Of a DNA stretch of 32,000 nt, positions 1-32,000 are shown one piece after another. Numbering within the stretch: the stretch's first letter is position 1; each line of letters begins with the position of its first letter. The DNA is from Pseudodesulfovibrio mercurii (GTDB taxonomy: Bacteria > Desulfobacterota > Desulfovibrionia > Desulfovibrionales > Desulfovibrionaceae), in NCBI RefSeq assembly GCF_000189295.2, contig NC_016803.1, positions 90,001-122,000 of the forward strand. Reading direction: 5' to 3'. Both the position numbers and the translations under genes were made by a program. The notes below the pieces were generated by a model. It had not been told where the DNA came from. It worked only from the letters and a program-made list of their open reading frames with translations, and did no database searches.

Positions 1-121
1 CCTCGGAGGAGAGGTGGTCATTCTTCCTGAGCAGGGTATCGAGGATGACCCGCCGCTGGGGGGTCATCTTCAGGTTCTCGGCGGCCAGGTATTCGGCAAA
101 GACTTCTTGCGGGGTTTTCAT
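1..121 (-). CDS. Fur-family metalloregulator (Fur/Zur/PerR type), N-terminal part; ORF runs off the window start
   Basis: Reverse translation from ATG (121-119) gives MKTPQEVFAEYLAAENLKMTPQRRVILDTLLRKNDHLSSE. The LK.T.QR..IL pattern is the N-terminal winged-helix signature of Fur-family proteins. Not in the ORF track because it is truncated. Confidence 0.75.
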   Translation of the reverse strand, partial: MKTPQEVFAEYLAAENLKMTPQRRVILDTLLRKNDHLSSE

Positions 122-248
122 GGGATATCCCGTCGTTTTGTTTGAATTTCAGTCAATTCTTCCCATACGTGAAGCGCCACAAGGTGTCAAACGCGAATGC
201 ATCCGGCGGGGAATAGCCCCGGCCTTCCGCCCGATCCCCTTTTGTTCC

Positions 249-277
249 TTGACATTCCGGGATACGGTTTCTACAAA
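249..277 (+). promoter_or_regulatory. Candidate sigma-70-type promoter for the tRNA gene
   Basis: Perfect TTGACA (249-254), 17-nt spacer, then TACAAA (272-277), about 40 nt upstream of the mature tRNA 5' end. Confidence 0.4.
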
Positions 278-320
278 CGGTATCCCACAAATCGGCGTCC
301 CACCCCGCGCCGATCCCAAA

Positions 321-412
321 GGAGAGGTGGCAGAGCTCGGTTTAATGCGCTGGTCTTGAAAACCAGAGACGGGGCGACTCGTCCGGGGGTTCGAATCCCT
401 CCCTCTCCGCCA
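321..412 (+). tRNA. tRNA-Ser (anticodon UGA), class II with long variable arm, encoded CCA
   Basis: Acceptor stem GGAGAGG/CCTCTCC, discriminator G and CCA at 410-412. Anticodon stem CTGGT/ACCAG with loop CTTGAAA (anticodon TGA). Long variable arm. T-loop GGTTCGAATCC. Confidence 0.9.
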
Positions 413-420
413 GGAATATC

Positions 421-456
421 AGTGGCTTGTCTCGAATGAGATAAGCCACTTTTTTA
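421..456 (+). terminator. Rho-independent terminator after tRNA-Ser
   Basis: Hairpin AGTGGCTTGTCTC-GAAT-GAGATAAGCCACT (one mismatch) followed by TTTTTT. Confidence 0.65.
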
Positions 457-553
457 TTGGTGCGTTACGGTAAAACGTGTCCGGCGTTTGCGCCGGGGGG
501 GCGCTGTCGTCCGGTTCTGGGAGGGGGCACCGATAGTTATGCTTTTCCCATGC

Positions 554-587
554 AAAACGGCACCTGAAGGATTTCAGGTGCCGTTTT
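554..587. terminator. Bidirectional hairpin terminator downstream of the ferredoxin gene
   Basis: AAAACGGCACCTGAA-GGAT-TTCAGGTGCCGTTTT: perfect 11-bp GC-rich stem flanked by an A-run and a T-run. Confidence 0.6.
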
Positions 588-633
588 GGGACCGACCGGC
601 GGTCAGGGAGACCTCCGGATCGGGGAATTGCCG

Positions 634-810
634 CTACTCCTCTTCGCTGATCGCGTTGAAGCCGCATTCGGCTTCGCAGGAGCCGCAGTCGATGCAGTCT
701 TCGGTGATCTCGTAGTAGTTTTTGCCCTCGGGGTGGATGATGGCGTCGGAAGGACAGACGCTCTGGCAGGCGCCGCAGAACTGACATTCATCGGGATTGA
801 TCTTATGCAT
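634..810 (-). CDS. Small 2x[4Fe-4S] ferredoxin (58 aa)
   Basis: MHKINPDECQFCGACQSVCPSDAI...CIDCGSCEAECGFNAI carries two CxxCxxCxxxC(P) motifs. AGGAG lies 6 nt upstream of the ATG at 810. The track's longer start at 888 has no RBS. Confidence 0.9.
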   Translation of the reverse strand: MHKINPDECQFCGACQSVCPSDAIIHPEGKNYYEITEDCIDCGSCEAECGFNAISEEE

Positions 811-1051
811 TTTTTCTCCTCTCAAAAATGATAATAACCATATGTATTTCAAAGCGAAAAGATATACGTCCGAATAACGGGGTGTCAATCAAAACCTGTG
901 GACCGTTTTCCGTTTGGAACGCGGAGGAGGGGCCTGCTACAAGAATGAAGGCTGTTCATATTTGGTCAAGAATGTCGAGTTGTTCACAGGGGCGCAGAGG
1001 GTGCCTAATTCTGCCGAATTTGTCATTCGCGTCGTCGCCCACGCGGAAGGG

Positions 1052-1065
1052 TTTCCGATCGGAAA
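1052..1065. repeat. Perfect 14-bp palindrome TTTCCGATCGGAAA in the ferredoxin/macA intergenic region (candidate operator)
   Basis: Read directly from the sequence. It lies in a 536-bp non-coding gap between divergent genes. Confidence 0.4.
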
Positions 1066-1193
1066 GCGCGCGTTGAAGAAAAAATGCAGTGCCGAAGCGT
1101 TTTTTCGGAGGAAACGCGGAGGGCGGGGAACGGCCGTTTTTTCATTTCTCGGCTCCTTGGTCTGCGGCCGGGTTTGCGGACGTCCGGATGTCC

Positions 1194-1223
1194 CGGCGGT
1201 GGAGCTTTTCCGCCGCCGTTTTT
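1194..1223 (+). terminator. Intrinsic-terminator-like hairpin plus T-run about 125 nt upstream of macA (possible attenuator or sRNA 3' end)
   Basis: CGGCGGTGGA-GCTTT-TCCGCCGCCG (one mismatch) followed by TTTTTACACTTTTTT. No T-run on the opposite strand. Confidence 0.4.
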
Positions 1224-1346
1224 ACACTTTTTTACAATTTCTGAGTATCCTTTAACCCCTCTGGACCGAAGAATACCCTATGGTGCTTGCACCAAGCGGG
1301 CGATGTCGCCCGTGAACGTACAACCGTAAGGCATTTTGGAGTCCAT

Positions 1347-2528
1347 ATGAAATGGTTATACAAGGCGGCCGCCGTTCTCGTCCTCGTCGGGCTGGGCGTG
1401 GGCGTCAAGCTGTACTTCTTTCCCGCATCGGCGCCCATGCAGTATCTGACCTCGCCCGTGACCCGGGGCGACGTCCAGGAGACGGTCCTGGCCACCGGGA
1501 CCCTGACGGCCTTCAAGCAGGTCAGCGTGGGCGCCCAGGCCTCGGGCCAGGTCAACTCCCTCAAGGTGGAGCTGGGCGACGCGGTCAAGGAGGGCGACCT
1601 CATCGCCGAGATCGACGCCCAGTCCCAGGAGAACGCCCTGCGCATCGCCGAGGCCGACCTGGAGAAGATCAAGGCCGAGCGGGCAGCCAAGGTGGCCACC
1701 CTGCAACAGGCCCAGTCCGAGTACACCCGCCAGCAGAAGATGCTCAAGTCCAAGGCCACCTCGCGCCAGGATTACGAGGACGCCCAGGCCACCCTGGCCG
1801 AGACCAGGGCGGACATCGCCTCCCTGGACGCCCAGATCGTGGCCGCGGCCATCGACGTGGACACGGCCAGGGTTGACCTCGGCTACACCAAGATCACCGC
1901 GCCCATGGACGGGGTGGTGGTGGCGGTCGTCACCAAGGAGGGCCAGACCGTGAACGCGGCCCAGTCCACGCCGACCATCGTCAAGCTGGCCCAGCTCGAC
2001 ACCATGACCGTGGAGTCCGAGGTCTCCGAGGCGGACGTGGTCCACGTCAAGCCCGGCCAGAAGGTCTATTTCACCATCCTCGGCGAGCCGGACAACAAGT
2101 ACGAGGCCACCCTGCGGAGCATCGAGCCCGCGCCTTCGTCCATCCTGACGGACGACGACGGCACGACCACCAGCTCCAGCGACGAGGCCATCTACTACAA
2201 CGCCCTGTTCGACGTGGCCAACCCGGACCACAAGCTGCGCATCTCCATGACCGCCGAGGTGACCATCGTGCTCGACGAGGCCAGGAACGTCCTGCTTATC
2301 CCCGAGAGCGCCCTGGGCGACAAGGACAAGCAGGGGCACTACTCGGTCCGAGTCCTGACCCAGGACAACCGGGCCGAGGTCCGCGGCGTGCGCACGGGGC
2401 TCTCGGATTCGGTCAACATCCAGGTCCTGGACGGCCTGACCGAGGGCGACCTGGTCATCCTGGGCGAGGCCGATGCCGACACCGTGGTCAGCCAGTCGAG
2501 CCGCCGCCACGGGCCCATGGGGTTCTAA
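1347..2528 (+). CDS. macA: MacA-type periplasmic adaptor (HlyD/RND MFP family) of a tripartite ABC efflux pump
   Basis: N-terminal TM anchor [18 protein letters not shown], then [15 protein letters not shown]...VGAQASGQV and coiled-coil, lipoyl and beta-barrel regions typical of MacA. GGAG lies 5 nt before the ATG at 1347. The stop is 3 nt before macB. Confidence 0.85.
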
Positions 2529-2530
2529 CC

Positions 2531-4474
2531 ATGCCGCTGCTGCACATCGAGAACCTGCGCAAGGAATACCCGGCGGGCGACCAGCCCATGGCCGTGCTCA
2601 AGGACGTGAACCTGAGCATCGAGGCCGGGGAGATGGTCGCCATCGTCGGGGCCTCGGGTTCGGGCAAGTCCACGCTGATGAACATCCTGGGCTGCCTGGA
2701 TTCCGCCACCAGCGGGACCTACCGCATCGCGGGCCGGGACGTGTCCGAGCTGGACGCCGACGAACTGGCGCGGCTGCGGCGCGAGCATTTCGGCTTCATC
2801 TTCCAGCGCTACCACCTGCTTTCCTCGCTGACGGCGCTGGACAACGTGGAGATGCCCGCCATCTACGAGGGCATGGCCCCGGCGGCGCGCCGGAAACGGG
2901 CGGCCGAGCTGCTCCGGCGGCTGGGCCTCGGGGACCGCATCAACTACCGGCCCGGCCAGCTTTCCGGCGGCCAGCAGCAGCGGGTGTCCATCTCGCGCGC
3001 CCTGATGAACGGCGGTCAGGTCATCCTGGCCGACGAGCCCACCGGGGCCCTGGACAGCCACAGCGGCCGCGAGACCATGAACCTTCTGACCGAACTCAAC
3101 GCCGAGGGGCACACCATCGTGGTCGTGACCCACGATATGGAGGTGGCCGCCTTCGCCCGCAGGATCATCGAGATCCGCGACGGCGAGATCATCTCGGACC
3201 GGGCCAACGAGGCCGCGCCCCCGGCCGCGCCCGCCGCGAGCCGTCCGGAGCCGGTCAAGCGCAACGCCGTGGCCTGGCTGGACCAGGCGCGCGAGCTGCT
3301 GCGCATGGCCCTGTCGGCCATGGCCGCGCACAAGCTGCGCACCTTCCTGACCATGCTCGGGATCATCATCGGCATCGCCTCGGTGGTCTCGGTGGTGGCC
3401 CTGGGCCAGGGCTCGCAGCAGCGCGTGCTGAACGACATCAGCGCCATCGGCACCAACGTCATCGACATCTTTCCGGGCGAGGACTTCGGCGACCGCCGGT
3501 CCGGGAACATCCACACCCTGGTGCCCTCGGACGCCGATGTCCTGGCCCGGCAGTCCTATGTGGACAGCGTCACGCCCAAGGTCTCCACCTCGGTGGACCT
3601 GCGCTACCGCAACGTGGACGTGGACGCCTCGGTCTCGGGCGTGAACGAACTGTACTTCCGGGTCTACGGCTACGAGATGGACCAGGGTCGGTCCTTCGAC
3701 GCCGACATGGTCCGCAAGATCGGCCAGGTGGCGGTCATCGACCAGAACACGTACAAGCGGCTGTTCAGCGCGGGCGAGCAGGTGGTGGGCAAGGTCATCA
3801 TCCTGGGAAGCGTGCCCTGCCGGATCATCGGCGTGACCAAGGCGAAGCAGACCTTCGGCCCCAACAGCGACTCCCTGAACATATGGGTGCCGTACACCAC
3901 GGCCATGCACCGCATGATCGGCCAGTCCTACCTCGGCAGCATCACCGTGCGGGTCAAGGACGGCGCGCCCATGCAGGCCGCCGAGCAGGGCATCAATCAC
4001 CTCCTGACCCGCCGGCACAAGCTCAAGGACTTCTTCATCATGAACACGGACACCATCCGCAAGACCATCGAGAGCACCACCCAGACCATGACCCTGCTCA
4101 TCTCGGCCATCGCGGTCATCTCCCTGGTGGTCGGCGGCATCGGGGTGATGAACATCATGCTCGTGTCCGTGACCGAGCGGACCCGCGAGATCGGCGTGCG
4201 CATGGCCGTGGGCGCGCGGCGCGGCGACATCATGAGCCAGTTCCTCATCGAGGCCGTGCTGGTCTGCCTGCTGGGCGGCGTCCTCGGCATCCTCCTGGCC
4301 CTGGGGGTGGGCGTGCTCGTGGCCGAAAGCGGCAGCAGCTACACCATGGTCTATTCCACGGCCTCCATGGTCCTGGCCTTTGTCTGCTCCACCCTCATCG
4401 GCGTGGCCTTCGGCTACCTCCCGGCCCGCAGCGCATCGCGCCTGGACCCGGTGGACGCCCTGGTCCGCGAATAA
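2531..4474 (+). CDS. macB: MacB-type ABC transporter, fused ATPase plus permease (FtsX-like TMD with large periplasmic domain)
   Basis: Walker [10 protein letters not shown], signature [15 protein letters not shown], Walker [13 protein letters not shown]-loop VVVTHD. Followed by four TM segments and a C-terminal FtsX-like region. 647 aa. Confidence 0.9.
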
Positions 4475-4489
4475 CAAACGGAAACATTC

Positions 4490-5875
4490 ATGCATAGATA
4501 CATCGTTTCGCTCCTGCTTCTCCTCCTGCCCCTGTCCGGTTGCGGGGCGCTGCTCAAGACCGACTTCACCCCGCCGGAGACGACCACGCCCGCGCAGTGG
4601 ACCGCGTCCGCCGCCGAGGTCTCCCCGGCCGCGACCTGGCCCACGGACTTCGGCGACCCGGCCCTGACCCGGCTGGTGGCCCTGGCCCTCGAGCGCAACA
4701 ACGACCTGGCCGCCGCGGCCATCAAGGTGCGCAAGGCCCAGTACCAGGCCGGACTGGCCTGGGAGGACATGACCCCGAACCTGTCCGCCTCCCTGGGCAC
4801 GGACAGCGAAAAGTCCCTCAAGCGGGGCGGCTGGGACACGGATTATTCCGCCAAGTTCGGCATCAGCTGGGAGGCCGACCTGTGGGGCAGGCTCTCCAGC
4901 GCGCGCGACTCGGCCGAGTGGGAGGCCCTGGCCACGGAGCAGGACCGCCAGGGCACGGCCCTGTCCCTGGTGGGCACGACCATGAAGCTCTACTGGGGCA
5001 TCGCCTACGACAACGTGCGGTTGCAACTCAGCGAGAGCAACATCGAGTCGTCCCGGCAGACCCTGGCCCTGACCGAGTCCCAGGAGCGGTGGGGCGCGGC
5101 CTCGTCCCTGGAGGTCAACCAGAGCCGCCAGGACCTGGCCAGCCTGCTGGCCACCAACCAGACCCTGCGCCAGGCGCGCCAGGAGGACATCAACGCCCTG
5201 GCCGTGCTTTTCGACATGCCGCCGGGCAAGACCATGGCCGACCCGGAGACCCTGTCCATGGCCGCGCTTCCGCCCATCCCGGCGGGACTGCCCGCCCAGC
5301 TCCTGGGCCGCCGCCCGGACCTGCGCGCGGCCGAGCTGCGGCTGCGCGAGTACCTGGCCGACACGGACGCGGCCAAGGCCGACTTCTATCCCCCCCTGAC
5401 CCTGACCGGCTCGCTGGGCAGCGCCAGCACCGAGCTGTCCGACCTGCTGAACAACCCCGTGGCCGCCCTGGTCTCCAGCCTGACCTTTCCGTTCCTCAAC
5501 TGGAACACCCTGCAGCTGCAGCTCAAGGTCTCCCAGGCCGACTTCGACGAGGCCGTGGTCAACTTCCGCCAGACCCTGTACGAGGCCATGAAGGAAGTCG
5601 AGGACGCCCTGTCCAACCGCGACCGCCTGGCCGAGCGGGCCAACCATCTGGCCGAGAATCTGACCGCCGCCCGCGAGGTGGAGCGGATCTACGAGGTCCG
5701 TTACAAGGCTGGCTCCGGAACTCTCAAGGACTGGCTGGACGCCCAGGACACCCGGCGCATCGCCGAGCAGTCCGCGGCCGAGAACCTGTACAGCCGGCTG
5801 ACCAACTACGTGACCCTGTACCAGGCCCTGGGCGGCGAGCCGCCCCGGACGGAGACCGTGGCCCAGACCAAATGA
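4490..5875 (+). CDS. Outer-membrane efflux lipoprotein, NodT/OMF (TolC-like) family
   Basis: Lipoprotein signal with lipobox [11 protein letters not shown]. Two OEP repeats (RPDL, YKAG... motifs). Completes the macAB operon. Confidence 0.85.
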
Positions 5876-5916
5876 TCGGGGCGGGGCGGTTGCCCGCGTC
5901 CCCGGCCTTGAACGCG

Positions 5917-5950
5917 AAAGGGCCCGTCTCAAGGGAGACGGGCCCTTTTC
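5917..5950. terminator. Bidirectional rho-independent terminator between convergent operons
   Basis: AAAGGGCCCGTCTC-AAGG-GAGACGGGCCCTTTT: perfect 11-bp stem flanked by A and T runs. Confidence 0.75.
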
Positions 5951-5972
5951 GCGCCGGAGCGGACCGGGCCGC

Positions 5973-6671
5973 CTAGCGCGAGTAGCGTTCCTCCTTCCAG
6001 GGGTCGGCGGAGTTGCTGTAGCCGCGCTTTTCCCAGTAGCCGCGTTCGTCGCGGGCGACGATCTTGATCCCTTCCACCCACTTGGCGCTCTTGTAGAAGT
6101 AGCGGTCCGGGACCACCCCGCGCACCGGGCCGCCGTTGGGGCCGGGCAGGGGCGCGCCGAACAGGCTGTGGGCCAGGAACACGTCCGGCTTGCTGGCTTC
6201 GGTCAGCGGGATGCTCGTGGTGTAGCCGTGGGCGGCCTGGAAGACGACGAACCGGGCGTCCGCCGTGGGTTGCGCGCGGTCGAGGATGGTGGAGAGCGAC
6301 ACGCCGCGCCAGGCGGCGTCCAGGAGGGTCCAGCCGGTCACACAGTGGACGTCGCAGGTGAAGTCCTGCTGGCCGAGGTCCATGAGCCCCTGGAAATCGA
6401 GTTCAAGCGGGGTCGCGACCTCGCCTTGGACGCGCAGGGCGAAGTCCTCGGGCCGGGGCGAGCCGGGCCTGCCGCCCATGTCCTCGATGCGTTCGATCAC
6501 GGTCTGGCCCGGCGGGACGCGGGGGCGTCCGTCGGGCCGGAGCAGTCCGGCCAGTTCCGCCTGCCGGGCCTCGGCCACCGTGGCGAACAGGCCGGGCAGA
6601 CCTATGGCGACCACGGTTCCGGCGGCCACGGACAGGAACTCGCGCCGGGACAATCGGGCTTTCTCGTTCAT
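5973..6671 (-). CDS. Tat-exported sulfite-oxidase-fold molybdopterin-binding oxidoreductase (short YedY/MsrP-like form, 232 aa)
   Basis: Start [18 protein letters not shown] (twin-arginine motif) with AGGAGG upstream of the ATG at 6671. Conserved Mo-ligand region [12 protein letters not shown]. The track ORF extends to 6896 but that extension has no RBS and no plausible sequence. Confidence 0.8.
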
Positions 6672-6772
6672 GCATCCTCCTTGCGGGTTGCGGCCGGGCC
6701 GTGCGGGACCGGCACTTTGCCATGTTCCCATGTTGGCAAAGAGCGATGCAAAGGACAAGGAAAAAGCGCGGG

Positions 6773-8629
6773 CTAGTTGGCCAGCCCCTTCAGGCTCGGG
6801 CCGAGCAGGGTCTCCACCTGCTTGGGGCCGAGGTCCATGCGGTAGAACAGCTTGTAGAACTCCCTGGTCTCCCGGATCATGTCCCAGCCGAACCACTCGG
6901 GGTAGAGCAGGTTGGTCAGCCAGATCAGCCCCATGAGCCGGTTCACGGACGGCGGCCGGTCGAACCAGTGGTACATGCCCGCCGGAGGCTCGAACACGGC
7001 CTGGTTGCGCACGGCCTTGAGCCGGGACCAGAAGGGATCGGTCCGGATTCGGTTGTACAGCCGTTGCGGAGACTTGCCTTCGTCCGAGAGCATGACGACC
7101 ACGTCCGGGTCCCAGCGGGCCAGGTCCGTGGCGCAGACCGGGGTGCGGCCGCAGCCGCGCTGCTCGTGCACCTCGGCCACGTTCACTCCGCCCGCGTATT
7201 CGATGAGCTCGCCGTGGCGGGAGCGCCGGGGCTCGGTGAGCAGGCCGGTGGGGGACTGGGCGTAGTAGACCGTGCGCCGCTCGCCCAGGGGGATGCCCGC
7301 CACGGTCCGGACGATCCGGTGGAATTTCTCCTCGAAATAGTCGGCCAGGAGGTTGCCCCGGTCGGGCACGCCGAGGAGCGCGCCCACGCGCCGCAGGACC
7401 TCGCCGGTGCGGTCCAGGCCCCCGTCGTAGACGAGCACCGGGATGCCCAGCTCCTGTTGCAGCCGGTCGGCCTGGGCCACCTCGACCTCGTCCAGGGCGA
7501 ACAGGGTCAGGGAGAGGATCAGGTCCACGCCGCGCTGTCCGACGGCCTCCCTGTCCAGGGTGGTCTTGCCGCCGCCGAAGTTGCCGCCCATGACCCCGAG
7601 GACCGGCAGGGAGAGGTATTCCGGGCTCGCCAGCATGCGCTCGGGCGGCATGGGGGGCATGCCCAGCCCCGCGATCCTGTCCGGGGCCAGGGCGAAGAGC
7701 AGGGCCGTGACCATGGGGTTGTAGCCGAAGACCCGCTTGAGTTCCGTCCTGACCAGGACCTTGCGCCCGGCCATGTCCGTGGCCAGGGTCGTCTCGGGCA
7801 GGTGCACGGGCTTGAATTCCACCATACTCACCTCGTTGGTTGCCGGTATGCCGGTTGGTTCGGGGGGCGTCGGGGCGTCCCCGTGGTTGCCGAAGGCCGC
7901 CCGCACGGGCGGGGCGGCCAGGAGTTCGGCGGTGGTCCGTCGGACGAAGTCCGCGTCCCGGTCCGCCGGGGACCGGTCGATGGCCTGGTCGTGGACCACG
8001 CGGCCGGGGGACGGGGCCAGGATGACCACGCGGTGGCTCAGGCGGACCGCCTCGGCCGGGTCGTGGGTCACGAACACGGCGGCCAGGCCGCGCTCCTCCA
8101 TGAGGGACCGGACCAGGTCCTGGAGTTCGCGCCTGAGGCCCACGTCCAGGGCGCTGAACGGTTCATCCAGGAGGAGCAGGTCCGGCTCCACGGCCAGGGC
8201 TCTGGCCAGGGAGACCCGCTGGCGCATGCCGCCGCTCAGTTCATGGGGAAATTTCGCCAGGTCGCCGGGGTTCAGGCCCATGCGCCCGGCCAGCCGCCGG
8301 GCCCGGTCCAGGCGGTCCGCCCTGGGCACGCCCAGGGCCTTGAGCCCGAAGGCGATGTTGTCCACGGTGCGACGCCAGGGAAGCAGCCTCGGCTCCTGGA
8401 AGACGCAGGCCGTGTGCGCGAAGGTGTTGACCACCCGCCCCCGGCCGGGCGCGAGCAGTCCGGCGGCCATGTGCAGCAGGGAGGTCTTGCCGCAGCCCGA
8501 GCGGCCCGCCAGGGCCAGGACCTCGCCGGGCAGCACGCGCAGGCTGACGTCGGCCAGCACCGGCCCGTCGCCGTAGTCGTGGTGGACGTGCTCCCAGGCC
8601 AGCACGGGACCGTCTTGCGTGGCGGTCAT
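6773..8629 (-). CDS. NitT/TauT-type ABC ATPase fused in frame, via a Pro-rich linker, to a signal-less Peripla_BP_2 (BtuF/FecB-like) binding-protein domain (618 aa)
   Basis: The N-terminal ~250 aa carry Walker [11 protein letters not shown]-loop FQEPRLLPW, signature [15 protein letters not shown], Walker [13 protein letters not shown] and H-loop VFVTHD. Linker: [24 protein letters not shown]. The C-terminal ~350 aa ([25 protein letters not shown]..., WDPDVVVML...) look like a class III periplasmic binding protein. No stop codon separates the two parts. ATGA overlap with the upstream permease gene. Confidence 0.75.
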
Positions 8630-9414
8630 GATGACCGGACCGTGCGGCGCCAGGGCTCCAGGCGCCGTTGCAGGGGGTCGAGCAGGAGCAGGTCCACGGC
8701 CAGGAGCATGGCCAGCAGGACGATGATCCAGGCAAGGACGTCGGCGGTCTCCAGGTTGACCCGGGCCAGGGCCAGGTCCGCGCCGATGCCGTCGGTGGAG
8801 GCCAGCAGCTCGGCCATGACCGCCACCTTCCAGGACAATCCCAGGGCCGTGACCCAGCCGGGGAAGAGGTAGGACAGGATGTGCGGCAGCCGCACGTCCA
8901 GGAAGAGCATGGCCGGGGGCGTGTCGAAGGAGCGGCCCATGTCCTCGAGCCCTCGGTCGCGGGTGCGCGCGCCCTCCACGGCCACGGCGAAGACGATGGG
9001 CAGGGCGGTGACCACCACGGTGAACACCGGGGTCAGGCCGGTGGTGCCGAACCAGAGCATGGCCAGGACGATCCAGGCGATGGGCGGGATGCCCAGGAGC
9101 ATGGCCGTGATGGGCCGGAGGGTCCGGGCCAGGGCGGGGTGGAGTCCGGCCAGGATGCCGACGGTGCTGCCGAGCACGGCGGCCACGGCGAAGCCGCCCA
9201 GGGCGCGCCCGGCCGTGACCAGGGCCGCCTTGCCCACCGCGCCCTCCAGGGTCAGCCGCCAGAGCGCCCGGCAGGCCTCAAGGGGCGAAGGAAGGATGAA
9301 CGGGCCGTAGCACAGGCTGCCGACCCACCACAGGGCGAGGAAGAGCGCCACGCCCAGGGCGGGGTAGCGCAGGTCCCGCAGGGCGGACCGGACCGTGCTC
9401 GCGGCGCGGGACAT
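8626..9414 (-). CDS. ABC transporter permease, NitT/TauT (SsuC/TauC-like) family
   Basis: 262 aa with ~6 TM segments and BPD_transp_1-type features. GGGAGG upstream of the ATG at 9414. Confidence 0.85.
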   Translation of the reverse strand: MSRAASTVRSALRDLRYPALGVALFLALWWVGSLCYGPFILPSPLEACRALWRLTLEGAVGKAALVTAGRALGGFAVAAVLGSTVGILAGLHPALARTLRPITAMLLGIPPIAWIVLAMLWFGTTGLTPVFTVVVTALPIVFAVAVEGARTRDRGLEDMGRSFDTPPAMLFLDVRLPHILSYLFPGWVTALGLSWKVAVMAELLASTDGIGADLALARVNLETADVLAWIIVLLAMLLAVDLLLLDPLQRRLEPWRRTVRSS

Positions 9415-9429
9415 CCTCCCTCCCGTTGC

Positions 9430-10407
9430 CTAGCCCAGGTAGAAGGCGTCGTCCGGCAGCTTGCCGCCCGTCAGTTTGGGCGACAGCTCCATCAGGGCCT
9501 TGTAGTAAAATTCCAGGTCCTTGCGGGCCTCGGCGGCGGGGAGACGCCGGATGGGGAAGGTCTCCAGGGATTTTTGCAGGACCGGGGCCTTGAGCCCGAA
9601 GAAGTCGGCGGACTGTTGGGCGGCCTCGGCCGGGTGGGCGTTGATCCAGTCCACGGCCTGGCCGATGCCGGTCCGGAGCGCGGCCACGGTCTGCGGTTCC
9701 TTCTCCGCCATGGAGGCCTGGCAGATGGTCCCGCCCAGGGGCAGGAACAGGGTGTTGCCGGTGACCTTTTCCCAGACGTCCTGGAGCACGATGCGGTGCA
9801 GCTCCATGCCGGACGCCTTGGCCTTGAGCACGGCCGCCATGGCCGCCGGCTCGGGCAGCAGGACCGTGTCCGCGCGCTTGGACAGAAGCATCTGCAACGC
9901 CTCGAATGGCGAGTCCGCGTAGGAAACGGTCATGTCCGCGTCCGGGTCGATGCCCTGCTTCGCGGCCAGGTAGCGGACGATGGTGTCCGGGATGTCCCCC
10001 CGGTAGAAGAGCAGGACCTTCTTGCCCTTGATGTCCGTGAAATCCTTGACGGACGGATCGCGGGTCAGGAGGCTGAGGATGCCGCCGTTGTTGACGTCCA
10101 GGAGGCGGACCGGCAGCCCTTTGTTGTACAGGATGGCGGCGGCGTTGGCCGGGGCGGCCGAGACCTGGGCCTCGCCCGAGACCATCCAGGCGCGCATGAT
10201 GTCCGGGTTGCGCCACTGCTTCATCTCCATTGCGGGCAGCCCGGCCGGGGACTGTTGGGCCAGGCGGACCAGGGGGAGGCTCAGGGGCGCGGGCGGGCCG
10301 GACAGGACCAGCTTTTCCGGTGCGGCCAGGACCCGGTGGGCGGACAGGAAGGGGAACAGGGCCAGGGCCCCGGCGCTCATGGAGAGAAAATGCCTGCGTG
10401 TGATCAT
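9430..10407 (-). CDS. NMT1/SsuA-like ABC substrate-binding protein with twin-arginine signal
   Basis: Start MITRRHFLSMSAGALALFPFLSAHRVLA at the ATG at 10407 (AAGGAAG upstream). The body resembles SsuA/NMT1 binding proteins. First gene of the minus-strand ABC operon. Confidence 0.8.
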   Translation of the reverse strand: MITRRHFLSMSAGALALFPFLSAHRVLAAPEKLVLSGPPAPLSLPLVRLAQQSPAGLPAMEMKQWRNPDIMRAWMVSGEAQVSAAPANAAAILYNKGLPVRLLDVNNGGILSLLTRDPSVKDFTDIKGKKVLLFYRGDIPDTIVRYLAAKQGIDPDADMTVSYADSPFEALQMLLSKRADTVLLPEPAAMAAVLKAKASGMELHRIVLQDVWEKVTGNTLFLPLGGTICQASMAEKEPQTVAALRTGIGQAVDWINAHPAEAAQQSADFFGLKAPVLQKSLETFPIRRLPAAEARKDLEFYYKALMELSPKLTGGKLPDDAFYLG

Positions 10408-10637
10408 CGGTGGACTTCCTTGCAAAAGGGGTTGGGCGTGGATGTTTCGACGGGCGGCGGGCGTCCTGACCGGCACACGGGATGGCTCGGCGGATTCCGT
10501 CGGCGAATGGCGTAAGTATGTAATGGCGGGGACGGACCGGCAACGTCGTCACGGAAATATGTATACGCGTGACATATGATCCCCGGACCCAAGGTCGGGG
10601 CTGGGCCGGGGGGCGGCGGGGAGACCCTTGGGCCGGG

Positions 10638-12032
10638 CTATTTCCTGTTGCGCCGGATGCCCGCCAGGGAGAGATGGCGGTAGATGCTCGGCACGCTCAG
10701 GCCCGACAACCGGCTGGCCTCGGGGATGTCGAAGTCGCAGATGTCCATGAGCTGGCGGAAGTAGGCCTGGTCGCGCAACGCCTTGTAGTCGTTGTAGGCC
10801 TGGATGGGGCCGTCCGTGGCCTGGTTCGGCTGGGGCCGGGCCGGGGCGCGCTTGGGCTTGGCCCGGTCCAGGGAGGAGACGCGGATGTGGCCGGGCAGGT
10901 GCTTGGGATAGATGACCGGCTCCTGTCCGGCGGCGATGACCGCCGCCTCCATGACGTTGCCCAGTTCGCGGACGTTGCCGGGCCATGTGTAGGGGTGCAG
11001 GACGCGGGCCAGCTGCTTGGAGAACTGCTTGGGGGGCAGGCGGTAGCGTTCGCAGGCCGACTTGGCGAAGTGGCGGGCCAGGAGGATGACGTCCTGGTCG
11101 CGCTCGCGCAGGGGCGGCAGGGAGATTTCCAGGGTGCGCAGCCGGAAGAGCAGGTCCGAGCGGAAGGTCCCGGTCCGGGTCATGGCCTCCAGGTCGCGGT
11201 TGGTGGCGGCCATGAGCCGGAAGTCGCTGGCCTGTTCGCGGGAGGAGCCCACGGGCCGGAAGCGGTGCTCCTGGAGCACGCGCAGGAAGGACTTCTGCAG
11301 GGAGGGCGGCAGCTCGCCGATCTCGTCCAGGAACAGGGTGCCGCCGTCGGCCTCGGCCACCAGCCCCCGGTGGTCGGTCATGGCCCCGGTGAAGGCCCCC
11401 TTGACGTGGCCGTAGAGCACGCTTTCGAGCAGGGTCTCGGTCAGGTTGGAGCAGTCCACGACCACGAAGGGCTTGTCGCGGCGGGCGCTGTTGCGGTGGA
11501 TGGCCTGGGCGGCCAGCTCCTTGCCCGCCCCGGTCTCGCCGAGGATGAGCACCCCGGCCTCGCTCTCGGCGGCCTTGGCCATGAGCTGTCGGACCCGGTC
11601 CATGGCCGGGGATTTGCCGATGATCCCGCCGTCGTCGAAGGTTCGGGCCGGTTGCTGGGCCGCGAACTTGTCGCTGCGGTACTTGAGGGCGCTCTCCAGG
11701 GACGCCTTGAGGACCGAGGGCGTGGCCGGTTTTTGGATGTAGTCCCAGGCCCCGCTGGTCAGGGTCTCCTGGGCCCCGAAGTTGTCCTTCAGGCCGGTCA
11801 GGACGATGACCTCGGGCCCGCCGGGCGCGGCGGACAGCTCGTTGATGGACATGTGTCCGTCGCCGTCGGGCAGGTTCAGGTCCAGGTAGATGACGTCCAC
11901 GCCGCTGCGCGCCCGGACCAGCCCCCGGCTCAGGCTGTCGGCGGTCAGGATCTCGTGGCCGAGGTCGCCGAAGCAGCGGGACAGGCCGCTTCGGATGAGC
12001 TCGTCGTCGTCGATGATCAGTATGCGTGCCAT
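10638..12032 (-). CDS. Sigma-54-dependent response regulator (NtrC family: REC, AAA+ and Fis-type HTH domains)
   Basis: REC domain MARILIIDDDE...DVIYLDLNLPDGDG. AAA+ Walker A GETGAGKE. A GAFTGA loop in the sequence HVKGAFTGAM. ESxLFGH-like motif. C-terminal HTH EASRLSGLSVPSIYRHL. Confidence 0.9.
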   Translation of the reverse strand: MARILIIDDDELIRSGLSRCFGDLGHEILTADSLSRGLVRARSGVDVIYLDLNLPDGDGHMSINELSAAPGGPEVIVLTGLKDNFGAQETLTSGAWDYIQKPATPSVLKASLESALKYRSDKFAAQQPARTFDDGGIIGKSPAMDRVRQLMAKAAESEAGVLILGETGAGKELAAQAIHRNSARRDKPFVVVDCSNLTETLLESVLYGHVKGAFTGAMTDHRGLVAEADGGTLFLDEIGELPPSLQKSFLRVLQEHRFRPVGSSREQASDFRLMAATNRDLEAMTRTGTFRSDLLFRLRTLEISLPPLRERDQDVILLARHFAKSACERYRLPPKQFSKQLARVLHPYTWPGNVRELGNVMEAAVIAAGQEPVIYPKHLPGHIRVSSLDRAKPKRAPARPQPNQATDGPIQAYNDYKALRDQAYFRQLMDICDFDIPEASRLSGLSVPSIYRHLSLAGIRRNRK

Positions 12033-12039
12033 GGTCGTC

Positions 12040-13926
12040 CTACATGCGGAACTTGTTGACGTTTTCCACCAGCGTCCGGGGCGACATGGGCTTCATGACG
12101 AAGCCCGCCACCCCGGTGAGCCGGGCCTGGGCCTCCAGCCGGGCCTCCACGTGGCCGGTGCAGATGACCACCTTGGCGTCCGGAGCGTGTTCCAGGACGC
12201 GGGCGGCCATCTCCATGCCGGTCATGCCGGGCATGGACTGGTCCGTGACCACCAGGTCGAACCGCCCCTTGCCCCGGAAAAATTCCTTGAGACCCTCCTG
12301 TCCGCTGGAGGCCGTGAAGACCTCGTAGCCCGCGTCGCGCAGGACGCGCTGCATGGCCTGGAGGGCCCCGGCGTCGTCGTCCACCAGGAGCAGGCGGCCC
12401 GTTGACCGGGCGGCCGGGCGGGTTTCGCGGGCCAGGGTCTTGGTCTCCGGGGTGGCGGTGCAGGGCAGGTAGACCGTGAAGGTGGTCCCCCGGCCCGGCA
12501 CGGAGTCCACGTGGATGGTCCCGCCGTTGCAGGTCACGATGGCGTGGACCACGGCCAGCCCCATGCCCGTGCCGCCGCTCTTGCTCTTGCTCGTGTAGAA
12601 GGGCTCGAAGATGCGCTCCGCCGAGCCCGGCTCTATGCCGTGGCCCGTGTCCGACACGGTCAGGACCACGTGGTCGCCCAGGGCCAGGCCCGAGTGCGGG
12701 GCTTCCTTCTGCGAGTCCAGGTGCAGGTTGGACAGACGCACGGACAGGGTGCCGCCGCCGGGCATGGCCTGGACGGCGTTGCGGCAGAGGTTGAGCAGAA
12801 CCTGCTGGACCTGGGAGGGGTTGGCCAGGACGCAGTCGTTGTCCGCCGAGCAGTCCATGTCCAGGCGCACGTGGTCGGGCAGGGTGCCCTGCAGGATGGC
12901 CAGGTTCTCGCGGGCCAGGGGGGTCAGGTGCAGGGGCGAGCGGCTGACCTCCTGCTGGCGGCTGTACTCCAGGACCTGTTCGACCAGTTCCGAGGCCTTG
13001 TACGCGGCGCGCAGGGCCTCGGCCAGGGGGGCCTCCATGGGCGTGTTGTCCGCCTTGCCCAGGGCGTAGTCTACATTGAAGATGATCGGGACCAGGTTGT
13101 TGTTCAGGTCGTGGGCGATGCCGCCCGCAAGCACGCCGATGGCCCGCATCTTCTGGGCCTGGAACAGCTCCCGCTCCACCCGCTTCAGCTCGGTGATGTC
13201 CACCCCCAGCTCCATGACCAGGGGCTCCCCGTTCTCGTCCTCGAAGGGATAGTCGTAGATGTGGAAGGTCCGGCCCGCGTCGTCGGTGAACTGCCAGTCC
13301 ACGGGCTCGCCCGTGTCGAAGACCCGGAAGGTAGGGCAGTGGGGACAGGGGTCGTCGCGGCCGCCGAACATCTGGTAGCAGCGCCGCCCGCCCACCTCGC
13401 CGTAGAAGGCCAGGGTCTTCTTGTTGGCGTAGGCCACGGAGTAGTCGCGCCGCTGCATGTAGACGAACACGGGCAGCTCGTTGACCACGTCGAAGAAGAG
13501 CAGCCGGCCGCGCTCGCGGAGCATGTCCGACTGCCGCCGGAGGACCTTTTCGTCGCGCAGGGCCGCGCGCAGCCGCTCCACCTCGGCGTGGCGGTGGACC
13601 TCGACCACGATCTCGCCGCCGGGCAGGGGCACCAGGCGGCAGGAGGCCAGCTCCCGGTCCGGGGCCGACGGGTCGCCCATCTCCACCAACTGCTCCATGC
13701 CGGTCAGGGCCACCTGGGCCAGGCCGTCCTCGAGGACCCGCAGGAACCGGGCGTGGAAGGGCAGCTCGTCCGGCCGCCGCCCCTCTGGAAAGGGTGCGTC
13801 CGCCGGGAGCAGCCGGGTGAAGGCGTTGTTGGCATAGGCGATGACCCCGTCCGGGCCGAGCACGGCCATGGGGGTCGGGCTCTGCCGGGCGAAGAGCCGG
13901 AGATCGGAAGGTGCGGGTATCTGCAT
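12040..13926 (-). CDS. PAS-domain hybrid sensor histidine kinase (PAS-PAS-HisKA-HATPase-REC), cytoplasmic
   Basis: H-box GGIAHDLNNNL. N, G1 and G2 boxes (NLCRNAVQAM, DTGHGI, GGTGMGL). C-terminal receiver LLLVDDD...DLVVTDQSMPGMTG. No TM segments. The stop is 8 nt before the regulator gene. The start at 13926 has a weak RBS. Confidence 0.85.
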   Translation of the reverse strand: MQIPAPSDLRLFARQSPTPMAVLGPDGVIAYANNAFTRLLPADAPFPEGRRPDELPFHARFLRVLEDGLAQVALTGMEQLVEMGDPSAPDRELASCRLVPLPGGEIVVEVHRHAEVERLRAALRDEKVLRRQSDMLRERGRLLFFDVVNELPVFVYMQRRDYSVAYANKKTLAFYGEVGGRRCYQMFGGRDDPCPHCPTFRVFDTGEPVDWQFTDDAGRTFHIYDYPFEDENGEPLVMELGVDITELKRVERELFQAQKMRAIGVLAGGIAHDLNNNLVPIIFNVDYALGKADNTPMEAPLAEALRAAYKASELVEQVLEYSRQQEVSRSPLHLTPLARENLAILQGTLPDHVRLDMDCSADNDCVLANPSQVQQVLLNLCRNAVQAMPGGGTLSVRLSNLHLDSQKEAPHSGLALGDHVVLTVSDTGHGIEPGSAERIFEPFYTSKSKSGGTGMGLAVVHAIVTCNGGTIHVDSVPGRGTTFTVYLPCTATPETKTLARETRPAARSTGRLLLVDDDAGALQAMQRVLRDAGYEVFTASSGQEGLKEFFRGKGRFDLVVTDQSMPGMTGMEMAARVLEHAPDAKVVICTGHVEARLEAQARLTGVAGFVMKPMSPRTLVENVNKFRM

Positions 13927-14082
13927 TTCGATTTACATTTTTCTACATTTACGCTCTACGAACACTATAGTTATTTCGCAAAGTTTTTTCAATCATAATA
14001 AAATAGTCATTAATATACTGTTTTAATTTATATTTTACTCAAGAAGACTCTTTGTCTGCCAGTTAAATTTTCAATAATTCAA

Positions 14083-14115
14083 TTCTCGTTTTTAAGAATC
14101 GAGAACGAATCGAGA
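14083..14115. promoter_or_regulatory. Candidate enhancer (UAS) for the NtrC-type activator: inverted repeat TTCTCG-N11-CGAGAA overlapping a tandem GAATCGAGA repeat
   Basis: TTCTCG (14083-14088) pairs with CGAGAA (14100-14105). GAATCGAGA occurs at 14096-14104 and again at 14107-14115. The site lies ~100 bp upstream of the sigma-54 promoter, a typical bEBP distance. Confidence 0.3.
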
Positions 14116-14195
14116 TATGTCTAAGATGGAGTGCGCTGAGCAAATGATTACTTAACTAACTGATTTACTGTATTTTATTGAAAAACAGGCCAAAA

Positions 14196-14211
14196 TGGCA
14201 CGGCGATTGTA
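14196..14211 (+). promoter_or_regulatory. Sigma-54 (RpoN) -24/-12 promoter for the GS-like gene cluster
   Basis: TGGCACGGCGATTGTA versus consensus TGGCACG-N4-TTGCW: correct spacing, and only the -12 C is replaced by T. It sits 90 nt upstream of the ATG at 14301, next to a divergent sigma-54 activator gene. Confidence 0.6.
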
Positions 14212-14300
14212 CTAGATGAAAAAATCACATTGATGAAAATTGTCCGGATTCGGTCCGGGCGAGCGGTATCATAAAATTGCCAAAATGAGGGATTGAGACG

Positions 14301-15677
14301 ATGAGCCTGCCAAAACCATCTTCCATCGACAGCATCAAGAAGCAGATCCGGGATCATGACATCCAGTTCGTCCGTTTCGAGCAAGCGGACCTGTACGGCG
14401 TGTCCCGGAGCAAGACCGTGCCGGTCGGCGCGTTCATGGACTATATAGAGAACGGCCTGAACTTTTACGGCGGACTGCTCGGCCTGGACATCCAGTCCAT
14501 GGTCCCCAAGGGGACCGGGTACGCCGAGGAGGTGGCCTTCGAGGACCATTGCACGGTGCCGGACCTGTCCACCTTCACGGTCCTGCCCTGGGTGCCCAAC
14601 ACGGCCAACATCACCGTGGACCCCTACTGGTACGACGGCCGCCCGGCCATGGCCTCCCCGCGCCTGCTGCTCAAGAAGATCCTCGATGAGTTCGCCGCCA
14701 TGGGCTACATCTGCCGGTTGGGCTACGAGTTCGAGTTCTACGTGCTGGACAAGGAGACCAGGAAGCCGGTCTACGACGGACAGCCCATCTTCGTCACCCT
14801 CAAGAACAACTTCGACATCGACTATACCTACGACCTGATGCGCAAGATGGACCAGGCCGGGGTGCGGATCATCACCCAGAACTCCGAGCACGGGCCGGGA
14901 CAGCAGGAGATCAACCTGTACTACCAGGACGGCCTGCCCGCCGCGGACACCGCCTTCCTCTACAAGATGGGCTGCAAGGAGATTTCCCTGCAGCACGGCT
15001 ACATCGCCACCTGGCTGACCAAGCCGTTCATCAATTCCAGCGCCTCGGGCTCCCACTTCCACGTCTCCCTCATCGACAAGAAGACCGGCAAGAACGCCTT
15101 CAACGCCCCGGACGGCGAGTGCGGCCTGTCCGAGCTGGCGCGCGACTTCCTGGCGGGCATGCTCAAGCACGCCCGGGCCAACACCGTGTTCACCGCCCCG
15201 ACCATCAACTGCTATAAGCGCTACCGGGTCAATTCCTTCGCCCCGCACACCGCCACCTGGGGCATGGAGAACCGCACCGTGGGCATCCGCCTGAAGGGCT
15301 GCCGGGGCGAGTCCACCCATTTCGAGAACCGGCTGGCCTGCGGCGGGACCAACCCCTACCTTCTGGCCCTGTCCACCCTGGCCGCCGGCCTTGAGGGCAT
15401 CCGTTCCAAGCCGGAGTTGCCCGATCCGGTCCTGGGCATCGCCTACGACGATGAAACCCTGCCCAGGCTGCCGTTCACCCTGGACGAGGCCGTGGAGGCC
15501 TTCGAGCAGGACACGGACCTGCATGCCGTGCTCGACCCCGAGTTCATCAAGCTGGTCCTGGCCGTGAAGAAGTTCGAGGTCGAGACCGCCAGGGCCAAGT
15601 TCGCGGACTACGGTACCCCCGAATTCAACAATCGCGTCGATCCATGGGAGTGGGACTACTACATGGAACTGCTGTAG
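14301..15677 (+). CDS. Glutamine-synthetase-family gamma-glutamyl ligase (type I GS-like; PuuA/GmaS/IpuC-like)
   Basis: 458 aa with GS motifs NSEHGPGQQEINL, SGSHFHVSL, NCYKRY, WGMENRTVGIRL and the N-terminal beta-grasp region DIQFVRFEQADLYGVSR. Confidence 0.9.
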   Translation: MSLPKPSSIDSIKKQIRDHDIQFVRFEQADLYGVSRSKTVPVGAFMDYIENGLNFYGGLLGLDIQSMVPKGTGYAEEVAFEDHCTVPDLSTFTVLPWVPNTANITVDPYWYDGRPAMASPRLLLKKILDEFAAMGYICRLGYEFEFYVLDKETRKPVYDGQPIFVTLKNNFDIDYTYDLMRKMDQAGVRIITQNSEHGPGQQEINLYYQDGLPAADTAFLYKMGCKEISLQHGYIATWLTKPFINSSASGSHFHVSLIDKKTGKNAFNAPDGECGLSELARDFLAGMLKHARANTVFTAPTINCYKRYRVNSFAPHTATWGMENRTVGIRLKGCRGESTHFENRLACGGTNPYLLALSTLAAGLEGIRSKPELPDPVLGIAYDDETLPRLPFTLDEAVEAFEQDTDLHAVLDPEFIKLVLAVKKFEVETARAKFADYGTPEFNNRVDPWEWDYYMELL

Positions 15678-15765
15678 ACACCGCACCTCCCAACCCGGGG
15701 AGGGGGGCCTTCCTTCATCCTCCCTCCCCGTGCGGTGTTTTCGAACAGGAGCAACCGGAGCAACA

Positions 15766-16863
15766 ATGAGCACCATTCCCGTCATAGAACTGACCGGCAC
15801 CCCCTTCGAACGGGGCGTCGCCCACGGCCGGGCCCTCGGGGACCTGATCGCGGAGTTCGTGGAGTCCGTGACCTCGGTCCACCAGATGAACAACGGGTTC
15901 ATCCGCGTGGACAAGGACCGGCTCGAAACCTTTTGCATGAAGAATCTCGGCTTCCTCGAAAAGTTCTCCCCCGAGCTGGTGGAGGAGATGCGCGGCATCG
16001 CTGAGGGCGCGGGCGTGACCTTCAAGGAGATTCTCTACCTCAACTCCTTCCTGGAGCTGGAGGACCTGCGTGCGCCCGGCATCGGCGGCACGGTCCTGCC
16101 CGACGGCCTGTGGGGCTGCACCACCTTCAACGTCACCCGCGACGCCGGGGAGGGCGGCCGGGCCTACATCGGCCAGACCTACGACATGGAGAAATACTAC
16201 GAGAGGTTTCTCTGCCTGCTGCGCATCGTTCCGGAACAGGGCCCGGCCCAGCTGGTCATCTCGTTCGCGGGCATCCTCGGCCTGGTCGGCCTGAACGCGG
16301 CGGGCGTGGGCGCGGTCATCAACAAGGTCACGGCCACGGACGCCCGGCCCGGCGTGGTCTACCCGTTCATCATGCGCAGGGCGCTATCCAGCGAGCGCAT
16401 CGGCGACGCGCTGGGCGCGGCCATCTTCTCGCCGCGCGCGGGGGGCATCAACTACCAGTTCGCGGGAAGCGGGGTGGCCTTCTGCGCCGAGACCTCGGCC
16501 GCGTACTACCAGCTCCTCGACATCGACGGGTCCATCGCCCACACCAACCACTTCGTGGGCCGGGACATGCGCCGGTTCGAGACCCCCAACTGGCTGTCCC
16601 ACGGCGGGTCCATGGTGCGCAAGCAGGTGGCCGACAACTTCCTGAAGCGCCATCGCGGCGCCCTCAACCCCGAGAAGCTCAAGGAGCTGACCAGGGACCA
16701 CACCAATTATCCCCGGTGCATCTGCGCCCACGGGTTCCCCGGCGAGGACCCGAAGACGGCCTTCCACACGGTCTTCGCCGTGATCATGGACCCCGAGGCG
16801 GGGTGGCTGGAGCTGTGTTCCGGCAATCCCTGCGAGAATACCTACGAGCGCCACGTCCTCTGA
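15766..16863 (+). CDS. Peptidase C45 / acyl-CoA:6-aminopenicillanic acid acyltransferase-like Ntn hydrolase
   Basis: Start MSTIPVIELTGTPFERGVAHG with GGAG 5 nt upstream. Candidate autoprocessing and nucleophile site G-CTTF (Cys118, nt 16117-16119), as in the G/CTT site of the AAT family. Confidence 0.8.
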   Translation: MSTIPVIELTGTPFERGVAHGRALGDLIAEFVESVTSVHQMNNGFIRVDKDRLETFCMKNLGFLEKFSPELVEEMRGIAEGAGVTFKEILYLNSFLELEDLRAPGIGGTVLPDGLWGCTTFNVTRDAGEGGRAYIGQTYDMEKYYERFLCLLRIVPEQGPAQLVISFAGILGLVGLNAAGVGAVINKVTATDARPGVVYPFIMRRALSSERIGDALGAAIFSPRAGGINYQFAGSGVAFCAETSAAYYQLLDIDGSIAHTNHFVGRDMRRFETPNWLSHGGSMVRKQVADNFLKRHRGALNPEKLKELTRDHTNYPRCICAHGFPGEDPKTAFHTVFAVIMDPEAGWLELCSGNPCENTYERHVL

Positions 16864-16935
16864 CGCGGCGGTGAATCGGCTGATGTTCGGTAGCTGGCAA
16901 GCATTTTCAACATATTAAGCAAGCAGAGGTGTGCA

Positions 16936-18501
16936 ATGGAAACGAATGCGAAGTTGGAGAAGACCCTGAAAGAGTATGAGTCCGGCGGCATGACCCGCCG
17001 CTCGTTCCTCAAGACCATGACCACCCTGGGCGTGGCCGCGGCCGTGGCCAACGCCGTGGCCCTGTCGCCGCTGGGCGCGGTCAAGGCGTTCGCCGCCATC
17101 TCCGGTCCCGAGGAGCGCGCCTGGGCCCTGGCCAAGGTGGCTGCGGCCAAGGCCACGAAGAAGACCCTGACCCTGCTCATTCCCACCGGGTCCATCGGCA
17201 ACATGACCCCGTATGCCGACAAGTGGAAGAACGAACTCGGCATCACCCTGGAGTTCATCGAGGAGCCGGACGAGGTCGTCCACACCAAGGGCATGCAGGA
17301 GGCCGTGGCCAAGACCGGCCGGTACGACGTCATGATGCCCACGGCCATGTCCTATCCGGACTGGATCGACTCCGGCGTCATCTACGACCTGACCGACTGG
17401 ACCGAGAAGTACGACCCCGAGCTGTTCAACAAGGAATGGGGCGTGGTCTTCCCGGCCTCGCACCATGCCCAGCTGTACAACGGCCGCGTGGCCGGTCTGC
17501 TCAACGACGGCGACCAGATCACCCTGCTGTGCCGCAAGGACTACCTTGAGGATTCCGACAAGGCCAAGGCCTTCGAGGACAAGTTCGGCCGCAAGCTGGC
17601 CGTGCCCGACACCTGGAAGGAGTACTACGACCTGGCCTCCTTCATGCATGATCCGGCCAAGGGCTTCTACGGTTCCCTGGAATACCGCTCCCCGTACTAC
17701 GTCAAGTGGATGTTTATGCAGCGCCTCGTGTCCAAGGGCATGCTCTACTTCGACGGCGAGATGAACCCGACCTTCAATTCCGACGAAGGCGTGGCCGCCC
17801 TGGAAGACATGCTGGCCATGAACCAGTTCCTGCACCCGGACGCCTTCTCCTTCACCTGGTCCTCCAACTACAACGCCTTCGGCCGGGGCGAGGGCTTCAT
17901 GAACATCGTCTGGCCGTCCGGCTTCAAGTACTCCATGGCCCCGTCCACCGGCCCGGCCACCACCGGCAAGATCGCGGCCACCGTCATGCCCGCCGACTTC
18001 ACCAAGGACGGCACCAAGCTGTACGCGGGCATGTTCTGCTGGGGCTACGGCTACGCGGTCTCCAAGTATTCCGCCAACCCCGAGCTGGCCTACGCCTACT
18101 CCCAGTGGATGACCTCGCCGACCATCTCGGCCGACGCCATCCCGTACCTCGGCGGCTACTCCGACCCGTATCGCGTCAACCACATGCTCGAACCCACCAA
18201 GCGGCTGGTGGACACCTACACCAAGCCGTACCTGAACACCCTGTACAACAACATGGTCAACACCGTGCCCGACTTCTGCCTGCCCGGCGGCTTCGAGTAC
18301 CAGGACGCCCTGGACAAGGAGGTGCACGCCTGCATGACCGGTTCCAAGAAGCCCAAGGAGGCCCTGGAACAGGCCGCGCACAAGTTCGAGCGCATCACCC
18401 GCCGCATCGGCAAGGACAAGGTCAAGAAGGCCTGGATCGCCCTGACCTCCAACCTGGCCGCGCCCATCAAGAAGGCCGCGGGCGTGGACAACTGGAGCTA
18501 G
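16936..18501 (+). CDS. ABC substrate-binding protein, family 1 (sugar/polyamine type), twin-arginine signal
   Basis: GAGGTG RBS before the ATG at 16936. Tat-like motif GGMTRRSFLKTMTTLGVAAAVANA. 521 aa, long for SBP_bac_1. Followed by the cognate permeases. Confidence 0.85.
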   Translation: METNAKLEKTLKEYESGGMTRRSFLKTMTTLGVAAAVANAVALSPLGAVKAFAAISGPEERAWALAKVAAAKATKKTLTLLIPTGSIGNMTPYADKWKNELGITLEFIEEPDEVVHTKGMQEAVAKTGRYDVMMPTAMSYPDWIDSGVIYDLTDWTEKYDPELFNKEWGVVFPASHHAQLYNGRVAGLLNDGDQITLLCRKDYLEDSDKAKAFEDKFGRKLAVPDTWKEYYDLASFMHDPAKGFYGSLEYRSPYYVKWMFMQRLVSKGMLYFDGEMNPTFNSDEGVAALEDMLAMNQFLHPDAFSFTWSSNYNAFGRGEGFMNIVWPSGFKYSMAPSTGPATTGKIAATVMPADFTKDGTKLYAGMFCWGYGYAVSKYSANPELAYAYSQWMTSPTISADAIPYLGGYSDPYRVNHMLEPTKRLVDTYTKPYLNTLYNNMVNTVPDFCLPGGFEYQDALDKEVHACMTGSKKPKEALEQAAHKFERITRRIGKDKVKKAWIALTSNLAAPIKKAAGVDNWS

Positions 18502-18556
18502 AACGAGACTCCCAACAACCGAACCCGGCCCGGGGGCCATTCCCCGGGCCGGTCAG

Positions 18557-19492
18557 GTGGAAAACGTGACACAGACAGCTATCGGCACCACTCCGGACCG
18601 CAAGGGGTTCAGCAACCAGGCCATCGCCCGCATCTTCACGGTGCCGGGGCAGGTGGTCTCCCTCCTGGTCCTCGTCATGCCGCTCTTGGTGGCATTGTAT
18701 ATGAGCTTCACCGACTGGTCGCCCACGCGCGGCTCCCTGTTCGACGCCTCCTTCGTGGGCTTCGACAACTATTCGGAACTGCTCATCTGGGACACCCGGT
18801 TCATCTACGCGGTCATCCGCACACTGCTCATCTCCGGCATCTGCCTGTGCCTCGAGTTCACCTTCGGGCTCGGCCTGGCGGTCCTGTTCCTGCGCAGGTT
18901 CCGGGGCAAGTCGGTGCTCTTCTCGGCGTTTCTGACGCCCATGATGATCCTGCCCGTGGTGGTGGGGTACATCTTCTGGATGCTCTTCCAGTCCAACGGC
19001 CCGGTGAACCAGATGCTCGAGTTCGTCTTCGGGGCCGGGGCCACCCTGGACTGGTTCCGCTCGGCCGCCCCGGCGATCGTCGCGGTCATCGTCACCGAGG
19101 TCTGGCACTGGACGCCGCTCTTCTTCCTGATCCTGCTCTCCGGGCTCAACTCCGTGCCCGAGAACCCGATACGGGCGGCGGTCATCCTCGGGGCCAACCC
19201 CAGCCAGGTCTTCTGGCGCGTGGTCATGCCGACCCTCAAGCCGGTCATCATCGTGGCCTTCGTCATCCGGGCCATGGAGATCATCAAGCTCTTCGACGAG
19301 GTCTTCATGCTCACCCGGGGCGGGCCCGGCTCCTCCACGGAGACCATCAGCCTGTACATCTACAAGCTGGCCTTCAACGACTTCCAGCTCGCCTACGGCG
19401 CGGCCGCGGCCTTCCTGGTCCTGGTGGGATCGCTCCTGCTGGTCCACCTGCTGCTCGCCCCGGTGCGCAACCAGCTCCTGGAGGGCAAATAA
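18557..19492 (+). CDS. ABC permease (MalF/UgpA/PotB-like, BPD_transp_1)
   Basis: 6 predicted TM segments and an EAA-like loop (AAVILGANPSQVFWRVVMP). The start is GTG at 18557 per the track; the exact start is uncertain. Confidence 0.8.
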   Translation: MENVTQTAIGTTPDRKGFSNQAIARIFTVPGQVVSLLVLVMPLLVALYMSFTDWSPTRGSLFDASFVGFDNYSELLIWDTRFIYAVIRTLLISGICLCLEFTFGLGLAVLFLRRFRGKSVLFSAFLTPMMILPVVVGYIFWMLFQSNGPVNQMLEFVFGAGATLDWFRSAAPAIVAVIVTEVWHWTPLFFLILLSGLNSVPENPIRAAVILGANPSQVFWRVVMPTLKPVIIVAFVIRAMEIIKLFDEVFMLTRGGPGSSTETISLYIYKLAFNDFQLAYGAAAAFLVLVGSLLLVHLLLAPVRNQLLEGK

Positions 19493-20352
19493 TGCAAGAC
19501 AAGAAGCTTTCCCCCGTGCAGACCATCATCATGGGCGCGGCCCTGATCGTGGTCCTGTTCCCGGTCTTCTGGATCCTGATGACGGCCATCAAGCCGCCCA
19601 CCGACTGGAACGCGTCCCCGGCCATCTGGGTCCCGTCCGAGCCGACCTTCGTCAACTTCCAGACCCTGTTCGACCCCGAGGCTTTGGGCAAGTACGGCGT
19701 GGGCGGCGTGAGCCAGCCCGCCACCAAGGCGGTCTTCGGCTCGCTGCTGGCGACCATCGTGTCCACCACCCTGTCCGTGATCATCGGGCTTTTCTCGGCC
19801 ATCGGTATCTCGCGCTACGGGAACAACTCCAAGTCCACGCCCCTGGTCATCCTGTCCGGGCGCATGTTCCCGCCCGCGGCCATCGCCGTGCCCTTCGTGA
19901 TCATCTTCTCGAACATCGGGCTGATCGACAGCTACACCGGACTCATCGCCATCTACGTGGCGGTCACGCTGCCGTTCTCCACCTGGATGCTCAAGTCCTT
20001 CGTGGACGACCTGCCGCGCGAGATCGAGGAGGCGGCCATGATCGACGGGAGCGGCAAGCTGGCCGCGCACCTGACCGTGACCATTCCGCTCATCAAGGGC
20101 GGGCTGTTCGCCACGACCATGTTCATCTTCATTCTCAACTGGTCGGAGTTCATGTTCGCCCTGGTCCTGGCCTATTCGAACATCTCGACCATCCCGGTCC
20201 AGCTCGCCAAGTACGTCACGGCCACGGCCGGGACCCTGTACGGCGTGCAGGCCGCCCTGGCCGTGCTGGCCATGATTCCCTTGGTCATCGTCGGCTACCT
20301 CATCCAAGGCCACCTCGCCCGTGGCATGACATTCGGAGCGATCAAGCAATGA
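19492..20352 (+). CDS. ABC permease (MalG/UgpE/PotC-like, BPD_transp_1)
   Basis: MQDKKLSPVQTIIMGAALIVVLFPVFWILMTAIKP. EAA loop EEAAMIDGSGKLAAHLTVTIP. The ATG at 19492 overlaps the preceding TAA by 1 nt. Confidence 0.85.
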   Translation: MQDKKLSPVQTIIMGAALIVVLFPVFWILMTAIKPPTDWNASPAIWVPSEPTFVNFQTLFDPEALGKYGVGGVSQPATKAVFGSLLATIVSTTLSVIIGLFSAIGISRYGNNSKSTPLVILSGRMFPPAAIAVPFVIIFSNIGLIDSYTGLIAIYVAVTLPFSTWMLKSFVDDLPREIEEAAMIDGSGKLAAHLTVTIPLIKGGLFATTMFIFILNWSEFMFALVLAYSNISTIPVQLAKYVTATAGTLYGVQAALAVLAMIPLVIVGYLIQGHLARGMTFGAIKQ

Positions 20353-21461
20353 GCAGACCCAAACTGGAACTGGTGAAGCTGCGCAAGGAATATTCCGACG
20401 GCAACGTCATCGCCGTGGACGACATCGACCTGGCCGTGGAGGCCGGGGAGACCGTGGCCCTGCTGGGCTCCTCCGGCTGCGGCAAGTCCACCACCCTGAA
20501 CATGATCGTCGGTCTGGAGCAGCCCACCGGCGGCGACATCCAGATCGACGGGGCCACCGTGGTCAACACCCCGGCGGGCAAGCGCAACGTGGGGCTGGTC
20601 TTCCAGGACTACGCGGTCTTCACCCACATGACCGTGCGCAAGAACCTGGCCTTCGGCCTGGAGGTGCGCGGCAAGTACGTGCTGGAGATCAACCGGGCCG
20701 TGGAGGGCGTGGCCGAGTTGCTCGGCATGCAGGACAAGCTCGACGTCAGCGTCAAGGAGCTGGGCGGCTCGGAGCTCCAGCGGGTGGCCATCGGCCGGAC
20801 CCTGGTGACCAAGCCGGAGATCCTGCTCCTGGACGAGCCCCTGTCCAACCTGGAGGCCGAGGCGCGGCTGGCCATGCGCCGCGAACTCAGGCGGTTGCAG
20901 CAGGAGATCGGCCTGACCATCATCTACGTGACCCACGACCAGGTGGAGGCCCTGTCCCTGGCCGACCGCATCGCGGTCATGAACATGGGCCACATCCTCC
21001 AGGTGGAGGAGACCTCGACCATCTTCGCCCGGCCGGACCACACCTTTGTGGCCGGGTTCCTGGGCTCGCCGCCCATGAACCTGCTGCGCGGCCGGTTCGT
21101 CACCGACGGCGGGGCCATCCGTTTCACCAAGGACGCCTTTTCCCTGGCCATGGGCGAGAGTGCCGACGGTCCCGCGCCCGGCGGGTTCCACACCCTGGGC
21201 GTGCGTCCCGAATCCCTGAGCCTGTCCGAGTCGCGGACGCCGGACATCACCGGGCGCATCCACAACGTGGAGCCGCGCGGCCCGGAGATGGTCGTCACCG
21301 TGGAGGCGGGCCACGAGATGCTCACCCTGGTCACGCCGCCCTCGGGCGCCCTGCACACGGGCGACCCCGTGGGGCTCGATATCGACTTCGACTCCCTGGT
21401 CTTCTTCGGCGGGGACAGCAACCGCCGCGAGGAGATCAGCGTGGCCGGGAGGGTTTTCTGA
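20349..21461 (+). CDS. ABC ATPase 1 (MalK/UgpC/PotA-like with C-terminal TOBE-like domain); degenerate signature motif
   Basis: Walker A GSSGCGKST, Q-loop VFQDYAVF, Walker B ILLLDEPLSNLE and H-loop VTHDQ are all canonical. The signature is LGGSE (nt 20760-20774) instead of LSGGQ. ATGA overlap with the permease gene. Confidence 0.9.
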   Translation: MSRPKLELVKLRKEYSDGNVIAVDDIDLAVEAGETVALLGSSGCGKSTTLNMIVGLEQPTGGDIQIDGATVVNTPAGKRNVGLVFQDYAVFTHMTVRKNLAFGLEVRGKYVLEINRAVEGVAELLGMQDKLDVSVKELGGSELQRVAIGRTLVTKPEILLLDEPLSNLEAEARLAMRRELRRLQQEIGLTIIYVTHDQVEALSLADRIAVMNMGHILQVEETSTIFARPDHTFVAGFLGSPPMNLLRGRFVTDGGAIRFTKDAFSLAMGESADGPAPGGFHTLGVRPESLSLSESRTPDITGRIHNVEPRGPEMVVTVEAGHEMLTLVTPPSGALHTGDPVGLDIDFDSLVFFGGDSNRREEISVAGRVF

Positions 21462-22582
21462 TGACGACCGCCAACATCGGGGGGCAGACCCCCGTCCTGC
21501 ACCTGGAATCCGTGTCCAAGCGGTTCCGCGACAACCAGGCCCTGAGCGGAGTGGACTTCGTCGTGCCCGAGGCCTCGCTGACCGTCATCCTCGGCCCGGC
21601 CGGGGCGGGCAAGACCACCACCCTGCGGATCATCGCCGGGCTGGAGACGCCCGAGCAGGGGCGCGTGCTCCTGGGCGGCGGCGACGTGGGCCGGTGGGAG
21701 CCGCGCGACCGCAACGTGGCCATGATCTTCGACAACCTGGCGCTCTATCCGAACAAGAGCGGCTTCGACAATATCGCCTCGCCCCTGGTCATCCGCAAGG
21801 AGAGCGGGGAGGTCATCCGGGAGCGCGTGGAGGGGATCGCCAAGACTCTGCAGATCACCCACGTGCTCGGGCGGCTGCCCAAGACCATGTCCGGCGGCGA
21901 GAAGCAGCGCGTGGCCCTGGGGAGGGCGCTCATCCGCACGCCCCAGCTCTTCCTGCTCGACGAGCCCCTGTCCAGCCTGGACGCCAAGCTGCGCATCGAA
22001 CTGCGCGCGGAGCTGCGGCGCATGCAGCGCGAGCAGGGGTACACCTTCCTCATGGCCACGCCCGACTACCACGAGGCCATGGCCATCGCGGACACGGTGA
22101 TCATGCTGAGCAAGGGCCGCGTGGTCCAGGTGGACGCGCCCCAGACCATCTACGATCTGCCCGCGGACCGCGAGACCGCCTGCTTCGTGGGCGCGCCCCA
22201 GATCAACCTGTTCCGGGGCGAGTTCGACGAGGCCTCCGGCACGGTCCGCATCAAGGACGCCGGGGTGTCCCTGGCCGCGCCCGAGCATCTGGCCGCGCCC
22301 CTCAAGGCCAGGGGGAGCGGGTTCGAGCTGGGCATCCGTCCGGAGAACCTGGTCCTGACCGCGCCGGACGGAGCCCCGGCCGTGGGCGAGCTGATCGACA
22401 TCGAGCCGCTCGGACCCAAGTCCGTGGCCACGGTGCGCGTGCACGACGCCGAGTTCCGCGTGCTCATCGACAGCCGCGAGGTCCCCGGCCTGACCCTGCA
22501 CGCACCCATCGGGGTGACCCCGGTGAACACCGCGCGCATGGTCGCCTTCGACCTCGAAACCGGGTTGCGGATACAGGCATGA
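21461..22582 (+). CDS. ABC ATPase 2 (MalK/UgpC-like); degenerate Q-loop and H-loop
   Basis: Walker A GPAGAGKTT, signature MSGGEKQRV and Walker B LFLLDEPLSSLD are intact. The Q-loop Gln is Asp (IFDN, nt 21731-21733). The H-loop His is Pro (ATPDYHEA, nt 22061-22063). TGATG overlap with ATPase 1. Confidence 0.85.
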   Translation: MTTANIGGQTPVLHLESVSKRFRDNQALSGVDFVVPEASLTVILGPAGAGKTTTLRIIAGLETPEQGRVLLGGGDVGRWEPRDRNVAMIFDNLALYPNKSGFDNIASPLVIRKESGEVIRERVEGIAKTLQITHVLGRLPKTMSGGEKQRVALGRALIRTPQLFLLDEPLSSLDAKLRIELRAELRRMQREQGYTFLMATPDYHEAMAIADTVIMLSKGRVVQVDAPQTIYDLPADRETACFVGAPQINLFRGEFDEASGTVRIKDAGVSLAAPEHLAAPLKARGSGFELGIRPENLVLTAPDGAPAVGELIDIEPLGPKSVATVRVHDAEFRVLIDSREVPGLTLHAPIGVTPVNTARMVAFDLETGLRIQA

Positions 22583-23547
22583 TCAACATCTTCGTCACCT
22601 ACCGGTGCAACCTCGCCTGCTCCTACTGCTTCGCCAGGGAGCTGCACGCCGAGTACCCCGAGGACCTGACCGAGGAGAACTTCGCCCGGCTCCTGGAATG
22701 GATGGAGCGGGCGCAGCTCCCGGCGGCGGCCTTCATCGGCGGCGAGCCGACCCTGCACCCGCTGCTGCCGTACATGGTCGAGCGCACGGCCGAGGCGGGC
22801 ATCGCCCCGGTGCTGTTCACCAACGGCCTGTTCCCCACGGACCTGGCGGACCGGCTCACGCCCGTGGTCTCCAACTTCGTGGTCAACTACAACGAGCCGT
22901 CCATGTACTCCGACACGCAGGCAGCGCTGCTCGACGCCAACCTGACGGCCATCGCCCGGTCCGGGGCGCGGCTGACCTTCTCCAAGAACTTTTCCAGCCG
23001 GTACCGCGAGTACGGCTACCTGCTGGAGGGGTGCGCCCGGTACGGGGTGCAGTCCGTGCGCTACGACATCTCTCGGCCGTCCATCTCGGCGGCCAACGAC
23101 CACTTCACCAACGACGACACGCGGCAGGTCATCTCCCACATCGTCCGTTTCGTGAAGGCGTGCGAGGAGCGGGGCATCCGCACCGGGCTTGATTGCAGCG
23201 TCCGTTTGTGCGACCTCAGGATCGAAGACCGGAACTACCTCGAGCGGGTGTCCATGAAGTTCTCCGGGGTCTGCCATCCGTCCATCGACGTGCATCCGGA
23301 CCTGTCCGCGTCCTACTGCCTGCCCATGCGGGACATCGCGGTGCCGGACGTGACCGCCTTTTCGAGCCAGGACGCGGTCATGTGGCACTTCGCCGAGCGG
23401 GTACGGCCCATCCGCAAGGCCAACGTGTCCACGGACTGCCTGGAGTGCAAGGACTTCATGCGCCGCTGCCAGGGGGGCTGCATGGCCCTGCGCCGCGCCG
23501 CCGCACCGGCCGCGCCGGACACCGATGACAACGCCAAGGAAGCATAG
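22579..23547 (+). CDS. Radical SAM enzyme with C-terminal SPASM/twitch-like Cys cluster (322 aa)
   Basis: CNLACSYC (CX3CX2C, Cys10/14/17, nt 22606-22629) and FIGGEPTL (SAM-binding GGE). The C-terminus has GVCHPSIDVHPDLSASYC and CLECKDFMRRCQGGC (CX2CX6CX3C, nt 23437-23481). ATGA overlap with ATPase 2. Confidence 0.85.
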   Translation: MINIFVTYRCNLACSYCFARELHAEYPEDLTEENFARLLEWMERAQLPAAAFIGGEPTLHPLLPYMVERTAEAGIAPVLFTNGLFPTDLADRLTPVVSNFVVNYNEPSMYSDTQAALLDANLTAIARSGARLTFSKNFSSRYREYGYLLEGCARYGVQSVRYDISRPSISAANDHFTNDDTRQVISHIVRFVKACEERGIRTGLDCSVRLCDLRIEDRNYLERVSMKFSGVCHPSIDVHPDLSASYCLPMRDIAVPDVTAFSSQDAVMWHFAERVRPIRKANVSTDCLECKDFMRRCQGGCMALRRAAAPAAPDTDDNAKEA

Positions 23548-23550
23548 ATA

Positions 23551-26235
23551 ATGAGCCGACGGAAGATCGTGACCACCTGCACCCGGGACTGCCCCAACTC
23601 CTGCGGCCTGATCGCCGTGGTGGAGGACGGGCGGCTGGTCAAGCTCTCGGGCGACCCGGACCACCCCCTGACCGGCGGGGTGTCCTGCCACAAGACCGCC
23701 AAGTACATCAAGCGGGTGTACAGCGCCGAGCGCATCACCCACCCCCTGCGCAAGGTGGACGGCCGCTGGCGACGGGCGACCTGGGACGAGGTCCTGGACC
23801 TGGTGGCCGACAAATTGAAGGCGGTGGTCGCCGAGTCGGGGCCCGAGGCGGTCCTGTACTACCAGGGGTACGGCGAGCGCACGGCGCTCAAGCTCCTGAA
23901 CAAGTATTTCTTCAACCTGCTGGGCGGGGCCACGACCATGCGCGGCTCCCTGTGCGGCGGGGCCGGGCAGGGGGCCCAGAACCTGGACTTCGGCAACCGC
24001 GTGTCCCACGACCCGTTGGACCATTACAACTCCAAGTCCATGATCCTGTGGGCGCGCAACCCGGTGTCCACGAACATCTCCCTTGTCAGGATCGCCAAGG
24101 ACATCAGGAAGCGCGGCGGCCGCGTGATCGTCGTGGACCCGGCGCGCAGCCTGTCCGTGAACATCGCCACCGACCACATCCGGCCCAAGCCGGGCCGCGA
24201 CGGCTTCCTGGCCATGGCCGCGGCCAAGCTGATCCTCAAGGCCGGGGCCGAGGACCGCGATTTTCTGGAGAACCGGGCCGTGGGCTGGGCCGAGTACCAG
24301 GCCATCCTCGACGGCTTCACCGTGCCCGAGCTGTGTTCCCTGGCCGGGGTGTCCACGGCCGACGCCGAACTGCTGGCCGACACCCTGATGCATCAGTTCC
24401 CGACCTCCATCCTGCTCGGCTGGGGGCTGCACCGCCACGAGTACGCCCACTACGTCATCCGGCCCATCGACGCCCTGGGCGGCATCGCGGGCCTCCTCGG
24501 CACGGCGGGCGGCGGGGTCAGCCAGGGGTTCGAGGAGTACGGCCCCTACGACCAGGCCTGGTGGGGCGACCAGCTGCACCCGGACCACCGGACCCTGCTC
24601 ATCGCCAAGGTGGGCGAGGAGATCCTGAACGCGCGCGACCCGGAGATCCGCATGATCGTGGTCACGGCGGGCAACCCTGTGTGCATGGCCCCCAACGCGG
24701 ACAAGATCGTCCGGGCGTTCAAGAAGGCCGAGATGGTCGTCTACTCCGGCCACTTCCTGGACGACACCGCCGAGCTGGCCGACATCTTTTTGCCCGCGAC
24801 GACCTTCCTGGAGGAGGACGACCTGATGGCCAGCTACGGCCACAACTTCGTGGGCCCGGTGAACCCGGCCATCGAGCCGGTGGGCGAGACCAAGTCCGAA
24901 TTTCAGATGTTCCAGGAATTGTCCGAGCGGTTCCCCTTTGCCGGGGAATACCGGCGGTCCGTGGCCGACTGGCTGCAAACCATCTGCGCCCCGCTCTGGG
25001 AGCAGGGCGCGGACCTCGAAACCGTGCGCAGGGGGCCGTTCCGTCTGGACGCGCCCATGGTCCCGTACGCGGACGGCGTGTTCCCCACCGAATCGGGCAA
25101 GTTCCAGTTCATGACGGAATTCGACCCGGCCGTGCTTCAGGACGAGGACCCGGAATATCCGTACAAGCTCCTGACCATCGCGCCCCACGGGTACATCTGC
25201 TCCGAGCGGACCATGGCCGAGCACGAGGCGTTGCCCACGGTCGTCCTGAACACCGAGGAGGCCCGCAGGCGGGGCGTGTGCGACGGCGGCCACGTGCTGG
25301 TGCGCAGCGCCTACGGCCGGCTCATGGCCCTGCTCAAGGTGGACGAGGCCACGCGGGGCGACGTGCTCGTCACCGAGCGCGGCGGCTGGAACAAGGCGGG
25401 CCACGGGGTCAACCTGCTGACCAGGGACATCGCCTCCATCGTGGGCCAGGGCACGCCGTTCTACGAGACCAGGGTCACGGTGGAGCCGTGCCCGGACGAC
25501 GGGATCATCGGCTCCCGCGTGCTGGTAATCCAGCACTCGGACGAGTCGCCCGGCGGCAATTTCACCAAGGAACTGGCCCGGCAGGGGTGCCTACTGACCA
25601 CCGTCATGCCCGGCGAAGGGGACGCGCTGCCCGATTCGCCCGAGGGGTTTGACCGATTGGTGGTCCTGGGCGGCCCGCAGCACGCCTTCGACGATCAGGG
25701 CTCGCCGCACTTCCCGGCGCTGATGCAACTCATGCGCGGCTTCGACGCGGCGGGCAAGCCCGTGGCGGGCATCTGCCTGGGCTGCCAGATCCTGGCCAGG
25801 GCCTTCGGCGCGACCATCCGGACCATGCCCGAGCTGGAGTTCGGCTACGTGCGGCTGACCGTGACCGAGGCGGGCGCGCAGGACCCGGTGGTGGGCCCGG
25901 CCGGGCCCATCCCGCCGCTCATGGAGTTCCACGAGGACACCTTCGACCTGCCCGAGGGGGCCGAACTGCTGGTCACGGGCGCGGCCTGCGCCAACCAGTG
26001 CTTCCGGGCGGGCAACGCCTCCTACGGGTTTCAGTTTCACCTGGAGCTGGACTCCATCGGGGCCGAGGCGTGGTTCGAAGAGTTCCAGCGCGGCGACATC
26101 GACACCTACGCGAAATACCGCGACCAGTTCACCGACGAATTCTTTGCCGAGATGCGCGGCCGGTTTCCGCTCCTCGTTCCGCAGTCCGGGGACTTCTGCC
26201 GGAACGTGGCCCGGAATTGGCTCCGGCTGAAATAG
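23551..26235 (+). CDS. Cytoplasmic Mo/W-bis-PGD (DMSO-reductase/MopB superfamily) oxidoreductase fused to a C-terminal class-I glutamine amidotransferase domain (894 aa)
   Basis: The N-terminus, with no Tat signal, has C10-X3-C14-X3-C18-X27-C46 ([4Fe-4S] domain). Molybdopterin and Molydop_binding regions follow (YPYKLLTIAPHG...VLVRSAYGRLMALLKVDE). From ~nt 25490 there is a GATase1 domain: RVLVIQH, VVLGGP, GICLGCQ (Cys742, nt 25774-25776) and FQFHLE (His830, nt 26038-26040). It starts 4 nt after the radical SAM stop. Confidence 0.85.
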   Translation: MSRRKIVTTCTRDCPNSCGLIAVVEDGRLVKLSGDPDHPLTGGVSCHKTAKYIKRVYSAERITHPLRKVDGRWRRATWDEVLDLVADKLKAVVAESGPEAVLYYQGYGERTALKLLNKYFFNLLGGATTMRGSLCGGAGQGAQNLDFGNRVSHDPLDHYNSKSMILWARNPVSTNISLVRIAKDIRKRGGRVIVVDPARSLSVNIATDHIRPKPGRDGFLAMAAAKLILKAGAEDRDFLENRAVGWAEYQAILDGFTVPELCSLAGVSTADAELLADTLMHQFPTSILLGWGLHRHEYAHYVIRPIDALGGIAGLLGTAGGGVSQGFEEYGPYDQAWWGDQLHPDHRTLLIAKVGEEILNARDPEIRMIVVTAGNPVCMAPNADKIVRAFKKAEMVVYSGHFLDDTAELADIFLPATTFLEEDDLMASYGHNFVGPVNPAIEPVGETKSEFQMFQELSERFPFAGEYRRSVADWLQTICAPLWEQGADLETVRRGPFRLDAPMVPYADGVFPTESGKFQFMTEFDPAVLQDEDPEYPYKLLTIAPHGYICSERTMAEHEALPTVVLNTEEARRRGVCDGGHVLVRSAYGRLMALLKVDEATRGDVLVTERGGWNKAGHGVNLLTRDIASIVGQGTPFYETRVTVEPCPDDGIIGSRVLVIQHSDESPGGNFTKELARQGCLLTTVMPGEGDALPDSPEGFDRLVVLGGPQHAFDDQGSPHFPALMQLMRGFDAAGKPVAGICLGCQILARAFGATIRTMPELEFGYVRLTVTEAGAQDPVVGPAGPIPPLMEFHEDTFDLPEGAELLVTGAACANQCFRAGNASYGFQFHLELDSIGAEAWFEEFQRGDIDTYAKYRDQFTDEFFAEMRGRFPLLVPQSGDFCRNVARNWLRLK

Positions 26236-26267
26236 CCGGTCCCGCACCCGCCGTCTCTCGCGCAAGG

Positions 26268-26305
26268 AAAGGGAAGGTCTTCCGAAGAAGACCTTCCCTT
26301 TTTAT
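26268..26305 (+). terminator. Rho-independent terminator ending the nine-gene cluster
   Basis: AAAGGGAAGGTCTTC-CGAA-GAAGACCTTCCCTTTTT: perfect stem followed by a T-run, 33 nt after the stop. Confidence 0.8.
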
Positions 26306-26478
26306 GTTTGTTTCACCCTCCGCGCCGCAGGCGCCGGATGGGGTGCAGGGGTGCGAACCCTATCGCTGCTGTCGCCATCTCCGGGGCTCGAAGACTCGCC
26401 AAGAGCTGGGGCTGCCCGCCGGAGGCGAAGTCATCCGTCAATCGCCGCGCAGCGGCCTTCAAACCTGATTTTCCCCCG

Positions 26479-27300
26479 CTAGTCGGTCGGCCGCCAGAGG
26501 AAGGTGCTCGCGCCCTTGCCGATGATGGTCAGGCGGAAGTGTTCGTCGCAGGGTCGTCCCGCCGCGCCGCAGCAGACGTGCAGGGGCAGGAGGTGCTCCT
26601 CGCGCGGGTGGCAGTAGCGGGCGTGGGGCGCGGATTCCCAGTGGACGAGCCGTTGCCCGCGTTCGTCCGGGGTCAGGGCCGGGTCGGCGCAGGTCTCGAT
26701 GAGCCACCGCTGGAACGCGTCGTTGGCGTCGGCGGTCTCGGCCGTGTCCGGGGTGAAGAAGGCGCGCATGTTGTGGAAGGAGAATCCCGAGCCGAGGATG
26801 AGCAGATTGTCCCGGTCGAGGTCGGCCAGGGCCCGGCCCAGGGCCAGGTGCGCCGCCGGGTCGAGTCCCTTGAGCAGGGAGAGCTGCACGCAGGGGATGT
26901 CCGCCTCGGGGTACATGATCTTGAGCGGCACGAACAGGCCGTGGTCGTAGCCGCGCTCCGGCTCTTGGCCGCAGGGCAGGCCGCGGGCGGCCAGGGCGTC
27001 GCGGACCGCTTGGGACAGCGCGTCGTCGCCCGGGGCGGGGTAGGCGATCTCGTAGGACTCCGGGGGGAAGCCGTAGTAGTCGTAGTAGAGGGGCGGACGG
27101 TCGCCCATGGTCACGGTGGGGGCGGATTCCTCCCAGTGGGCGCTGATCACCAGGATGGCGGACGGCCGGGGGATGCGCGCGGTCAGGACCTTGAGGTTGG
27201 CGACCATCTCGGCGTGGCCCTCGTCGCCGAGCAGGGGCAGGGGGCCCGCGCCGTGGGAGATGTAGATGACGGCGTGGCGGCCGGGCTTGGGTTCTTGCAT
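26479..27300 (-). CDS. 4,5-DOPA dioxygenase extradiol-like protein (YgiD / class III extradiol dioxygenase family)
   Basis: HAVIYISHGAGPLPLL, ILVISAHWE, YDYYGFP, YDHGLFVPL and LILGSGFSFHN are hallmarks of the LigB/YgiD family. AAGGAA RBS. Confidence 0.85.
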   Translation of the reverse strand: MQEPKPGRHAVIYISHGAGPLPLLGDEGHAEMVANLKVLTARIPRPSAILVISAHWEESAPTVTMGDRPPLYYDYYGFPPESYEIAYPAPGDDALSQAVRDALAARGLPCGQEPERGYDHGLFVPLKIMYPEADIPCVQLSLLKGLDPAAHLALGRALADLDRDNLLILGSGFSFHNMRAFFTPDTAETADANDAFQRWLIETCADPALTPDERGQRLVHWESAPHARYCHPREEHLLPLHVCCGAAGRPCDEHFRLTIIGKGASTFLWRPTD

Positions 27301-27309
27301 GATCTTTCC

Positions 27310-28398
27310 TTATTCCTTGGGCGGCCGGGCCGCCTGTTGGGCCAGGGTCAGGGCCAGGTCGCGCAGGGCGCGGCCCTGTTCCAGGCCGTCGATGAATCGT
27401 TCGGGGATGCCGGACAGCCCCACCTGGGCCCCGACCAGGGCCCCGGTCAGGATGGCCCGGACCTGGTTCTGGCCGCCGCCGTTGACGGCGTGCAGCACGG
27501 CGGATTCGAAGTCGTCGCAAAAACGGGCCGCCAGGTAGTAGGCCGCCGGGAGCATGTGGTAGATGGCGCAGGGCATGCCGTAGACCAGGGAGACCTTCCA
27601 GGCCGGTTCGATGCGGATGTCCGGGTCGGCCGCGGCCCTGGCCATGTAGCTCGGCGAGAGCAGGGCGTCGGGCGAGGCGAAGCGGCCCGCGCGCGGCGGG
27701 TCCGGGTCGCCGGGCCGGGGCGGCTTGAGCCCGTCGCGGGTCACGGCGTGGAAGGGCAGGACGCCCTTCTTGACCAGGTGCATGAGCTTGTCTGACAGGC
27801 GCGCGTCGAGTGTTTCGCCCCGGACGAGCTGGGCGAGGACAGCACCGTAGGCCACGGTCAGGGAGAGGACCAGATCGTCGGACTGGGTCAGGGCCGCGTT
27901 GCGGGCCACGGCTTCGGCCAGGCTCCCCGGATCAAGGGCGTAGCGCACGGCGATGGCCAGGGTCCGCTCGATGGCCTCGGTGGTATCGGCGTGCCCGGCG
28001 GTCTCGCCCCAGGGGCGGCCCTGCTCCACCCGCCTGCGCCAGGCCTCGCGGATGGACTGGCTGGTGTAGCCGCCCGGCCCGTTGGCCGGTTCCCCGTTGA
28101 GCAGGGGGAAGAGCTCCTCGTCCATGCGGCGGCAGAAGTCCGCCTGGTCGTAGCCGCCATTTTCGACCAGGGAGCGGGCCGTCAGTTCGAGAATGAACCC
28201 CGACTGGGACAGCTGGCCCGCCTTCATGCCGTCGTGGTAGCGGCCCGGCATGGGGTCGGTGTAGCCGTCGATCCACGGGCCGTAGTCGCGGCGCAGTTCG
28301 TCCAGGTCGTAGTACCAGTGTGGCCCCAGTCCCAGGCCGTCGCCGATCCAGGCGCCCATCAGCGCGCCCGCCGCGCGGTCCCGCAGGGTCTCGTCCAT
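27310..28398 (-). CDS. ADP-ribosylglycohydrolase-family protein (DraG/ARH-like)
   Basis: RDRAAGALMGAWIGDGLGLGPHWYY plus a C-terminal GGQNQVRAILTGALVGAQVG (metal-binding D/T motifs of PF03747). Start taken as the ATG at 28398 (GGAG 8 nt upstream); 28404 is possible. Stops 9 nt before the dioxygenase gene. Confidence 0.8.
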   Translation of the reverse strand: MDETLRDRAAGALMGAWIGDGLGLGPHWYYDLDELRRDYGPWIDGYTDPMPGRYHDGMKAGQLSQSGFILELTARSLVENGGYDQADFCRRMDEELFPLLNGEPANGPGGYTSQSIREAWRRRVEQGRPWGETAGHADTTEAIERTLAIAVRYALDPGSLAEAVARNAALTQSDDLVLSLTVAYGAVLAQLVRGETLDARLSDKLMHLVKKGVLPFHAVTRDGLKPPRPGDPDPPRAGRFASPDALLSPSYMARAAADPDIRIEPAWKVSLVYGMPCAIYHMLPAAYYLAARFCDDFESAVLHAVNGGGQNQVRAILTGALVGAQVGLSGIPERFIDGLEQGRALRDLALTLAQQAARPPKE

Positions 28399-28518
28399 GT
28401 GCATCGCTCCGGTGTTCCGGTGGGGGAAGGGCGGTCGCACCTTCCCGTATGGCCATGCTACGGCGGATGGGCGGAGAGGGAAAGTTTTTTCCCGGAGCGG
28501 GGGGCGGGGCGAACGAAG

Positions 28519-28553
28519 AGCCCCGCCGTCCCTGTGCAGGGGAGGGCGGGGCT
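28519..28553. terminator. GC-rich hairpin between the small repeat-protein gene and the ARH gene
   Basis: AGCCCCGCC...GGCGGGGCT arms with an inner TCCCT/AGGGGA pairing. TTTGTT follows on the plus strand; the T-tract on the minus strand is poor. Confidence 0.35.
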
Positions 28554-28581
28554 TTGTTGCCGAGGCGTTATCTCCGGACCG

Positions 28582-28866
28582 TCAGATGATGGTGTCGAGG
28601 ACCGCGCCCTTGGCGTAGGGGCCGAGGACGTCGGTCTGGAAGTTGTAGCTCTGGGCCAGGCCGGCCTTGTCCGCCGTCGAGGTCCCGGGGTTCATGTAGT
28701 CCAGGGTTTTGGAAACGAGCGACGCCTCGGCGGAGACCTTGTCCACCGGGGCGAGGCTCGGGCCTCTGTCGTTCATGTAGTCCAGGGTCTCGGAAACCAC
28801 GGATGCGCCGAATGTCTGCTGATCGAACGGCGCGTAGCTTCCGAGGCCGCCGATTGCCATACTCAT
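28582..28866 (-). CDS. Small (94 aa) hypothetical protein with an internal 27-aa tandem duplication; faint resemblance to YjfB-type 'putative motility' proteins
   Basis: AGGAGG lies 6 nt upstream of the ATG at 28866. The sequence MSMAIGGLGSY...ASVVSETLDYMNDRG...ASLVSKTLDYMNPGT contains the duplicated unit. No signal peptide or TM segment. Confidence 0.6.
   Translation of the reverse strand: MSMAIGGLGSYAPFDQQTFGASVVSETLDYMNDRGPSLAPVDKVSAEASLVSKTLDYMNPGTSTADKAGLAQSYNFQTDVLGPYAKGAVLDTII
28690..28788. repeat. 18-nt perfect direct repeat GTTCATGTAGTCCAGGGT (28690-28707 and 28771-28788), period 81 nt, inside the small CDS
   Basis: Read directly. The repeat extends to 27 nt with 2 mismatches (..NTNGGAAAC). 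It encodes the duplicated (V)S.TLDYMN motif. Confidence 0.9.
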
Positions 28867-29003
28867 AAGCACCCTCCTGTCTTCAGGACGGAAATAACGC
28901 CTATCCGCCCTATCGGCGATTTCCCGTAGATCTTTAGGCTTGGAGCGAAAAAATATTGCCCAATGAATACAACTGCGTGTAAGAGGGGGTAAGGGAGGGT
29001 CCC

Positions 29004-29192
29004 ATGAACATCGACATTCCGTGGCTGATCGCGGCCGCCGTCATCAGCGGCCTGGTGGGCGTGGTCCTGCACCGATGGCAACGCCCGGTGCTGCCGAGGC
29101 TGTATGTCTGGATCACCATCCTCGGGACCCTGTTCGCCTCGTACTACATCCTGAACGTGTTCTTCGGCACCGGCCGCACGGGCTGGCCCTGA
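29004..29192 (+). CDS. Small hydrophobic protein (62 aa, two predicted TM helices)
   Basis: GGGAGG lies 5 nt before the ATG. The sequence is MNIDIPWLIAAAVISGLVGVVLHRWQRPVLPRLYVWITILGTLFASYYILNVFF. Confidence 0.55.
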   Translation: MNIDIPWLIAAAVISGLVGVVLHRWQRPVLPRLYVWITILGTLFASYYILNVFFGTGRTGWP

Positions 29193-29212
29193 GCCGGCCG
29201 GGGGAGGGAACC

Positions 29213-29308
29213 ATGGGCAAGACACTGATGCTCATCGCGGCCGTGGCCGCCGGAGCGGGCGTGGGATTTCTGATCTACAGGAAGTTCCGGTCGCGCTGCC
29301 TGCCGTGA
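29213..29308 (+). CDS. Mini membrane protein (31 aa, one TM helix)
   Basis: GGAGGG lies 5 nt before the ATG at 29213. The sequence MGKTLMLIAAVAAGAGVGFLIYRKFRSRCLP has a hydrophobic helix followed by a basic tail. Confidence 0.4.
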   Translation: MGKTLMLIAAVAAGAGVGFLIYRKFRSRCLP

Positions 29309-29384
29309 ATGCTGCTGTACGCAGCCATCGGCGCGGGCGCGGCCGTATTCTACCTGTTGCAGTATCTGTTCACCTAGGCCTCGG

Positions 29385-30191
29385 CTAGGACCGTTCCCAG
29401 TTCTTGACCTCGTTCCACAGGGTGTTCATCTCGTCCAGGCCGAGGTCGGTCAGGGTCTGGCCGCGCATCTCGGCCAGCTCCTCCATGCGGGCGAACCGGG
29501 ACAGGAACTTCTGGTTGGCGAAGTCCAGGGCCGCGTTGGCCTTGATGCCCTTGCGCCGTCCCAGCTCCACCAGGGTGAAGAGGTAGTCGCCGAACTCGCG
29601 CTCCGAGTTCCCGGCGTGGCCCTGGGCCAGGGCCTCCTGCCACTCGTCCCATTCCTCCCGCAGCTGCACCTCCACCTCACGATCCGACGGCCAGGTGAAC
29701 CCGTTGCGCGCGGCCTTGGAGTGGATGCGGTAGGCCTTGAGCAGGGGCGGCAGCCCCGAGGGCAGGGAGTCGTAGACCCGTTTGCGGTCCGTGCCCTTGT
29801 TCTCCTCGCGCTTGGTCTTCTCCCAATTGTCCCACAGCTCGGTGATGTTGTCGAAATGCTTGTCCCCGAAGACGTGGGGGTGGCGGCGGATCATCTTGGC
29901 CGCGCTGTAGTTCAGGGAGTCGGCCAGGGTATGCGACCCCTCGCGTTCGTACAGGGTGGCCATGAACAGGAGGATGAACATGACGTCGCCCAGCTCCTCC
30001 ATGGCCTCGTGGGGCTTGCCCGAGCGGATGCCCTCGATCAGTTCGAAGGTCTCCTCGGCCAGGTAGTCGCACAGGGTCAGGGGGGTCTGTTCCTTGTCCC
30101 AGGGGCAGCCGTCGGGCGCGATCAGGGCGTCGATGACCCCGAGCAGTTCGCGCAGGGCCTGGGCAGGGGCGTCGTGTTTCGTTTCGCTCAT
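29385..30191 (-). CDS. mazG: Nucleoside triphosphate pyrophosphohydrolase MazG (tandem MazG domains)
   Basis: The start MSETKHD has an AAGGAG RBS. Motifs: CPWDKEQT, EETFELIE, EELGDVMF, RRHPHVF, and a second EEWDEWQEA...EFGDYLF domain. Confidence 0.9.
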   Translation of the reverse strand: MSETKHDAPAQALRELLGVIDALIAPDGCPWDKEQTPLTLCDYLAEETFELIEGIRSGKPHEAMEELGDVMFILLFMATLYEREGSHTLADSLNYSAAKMIRRHPHVFGDKHFDNITELWDNWEKTKREENKGTDRKRVYDSLPSGLPPLLKAYRIHSKAARNGFTWPSDREVEVQLREEWDEWQEALAQGHAGNSEREFGDYLFTLVELGRRKGIKANAALDFANQKFLSRFARMEELAEMRGQTLTDLGLDEMNTLWNEVKNWERS

Positions 30192-30238
30192 GGCGAATCT
30201 CCTTGAAGAGGCGGAAAGCGGGTTGATTGAAGTGGGGG

Positions 30239-30760
30239 CTACTCGGCCTTGTCGCCGCCCGGTATGCCCAGCGCGCTCTTGGCCGAGTCCAGGGCCTCGG
30301 GCAGATCGACGTATTCGCCCAGCTTGCCGACCAGGTGCTGGGCCTTGGGCGCGATGTACGATTCGGTCAGGATGTCGGAGCGGGGCGCGAAGGTCTGCAG
30401 GAACATGAGCCCGACCAGGCAGATGAGCACGCCCTCGAGCAGGCCGAAGATTCCGCCGAGGGTGCGGTCGATCCAGCCGAGCAGGGATATCTCCAGCACG
30501 CTGCGGATCAGTTTGGTCAGCAGCCAGACCAGCACCAGGGTGCCGATGAAGATGAGCGAGTAGGACAGCGCGCTGACCGTGATGTCGCTCTCGATGTACA
30601 GCTTGAGGTGCGGGGCCAGGACGTCGTCGAACCGGGAGGCCAGGAATATGGCCAGGACCACGGCGATGAGCGACAGGACCTCTTGCACCAGGCCGCGGAA
30701 GAAACCGCGCAGGAGGAAGAGGGCGACGATGCAGATGAGAACGATATCCAGAAAATTCAT
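30239..30760 (-). CDS. cvpA: CvpA-family (colicin V production) inner-membrane protein
   Basis: MNFLDIVLICIVALFLLRGFFRGLVQEVLSLIAVVLAIFLA is the typical CvpA N-terminus. 4 TM segments. Upstream of, and probably co-transcribed with, mazG. Confidence 0.85.
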   Translation of the reverse strand: MNFLDIVLICIVALFLLRGFFRGLVQEVLSLIAVVLAIFLASRFDDVLAPHLKLYIESDITVSALSYSLIFIGTLVLVWLLTKLIRSVLEISLLGWIDRTLGGIFGLLEGVLICLVGLMFLQTFAPRSDILTESYIAPKAQHLVGKLGEYVDLPEALDSAKSALGIPGGDKAE

Positions 30761-30949
30761 GTAAATGCACCCATGGTCGGCTGAAGTGAACTTCCTCACA
30801 GAGCCCTAGCAAACTGCGACCGAAATGTGAACCGCATTCAGGGTATAATTTTGTAATGGGCCGAGGCCGGAAAAGTGGATCGGGGTTGTGTCCCTTGCTG
30901 AACTCGGCTACAGGAATTCCAGTCGCCCACCTTTTGCAAGGAGTCGTGC

Positions 30950-31519
30950 ATGCAGGTTCACGAGACGGAGTTTCCCGGGCTCCTCGTCCTGGTCCCCCAG
31001 GTCTTCCAGGACGAGCGGGGCTTTTTTCTGGAAAGCTACAATGCCAATCATTTCCGGGAACTCGGCATAACCTGCACGTTCATCCAGGACAATCACGCCT
31101 ATTCCAGGGACGTGGGCGTGCTGCGCGGCTTCCACTTCCAGAGGCCGCCCCAGGCCCAGGCCAAGCTCGTCTGGGTGACGCGCGGCGCGGTCCTGGACGT
31201 GGTCGTGGACCTGCGCATCGGGTCGCCCACCTACGGCCGGTGGCAGCACGTCATCCTGAGCGCCGCCAACTTCAAGCGCATGTTCATCCCCAGGGGATTC
31301 GGCCACGCCTACGTGACCATCATGCCGGACACCGAGTTCCAGTACAAGGTGGACGCGCCCTATGCGCCCGCCCTGGAGGGCGGCCTGGCCTGGGACGACC
31401 CGGACATCGGCATGGACTGGGACGCGGCCCTGCATGGGCAAGAGCCCATTCTCTCCGAAAAGGACCGGCGGCTGTCCGGACTGGCCGGGTTCGAATCACC
31501 TTTCACCTTCGAGGGTTGA
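30950..31519 (+). CDS. rfbC: dTDP-4-dehydrorhamnose 3,5-epimerase
   Basis: AAGGAG RBS. RmlC cupin motifs: FQDERGFFLESY, LRGFHFQ, KLVWVTRGAVLDVVVDLR, FIPRGFGHAY. Confidence 0.9.
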   Translation: MQVHETEFPGLLVLVPQVFQDERGFFLESYNANHFRELGITCTFIQDNHAYSRDVGVLRGFHFQRPPQAQAKLVWVTRGAVLDVVVDLRIGSPTYGRWQHVILSAANFKRMFIPRGFGHAYVTIMPDTEFQYKVDAPYAPALEGGLAWDDPDIGMDWDAALHGQEPILSEKDRRLSGLAGFESPFTFEG

Positions 31520-31523
31520 GCGC

Positions 31524-32000
31524 ATGACCCGGACCGAACCGGTCGCCACGCGGTTTGCCGAGGACTGCCACGCCATCATCCTGGCGGGCGGGTCCGGCAC
31601 GAGGCTGTGGCCGCTCTCCCGGACCCTGCTGCCCAAGCAGCTCCTGGTCCTGGGCGGCGCGTCCACCCTGTTGCAGCAGACCGTGGCCCGCGTGCTCGAA
31701 ATCTTTCCGCCCGACCACGTCTGGGTGGTGACCAACGAGGAGCACGTCTTCGAGGTGCGCAAGCAGGTGGCGGTCCTGGACCCGGCCCTGAAGGGGCAGA
31801 TCCTGGCCGAACCCTTGAGCCGCAACACCCTTCCGGCCATCATGCTCGGCCTGGACAAGGTGGTAGAGGCCGACCCCAAGGCCCTGGCCGCGGTCTTTCC
31901 GTCCGACCACCTCATCCGCAACGGCGCGGCCTGGGCCGCGGACCTGGTGCGCGCCTCGGAACTGGCCGCGCAAAAACGGTTCGTGACCTTCGGCGTGCGG
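31524..32000 (+). CDS. manC: Mannose-1-phosphate guanylyltransferase (ManC/CpsB family), N-terminal part; runs off the window end
   Basis: Own translation from the ATG at 31524: MTRTEPVATRFAEDCHAIILAGGSGTRLWPLSRTLLPKQLL...EPLSRNTLPAI. The GGSGTRLWPLSR nucleotidyltransferase motif is present. Absent from the ORF track because there is no stop within the window. Confidence 0.85.
   Translation, partial: MTRTEPVATRFAEDCHAIILAGGSGTRLWPLSRTLLPKQLLVLGGASTLLQQTVARVLEIFPPDHVWVVTNEEHVFEVRKQVAVLDPALKGQILAEPLSRNTLPAIMLGLDKVVEADPKALAAVFPSDHLIRNGAAWAADLVRASELAAQKRFVTFGVR

Follow-up and report, generated by a model that had tools for sequence, protein, structure and literature searches.

Why, in a sulfate reducer, does the ATPase of an ABC importer carry a cytoplasmic domain built like a binding protein, when nearly all complete relatives of that domain are exported and the operon already has an exported binding protein of another class? 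The question is raised by a gene at positions 6773..8629 of the window, that is, the whole 32,000-nucleotide stretch of DNA that was analysed. This gene and all other features given below with a coordinate range lie on the minus strand.

The fusion gene and its operon

The gene encodes 618 amino acids (aa) in which an ABC ATPase is followed by a linker and a signal-less class III binding-protein domain. Pfam recognized ABC_tran at aa 25-158 (2.7e-26) and Peripla_BP_2 (PF01497) at aa 384-547 (3.1e-11; 43.6 bits with a cut-off of 27.5). A preliminary description of this DNA had reported one uninterrupted reading frame across both parts. This is confirmed, and comparison with orthologues revealed no stop codon between the domains: single-ORF fusions are also found in ~25 protein clusters of the Desulfovibrionaceae (62-86% identity), and the frame stays open in these.

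The ATPase part (aa 1-250; 7880..8629) had been described as a complete NitT/TauT-type nucleotide-binding domain (NBD), and all catalytic motifs are indeed intact: Walker A (GRSGCGKT, residue 42), Q-loop (VFQ, 76), signature (LSGGM, 131), Walker B (LLLLDE, 151), and H-loop (VTHD, 187). Its best NCBIfam matches were TauB (2e-52) and SsuB (2.2e-45), both below the equivalog cut-offs, and the domain stayed below every NCBIfam equivalog cut-off (178 bits vs 357). It is a PF00005 domain of the NitT/TauT type, encoded together with a binding protein of the NMT1/SsuA type and a BPD_transp_1 permease, and in Foldseek it matched NrtD/CmpD (from the NrtBCD/CmpBCD structures) as well as other NBDs.

The Pro/Ala-rich linker that had been pointed out between the domains was located at nt ~7811-7879 (7811..7879; aa 251-273). 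In the AF2 model of the full-length protein, pLDDT is below 50 at residues 251-254 and 256-273; the dN/dS of the linker is 0.7-1.0, and its sequence and length differ between orthologues. The linker is a flexible tether, disordered and evolving near-neutrally. The full-length model (pTM 0.61) placed no inter-domain contact with confidence and gave no usable interface. No TOBE, TOBE_2, NIL or OB_MalK match was obtained with Pfam in the fusion protein; TOBE_2/OB_MalK are present in two other ATPases of the window.

For the C-terminal domain (aa 274-618; 6776..7810), the proposed binding-protein fold was backed by profile, PDB and fold searches alike. PDB entry 4pag aligned with residues 16-339 of the domain (4.6e-32), so that homology spans all of the C-terminal 330 aa. 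The model predicted for this domain (pLDDT 90.4, pTM 0.90) has a complete fold of two lobes joined by one long helix (154-176), as expected for class III. Foldseek returned TM scores of 0.83/0.89 to 4pag and 0.68/0.73 to MolA, with fold neighbours that were all class III, and the motifs TDMAGR, YYA..GL.TEP and WFDRPPS are common to the domain and its exported class III relatives. No NMT1 match was found by Pfam in aa 274-618.

The start codon of the fusion gene overlaps the stop codon of a permease gene (8626..9414; BPD_transp_1, Pfam 1.7e-19; SsuC/SaoP-like) as ATGA, indicating translational coupling. Upstream of this lies the operon's own exported binding protein (9430..10407; Pfam NMT1 4.8e-10), whose Tat signal (MITRRHFL) and NMT1/SsuA class agree with what had been noted before; its fold class is unrelated to that of the fused domain. 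The cassette of binding protein, permease and fusion is common to 11 species-level genomes. In all loci of this kind (type a), the permease adjoins the fusion gene and the NMT1-type binding protein is kept, with one ATPase gene per cassette, the window included. Beyond these three genes, no conserved neighbours of type-a cassettes were found, and neither a radical-SAM neighbour nor a periplasmic paralogue of the domain was present within ~8 kb. Upstream of the operon there was no sigma-54 -24/-12 element (up to 2 mismatches); the sole good one, at 14196, faces a divergent gene cluster.

A Tat-exported, sulfite-oxidase/MsrP-like molybdopterin oxidoreductase (5973..6671; Oxidored_molyb 5.6e-37) is encoded 101 nt downstream of the fusion gene. 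It was considered as a part of the system and rejected, because downstream of the fusion gene it recurs only in L006 and L007, the two closest relatives, and L005, L026 and L027 lack it.

Loss of the export signal and origin of the domain

The 618-aa protein contains no signal peptide or transmembrane helix (maximum 19-aa hydropathy 1.4), and neither the fusion nor the stand-alone orthologues, which begin MSDTGTTPPAGTRLVTDMAGRK, have a Sec or Tat signal peptide or a lipobox. Nearly all complete relatives outside the signal-less clade bear signal peptides, lipoboxes or Tat motifs. Of the 255 relatives that we checked, the Desulfuromonas stand-alone proteins alone were both clearly complete and signal-less; in another 25, N-terminal hydrophobicity was low, most of these being fragments, truncated gene calls or proteins with a Tat signal, and for one or two (P0259, P0354) the signal status is uncertain.

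One conserved Glu in each lobe of exported proteins of this type docks onto the FecCD-type permease, a role known from BtuF-BtuCD. Such a pair is not found in the signal-less clade. The C-lobe 'docking' Glu, invariant in the exported relatives (Glu233, 93/93, followed by Gln234 in 91/93), is Thr501 in the window protein and Asp in the other clade members, giving Thr/Asp or Asp/Asp at these two positions; at the N-lobe position, the window protein has retained Glu361, and other clade members have D or K there. Because its export signal is lost, the domain stays inside the cell. The preliminary description had been right about the missing signal peptide and lipobox, and its placement of the domain in the cytoplasm is now strengthened by the signal-less free orthologue, the signal-bearing outside relatives and the loss of the invariant Glu. 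Altogether, we conclude with high confidence that the ATPase-binding-protein fusion is real and selectively maintained, and that its binding-protein fold is complete and remains in the cytoplasm.

In a neighbour-joining tree of the domain and its relatives (200 bootstrap replicates), the signal-less domain formed one tight clade (200/200) nested among exported binding proteins. Its sister group consists of periplasmic paralogues from the same Deferribacterales operons. Three forms of the domain exist within the clade: joined to a TauB-type ATPase (the window protein; type a), fused to an unrelated heme/FepC-type ATPase in Deferribacterales, and free-standing, directly after a heme/FepC-type ATPase, in Desulfuromonas. 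Between the two types of fusion, the ATPases are 28% identical and the domains 63%. Loci of the other two types (b and c) hold a periplasmic paralogue in the same operon, with 40-43% identity to the signal-less domain in Deferribacterales/Seleniivibrio and ~30% in Desulfuromonas. The free Desulfuromonas gene directly precedes that of a 617-aa radical-SAM enzyme with a Peripla_BP_2-like C-terminus, and in Seleniivibrio-type loci this enzyme adjoins the fused form as well.

The fusion design arose independently from the BtuF/FhuD/MolA-type class and has moved between two unrelated ATPase families. With the same high confidence, we derive the domain from the exported partner, a binding protein, of a FecCD-type (metal-chelate/haem-type) importer. 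After a duplication, one copy shed its signal peptide and was at first a free protein of the cytoplasm, its gene directly following that of the ATPase; it was fused to this ATPase later on, and in the Desulfovibrionaceae it ended on the unrelated TauB-type ATPase.

As to the ligand, a cleft-side His472 that is conserved family-wide is retained in the signal-less domain. A Tyr common in relatives has become an invariant Cys493 in the clade, and a clade-specific Tyr303 was gained; these two changes suggest, from the alignment, a remodelled ligand site. The nearest PDB and fold neighbours are mixed, comprising unliganded structural-genomics entries, MolA, YiuA and haem binders, and the TonB receptor and ATPase of the Desulfuromonas locus are haem-like, though below curated cut-offs. 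No cobalamin or other riboswitch was detected in the window or seven related loci, and a corrinoid is for this reason weakly disfavoured. Weak hints of molybdenum or tungsten (the similarity to MolA, and DUF364 and Mod-like neighbours of the radical-SAM family) do not reach the window cassette.

Possible roles of the fused domain

The reading that we favour, at a probability of roughly 0.4 and by analogy with other systems, is that the domain would be an intracellular ligand sensor that gates the ATPase. In the ATPase homodimer, both tethered domains would bind a small intracellular ligand in the cleft between their lobes, presumably a metal chelate, a tetrapyrrole or a rare-metal species and not what the NMT1-type transporter imports. 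Binding of this ligand would switch the domains between holding the ATPase dimer open and releasing it, and import would thereby be coupled to the cytoplasmic pool of that ligand. Some free 38-kDa domain is probably made as well, from an internal start codon. The C-terminal domains of NrtC/CmpC are a direct precedent in the same NitT/TauT family, and Btr offers a further analogy, in that a cytoplasmic Peripla_BP_2 domain acts there as ligand sensor (PMC3333878). The fused domain and the cognate binding protein are moreover of different classes, which fits cross-sensing better than the hand-off of a substrate, and the type-a loci are free of the radical-SAM neighbour and the periplasmic paralogue.

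Several observations speak against such a sensor. Ligand binding is something that we infer, and the full-length model lacks a confident contact through which the domain could act. The linker is long, disordered and nearly neutral, whereas known trans-inhibition domains sit close behind the NBD. NrtC/CmpC are asymmetric, each with a second, domain-less ATPase, whereas there is a single ATPase gene here. The free ancestral form and the seemingly kept internal start are more easily reconciled with a diffusible carrier than with a cis-acting regulator, and the Peripla_BP_2-bearing radical-SAM enzyme adjoining types b and c suggests that a ligand is handed over.

These last points lead to the main rival of the sensor, a cytoplasmic acceptor or chaperone, which we regard as possible but doubtful. 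Here the tethered and free domains would capture a metal chelate at the cytoplasmic exit of the importer on behalf of downstream enzymes; the cargo might be reactive or scarce, and this 'trans-side' binding protein would mirror the periplasmic one. The position of the free signal-less protein between ATPase and radical-SAM enzyme in Desulfuromonas, and the recurrence of that enzyme beside the fused form in Seleniivibrio-type loci, are in line with this idea. With types b and c, a periplasmic paralogue is encoded in the same operon, and the same ligand could therefore bind on both sides of the membrane. A flexible, near-neutral tether and a conserved internal Shine-Dalgarno motif and ATG would also suit an acceptor, and the fusion to two unrelated ATPase classes suggests selection for proximity and not for a specific allosteric interface. 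In addition, a signal-less MoeA-PBP fusion, proposed to channel its solute, provides a precedent (PMC11733289). The type-a importer argues the other way: its binding protein and permease are both of another class, with neither periplasmic paralogue nor radical-SAM neighbour, and therefore what is transported may differ from the ligand of the domain. The binding site moreover appears remodelled when compared with that of the periplasmic paralogues. We know of no experimental precedent for an acceptor with a binding-protein fold on the cytoplasmic face of an ABC importer, and trans-side capture, if true, would be a new step in the ABC import cycle.

A more speculative extension is a relay in which binding proteins on both sides of the membrane would handle a metal chelate in anaerobes, with the signal-less clade as its cytoplasmic half. 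The cargo would pass from the periplasmic binding protein through a FecCD- or TauT-type importer to the ATPase-tethered (and free) cytoplasmic binding protein, and end at the widespread, uncharacterised radical-SAM enzyme with its own Peripla_BP_2-like domain, without ever being free in the cytosol. Such a relay would contain the first acceptor of binding-protein fold on the trans side of an ABC importer. Whether sensor or acceptor, the domain points to an unstudied pathway of metal-chelate handling in sulfate- and metal-reducing anaerobes.

An unlikely variant holds that a free 38-kDa protein is the functional species, with the fusion a mere device for co-expression or stoichiometry in which a stop codon was lost and the ATPase is uncoupled. 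It draws on an internal ATG (7823-7825, Met269) preceded by a Shine-Dalgarno-like GAGGTG (7829-7834; the whole element at 7823..7834). Met269 lies 14-15 aa before the TDMAGR motif, the same distance at which the stand-alone protein starts, and an SD-like 4-mer precedes this Met in 11/13 loci, compared with 17/253 (6.7%) of other internal ATGs. Met269 is the ancestral start codon of the free-standing form, mostly conserved, and a second translation start is possible; the earlier suggestion that this ATG might allow separate expression of the domain has gained support. The existence of a stand-alone form and the unconstrained linker also fit. On the other hand, the fusion persists in two ATPase contexts across phyla without reversion to two genes (~28 fused clusters), and the internal Met is missing in 4 of the 25 fused clusters where the motif was located (Lys in P0008, nothing at that position in P0023-25), so that the fusion is their only product.

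We consider it very unlikely that the domain binds nothing and is a dimerisation or docking module, or is decaying. Substitutions at positions conserved among exported relatives, and the fact that no ligand could be named, would be compatible with such a scaffold or relic. Purifying selection on the binding-protein domain (dN/dS 0.15-0.29), however, is at least as strong as that on the ATPase (0.18-0.45), the predicted model is a confident, complete two-lobe fold, and 130 positions do not vary in the signal-less domain throughout three phyla and three architectures, among them those of the family-wide His and of the newly fixed Cys and Tyr. Based on selection, the invariant positions and the retained His472, the domain is functional and not a relic. 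Finally, a frameshift or mis-assembly that merged two ordinary genes, or actual export of the domain, is effectively refuted: nothing was found in its favour except that Desulfuromonas alone has both parts as separate genes, and that form likewise lacks a signal peptide, while independent isolates, complete genomes and MAGs all show the same open frame, and the 618 aa of the window protein include no hydrophobic segment.

Comparison with known systems

To our knowledge, ABC-importer ATPases with a binding-protein-like C-terminal domain are known only from the cyanobacterial Nrt/Cmp systems, in which these domains link carbon and nitrogen uptake; we reached this precedent via the Foldseek matches and not by keywords. 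NrtC and CmpC combine a NitT/TauT-family ATPase with a binding-protein-like regulatory domain; NrtC-CRD is ~30% identical to NrtA, and the ligand to which CmpC-CRD responds is nitrate, although bicarbonate is what is transported; the domain either locks the NBDs or lets them go (PMC10945777, PMC13287603). The window protein shares with them an ATPase of the same family and a C-terminal, signal-less, two-lobe cytoplasmic domain, which in their case binds a small molecule and controls transport (PMC10945777, PMC13287603). The Deferribacterales form resembles NrtC further, as its fused domain and the periplasmic binding protein from the same operon are paralogues; the window domain, in contrast, is unrelated to its cognate binding protein. 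Other differences are that their domain has the NrtA/NMT1-type class II fold, with no sequence relationship to the class III Peripla_BP_2 fold found here, and that a hinge helix takes the place of the long disordered linker. NrtC/NrtD form a heterodimeric ATPase pair with a single domain per transporter, whereas the one ATPase gene here would mean two domains per transporter.

The preliminary description had likened the domain to the trans-inhibition domains of MetN, ModC and MalK (summarised in PMC10945777, PMC13287603). The likeness is that such a C-terminal extension of the ATPase could bind a cytoplasmic ligand and part the NBD dimer, but the much closer precedent of NrtC/CmpC was missed, because of which the fusion design is less novel than had been implied. 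The domains of MetN (C2/NIL), ModC (TOBE) and MalK are unrelated small beta-rich folds of ~100-130 aa; no such fold directly follows the NBD here, and the tethered binding-protein fold comprises 345 aa.

Exported class III proteins, such as 4pag (Sulfurospirillum), 4ovk (Veillonella), MolA/HI1472 and YiuA, have the same fold over its full length. Unlike the window domain, they carry an export signal, the C-lobe Glu-Gln and a Tyr at the position of Cys493, and they are unfused. The two closest structures, 4pag and 4ovk, have no assigned ligand; MolA/HI1472 binds molybdate/tungstate and YiuA iron-catecholate. Btr of Bacillus subtilis, an AraC-type regulator with a C-terminal FeuA-like siderophore-binding domain, likewise has a Peripla_BP_2-type domain recruited to the cytoplasm as a sensor for FecCD-type uptake (PMC3333878). 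Its output is transcription through a DNA-binding domain and not an ATPase, and it has no specific relation to the signal-less clade. In archaeal MoeA1 (MoeA-PBP), a signal-less binding-protein-like domain sits on a cytoplasmic protein, with a proposed role in metal-oxyanion capture and channelling (PMC11733289); this domain is of the ModA-like PBP class, its partner is a Moco-insertion enzyme, and its function is only predicted.

A search of the full-text literature for fusions of an ATPase to a class III domain, or for cytoplasmic class III binding proteins, returned no description. The forms of the domain make up a natural series, free (an intermediate that is still extant), on its cognate transporter and on a foreign one, with which one could study how sensing of the cytoplasm arises in importers. 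The concept itself is not new, given NrtC/CmpC; the new elements are the class of the fold, a fused domain that does not match the binding protein of its operon, and a history of two fusions. Altogether, the fusion is a rare, conserved variant of the regulatory-domain design of the cyanobacterial nitrate and bicarbonate transporters.

A conserved ATPase-binding-protein fusion and its cassette

The fusion gene (6773-8629, minus strand) is a single open frame of 618 aa without interruption, and its ATG shares ATGA with the stop codon of the permease gene 5' of it. Pfam assigned ABC_tran to aa 25-158 (2.7e-26) and Peripla_BP_2 to aa 384-547 (3.1e-11, score over the gathering threshold). With NCBIfam, TauB/SsuB-type ATPases were the nearest families for the N-terminus, every equivalog cut-off being missed; all five catalytic motifs of the ATPase part were intact. 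Binding-protein homology of the C-terminal part extended far beyond the Pfam stretch, as residues 16-339 of 350 aligned with PDB entry 4pag, an exported binding protein from Sulfurospirillum (4.6e-32). Modelled alone, this part reached pLDDT 90.4 and pTM 0.90, with TM 0.83/0.89 on 4pag. Its remaining fold neighbours, all class III, were 4ovk, 4hn9, MolA, TM0189, YiuA and haem binders; the nearest characterised ones were MolA (molybdate/tungstate) and YiuA (iron-catecholate). The full-length model (pTM 0.61) consisted of two confident domains connected by flexible residues 251-273 (pLDDT <50). Hydropathy did not exceed 1.4 in any 19-residue window of the fusion, which therefore has neither signal peptide nor membrane segment, and the fused domain is very likely cytoplasmic.

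The cassette opens with the gene for a binding protein of NMT1 type that bears a Tat motif (9430-10407, minus), followed by the permease (8626-9414, minus) and the fusion gene. A search covering 5.8 billion proteins yielded about 25 clusters with the same two Pfam domains in a single ORF (605-626 aa, 62-86% identity) from Pseudodesulfovibrio, Maridesulfovibrio, Desulfovibrio inopinatus and other Desulfovibrionaceae, including isolates and closed genomes. The preliminary description had claimed an uninterrupted frame, a binding-protein fold lacking a signal peptide, and an operon with its own binding protein of another class; all its factual statements proved correct, and its interpretation was sound. 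The whole cassette was present in 11 species-level genomes, with varying flanking genes. Pairwise dN/dS between the window gene and eight orthologues was 0.15-0.29 for the binding-protein domain, 0.18-0.45 for the ATPase part and 0.7-1.0 for the linker; the domain is therefore constrained no less than the ATPase, and the linker behaves as a near-neutral tether.

Behind the fusion gene, after a gap of 101 nt, lies the gene for a Tat-exported, sulfite-oxidase/MsrP-like molybdopterin oxidoreductase (5973-6671, minus); an MsrQ-like partner was not noticed in its vicinity. Among relatives, only the nearest two have the oxidoreductase 3' of the cassette, and just one has the histidine kinase/sigma-54 regulator pair 5' of it. 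In the window, this hybrid kinase and sigma-54 activator (10638-13926, minus) may control the divergent cluster at 14301-22582 (plus) rather than the ABC operon studied. That cluster encodes a glutamine-synthetase-like protein, an AAT-family acyltransferase homologue, an SBP_bac_1 binding protein, a permease and two MalK-like ATPases, and is preceded by a near-consensus sigma-54 -24/-12 element, TGGCACGGCGATTGT (14196-14210, plus); upstream of the ABC operon no such element was present, allowing up to 2 mismatches. Elsewhere in the window, an 894-aa ORF (23551-26235, plus) shows an unusual pairing of a molybdopterin oxidoreductase (Fe4S4, Molybdopterin, Molydop_binding) with a C-terminal class-I glutamine amidotransferase (aa 696-834). 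Upstream of the studied region are a tRNA gene (321-409, plus; 58 bits with Rfam) and a tripartite efflux operon of the MacA/MacB/TolC kind (HlyD, ABC-FtsX, OEP; 1287-5875, plus).

Origin and remodelling of the signal-less domain

When 1.84 billion representative proteins were scanned exhaustively, without a profile, 2978 relatives of the domain emerged. The top group comprised only four 50%-identity clusters (725, 504, 446 and 394 bits; next scores about 307 and 230), which split into three architectures. Type a is the TauB-type fusion of the window. In type b (Deferribacterales, Seleniivibrio) the domain is 63% identical to the window's but the ATPase only 28%, being nearest to haem/FepC/BtuD-type ATPases; its gene lies between a FecCD permease and a paralogue bearing a signal peptide. 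Type c (Desulfuromonas) is a free protein of 349-353 aa (58-60% identity) that starts MSDTGTTPPAGTRLVTDMAGRK... without a signal peptide. Its gene is immediately 3' of an ATPase gene, in a cluster of TonB receptor, periplasmic paralogue, ExbBD-TonB, FecCD and ATPase. Among 255 relatives inspected, 226 had an evident hydrophobic leader and only the type c proteins were clearly both complete and signal-less; most of the rest were fragments, truncated gene calls or proteins with a Tat signal, and one or two (P0259, P0354) were uncertain.

In a neighbour-joining tree of 73 sequences, the signal-less domains of all three types were monophyletic (bootstrap support 200/200; type a 192, type b 187, type c 200, a+b 188), with periplasmic paralogues from Deferribacterales operons as sister group. 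The signal-less clade is thus derived and of single origin. Types a and b also share a short N-terminal segment, E..M.E.KP....PET.L. The simplest history would begin with a duplication of the exported binding protein that served a FecCD-type importer; one copy would have lost its leader (type c) and then been joined to the neighbouring ATPase (type b), before the domain with its N-terminal segment moved onto a TauB-type ATPase (type a). Domain multiplication of a different kind occurs in the same subfamily: two exported relatives (P0123, 768 aa; P0160, 964 aa) carry 2 or 3 tandem Peripla_BP_2 domains in one signal-peptide-bearing polypeptide. In a further protein (P0107, 595 aa), a TauB-like ATPase with 45% identity to that of the window is linked to a domain of SsuA/NMT1 type by WTRRGALLGAAAATAGLVAF, a stretch resembling a hydrophobic anchor or a Tat signal. 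Either the gene call is mis-joined or P0107 is an ATPase-binding-protein fusion that spans the membrane.

Eight aligned clade members shared 130 invariant positions; at 25 of these the clade residue is rare (≤10%) among exported relatives. The exported proteins carry Glu at C-domain positions 93 and 233 (93/93) and Gln234 (91/93), within the motifs N.E.(I/L)...PD and S.EQ(L/V)..WNPD. By analogy with BtuF-BtuCD, we take these motifs to contain both glutamates by which class III binding proteins dock onto the permease. In the clade, position 233 is Asp in 7/8 and Thr in the window (Thr501), 234 is Asp or Glu, and 93 is E, D or K, as would be expected of a domain that no longer docks at the periplasmic face. 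Position 225 (Cys493) is Cys in all clade members and never outside; of the 75 outside relatives having a residue there, 39 have Tyr, the most frequent one. Tyr303 is likewise clade-invariant and absent outside, and His472 is kept family-wide (87/93). Because of these changes and the retained His472, the putative ligand site looks remodelled, not abandoned.

Some of the loci examined hold members of a large unnamed radical-SAM family (about 590-630 aa; >500 clusters at E<=1e-30), on which no literature was found. In these proteins an AmmeMemoRadiSam-like radical-SAM domain is accompanied by a zinc ribbon and, at the C-terminus, by a Peripla_BP_2-like domain, so that here too the binding-protein fold is used in the cytoplasm. 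Members occur in Desulfobacterales, Desulfosarcina, Desulfobacter, Syntrophobacteraceae, Desulfoscipio and Moorella, and at loci L001 (Desulfuromonas; 9350-11203, plus), L016 (4187-5956, minus), L028 (7035-8816, minus), L021 (1040-2812, plus), L030 (8001-9809) and L031 (8001-9863). Neighbouring genes encode FecCD importers with the same binding-protein subfamily, DUF364/DUF4213, UbiE-like methyltransferases, CobW and Mod/Tup-like transporters. In L001, an HTH + PBP_like (PF12727) regulator and a UbiE-like methyltransferase follow the radical-SAM gene (11295-12413 and 12776-13405). A Firmicute-type contig (L004, 1-5567) encodes, downstream of Fur, a lipoprotein relative, then a 335-aa radical-SAM protein, a 373-aa protein that matches no family and a protein with an FmdE domain.

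Possible functions of the fused domain

We infer that the domain binds a ligand and that binding has an output. Haem-type similarity of the type c receptor and ATPase was sub-threshold, and no riboswitch (cobalamin or other) was present in the window or seven related loci. The reading we prefer is that the domain senses an intracellular ligand and thereby gates the ATPase (probability roughly 0.4), because the Nrt/Cmp precedent belongs to the same transporter family, because the window cassette couples the domain to a foreign transporter class, and because this cassette lacks the periplasmic paralogue and radical-SAM enzyme that would make a hand-off sensible.

The main rival, a somewhat less probable cytoplasmic acceptor or chaperone, is supported by the free ancestral form, the near-neutral tether, the conserved internal start and, next to types b and c, the 590-617-aa radical-SAM enzyme with a Peripla_BP_2-like C-terminus of its own. 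Such trans-side capture is a testable alternative that would be notable if true, and the two functions are mutually compatible. The internal Met (7823-7825), proposed earlier to allow separate expression, lies 15 residues before TDMAGR, exactly where the free type c protein starts. An SD-like GGAG/GAGG/AGGA lies 5-16 nt 5' of this codon in 11/13 loci, type b included, encoded by varying residue pairs (EV, EE, QE); other in-frame ATG codons of the same genes had one in 17/253 cases. Its retention as a translation start is only suggested, because the loci are non-independent and the surrounding peptide is itself conserved. Moreover, the Met is missing in 4/25 fused clusters where the motif was located, so separate expression is likely common yet dispensable. 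That the free protein is the only functional form is improbable, and a ligand-independent scaffold is slightly more so. An artefactual fusion is hardly credible, as the same fusion recurs in about 25 clusters, isolates and closed genomes among them.

Comparison with known systems

Foldseek with the full-length model matched the NrtBCD and CmpBCD cryo-EM structures. In these NitT/TauT-family importers, one ATPase (NrtC or CmpC) ends in a regulatory domain that shares ~30% identity with NrtA, a periplasmic binding protein, and binds nitrate; in NRT it recruits PII, and in Cmp it locks the two ATPases until intracellular nitrate releases it, the ligand sensed there being different from the one transported (PMC10945777, PMC13287603). 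Regulation through a signal-less binding-protein domain carried by an importer ATPase is thus an established design, of which the present family is a rare, specialised case and a natural evolutionary series. NrtC/CmpC is a closer analogue than the MetN, ModC and MalK domains named in the preliminary description, and the fusion protein had no TOBE or NIL match (TOBE_2/OB_MalK was found in two other window ATPases). Cytoplasmic uses of the binding-protein fold also include the siderophore sensor Btr (PMC3333878) and MoeA-PBP, with a predicted channelling domain (PMC11733289); an ATPase joined to a class III binding protein was not described in the literature searched. Unlike in NrtC/CmpC, the fused domain has a class III fold, its tether is long and disordered, and two copies per transporter are expected because there is a single ATPase gene. 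In addition, it is joined to two unrelated ATPase families and has a free form, and in the window it is unrelated to the binding protein of its own operon.

What the first reader, a model, noticed from the sequence alone, without database searches (positions are those of the whole stretch)
14196..26235. Sigma-54-controlled nine-gene cluster: candidate O2-independent gamma-glutamylation-type amine/amide catabolic pathway
Nine genes are packed with 1-4 nt overlaps or tiny gaps (19490-19494, 20349-20352, 21459-21463, 22579-22582, 23547/23551). One sigma-54 promoter and one strong terminator (26268-26305) bound them, and a divergent PAS kinase plus NtrC-type activator sits next door. The cluster opens with a glutamine-synthetase-family ligase and closes with a class-I GATase domain. 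That pair is the signature of known gamma-glutamyl 'handle' pathways: PuuA/PuuD for putrescine, IpuC/IpuF for isopropylamine, and TdnQ/TdnT or AtdA1/A2 for aniline. In those pathways the amine is gamma-glutamylated, oxidised, then deglutamylated. The known pathways oxidise with an O2-dependent oxidase, monooxygenase or dioxygenase. Here that role would fall to a cytoplasmic Mo-bisPGD enzyme and a radical SAM enzyme, both anaerobic chemistries. A C45 Ntn amidohydrolase and a dedicated ABC importer complete the set. I know of no characterised pathway with this composition.
Basis: partly seen in the sequence, partly recalled or inferred. Interest (0 to 1): 0.85.

Follow-up and report, generated by a model that had tools for sequence, protein, structure and literature searches.

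The report
Conserved glutamate-tagging nutrient operon, substrate unknown
This is a real nine-gene operon, conserved across many bacteria, that most likely imports a sugar-like nitrogen compound and processes it by tagging it with glutamate; its enzyme set matches no described pathway, and close relatives also occur in oxygen-breathing bacteria.

Summary
Nine co-directional genes (14301-26235) encode a GS-like ligase, a C45 Ntn hydrolase, a five-protein sugar-type ABC importer, a radical SAM enzyme and a Mo-bisPGD::class-I GATase fusion. A sigma-54 -24/-12 element lies upstream, a 17-bp terminator downstream, and a divergent kinase/activator pair next door.

All nine genes recur in 25+ genomes and in metagenome contigs. 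They occur in two gene orders, one of which places GS-C45-rSAM-Mo::GATase side by side.

The GS-like protein keeps its metal, ATP and glutamate ligands but lacks the ammonium-site residues. Its best solved relative is NpaA1, which gamma-glutamylates an amine. It is not an ordinary GlnA.

New here: the same importer (SBP 75-88% identical) occurs in aerobic Alpha- and Betaproteobacteria. There it sits beside a homologous GS-like ligase and GATase, an amidase-signature amidase, and either a different Mo-bisPGD enzyme (often with a ferredoxin-NADP-reductase-type flavoprotein) or a PNPOx-like flavoprotein.

So the gamma-glutamyl reading is supported. The claim that Mo and rSAM replace an oxygenase in anaerobes is not; the redox step may be reductive. 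Ten literature searches found no description. The substrate is unknown.

The parts
10638..12032 (-). NtrC-type sigma-54 enhancer-binding response regulator (REC + AAA+ with GAFTGA + HTH)
   Evidence: NCBIfam AtoC/NtrC-like, 334/314 bits, below the equivalog cut-offs. GAFTGA is visible in the translation. Orthologues at 56-75% identity lie next to the cluster in other loci.
12040..13926 (-). Cytoplasmic hybrid PAS histidine kinase (PAS-HisKA-HATPase-REC), divergent from the operon
   Evidence: Pfam PAS_4/PAS_9, HisKA, HATPase_c and Response_reg. Co-conserved at 46-91% identity beside the GS-like gene.
13927..14300 (.). AT-rich divergent regulatory region in a roughly 68% GC genome
   Evidence: Sequence; GC drops to 0.53 in the 14001-15000 window; short inverted and direct repeats, not analysed further.
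14196..14211 (+). Sigma-54 -24/-12 promoter element TGGCAC-N5-TTGTA
   Evidence: Only match in the window. The same element lies 80-113 nt upstream of the GS-like gene in about 20 orthologous loci.
14301..15677 (+). GS-like glutamate-organic-amine ligase (458 aa)
   Evidence: Gln-synt_C 7.7e-80, below all GlnA, GSIII and PuuA equivalog cut-offs. Metal, ATP and Glu ligands kept; Asp50', Glu327 and Tyr179 lost. Best PDB hit is NpaA1, 8wwu.
15678..15738 (+). Stable hairpin followed by UUUU after gene 1 (possible partial terminator or transcript-stabilising element)
   Evidence: Fold -37.2 kcal/mol, z -2.4.
15766..16863 (+). C45-family autoproteolytic Ntn (Cys) amidohydrolase/acyltransferase (365 aa)
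   Evidence: NF040521 at 222 bits against cut-off 85; Pfam AAT. Gly117|Cys118 aligns with the Gly102|Cys103 processing site of isopenicillin-N acyltransferase and is invariant in 4 orthologues.
16936..18501 (+). Solute-binding protein (521 aa) with an invariant twin-arginine signal; CUT1 (sugar/polyol)-like
   Evidence: SBP_bac_1. PDB hits are only sugar and polyol binding proteins. RR is invariant and mean column identity is 84% across Delta-, Alpha- and Betaproteobacteria. 100% identical to a P. mercurii protein.
18525..18552 (+). 11-bp GC hairpin after the SBP gene
   Evidence: Fold -28.4 kcal/mol, z -3.1.
18557..19492 (+). ABC permease 1 (UgpA/GlcT-like)
   Evidence: BPD_transp_1; best NCBIfam hits GlcT and UgpA.
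19492..20352 (+). ABC permease 2 (UgpE/GlcU-like)
   Evidence: BPD_transp_1; best NCBIfam hits GlcU and UgpE.
20349..21461 (+). ABC ATPase 1 (MalK/UgpC-like with a TOBE domain)
   Evidence: ABC_tran, OB_MalK and TOBE_2; UgpC subfamily 324 bits.
21461..22582 (+). ABC ATPase 2 (a second, distinct MalK/UgpC-like subunit)
   Evidence: ABC_tran, OB_MalK and TOBE_2; UgpC subfamily 293 bits.
22579..23547 (+). Radical SAM enzyme (322 aa) with a Cys-rich SPASM-like C-terminal half
   Evidence: Radical_SAM 3.8e-12 and Fer4_12. CX3CX2C plus nine further invariant Cys, including CX2CX6CX3C. Always directly upstream of the Mo::GATase gene in both gene orders.
23551..25500 (+). Mo/W-bisPGD oxidoreductase domain of gene 9; cytoplasmic, with an N-terminal [4Fe-4S] motif CX3CX3C...C
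   Evidence: Molybdop_Fe4S4, Molybdopterin and Molydop_binding. Invariant Cys135 aligns with SeCys140 of FdhH, but FdhH His141 and Arg333 are not conserved. No signal peptide is visible in the translation.
25501..26235 (+). Class-I GATase domain of gene 9 (PRK07053 / GuaA-N-terminal-like), fused to the Mo domain
   Evidence: PF00117 7.5e-12 and NF005458 132 bits. The Cys-His-Glu triad is intact here and in every cluster-embedded copy examined, more than 50.
26266..26310 (+). Intrinsic terminator (17-bp stem, T-run)
   Evidence: z -3.6.

Best explanation
**What it is.** A sigma-54-dependent operon switched on by the adjacent PAS kinase/NtrC-type pair. It takes up and uses a polar, probably polyhydroxylated (sugar- or polyol-like) nitrogen compound, with glutamate serving as a carrier.

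**Proposed sequence.**
1. The Tat-exported binding protein and the CUT1-type ABC importer bring the compound in.
2. The C45 Ntn-cysteine amidohydrolase cleaves an amide bond, either in the substrate or in a later intermediate.
3. The GS-like ligase uses ATP to join the gamma-carboxyl of glutamate to the exposed amine-type nitrogen.
4. The radical SAM enzyme and the cytoplasmic Cys-ligated Mo/W-bisPGD domain carry out the redox chemistry on the gamma-glutamyl intermediate.
5. The fused class-I GATase domain hydrolyses the resulting gamma-glutamyl amide (possibly glutamine itself). This regenerates glutamate and releases ammonia or the product.

**Shown by computation.** Gene content, co-conservation, active-site inventories, promoter conservation, and the existence of a homologous system in aerobes.

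**Inferred.** The order of steps, the direction of the redox step, the role of the rSAM enzyme, and the identity of the substrate, which remains unknown.
For: 1. **Co-conservation.** Every locus holding an rSAM orthologue of at least 46% identity carries all nine genes wherever the contig is long enough. This covers Pseudodesulfovibrio, Megalodesulfovibrio, Oceanidesulfovibrio and termite-gut Desulfovibrio MAGs, and outside Desulfovibrionaceae strain NaphS2 and MAGs labelled Syntrophobacteraceae and Desulfobacterium.
2. **Rearrangement keeps the enzymes together.** A second gene order, GS-C45-rSAM-Mo::GATase-ABC, leaves the four enzyme genes contiguous. In NaphS2 the ABC block is inverted.
3. 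**The ligase fits an organic amine.** It keeps E129, E131, E212, E220, H269, H271, R321, R339, R344, E357 and R359. It has Tyr for Asp50', Phe for Glu327 and Pro/Gln for Tyr179 (alignment-dependent), plus the insertion seen in PuuA and NpaA1. Its best solved relative, NpaA1 (E 1.3e-59), is a demonstrated gamma-glutamylating enzyme. The NpaA1 paper names exactly these losses as the signature of organic-amine ligases.
4. **Fusions link three of the enzymes.** The GATase is fused to the Mo domain here. It is fused to the GS-like ligase in Rubrivivax (715 aa, GATase + Gln-synt_C).
5. **The GATase is under selection in this context.** The Cys-His-Glu triad is intact in all 50+ cluster-embedded copies. 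The catalytic Cys is replaced in five homologues that lack a Pfam GATase hit; the one whose context was checked (L140) is stand-alone.
6. **A parallel system in aerobes.** The same importer (SBP 75-88%, permeases 71-83%) sits beside a homologous GS-like ligase (40-43%, same active-site substitutions), a GATase (31-35%, same NCBIfam group) and an amidase-signature amidase in place of C45. It is controlled by a MocR-type regulator, a class that my own knowledge says typically senses amines through PLP.
7. **C45 is catalytically competent.** The Gly|Cys processing site is conserved.
8. **Stand-alone Mo(-GATase) homologues sit among amide ligases.** The neighbours are ATP-grasp, GCS2, N-formylglutamate amidohydrolase and gamma-glutamyltranspeptidase in one case, and an ATP-grasp ligase and a Mur-type ligase in another. 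This hints that the Mo enzyme handles glutamyl conjugates.
Against: - No substrate has been identified, and no experiment or expression data exist.
- The GATase domain is not related to PuuD at sequence level. Its family has no characterised member that I could find.
- Mo::GATase and 65%-identical unfused Mo proteins occur without the other genes. The Mo enzyme may therefore have a more general substrate.
- The minimal aerobic loci hold only the importer, GATase, GS-like ligase, amidase and a small flavoprotein. A simple 'tag, oxidise, untag' logic is not obviously complete there.
- The rSAM enzyme has a SPASM-like Cys pattern typical of protein and peptide modifiers, so it could be a maturase rather than a pathway catalyst.
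- Its distant relatives show no uniform context.
- The GS-like ligase scores slightly better against true archaeal and Firmicute GSI-alpha enzymes than against the methylamine ligase GmaS.
Confidence: 0.55

Rival explanations
1. **Glutamate as carrier in a reductive pathway.** The amidase (C45 or amidase-signature) frees a reactive N-nucleophile or N-O/N-N (or S-O) bearing fragment. The GS-like ligase traps it as a gamma-glutamyl derivative. The Mo-bisPGD enzyme reduces it, possibly to glutamine itself. The attached GATase then splits that product into glutamate and ammonia. Electrons would come from ferredoxin or flavodoxin in sulfate reducers, and from a dedicated FNR-type flavoprotein in aerobes. 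In this reading Mo/rSAM do not replace an oxygenase at all.
For: - In aerobic loci the Mo enzyme is followed, in five loci, by a thioredoxin-reductase-like flavoprotein that lacks the CxxC disulfide. From my own knowledge that is the ferredoxin-NADP-reductase type.
- Loci without Mo carry instead a PNPOx-like flavoprotein with a plant-type FNR, sometimes with a 2Fe-2S ferredoxin. All of these are electron-donating modules, and no oxygenase component is present.
- The Mo domain is Cys-ligated and monomeric with one [4Fe-4S], like assimilatory nitrate reductases and S-S/S-O reductases.
- Mo-to-GATase adjacency or fusion is conserved in both locus types. That fits a Mo product which is the GATase substrate, and the GATase is of the glutamine-type GuaA-like group.
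- Loss of Asp50' and Glu327 would be tolerable for nucleophiles that are unprotonated at neutral pH (inference).
- From my own knowledge, a GS homologue and an amidase jointly handle glutamylhydrazine in fosfazinomycin and kinamycin biosynthesis.
Against: - There is no direct evidence for the direction of electron flow. FNR-type enzymes can run either way.
- I cannot name an abundant sugar-like N-O or N-N compound that would explain the wide distribution in soil, sea, sediment and termite gut.
- This scheme gives the rSAM enzyme no obvious job.
- The two Mo enzymes are only 26-29% identical, so they may not catalyse the same reaction.
Confidence: 0.13
2. **The radical SAM protein is a maturase, not a pathway catalyst.** It would post-translationally modify the Mo::GATase protein (or the C45 enzyme), in the way anaerobic sulfatase-maturing enzymes or the tungsten-enzyme rSAM maturases act. 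The rest of the pathway would work as in the best explanation.
For: - It has a SPASM-like pattern of nine extra invariant Cys.
- It always lies directly upstream of the Mo::GATase gene, with overlapping or near-overlapping stop and start (window; M. gigas and O. marinus; adjacency in all loci).
- There are weak NCBIfam hits to the tungsten-cofactor oxidoreductase rSAM maturase, 8.7e-11.
- 8-9 of 55 distant rSAM relatives sit beside DMSO-reductase-family and 4Fe-4S proteins.
- No precursor-peptide-sized gene is conserved in the cluster.
Against: - Stand-alone Mo::GATase and unfused Mo homologues of 58-66% identity have no adjacent rSAM gene.
- The aerobic Mo-containing loci have none either.
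- Many SPASM/twitch rSAM enzymes act on small carbohydrate-like molecules (my own knowledge: BtrN, BlsE). BlsE is among the weak PDB hits.
Confidence: 0.2
3. **Ordinary nitrogen assimilation.** The GS-like protein would be a working glutamine synthetase and the Mo enzyme an assimilatory nitrate-type reductase. The cluster would simply be an Ntr-style inorganic-nitrogen operon.
For: An NtrC-like activator and a sigma-54 promoter are present. There are weak NCBIfam hits of the Mo domain to NasC and NasA. GltBD lies next to the Rubrivivax locus.
Against: - The ammonium-site residues Asp50', Glu327 and Tyr179 are all replaced, invariantly across both locus types.
- All GlnA and GSIII equivalog scores are far below cut-off.
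- NasC and NasA scores are 137 and 124 bits against cut-offs of 1100 and 1000.
- A sugar-type organic-solute importer and two amide hydrolases have no role in nitrate assimilation.
Confidence: 0.03
4. **Biosynthesis rather than catabolism.** The enzymes would build a gamma-glutamyl amide (an osmolyte, signal or cofactor precursor) from an imported precursor.
For: GS-like ligases, Ntn acyltransferases (C45 includes isopenicillin-N acyltransferase) and rSAM enzymes are common in natural-product pathways. From my own knowledge, glutamate carriers are known in biosynthesis (butirosin, fosfazinomycin).
Against: - The cluster is tied to a high-affinity, binding-protein-dependent importer and to an inducible two-component/sigma-54 or MocR switch.
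- A catalytically intact hydrolytic GATase is always present.
- No exporter, scaffold or tailoring genes are conserved.
- It occurs as a compact cassette in very different lifestyles.
Confidence: 0.05

Closest known systems
Aromatic-amine gamma-glutamylation systems: AtdA1/AtdA2 and TdnQ/TdnT (aniline), NpaA1/NpaA2 (1-naphthylamine, PMC11335346)
   Same: A GS-family ligase that has lost Asp50' and the Glu flap and gained an extra loop near the amine site. NpaA1 (PDB 8wwu) is the best solved match to gene 1. A class-I GATase-like hydrolase is encoded with it.
   Different: Those systems use a Rieske dioxygenase, have no importer of this type, no C45, no rSAM and no Mo enzyme, and act on hydrophobic arylamines. 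The insertion in gene 1 is much less aromatic than NpaA1's tunnel loop, and the transporter is sugar-like.
Puu/Pau polyamine pathway (PuuA ligase, PuuB oxidase, PuuC dehydrogenase, PuuD hydrolase)
   Same: The tag-modify-untag logic. Gene 1 is 28% identical to E. coli PuuA over 423 residues (E 3e-47) and shares the insertion and the loss of Asp50' and Glu327.
   Different: The GATase domain shows no significant similarity to PuuD (E 1.1). There is no PuuB- or PuuC-type enzyme, and the importer is CUT1-like, not PotFGHI/PuuP.
Gamma-glutamyl ethanolamine pathway (GlnA4 in Streptomyces, PMC6529630; Phaeobacter MED193_10026-10056, PMC10132767)
   Same: A GS-like ligase plus a gamma-glutamyl amidohydrolase serving nitrogen and carbon nutrition. 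GlyA lies next to two of the aerobic loci, which would fit a glycine-yielding route.
   Different: Those clusters use two NAD-dependent dehydrogenases and a TRAP transporter. They have no amidase, no Mo enzyme and no rSAM.
Proteobacterial MocR-controlled 'type P' loci found here (Rhizobium sp. ACO-34A pRACO34Ab, Bosea sp. 117, Rubrivivax gelatinosus, Tropicimonas marinistellae); uncharacterised as far as I could find
   Same: An orthologous ABC importer (SBP 75-83%). A GS-like ligase with the same active-site substitutions (40-43%). A GATase from the same NCBIfam group (31-35%). An amide hydrolase and a redox module.
   Different: An amidase-signature enzyme instead of C45. No rSAM. The Mo-bisPGD enzyme is only 26-29% identical, is unfused, is often paired with an FNR-type flavoprotein, or is replaced by PNPOx-like + FNR. 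The regulator is MocR rather than a sigma-54 two-component system.
Monomeric cytoplasmic Cys/Sec-ligated Mo/W-bisPGD enzymes (FdhF, assimilatory nitrate reductase NarB/NasA, acetylene hydratase)
   Same: An N-terminal [4Fe-4S] domain, one catalytic subunit, no signal peptide, and a Cys at the position of FdhH SeCys140.
   Different: FdhH His141 and Arg333 are absent. All equivalog scores are far below cut-off. The cluster motif is CX3CX3C. Among the entries I compared it with, I found no other fusion to a GATase domain.

Membership tests
Gamma-glutamyl 'handle' amine pathways (Puu/Pau, Ipu, Atd/Tdn/Npa, GlnA4) | GS-family ligase with intact ATP, glutamate and metal sites but without the ammonium-site residues (Asp50', Glu327 flap, Tyr179) | tested here: met
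   Alignments with E. coli GlnA and PuuA. The criterion is taken from PMC11335346.
Gamma-glutamyl 'handle' amine pathways (Puu/Pau, Ipu, Atd/Tdn/Npa, GlnA4) | A class-I GATase-fold gamma-glutamyl-amide hydrolase encoded with the ligase | tested here: inconclusive
   A GATase domain with an intact Cys-His-Glu triad is always present and is fused to the ligase in Rubrivivax. It is not PuuD/C26-like (E 1.1), and its substrate is unknown.
Gamma-glutamyl 'handle' amine pathways (Puu/Pau, Ipu, Atd/Tdn/Npa, GlnA4) | An enzyme that modifies the gamma-glutamylated intermediate between tagging and untagging | tested here: inconclusive
   The rSAM and Mo-bisPGD enzymes are co-conserved, but nothing shows that they act on a gamma-glutamyl compound or in which redox direction.
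Gamma-glutamyl 'handle' amine pathways (Puu/Pau, Ipu, Atd/Tdn/Npa, GlnA4) | Demonstrated ATP-dependent formation of a gamma-glutamyl amide from the pathway substrate | not testable with these tools
   Needs the purified enzyme and candidate amines.
Ammonia-assimilating glutamine synthetase (GlnA, GSI/GSIII) | Score above the NCBIfam equivalog cut-off, and Asp50', Glu327 and Tyr179 present | tested here: not met
   TIGR00653 225 bits against 429; TIGR03105 254 against 470. The residues are replaced by Tyr, Phe and Pro/Gln.
C45 autoproteolytic Ntn hydrolases/acyltransferases | Family HMM above cut-off and a conserved Gly|Cys self-processing site | tested here: met
   NF040521 222 bits against 85. 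G117|C118 aligns with IAT G102|C103 and is invariant in 4 orthologues.
Radical SAM / SPASM enzymes | CX3CX2C SAM cluster motif; a C-terminal 7-Cys SPASM motif for auxiliary clusters | tested here: inconclusive
   CX3CX2C and a GGEP motif are present, with Radical_SAM above cut-off. CX2CX6CX3C and further invariant Cys are present, but no Pfam SPASM hit was reported.
Mo/W-bisPGD (DMSO reductase) superfamily | Molybdop_Fe4S4, Molybdopterin and Molydop_binding domains | tested here: met
   All three are above the Pfam cut-offs.
Formate dehydrogenase (FdhF-type) | Sec/Cys-His dyad and the catalytic Arg333 | tested here: not met
   Cys135 is followed by an invariant Gly. The Arg333 region is replaced by GGGVSQGFEEYG. 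TIGR01591 scores 203 bits against 666.
CUT1-type binding-protein-dependent ABC importers | SBP_bac_1 protein, two BPD_transp_1 permeases, MalK-like ATPase with a TOBE domain | tested here: met
   Unusual points are two different ATPase genes and a Tat-type signal on the SBP.
Sigma-54-dependent operons | A -24 GG / -12 element at fixed spacing, and a cognate AAA+ activator with GAFTGA | tested here: met
   Conserved TGGCA[CT]-N5-TTG in about 20 loci, although -12 reads TTGA/TTGT more often than TTGC. GAFTGA is in the activator. Transcription itself was not tested.
N-methylglutamate pathway for methylamine (GmaS, MgsABC, MgdABCD) | NMG synthase and NMG dehydrogenase genes alongside the GS-like GmaS | tested here: not met
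   No such domains occur in the window or in related loci. GmaS structures are weaker hits than NpaA1.

The most novel reading that the evidence does not exclude
The cluster and its aerobic counterpart may encode a previously unrecognised, widespread nitrogen-salvage route. In it glutamate carries a reactive or oxidised nitrogen group. An amidase releases the group. A GS-like ligase traps it as a gamma-glutamyl derivative. A new class of Cys-ligated Mo-bisPGD reductase, helped by a radical SAM enzyme in anaerobes, converts it to glutamine. The physically fused GATase then hydrolyses the glutamine. That would make the Mo::GATase fusion a substrate-channelling enzyme without precedent in the DMSO reductase family.
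Probability: 0.12. Interest if true: 0.9.

Novelty: new variant of a known kind. Interest (0 to 1): 0.72.

Why it matters
Gamma-glutamyl 'handle' pathways are so far known only from aerobes and only with oxygenases, oxidases or NAD-dependent dehydrogenases.

This one combines the handle with a radical SAM enzyme and a molybdenum enzyme that is physically fused to the untagging-type domain. It is conserved across sulfate reducers from sediments, vents, groundwater and termite guts. It also has a transporter-sharing counterpart in soil and marine aerobes.

That distribution points to an abundant, unrecognised nitrogen-containing nutrient and to at least two enzyme families with unknown chemistry.

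The question is directly testable. The host, P. mercurii ND132, is to my knowledge genetically tractable. The binding protein is about 80% identical in easily grown aerobes such as Rhizobium, Bosea and Rubrivivax, so ligand fishing with one protein would name the substrate for all of them.

Tried and rejected
- **Exact-sequence look-up of the Mo::GATase protein.** Not on record. The organism was identified later through the SBP.
- **Literature.** Ten full-text searches on combinations of GS-like, C45, rSAM, molybdopterin, amidase, GATase, Desulfovibrio, ND132 and gamma-glutamyl found nothing that describes this gene set. The piezophile transcriptome paper, the D. anilini paper and the ND132 arsenic paper concern other genes. 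The Phaeobacter ethanolamine cluster is a different system.
- **Context of distant rSAM relatives (23-29% identity, 55 loci).** No dominant partner emerged. Aldose-epimerase-like genes occur in 14 loci, U32-like in 13, and DMSO-reductase/4Fe-4S in 8-9. This was not informative about function.
- **Search for extra conserved genes in type D and type P loci.** None was found beyond those listed. Most additional clusters were antisense shadow ORFs of a high-GC genome.
- **C45 homologues on plasmids.** Only 26-30% identical, with no shared context.
- **Formate dehydrogenase, PuuD and GlnA identities.** Tested and rejected.
- **Substrate guesses.** I considered ethanolamine, polyamines, methylamine, amino sugars, Amadori compounds and opines, hydroxamates and hydrazides, and thiol conjugates. 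None could be supported or excluded, so none is asserted.
- **Structure prediction.** Not run. Only confidence values and fold matches are returned, and these would not settle the substrate or the direction of the redox step.

Full report
**1. What is in the sequence**

The window has about 68% GC, and true genes stand out by GC3 above 0.9. Nine + strand genes run from 14301 to 26235.
- a Gln-synt_C ligase (458 aa);
- a C45 proenzyme (365 aa from ATG 15766);
- an SBP_bac_1 binding protein (521 aa);
- two BPD_transp_1 permeases;
- two MalK/UgpC-like ATPases with TOBE domains;
- a radical SAM protein (322 aa);
- an 894-aa protein combining Molybdop_Fe4S4, Molybdopterin, Molydop_binding and a class-I GATase domain.

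The five quoted overlaps and tiny gaps are exact. The first three junctions are looser, at 88, 72 and 55 nt. Very stable hairpins follow gene 1 (with a U-run) and gene 3.

The -24/-12 element at 14196-14211 is unique in the window, against an expectation of 0.24. The 17-bp terminator lies at 26266-26303. The hybrid PAS kinase and the NtrC-type activator with GAFTGA lie divergently upstream, across a strikingly AT-rich spacer. The binding protein is 100% identical to one from Pseudodesulfovibrio mercurii, so the window comes from that species or a very close relative.

**2. Is it a unit?**

A search with the Mo::GATase protein found more than 100 full-length fusions across Desulfovibrionales. 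Neighbourhoods in Megalodesulfovibrio gigas, Oceanidesulfovibrio marinus and a termite-gut Desulfovibrio MAG show the same nine genes in the same order, at 47-86% identity.

A scan of one genome per species, seeded with the rSAM protein, returned 25 loci with orthologues of at least 46% identity. Every one with enough sequence carries all nine genes. Metagenome contigs add about ten more.

Five loci have the order GS-C45-rSAM-Mo::GATase-ABC. These are two MAGs labelled Syntrophobacteraceae, one labelled Desulfobacterium sp., strain NaphS2, and one Desulfovibrionaceae MAG. The kinase/activator pair lies upstream, and in NaphS2 the ABC block is inverted. Rearrangement without loss is good evidence of functional linkage. 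The pairs GS-C45 and rSAM-Mo::GATase are never separated.

The -24/-12 element TGGCA[CT]-N5-TTG is conserved 80-113 nt upstream of the GS-like gene in about 20 of these loci, while the spacer varies. That is stronger evidence for a sigma-54 promoter than the single match. No further conserved gene was found.

**3. The individual proteins**

*GS-like ligase.* All metal, ATP and glutamate ligands of S. typhimurium/E. coli GlnA are kept. Asp50' is Tyr, the Glu327 flap is Phe, and Tyr179 is Pro or Gln depending on the alignment. A 12-residue insertion follows 'NFYGG', as in PuuA. The best solved relative (E 1.3e-59) is 8wwu. The literature identifies this as NpaA1, the enzyme that gamma-glutamylates 1-naphthylamine. 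That paper states that organic-amine ligases have lost the Glu flap and Asp50' and carry an extra motif lining the amine tunnel. All GlnA, GSIII and PuuA equivalog scores are far below cut-off. The 'ordinary GlnA' alternative is therefore rejected.

*C45.* The family HMM is well above cut-off. The Gly|Cys self-processing site aligns with that of isopenicillin-N acyltransferase and is invariant.

*rSAM.* It has CX3CX2C, a GGEP motif, and nine further invariant cysteines including CX2CX6CX3C. The pattern is SPASM-like, although no Pfam SPASM hit was reported.

*Mo domain.* There is no signal peptide. The cluster motif is CX3CX3C...C. Invariant Cys135 sits at the position of FdhH SeCys140, but it is followed by Gly, and the Arg333 region is replaced by an invariant GGGVSQGFEEYG. 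It is not a formate dehydrogenase, and it reaches no NCBIfam equivalog cut-off.

*GATase domain.* The Cys (GICLG) and His-x-Glu (FQFHLE) are intact. It belongs to the PRK07053 / GuaA-N-terminal-like group and is unrelated to PuuD at sequence level.

*Importer.* The permeases and ATPases score best against Ugp, Glc and Mal systems. The SBP, alone or as a profile, hits only sugar and polyol binding proteins in the PDB. Its twin-arginine motif is invariant.

**4. The unexpected relatives**

A translated search of annotated plasmids with the SBP found an 82%-identical protein on Rhizobium sp. ACO-34A plasmid pRACO34Ab. The whole importer there is orthologous. It is followed by a stand-alone GATase, a GS-like ligase, an amidase-signature amidase, a 2Fe-2S ferredoxin and GlyA. 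A MocR-type regulator lies upstream, and FNR, a PNPOx-like flavoprotein and an AidB-like dehydrogenase lie nearby.

SBP orthologues at 74-83% identity also occur in Bosea, Rubrivivax, Tropicimonas, Poseidonocella, Roseibium and Kiloniellaceae. Their neighbourhoods and about 25 metagenome contigs define a second locus type: MocR | importer - [Mo-bisPGD, sometimes with a thioredoxin-reductase-like flavoprotein] - GATase - GS-like - amidase. Where the Mo enzyme is absent, a PNPOx-like flavoprotein with FNR stands in.

In Rubrivivax the GATase and the GS-like ligase are fused into one 715-aa protein. These GS-like proteins are 40-43% identical to gene 1 and share its diagnostic substitutions and insertion. 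The GATases belong to the same NCBIfam group. The Mo enzyme is only 26-29% identical to the gene 9 domain, yet it shares the CxRDCxxxCG and C-x2-AG-[QH] motifs. The flavoprotein lacks the CxxC disulfide, which from my own knowledge marks the ferredoxin-NADP-reductase subtype.

**5. What follows**

The conserved core across both types is the importer, a GS-like organic-amine ligase, a catalytically intact GATase, an amide hydrolase (C45 or amidase-signature) and a redox module. Fusions tie the GATase to both the ligase and the Mo enzyme. A near-identical binding protein also implies the same or a very similar substrate in anaerobes and aerobes.

It does not support the specific claim that Mo and rSAM are the anaerobic substitute for an oxygenase. 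Aerobes frequently use a Mo-bisPGD enzyme at the same position, and their accessory proteins are electron donors (FNR types, ferredoxin) with no oxygenase present. A reductive step is at least as likely as an oxidative one.

Two further caveats apply:
- Mo::GATase also occurs alone, as in Nitratidesulfovibrio sp. SRB-5. Unfused 64-65%-identical Mo proteins occur alone in Desulfomicrobium baculatum and in a 6.3-Mb assembly of unnamed organism.
- Several homologues that lack a Pfam GATase hit have lost the catalytic Cys. The one looked up, in Fundidesulfovibrio, stands alone among ATP-grasp, GCS2, formylglutamate amidohydrolase and gamma-glutamyltranspeptidase genes. By contrast, all 50+ cluster-embedded GATases keep the triad.

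**6. Mechanism, with status of each step**

| Step | Status |
|---|---|
| Import of a polar, probably polyhydroxylated nitrogen compound | Inferred from transporter family |
| Amide cleavage by C45 | Inferred; active site shown to be intact |
| ATP-dependent gamma-glutamylation of an amine-type nitrogen | Inferred from active-site signature and closest characterised relative |
| Redox transformation by rSAM and Mo-bisPGD | Inferred; direction unknown |
| Hydrolysis of the gamma-glutamyl amide or glutamine by the fused GATase | Inferred; triad shown to be intact |
| Control by sigma-54 and the adjacent two-component pair | Promoter conservation shown; function inferred |

I put 0.55 on this scheme. 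A reductive 'glutamate as carrier' variant gets about 0.13. About 0.2 goes on the rSAM protein being a maturase rather than a catalyst, which is a variant of the main scheme rather than a competitor to it.

**7. Comparison and novelty**

The nearest known systems are the Atd/Tdn/Npa arylamine, Puu/Pau polyamine and GlnA4-type ethanolamine pathways. The ligase type and the tag/untag logic are shared. The transporter, the C45 hydrolase, the rSAM enzyme, the Mo-bisPGD enzyme and its fusion to a GATase are not.

The methylamine NMG pathway and ordinary nitrogen assimilation are excluded by missing components and by the active-site residues. Ten searches of the full-text library found no description, although that library does not cover subscription-only papers.

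I rate this a new variant of a known kind. Two enzyme families in it, the Mo::GATase fusion and the rSAM protein, have chemistry that may prove new.

Noticed in passing
window 16936-18501; P0121: The binding protein is 100% identical to a Pseudodesulfovibrio mercurii protein on a 3.86-Mb contig. The window therefore very probably comes from the mercury-methylating model strain ND132 or a near-identical one. The nearest species-representative genome in the scan was P. karagichevae 9FUS (83-96% per protein).
   Followed up: partly
L092 (Rhizobium sp. ACO-34A plasmid), L094, L095, L096 and metagenome loci L110-L128: A MocR-controlled locus type in aerobic Alpha- and Betaproteobacteria shares the importer (SBP 75-83%) and homologous GS-like and GATase genes. 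It uses an amidase-signature amidase and either a different Mo-bisPGD enzyme with an FNR-type flavoprotein, or PNPOx-like + FNR (+ Fer2, GlyA). I could find no characterisation of it.
   Followed up: yes
L094:15663-17810 (Rubrivivax gelatinosus): The GATase and the GS-like ligase are fused into a single 715-aa protein. This is a second fusion involving the GATase.
   Followed up: partly
L140 (Fundidesulfovibrio butyratiphilus) and A6 members P0077, P0079, P0082, P0100: Some Mo::GATase homologues have lost the GATase catalytic Cys, and some also the His or Glu. The one looked up stands alone, flanked by RimK-like ATP-grasp, GCS2, N-formylglutamate amidohydrolase and gamma-glutamyltranspeptidase genes.
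   Followed up: partly
L018:3031-3579, L019:3105-3653, L103:9084-9632, L021:14212-14760: A few sulfate-reducer loci carry an extra stand-alone GATase gene (38-42% to the Bosea-type GATase) in addition to the fused domain.
   Followed up: no
window 12040-13926 (- strand), kinase residues about 180-200: The second PAS region of the kinase contains a Cys motif, C-x13-C-x2-C (RRCYQMFGGRDDPCPHCPTF), which might bind a metal or an Fe-S cluster. The protein has no obvious membrane segment.
   Followed up: no
window 16936-17100; alignment A4: The twin-arginine signal of the binding protein is invariant across Delta-, Alpha- and Betaproteobacteria. The mature protein is unusually conserved for an SBP (84% mean column identity) and has many invariant His, Cys and Trp residues. 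Tat export of an SBP is unusual and unexplained.
   Followed up: no
window 5973-10476 (- strand): Upstream lies an unrelated - strand gene set. It comprises a sulfite-oxidase-type molybdoprotein (Oxidored_molyb, 5973-6896), an ABC ATPase fused to a Peripla_BP_2 domain (6773-8629), a permease (8626-9414) and an NMT1/SsuA-like binding protein (9430-10476).
   Followed up: no
window 1287-5875 (+) and 26479-28440 (-): A MacA/MacB/TolC-like efflux system lies at the left end of the window. LigB-family and ADP-ribosylglycohydrolase genes lie just downstream of the terminator. Neither is conserved next to the cluster in other genomes.
   Followed up: partly
L035-L089: Distant relatives of the rSAM protein (23-29% identity over the full length) are common in Clostridia, Eggerthellaceae, Anaerolineae and Terracidiphilus. 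14 of the 55 loci have an aldose-1-epimerase-like neighbour, 13 a U32-like protein, and 8-9 a DMSO-reductase-family protein plus a 4Fe-4S subunit.
   Followed up: partly
L093 (Phaeobacter gallaeciensis pGal_C110): A more distant copy of the importer (SBP 41%) lies next to a Rieske oxygenase with its reductase, RidA, an alcohol dehydrogenase and a betaine-type binding protein. This is probably a different substrate.
   Followed up: no

Follow-up and report, generated by a model that had tools for sequence, protein, structure and literature searches.

A molybdenum enzyme fused to a glutamine amidotransferase domain closes a conserved operon of Pseudodesulfovibrio mercurii and may serve an anaerobic gamma-glutamylation pathway

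A single 894-aa open reading frame of Pseudodesulfovibrio mercurii (positions 23551-26235, forward strand, of the 32,000-nt stretch of DNA analysed here, hereafter the window) joins a [4Fe-4S]/Mo-bisPGD domain of the MopB type to a class-I glutamine amidotransferase (GATase) domain, and stands at the end of a conserved operon of nine genes. The operon also encodes a GS-like ligase, a C45-family hydrolase, a five-gene ABC importer and a radical-SAM/SPASM enzyme (Table 1). We give roughly an even chance to the interpretation that the GATase hydrolyses the gamma-glutamyl amide in a gamma-glutamylation pathway, in which the Mo domain and the radical-SAM enzyme would provide the anaerobic redox step.

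Table 1. Features of the operon and its flanking regulators, in window coordinates.
Feature	Position	Strand	Evidence and details
Sigma54-dependent response regulator (NtrC family), divergent from operon	10638..12032	-	Pfam Response_reg + Sigma54_activat 5e-63
Hybrid PAS histidine kinase, partner of the sigma54 regulator	12040..13926	-	Pfam PAS, HATPase_c, Response_reg
Sigma54-type -24/-12 promoter-like element	14196..14211	+	TGGCACGGCGATTGTA; best match in the window; 106 nt 5' of GS-like start codon
GS-like ATP-dependent gamma-glutamyl ligase (predicted), EGB13313.1	14301..15677	+	Pfam Gln-synt_C 7.7e-80; annotated 'Glutamate--putrescine ligase'
C45-family autoproteolytic Ntn amidohydrolase/acyltransferase	15766..16863	+	NCBIfam C45_proenzyme 222 bits (cut-off 85)
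Periplasmic solute-binding protein (SBP_bac_1, CUT1-like)	16936..18501	+	Pfam
ABC permease 1	18557..19492	+	Pfam BPD_transp_1; conserved in related loci
ABC permease 2	19492..20352	+	Pfam BPD_transp_1 in C-terminal part of frame
ABC ATPase 1 (MalK/TOBE type)	20349..21461	+	Pfam ABC_tran, OB_MalK, TOBE_2
ABC ATPase 2 (MalK/TOBE type)	21461..22582	+	Pfam
Radical-SAM enzyme, EGB13320.1	22579..23547	+	Pfam Radical_SAM 3.8e-12
MopB half of fused protein	23551..25500	+	FeS domain 23566-23724; Molybdopterin 23731-24930; Molydop_binding 25216-25461; Cys135 codon 23953-23955
Class-I GATase half (COG0518/PRK07053-like)	25516..26235	+	Cys742 codon 25774-25776; His830 26038-26040; Glu832 26044-26046

The frame opens with ATG and contains no internal stop codon, and the identical 894-aa protein has been deposited as EGB13321.1/WP_014320749.1 and recurs in independent Logan assemblies. 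Four Pfam domains exceeded their curated cut-offs: Molybdop_Fe4S4 (residues 6-58, 7.7e-11), Molybdopterin (PF00384, residues 61-460, 4.3e-40), Molydop_binding (PF01568, residues 556-637, 2.3e-9) and GATase (PF00117, residues 696-834, 7.5e-12; 45.7 bits against a cut-off of 22.8), the last upholding the C-terminal GATase1 assignment made in a preliminary description of this DNA. The AlphaFold model was confident and formed one body (pLDDT 88, pTM 0.89). The same four-domain architecture was common to more than 100 clusters (90% identity), mostly from Desulfovibrionales, and 31 fused loci were uninterrupted in one frame. Split versions exist in other taxa, and a frameshift merging two genes might produce such a frame artefactually; however, the continuity of the ORF across more than 100 clusters, complete genomes and independent assemblies refutes this reading, which has next to no chance of being correct. 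The fusion is therefore real, as had been claimed, with no frameshift or stop near its joint. It is less unusual than had been implied, being widespread in Desulfovibrionales and already present, as a COG0518 GATase-DMSOR fusion, in Table 4 of Peng et al. 2018 (PMC6147048).

The N-terminal half has the canonical domain order, [4Fe-4S] motif and ligand cysteine of the MopB/DMSO-reductase superfamily, to which it belongs by sequence, and it is predicted to bind the cofactor. The four cysteines of the FeS motif (Cys10, Cys14, Cys18 and Cys46; PF04879, 7.7e-11) and Cys135 were invariant in 34 fused homologues and in a 90-sequence family alignment; Asp13, just before Cys14 and a candidate counterpart of the catalytic Asp that adjoins an FeS cysteine in acetylene hydratase, was conserved in ~90% of homologues. 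As Cys135 also aligned to SeCys140 of E. coli FdhH and to the Mo-ligand Cys of 7bkb_D, it is likely the Mo ligand, in agreement with its earlier nomination. A Tat signal has no space before the FeS motif, which begins at residue 10, and homologues do not conserve the N-terminal RR; both points support the proposed cytoplasmic location.

The MopB half could not be placed in a characterized family. Foldseek returned TM scores of 0.69-0.78 to many MopB structures, and the half was as close to FDH or Nap as to S/N-oxide reductases (MtsZ and the DMSO and TMAO reductases). A formate dehydrogenase of the FdhF/FdhA type was rejected, as Gly, not His, follows Cys135 in all homologues and TIGR01591 scored 202.6 bits against a cut-off of 666. 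An assimilatory nitrate reductase was likewise rejected (NasC, 137 bits, cut-off 1100; NasA_Halo, 124 bits, cut-off 1000), and the half fell far below all cut-offs of the NCBIfam bisC, TorA and Nas families. Together with other ~650-aa proteins it makes up a large family of its own (991 representatives at E<1e-30), found in sulfate reducers, Geobacter relatives, Firmicutes and methanogens; some distant members of this family are encoded directly 3' of nif genes. The stand-alone paralogues had no GS-like, GATase or radical-SAM neighbour. At its conserved positions the MopB half is the same as these paralogues, so its Mo chemistry may be generic rather than dedicated to gamma-glutamyl compounds.

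By sequence, the C-terminal half is a class-I glutamine amidotransferase fold of the COG0518/PRK07053-like group, with the motifs GICLGCQ (Cys742) and FQFHLE (His830 and Glu832). Its PDB matches included 9xfs_A (2e-29) and 3m3p (1e-20), and it also matched the plant gamma-glutamyl peptidase GGP1. Peptidase_C26 (PF07722) gave no match in the fused protein of the window; among homologues, precomputed PF07722 matches were present in P0066 and P0086 only. The Cys-His-Glu triad, whose conservation the preliminary description had made decisive for the assignment, was complete in 101 of 110 homologues (fused, split or aerobic) and in all 25 cluster-linked loci. The triad was lost independently, with the domain retained, in P0003, P0023, P0036, P0076, P0077, P0079, P0082, P0100 and P0101; the nucleophile was lost in ~8% of homologues, where the MopB part was still conserved.

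The preliminary description had regarded the Mo domain as a self-contained redox enzyme or a non-redox hydratase or hydroxylase; the enzyme is not self-contained, since the fused gene ends the operon. The radical-SAM gene stops 3 nt 5' of the MopB start codon, and it immediately precedes MopB at every locus with the cluster, as well as in Acetobacterium. Its translation contains CX3CX2C and a C-terminal SPASM-like CX2CX6CX3C motif, and has no NCBIfam equivalog. No ferredoxin-type or cytochrome partner gene was found within the operon, which bears out the earlier remark that a dedicated electron-transfer subunit is lacking. The GS-like protein was 75-96% identical across related clusters; it scored below all cut-offs for the NCBIfam GlnA, type III GS and GGputSyn families, and its best PDB match was NpaA1 (8wwu), a gamma-glutamyl-arylamide synthetase. 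In the C45 protein, a Gly-Cys-Thr-Thr self-cleavage site aligned to Gly102-Cys103 of isopenicillin-N acyltransferase (2x1d). The start of the second permease was set from 286-aa orthologues, for example that of Megalodesulfovibrio gigas; its ORF frame spans 18847-20352. The solute-binding protein had only distant sugar/polyol-binder matches in the PDB.

The sigma54 regulator has orthologues (57-58% identity) at the same position in three related loci (L033, L035 and L040), where the histidine kinase also adjoins the cluster. Of 19 related loci, 17 carry a TGGCAY-N5-TTGAT/TTGTA element 81-114 nt 5' of the GS-like gene, and nif genes were less than 10 kb away in L034 and L083. The adjoining activator and kinase, the conserved position of the -24/-12 element and the proximity of nif genes point to a link with nitrogen limitation; the operon is probably sigma54-controlled and nitrogen-scavenging.

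Fused or split MopB and GATase occurred with GS-like, C45, ABC and radical-SAM genes at ~25 loci, in two gene orders, from Desulfovibrionales, Desulfobacterium, Syntrophobacteraceae and Thermodesulfobacteriota. The two halves are neighbouring separate genes in Desulfobacterium, Syntrophobacteraceae and Peptococcaceae-type genomes. In L033, L035 and L040 the orthologous GATase is its own gene, overlapping or abutting the MopB stop; in Pelotomaculum and one Desulfotomaculaceae MAG it is a separate gene adjoining MopB; and L047 was called split from the length of its MopB ORF and a GATase match downstream. Genomes that lack the fused GATase, or in which it is degenerate, have different gamma-glutamyl hydrolases next to MopB. 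The order in Acetobacterium paludosum is GS-like, C45, AmiS/UreI, radical-SAM, MopB, Peptidase_C26 and GGACT, the Peptidase_C26 being only marginally similar to the GATase half of the window. In Fundidesulfovibrio the fused GATase is degenerate, and GGT, GCS2, a RimK-like ATP-grasp and FGase flank the gene. The clues from transport conflict, as the small-amide/urea channel of Acetobacterium is set against the sugar/polyol-like binding protein of P. mercurii.

The same transporter was found in aerobic Bosea, Rhizobium and Rubrivivax (solute-binding protein 76-82% identical), followed 3' by a COG0518 GATase (31% identity), a GS-like protein (40% identity) and an amidase; these clusters also carry a Pyridox_ox_2 flavoprotein. 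In Rubrivivax it is the GS-like protein, not MopB, that carries the fused GATase. No function for this aerobic cluster was found in the literature. The solute-binding protein was 74-100% identical over 120 clusters, aerobic Alpha- and Betaproteobacteria included, and such identity across very distant bacteria implies that the near-identical importers take up a widely available nitrogen source.

The best explanation for these observations is a pathway in which the ABC system would import a small nitrogen compound and the GS-like ligase would use ATP to link the amino group of that compound to the gamma-carboxyl group of glutamate, possibly once the C45 Ntn hydrolase has cleaved an amide. Oxygen-independent redox chemistry on the gamma-glutamylated intermediate or its leaving group would then fall to the radical-SAM/SPASM enzyme and the [4Fe-4S]/Mo-bisPGD domain, and Cys742, His830 and Glu832 would hydrolyse the gamma-glutamyl amide to glutamate and product. 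The amide so cleaved would be a gamma-glutamyl conjugate or, should the Mo step produce glutamine, glutamine itself. The fusion would thus join two consecutive pathway enzymes, and would not be an amidotransferase with an ammonia tunnel. The step order, the roles of the Mo domain and the radical-SAM enzyme, the activity of the GATase and the link to nitrogen limitation are what we infer. Hydrolysis is favoured because the GATase and the GS-like ligase share one operon, as expected of a PuuD/IpuF/AtdA2-type enzyme, and because MopB and GATase, fused or split, are linked to GS-like, C45, ABC and radical-SAM genes in ~25 loci. The GATase is separable as a gene (a Rosetta-stone behaviour, seen in L033, L035, L040, L047, Pelotomaculum and the Desulfotomaculaceae MAG), goes with the GS-like enzyme in aerobes and is replaced by other gamma-glutamyl-bond enzymes in Acetobacterium and Fundidesulfovibrio, and its triad appears to be under selection. 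There is also precedent: NpaA1 gamma-glutamylates amines, and its GAT-like partner NpaA2 was inferred by its authors to hydrolyse the conjugate. The regulatory context, the match of the GATase half to GGP1 and the one-body AlphaFold model were counted in favour as well. Of the two mechanisms that the preliminary description had offered for the fusion, PuuD-like deglutamylation is therefore the one favoured by context. Against the scheme, the MopB half cannot be told from its stand-alone paralogues at conserved positions, the transport clues disagree, the fused gene lies outside the operon-type cluster in Nitratidesulfovibrio and D. caledoniensis, the aerobic counterpart cluster needs neither MopB nor a radical-SAM enzyme, so that the scheme does not account for the redox module, and we know of no member of the COG0518/PRK07053-like group with demonstrated gamma-glutamyl-amide hydrolase activity.

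Several other functions were considered. In a specific form of the main idea, which we hold to be fairly unlikely, the Mo domain would be a nitrogen-regulated oxo-transfer reductase of N-O bonds and the GATase a true glutaminase: the GS-like enzyme would trap a hydroxylamine-type or N-oxygenated amine as a gamma-glutamyl derivative, e.g. gamma-glutamylhydroxamate, the Mo domain would reduce this to glutamine, and the GATase would release NH3 and glutamate. GS enzymes accept hydroxylamine, the MopB fold is as near to S/N-oxide reductases as to FDH or Nap, sigma54 and the nif-adjacent homologues supply nitrogen-linked contexts, and the aerobic flavoprotein could be a reductase counterpart. However, this variant leaves the radical-SAM enzyme and the C45 hydrolase without explanation, the importer is sugar/polyol-like and the scores lie far under the bisC, TorA and Nas cut-offs. 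A non-redox Mo/W hydratase of the acetylene-hydratase type, is quite improbable. Its substrate would be a nitrogen compound resembling a nitrile, cyanamide or an alkyne, and the resulting amide would pass to the amidohydrolase, GS-like and GATase enzymes. Acetylene hydratase (2e7z; E 2e-28, TM 0.74) shares ~20% identity with the MopB half, no closer than any other MopB, and the aerobic clusters contain no hydratase. The matching architecture (monomeric, cytoplasmic, one [4Fe-4S], Cys ligand, no partner subunit), the AmiS/UreI small-amide channel of Acetobacterium and the adjacency of some homologues to nif genes, such compounds being nitrogenase inhibitors, nevertheless speak for it.

Two further readings concern the GATase. 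Were it a genuine amidotransferase, it would hydrolyse glutamine and channel the ammonia to the Mo domain, which would serve as acceptor (synthase) site. The full class-I triad, a covalent link to another catalytic domain of the sort known from classical amidotransferases, and the confident single-body model would all be accommodated. Yet in Rubrivivax this type of GATase is fused to a GS-like protein, where ammonia donation would be futile; Peptidase_C26 with GGACT, or GGT, substitutes for it in other lineages; its nucleophile can be lost with the MopB residues still invariant; and stand-alone MopB orthologues do without it. Nor is any ammonia-using MopB enzyme known to us. Ammonia delivery to the Mo site, also raised in the preliminary description, is accordingly disfavoured as very improbable. 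The independent losses of the triad, and the position of the Nitratidesulfovibrio gene outside the cluster, would suit a mainly non-catalytic domain that senses glutamine or gamma-glutamyl compounds, or acts as a scaffold, and so regulates or stabilizes the Mo enzyme. This is unlikely, given that the triad persists in 92% of sequences and at all cluster-linked loci, and that the domain is replaced by catalytically competent analogues (C26, GGT).

In its broadest form, the proposal that the GATase is a gamma-glutamyl-amide hydrolase would describe a new, oxygen-independent gamma-glutamylation pathway in which the step of the oxygenase or oxidase is taken over by a radical-SAM enzyme together with a new subfamily of Mo-bisPGD enzymes, and the Mo enzyme passes the gamma-glutamyl conjugate directly to its fused hydrolase. 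Anaerobes, including sulfate reducers, would thereby scavenge nitrogen from a common compound that aerobic Proteobacteria import with a near-identical transporter and process with the GS-like/GATase/amidase trio. This is possible, though we lean against it. If true, it would be the first anaerobic gamma-glutamylation pathway, one with a radical-SAM partner, the Mo/W-bisPGD superfamily would gain gamma-glutamylated nitrogen compounds as a substrate class, and the orphan cytoplasmic ~650-aa MopB family would obtain its first functional handle. The analysis also brings to light a conserved aerobic cluster of ABC importer, GATase, GS-like protein and amidase. Cultivable carriers for tests include P. 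mercurii ND132, M. gigas, Bosea and Rubrivivax.

The DMSOR-GuaA1 (COG0518) fusion of Peng, Xu and Zhang 2018 (BMC Genomics 19:691, Table 4) has the same domain architecture, and was listed there as new, with no analysis of gene context, function or distribution. With FdhH, NarB/NasA, acetylene hydratase and BisC/MtsZ, the cytoplasmic monomeric MopBs, the P. mercurii protein shares the four-Cys [4Fe-4S] motif, the four-domain fold, a Cys at the Mo-ligand position, solubility and the lack of a dedicated electron-transfer subunit; it differs in having ~20% identity to each and NCBIfam scores far below every cut-off, and from FDHs in the Gly that replaces the His after the ligand Cys. A MopB unit is also physically coupled to an amide-bond hydrolase/synthase, acting on the same pathway intermediate, in formylmethanofuran dehydrogenase (FwdA amidohydrolase with FwdBD MopB), although FwdA is a binuclear-metal amidohydrolase, unlike the Cys-His-Glu GATase. 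A further comparison is with the known gamma-glutamylation pathways for amines: Puu (PuuA/PuuD) for putrescine, Ipu (IpuC/IpuF) for isopropylamine, GlnA2-4 of Streptomyces, and Atd/Npa (AtdA1/AtdA2, NpaA1/NpaA2) for aniline and 1-naphthylamine. As in these, a GS-like ATP-dependent ligase, a class-I GATase-fold hydrolase (here predicted) and a transporter are encoded in one operon, and a redox enzyme is predicted to act between ligation and hydrolysis. Where those pathways employ an oxidase, P450 or Rieske oxygenase, however, the redox step in P. mercurii would rely on a Mo-bisPGD enzyme and a radical-SAM enzyme. The operon also has an extra C45 Ntn hydrolase, and the predicted hydrolase is COG0518/PRK07053-like, not Peptidase_C26, and is covalently fused to the redox enzyme.

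The fusion gene is an uninterrupted 894-codon ORF with an ATG start in the ORF listing, and its product carries four Pfam domains, all above the curated thresholds: Molybdop_Fe4S4 (residues 6-58), Molybdopterin (61-460), Molydop_binding (556-637) and GATase PF00117 (696-834). The single MopB-GATase ORF without internal stop reported in the preliminary description is borne out by these data, as is the assignment of its C-terminal region to the class-I GATases. An identical protein has been deposited as "molybdopterin oxidoreductase" (EGB13321.1 / WP_014320749.1 / UniProt F0JDF2, P. mercurii strain ND132), and the 894-aa protein is also present in independent Logan assemblies. Among 5.8 billion proteins searched, >100 90%-identity clusters have the four-domain architecture, at 52-87% identity to the window protein, and unfused ~650-aa homologues of ~65% identity were retrieved as well; the organism-named clusters with the fusion were from Desulfovibrionales (Pseudodesulfovibrio, Nitratidesulfovibrio, Solidesulfovibrio, Oceanidesulfovibrio, Megalodesulfovibrio and Desulfonatronum, among others). 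An exact-gene look-up of the window protein and of protein P0292 in the contig index gave no match. As >100 clusters share the architecture, the fusion is not a frameshift artefact; a frameshift or misassembly joining two separate genes is ruled out by these clusters together with the independent assemblies and the loci that were read through.

The four FeS cysteines (Cys10, Cys14, Cys18 and Cys46) and the candidate Mo ligand, Cys135, are invariant in 34 fused homologues and in a 90-sequence alignment that includes homologues only 36-46% identical. Cys135 aligned with SeCys140 of E. coli FdhH and the ligand cysteine of Methanospirillum FDH; the residue that follows it is glycine in the window protein, whereas it is histidine in formate dehydrogenases. 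With its FeS motif starting as early as residue 10, the protein lacks a Tat signal, as had been proposed, and a Sec signal as well. The GATase triad (Cys742 in GICLGCQ, His830 and Glu832 in FQFHLE) also held up on comparison: of 110 fused, split or aerobic homologues, 101 retain all three residues and nine have lost at least one, and the triad is intact in each of the 25 cluster-linked GATases. For the GATase half, the nearest relatives are stand-alone COG0518/PRK07053-like GATases (9xfs, 3m3p, 3l7n and 1o1y), with the plant gamma-glutamyl peptidase GGP1 also among the matches. An AlphaFold2 model built from a 34-sequence alignment was confident for the 894-aa protein as a single body (pLDDT 88.3, pTM 0.89).

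The MopB half is ~20% identical to, and equally far from, cytoplasmic FDHs, Nap, DMSO/TMAO/Met-sulfoxide reductases and acetylene hydratase, and all NCBIfam family scores fell far under their cut-offs. The profile scores ruled out an assimilatory nitrate reductase and, with the active-site dyad, a formate dehydrogenase. The domain belongs to a large family of ~650-aa cytoplasmic MopBs, for which 991 representatives were retrieved at E<1e-30 from a library clustered at 50%, and no paper describing this family was found in the literature. In a neighbor-joining tree of the MopB domains the branching follows taxonomy, with fused, split and stand-alone forms intermingled, ruling out a separate paralogue clade of cluster-linked MopBs, and no alignment position separates 26 cluster-linked from 42 stand-alone sequences. 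Given the lack of such a position, and the existence of stand-alone orthologues without the radical-SAM (rSAM) enzyme, a role for rSAM as dedicated maturase of the cluster-type MopB is not supported. A search for conserved neighbors of the stand-alone paralogues found none, and nothing informative is conserved around fused genes outside the cluster. The Mo centre may oxidize or hydroxylate its substrate, reduce an N-O or S-O bond, or catalyze a hydration without redox change; neither the fold nor the sequence of the MopB half tells these chemistries apart.

Nine genes run in the same direction here, and the fusion gene closes the series. Genes for a sigma54 activator and for a PAS histidine kinase lie divergently upstream. 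A -24/-12-like element, promoter-like by sequence, precedes the operon; 17 of 19 related loci have an equivalent 81-114 nt before the GS-like gene. On the strand of the sigma54 regulator, and downstream of it, lie four genes, including an unusual ABC-ATPase::Peripla_BP_2 fusion and an Oxidored_molyb protein, a second molybdoenzyme possibly under the same regulator. Beyond the fusion gene, a LigB-type extradiol dioxygenase (4,5-DOPA-dioxygenase-like, in a strictly anaerobic host) and an ADP-ribosylglycohydrolase were rejected as pathway members, their conservation being limited to the closest relative (locus L006). The window also encodes a MazG-domain protein and a MacA/MacB/TolC-type tripartite efflux operon.

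Features of the window and of compared loci (L-handles), with positions in nucleotides
Feature	Position	Strand	Remark
GS-like ligase	14301-15677	+	first gene of operon
-24/-12-like element TGGCACGGCGATTGTA	106 nt upstream of GS-like start		promoter-like by sequence
C45 Ntn amidohydrolase/acyltransferase	15766-16863	+	Gly-Cys self-cleavage site intact
CUT1-like binding protein, two permeases, two MalK/TOBE ATPases	16936-22582	+	binding protein at 16936-18501
Radical-SAM/SPASM enzyme	22579-23547	+	stop 3 nt before MopB start
MopB-GATase fusion	23551-26235	+	
LigB-type dioxygenase, ADP-ribosylglycohydrolase	26479-28440	-	convergent to fusion gene
MazG pyrophosphohydrolase-domain protein	29385-30812	-	475 aa; domain only at 242-315, large flanks without Pfam match
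Sigma54 activator	10638-12032	-	divergent from operon
Four genes downstream of sigma54 regulator	5973-10476	-	
NMT1-type binding protein	9430-10476	-	
Permease	8626-9414	-	
ABC-ATPase::Peripla_BP_2 fusion	6773-8629	-	618 aa
Oxidored_molyb protein	5973-6896	-	sulfite-oxidase-family Mo domain
Efflux operon	1287-5875		HlyD-like protein, MacB ABC-FtsX fusion, OEP
Aerobic cluster, Rubrivivax gelatinosus	L091 15663-17810		
Aerobic cluster, Bosea sp. 117	L090 15938-19526		
Aerobic cluster, Rhizobium sp. ACO-34A plasmid	L092 9983-19386		
Extra stand-alone GATase-like gene	L012 ~2095; L013 ~2084		between C45 and binding protein
pyl genes with MopB and GATase (Pelotomaculum, Desulfotomaculaceae MAG)	L070 4649-12714; L076 2484-10600		
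MopB with nif genes, Methanothermobacter	L086 591-10001		
MopB between nif-like genes and modABC	L087 831-7327		
nif genes <=10 kb away	L034 14853-22891; L083 14033-17445		L034 fused, in cluster
MopB, Nitrospirota MAG	L088 6812-12926		

The solute-binding protein (SBP) of the transporter is 74-100% identical over 120 clusters, including aerobic Alpha- and Betaproteobacteria, and across Desulfobacterota, Alphaproteobacteria and Betaproteobacteria it is far more conserved than the neighboring enzymes. Conservation of this degree points to horizontal spread and to a ligand that is common and very constrained; among solved structures only distant CUT1 sugar/polyol binders matched it. The same transporter of five genes (SBP 76-82% identical to that of the window) also occurs in Bosea, Rhizobium sp. 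ACO-34A and Rubrivivax, where it is followed by genes for a COG0518 GATase (31% identical to the window domain), a GS-like enzyme (40% identical) and an amidase-signature amidase, with a MocR-type regulator; in Rubrivivax the GATase and GS-like enzyme are fused in one 715-aa protein. Since the aerobic clusters share these components, the conserved core is the transporter, GS-like enzyme, GATase and an amidohydrolase, to which only the anaerobes add rSAM and MopB genes.

Variants of the anaerobic cluster were surveyed by tblastn with all operon proteins, using one genome per species. The fused gene lies within the same cluster in about 25 loci, two of which (L012 and L013) have an extra GATase-like gene besides the fused GATase. 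In a Desulfovibrionaceae MAG (L033), Desulfobacterium (L035) and Syntrophobacteraceae (L040 and L047) the order is GS-like, C45, rSAM, MopB, GATase and then transporter; the separate GATase gene overlaps or abuts the MopB stop codon in L033, L035 and L040, and L047 was called split from its MopB ORF length and a downstream GATase match. A separate COG0518 GATase also directly follows MopB in Pelotomaculum and a Desulfotomaculaceae MAG. There, a URO-D-type methyltransferase gene and pylS-pylB-pylC-pylD precede the pair, a possible hint at methylamine metabolism from one lineage only, the two loci being syntenic. Acetobacterium paludosum has the order GS-like, C45, AmiS/UreI channel, rSAM, MopB (645 aa), Peptidase_C26 hydrolase and GGACT gamma-glutamyl cyclotransferase. 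In Fundidesulfovibrio butyratiphilus the fused GATase lacks its nucleophile, and the gene, outside the cluster, adjoins a gamma-glutamyltranspeptidase (GGT), a GCS2 ligase, a RimK-like ATP-grasp enzyme and an FGase. As the aerobic, Acetobacterium and Fundidesulfovibrio contexts agree, MopB recurs in association with a glutamate-ligating enzyme and with one or another enzyme able to cleave a gamma-glutamyl bond. A further ATP-dependent N-ligase setting for the family comes from a Nitrospirota MAG, where a 38%-identical MopB homologue has two argininosuccinate-synthase-like genes, a DUF3786 gene and an amino-acid permease gene on its flanks.

Two roles had been offered for the GATase half, PuuD-like deglutamylation or delivery of ammonia to the Mo site. 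In Rubrivivax the GATase has the GS-like enzyme as its fusion partner, and elsewhere it is replaced by C26 plus GGACT or by GGT. Several lineages have lost its nucleophile while conserving MopB, and stand-alone MopB orthologues exist without it. Ammonia delivery is disfavored for these reasons. The observation in the preliminary description was confirmed; its interpretation is partly supported.

Some distant family members adjoin nitrogen-fixation genes. A Methanothermobacter homologue (40% identical) directly follows nifH-nifI1-nifI2-nifD-nifK-nifE-nifN, near glnA; another homologue, 44% identical, is located between nifEN/nifX-like genes and modABC; and nif genes occur within 10 kb in two further loci. 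Together with the sigma54 system, these circumstantial associations suggest expression under nitrogen limitation.

A ligase accompanied by a gamma-glutamyl-bond cleaver is what typifies gamma-glutamylation pathways such as Puu, Ipu and Atd/Npa. In the mechanism proposed on this basis, a compound would be imported, an amide possibly cleaved by the C45 enzyme, and the amine gamma-glutamylated by the GS-like enzyme at the expense of ATP; rSAM and the Mo domain would then carry out an oxygen-independent redox transformation, and the fused GATase domain would hydrolyze the gamma-glutamyl amide, regenerating glutamate. The fusion would therefore join consecutive steps of one pathway. Neither the operon nor its aerobic counterpart nor the MopB subfamily was described in any paper found. 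Literature searches on the fusion, the cluster, ND132 locus tags, 9xfs and YfeJ turned up only a 2018 table entry, which names GuaA1 (COG0518) as a new fusion partner of DMSOR-family proteins, without further analysis (Peng, Xu & Zhang 2018; PMC6147048). NpaA1, the best match to the GS-like protein among relatives of solved structure, gamma-glutamylates 1-naphthylamine and is encoded with the GAT-like protein NpaA2; reversal of the NpaA1 reaction by NpaA2 was inferred by its authors from 98% identity to AtdA2. Set beside these systems, the feature would be a variant that combines a gamma-glutamylation pathway with a MopB enzyme.
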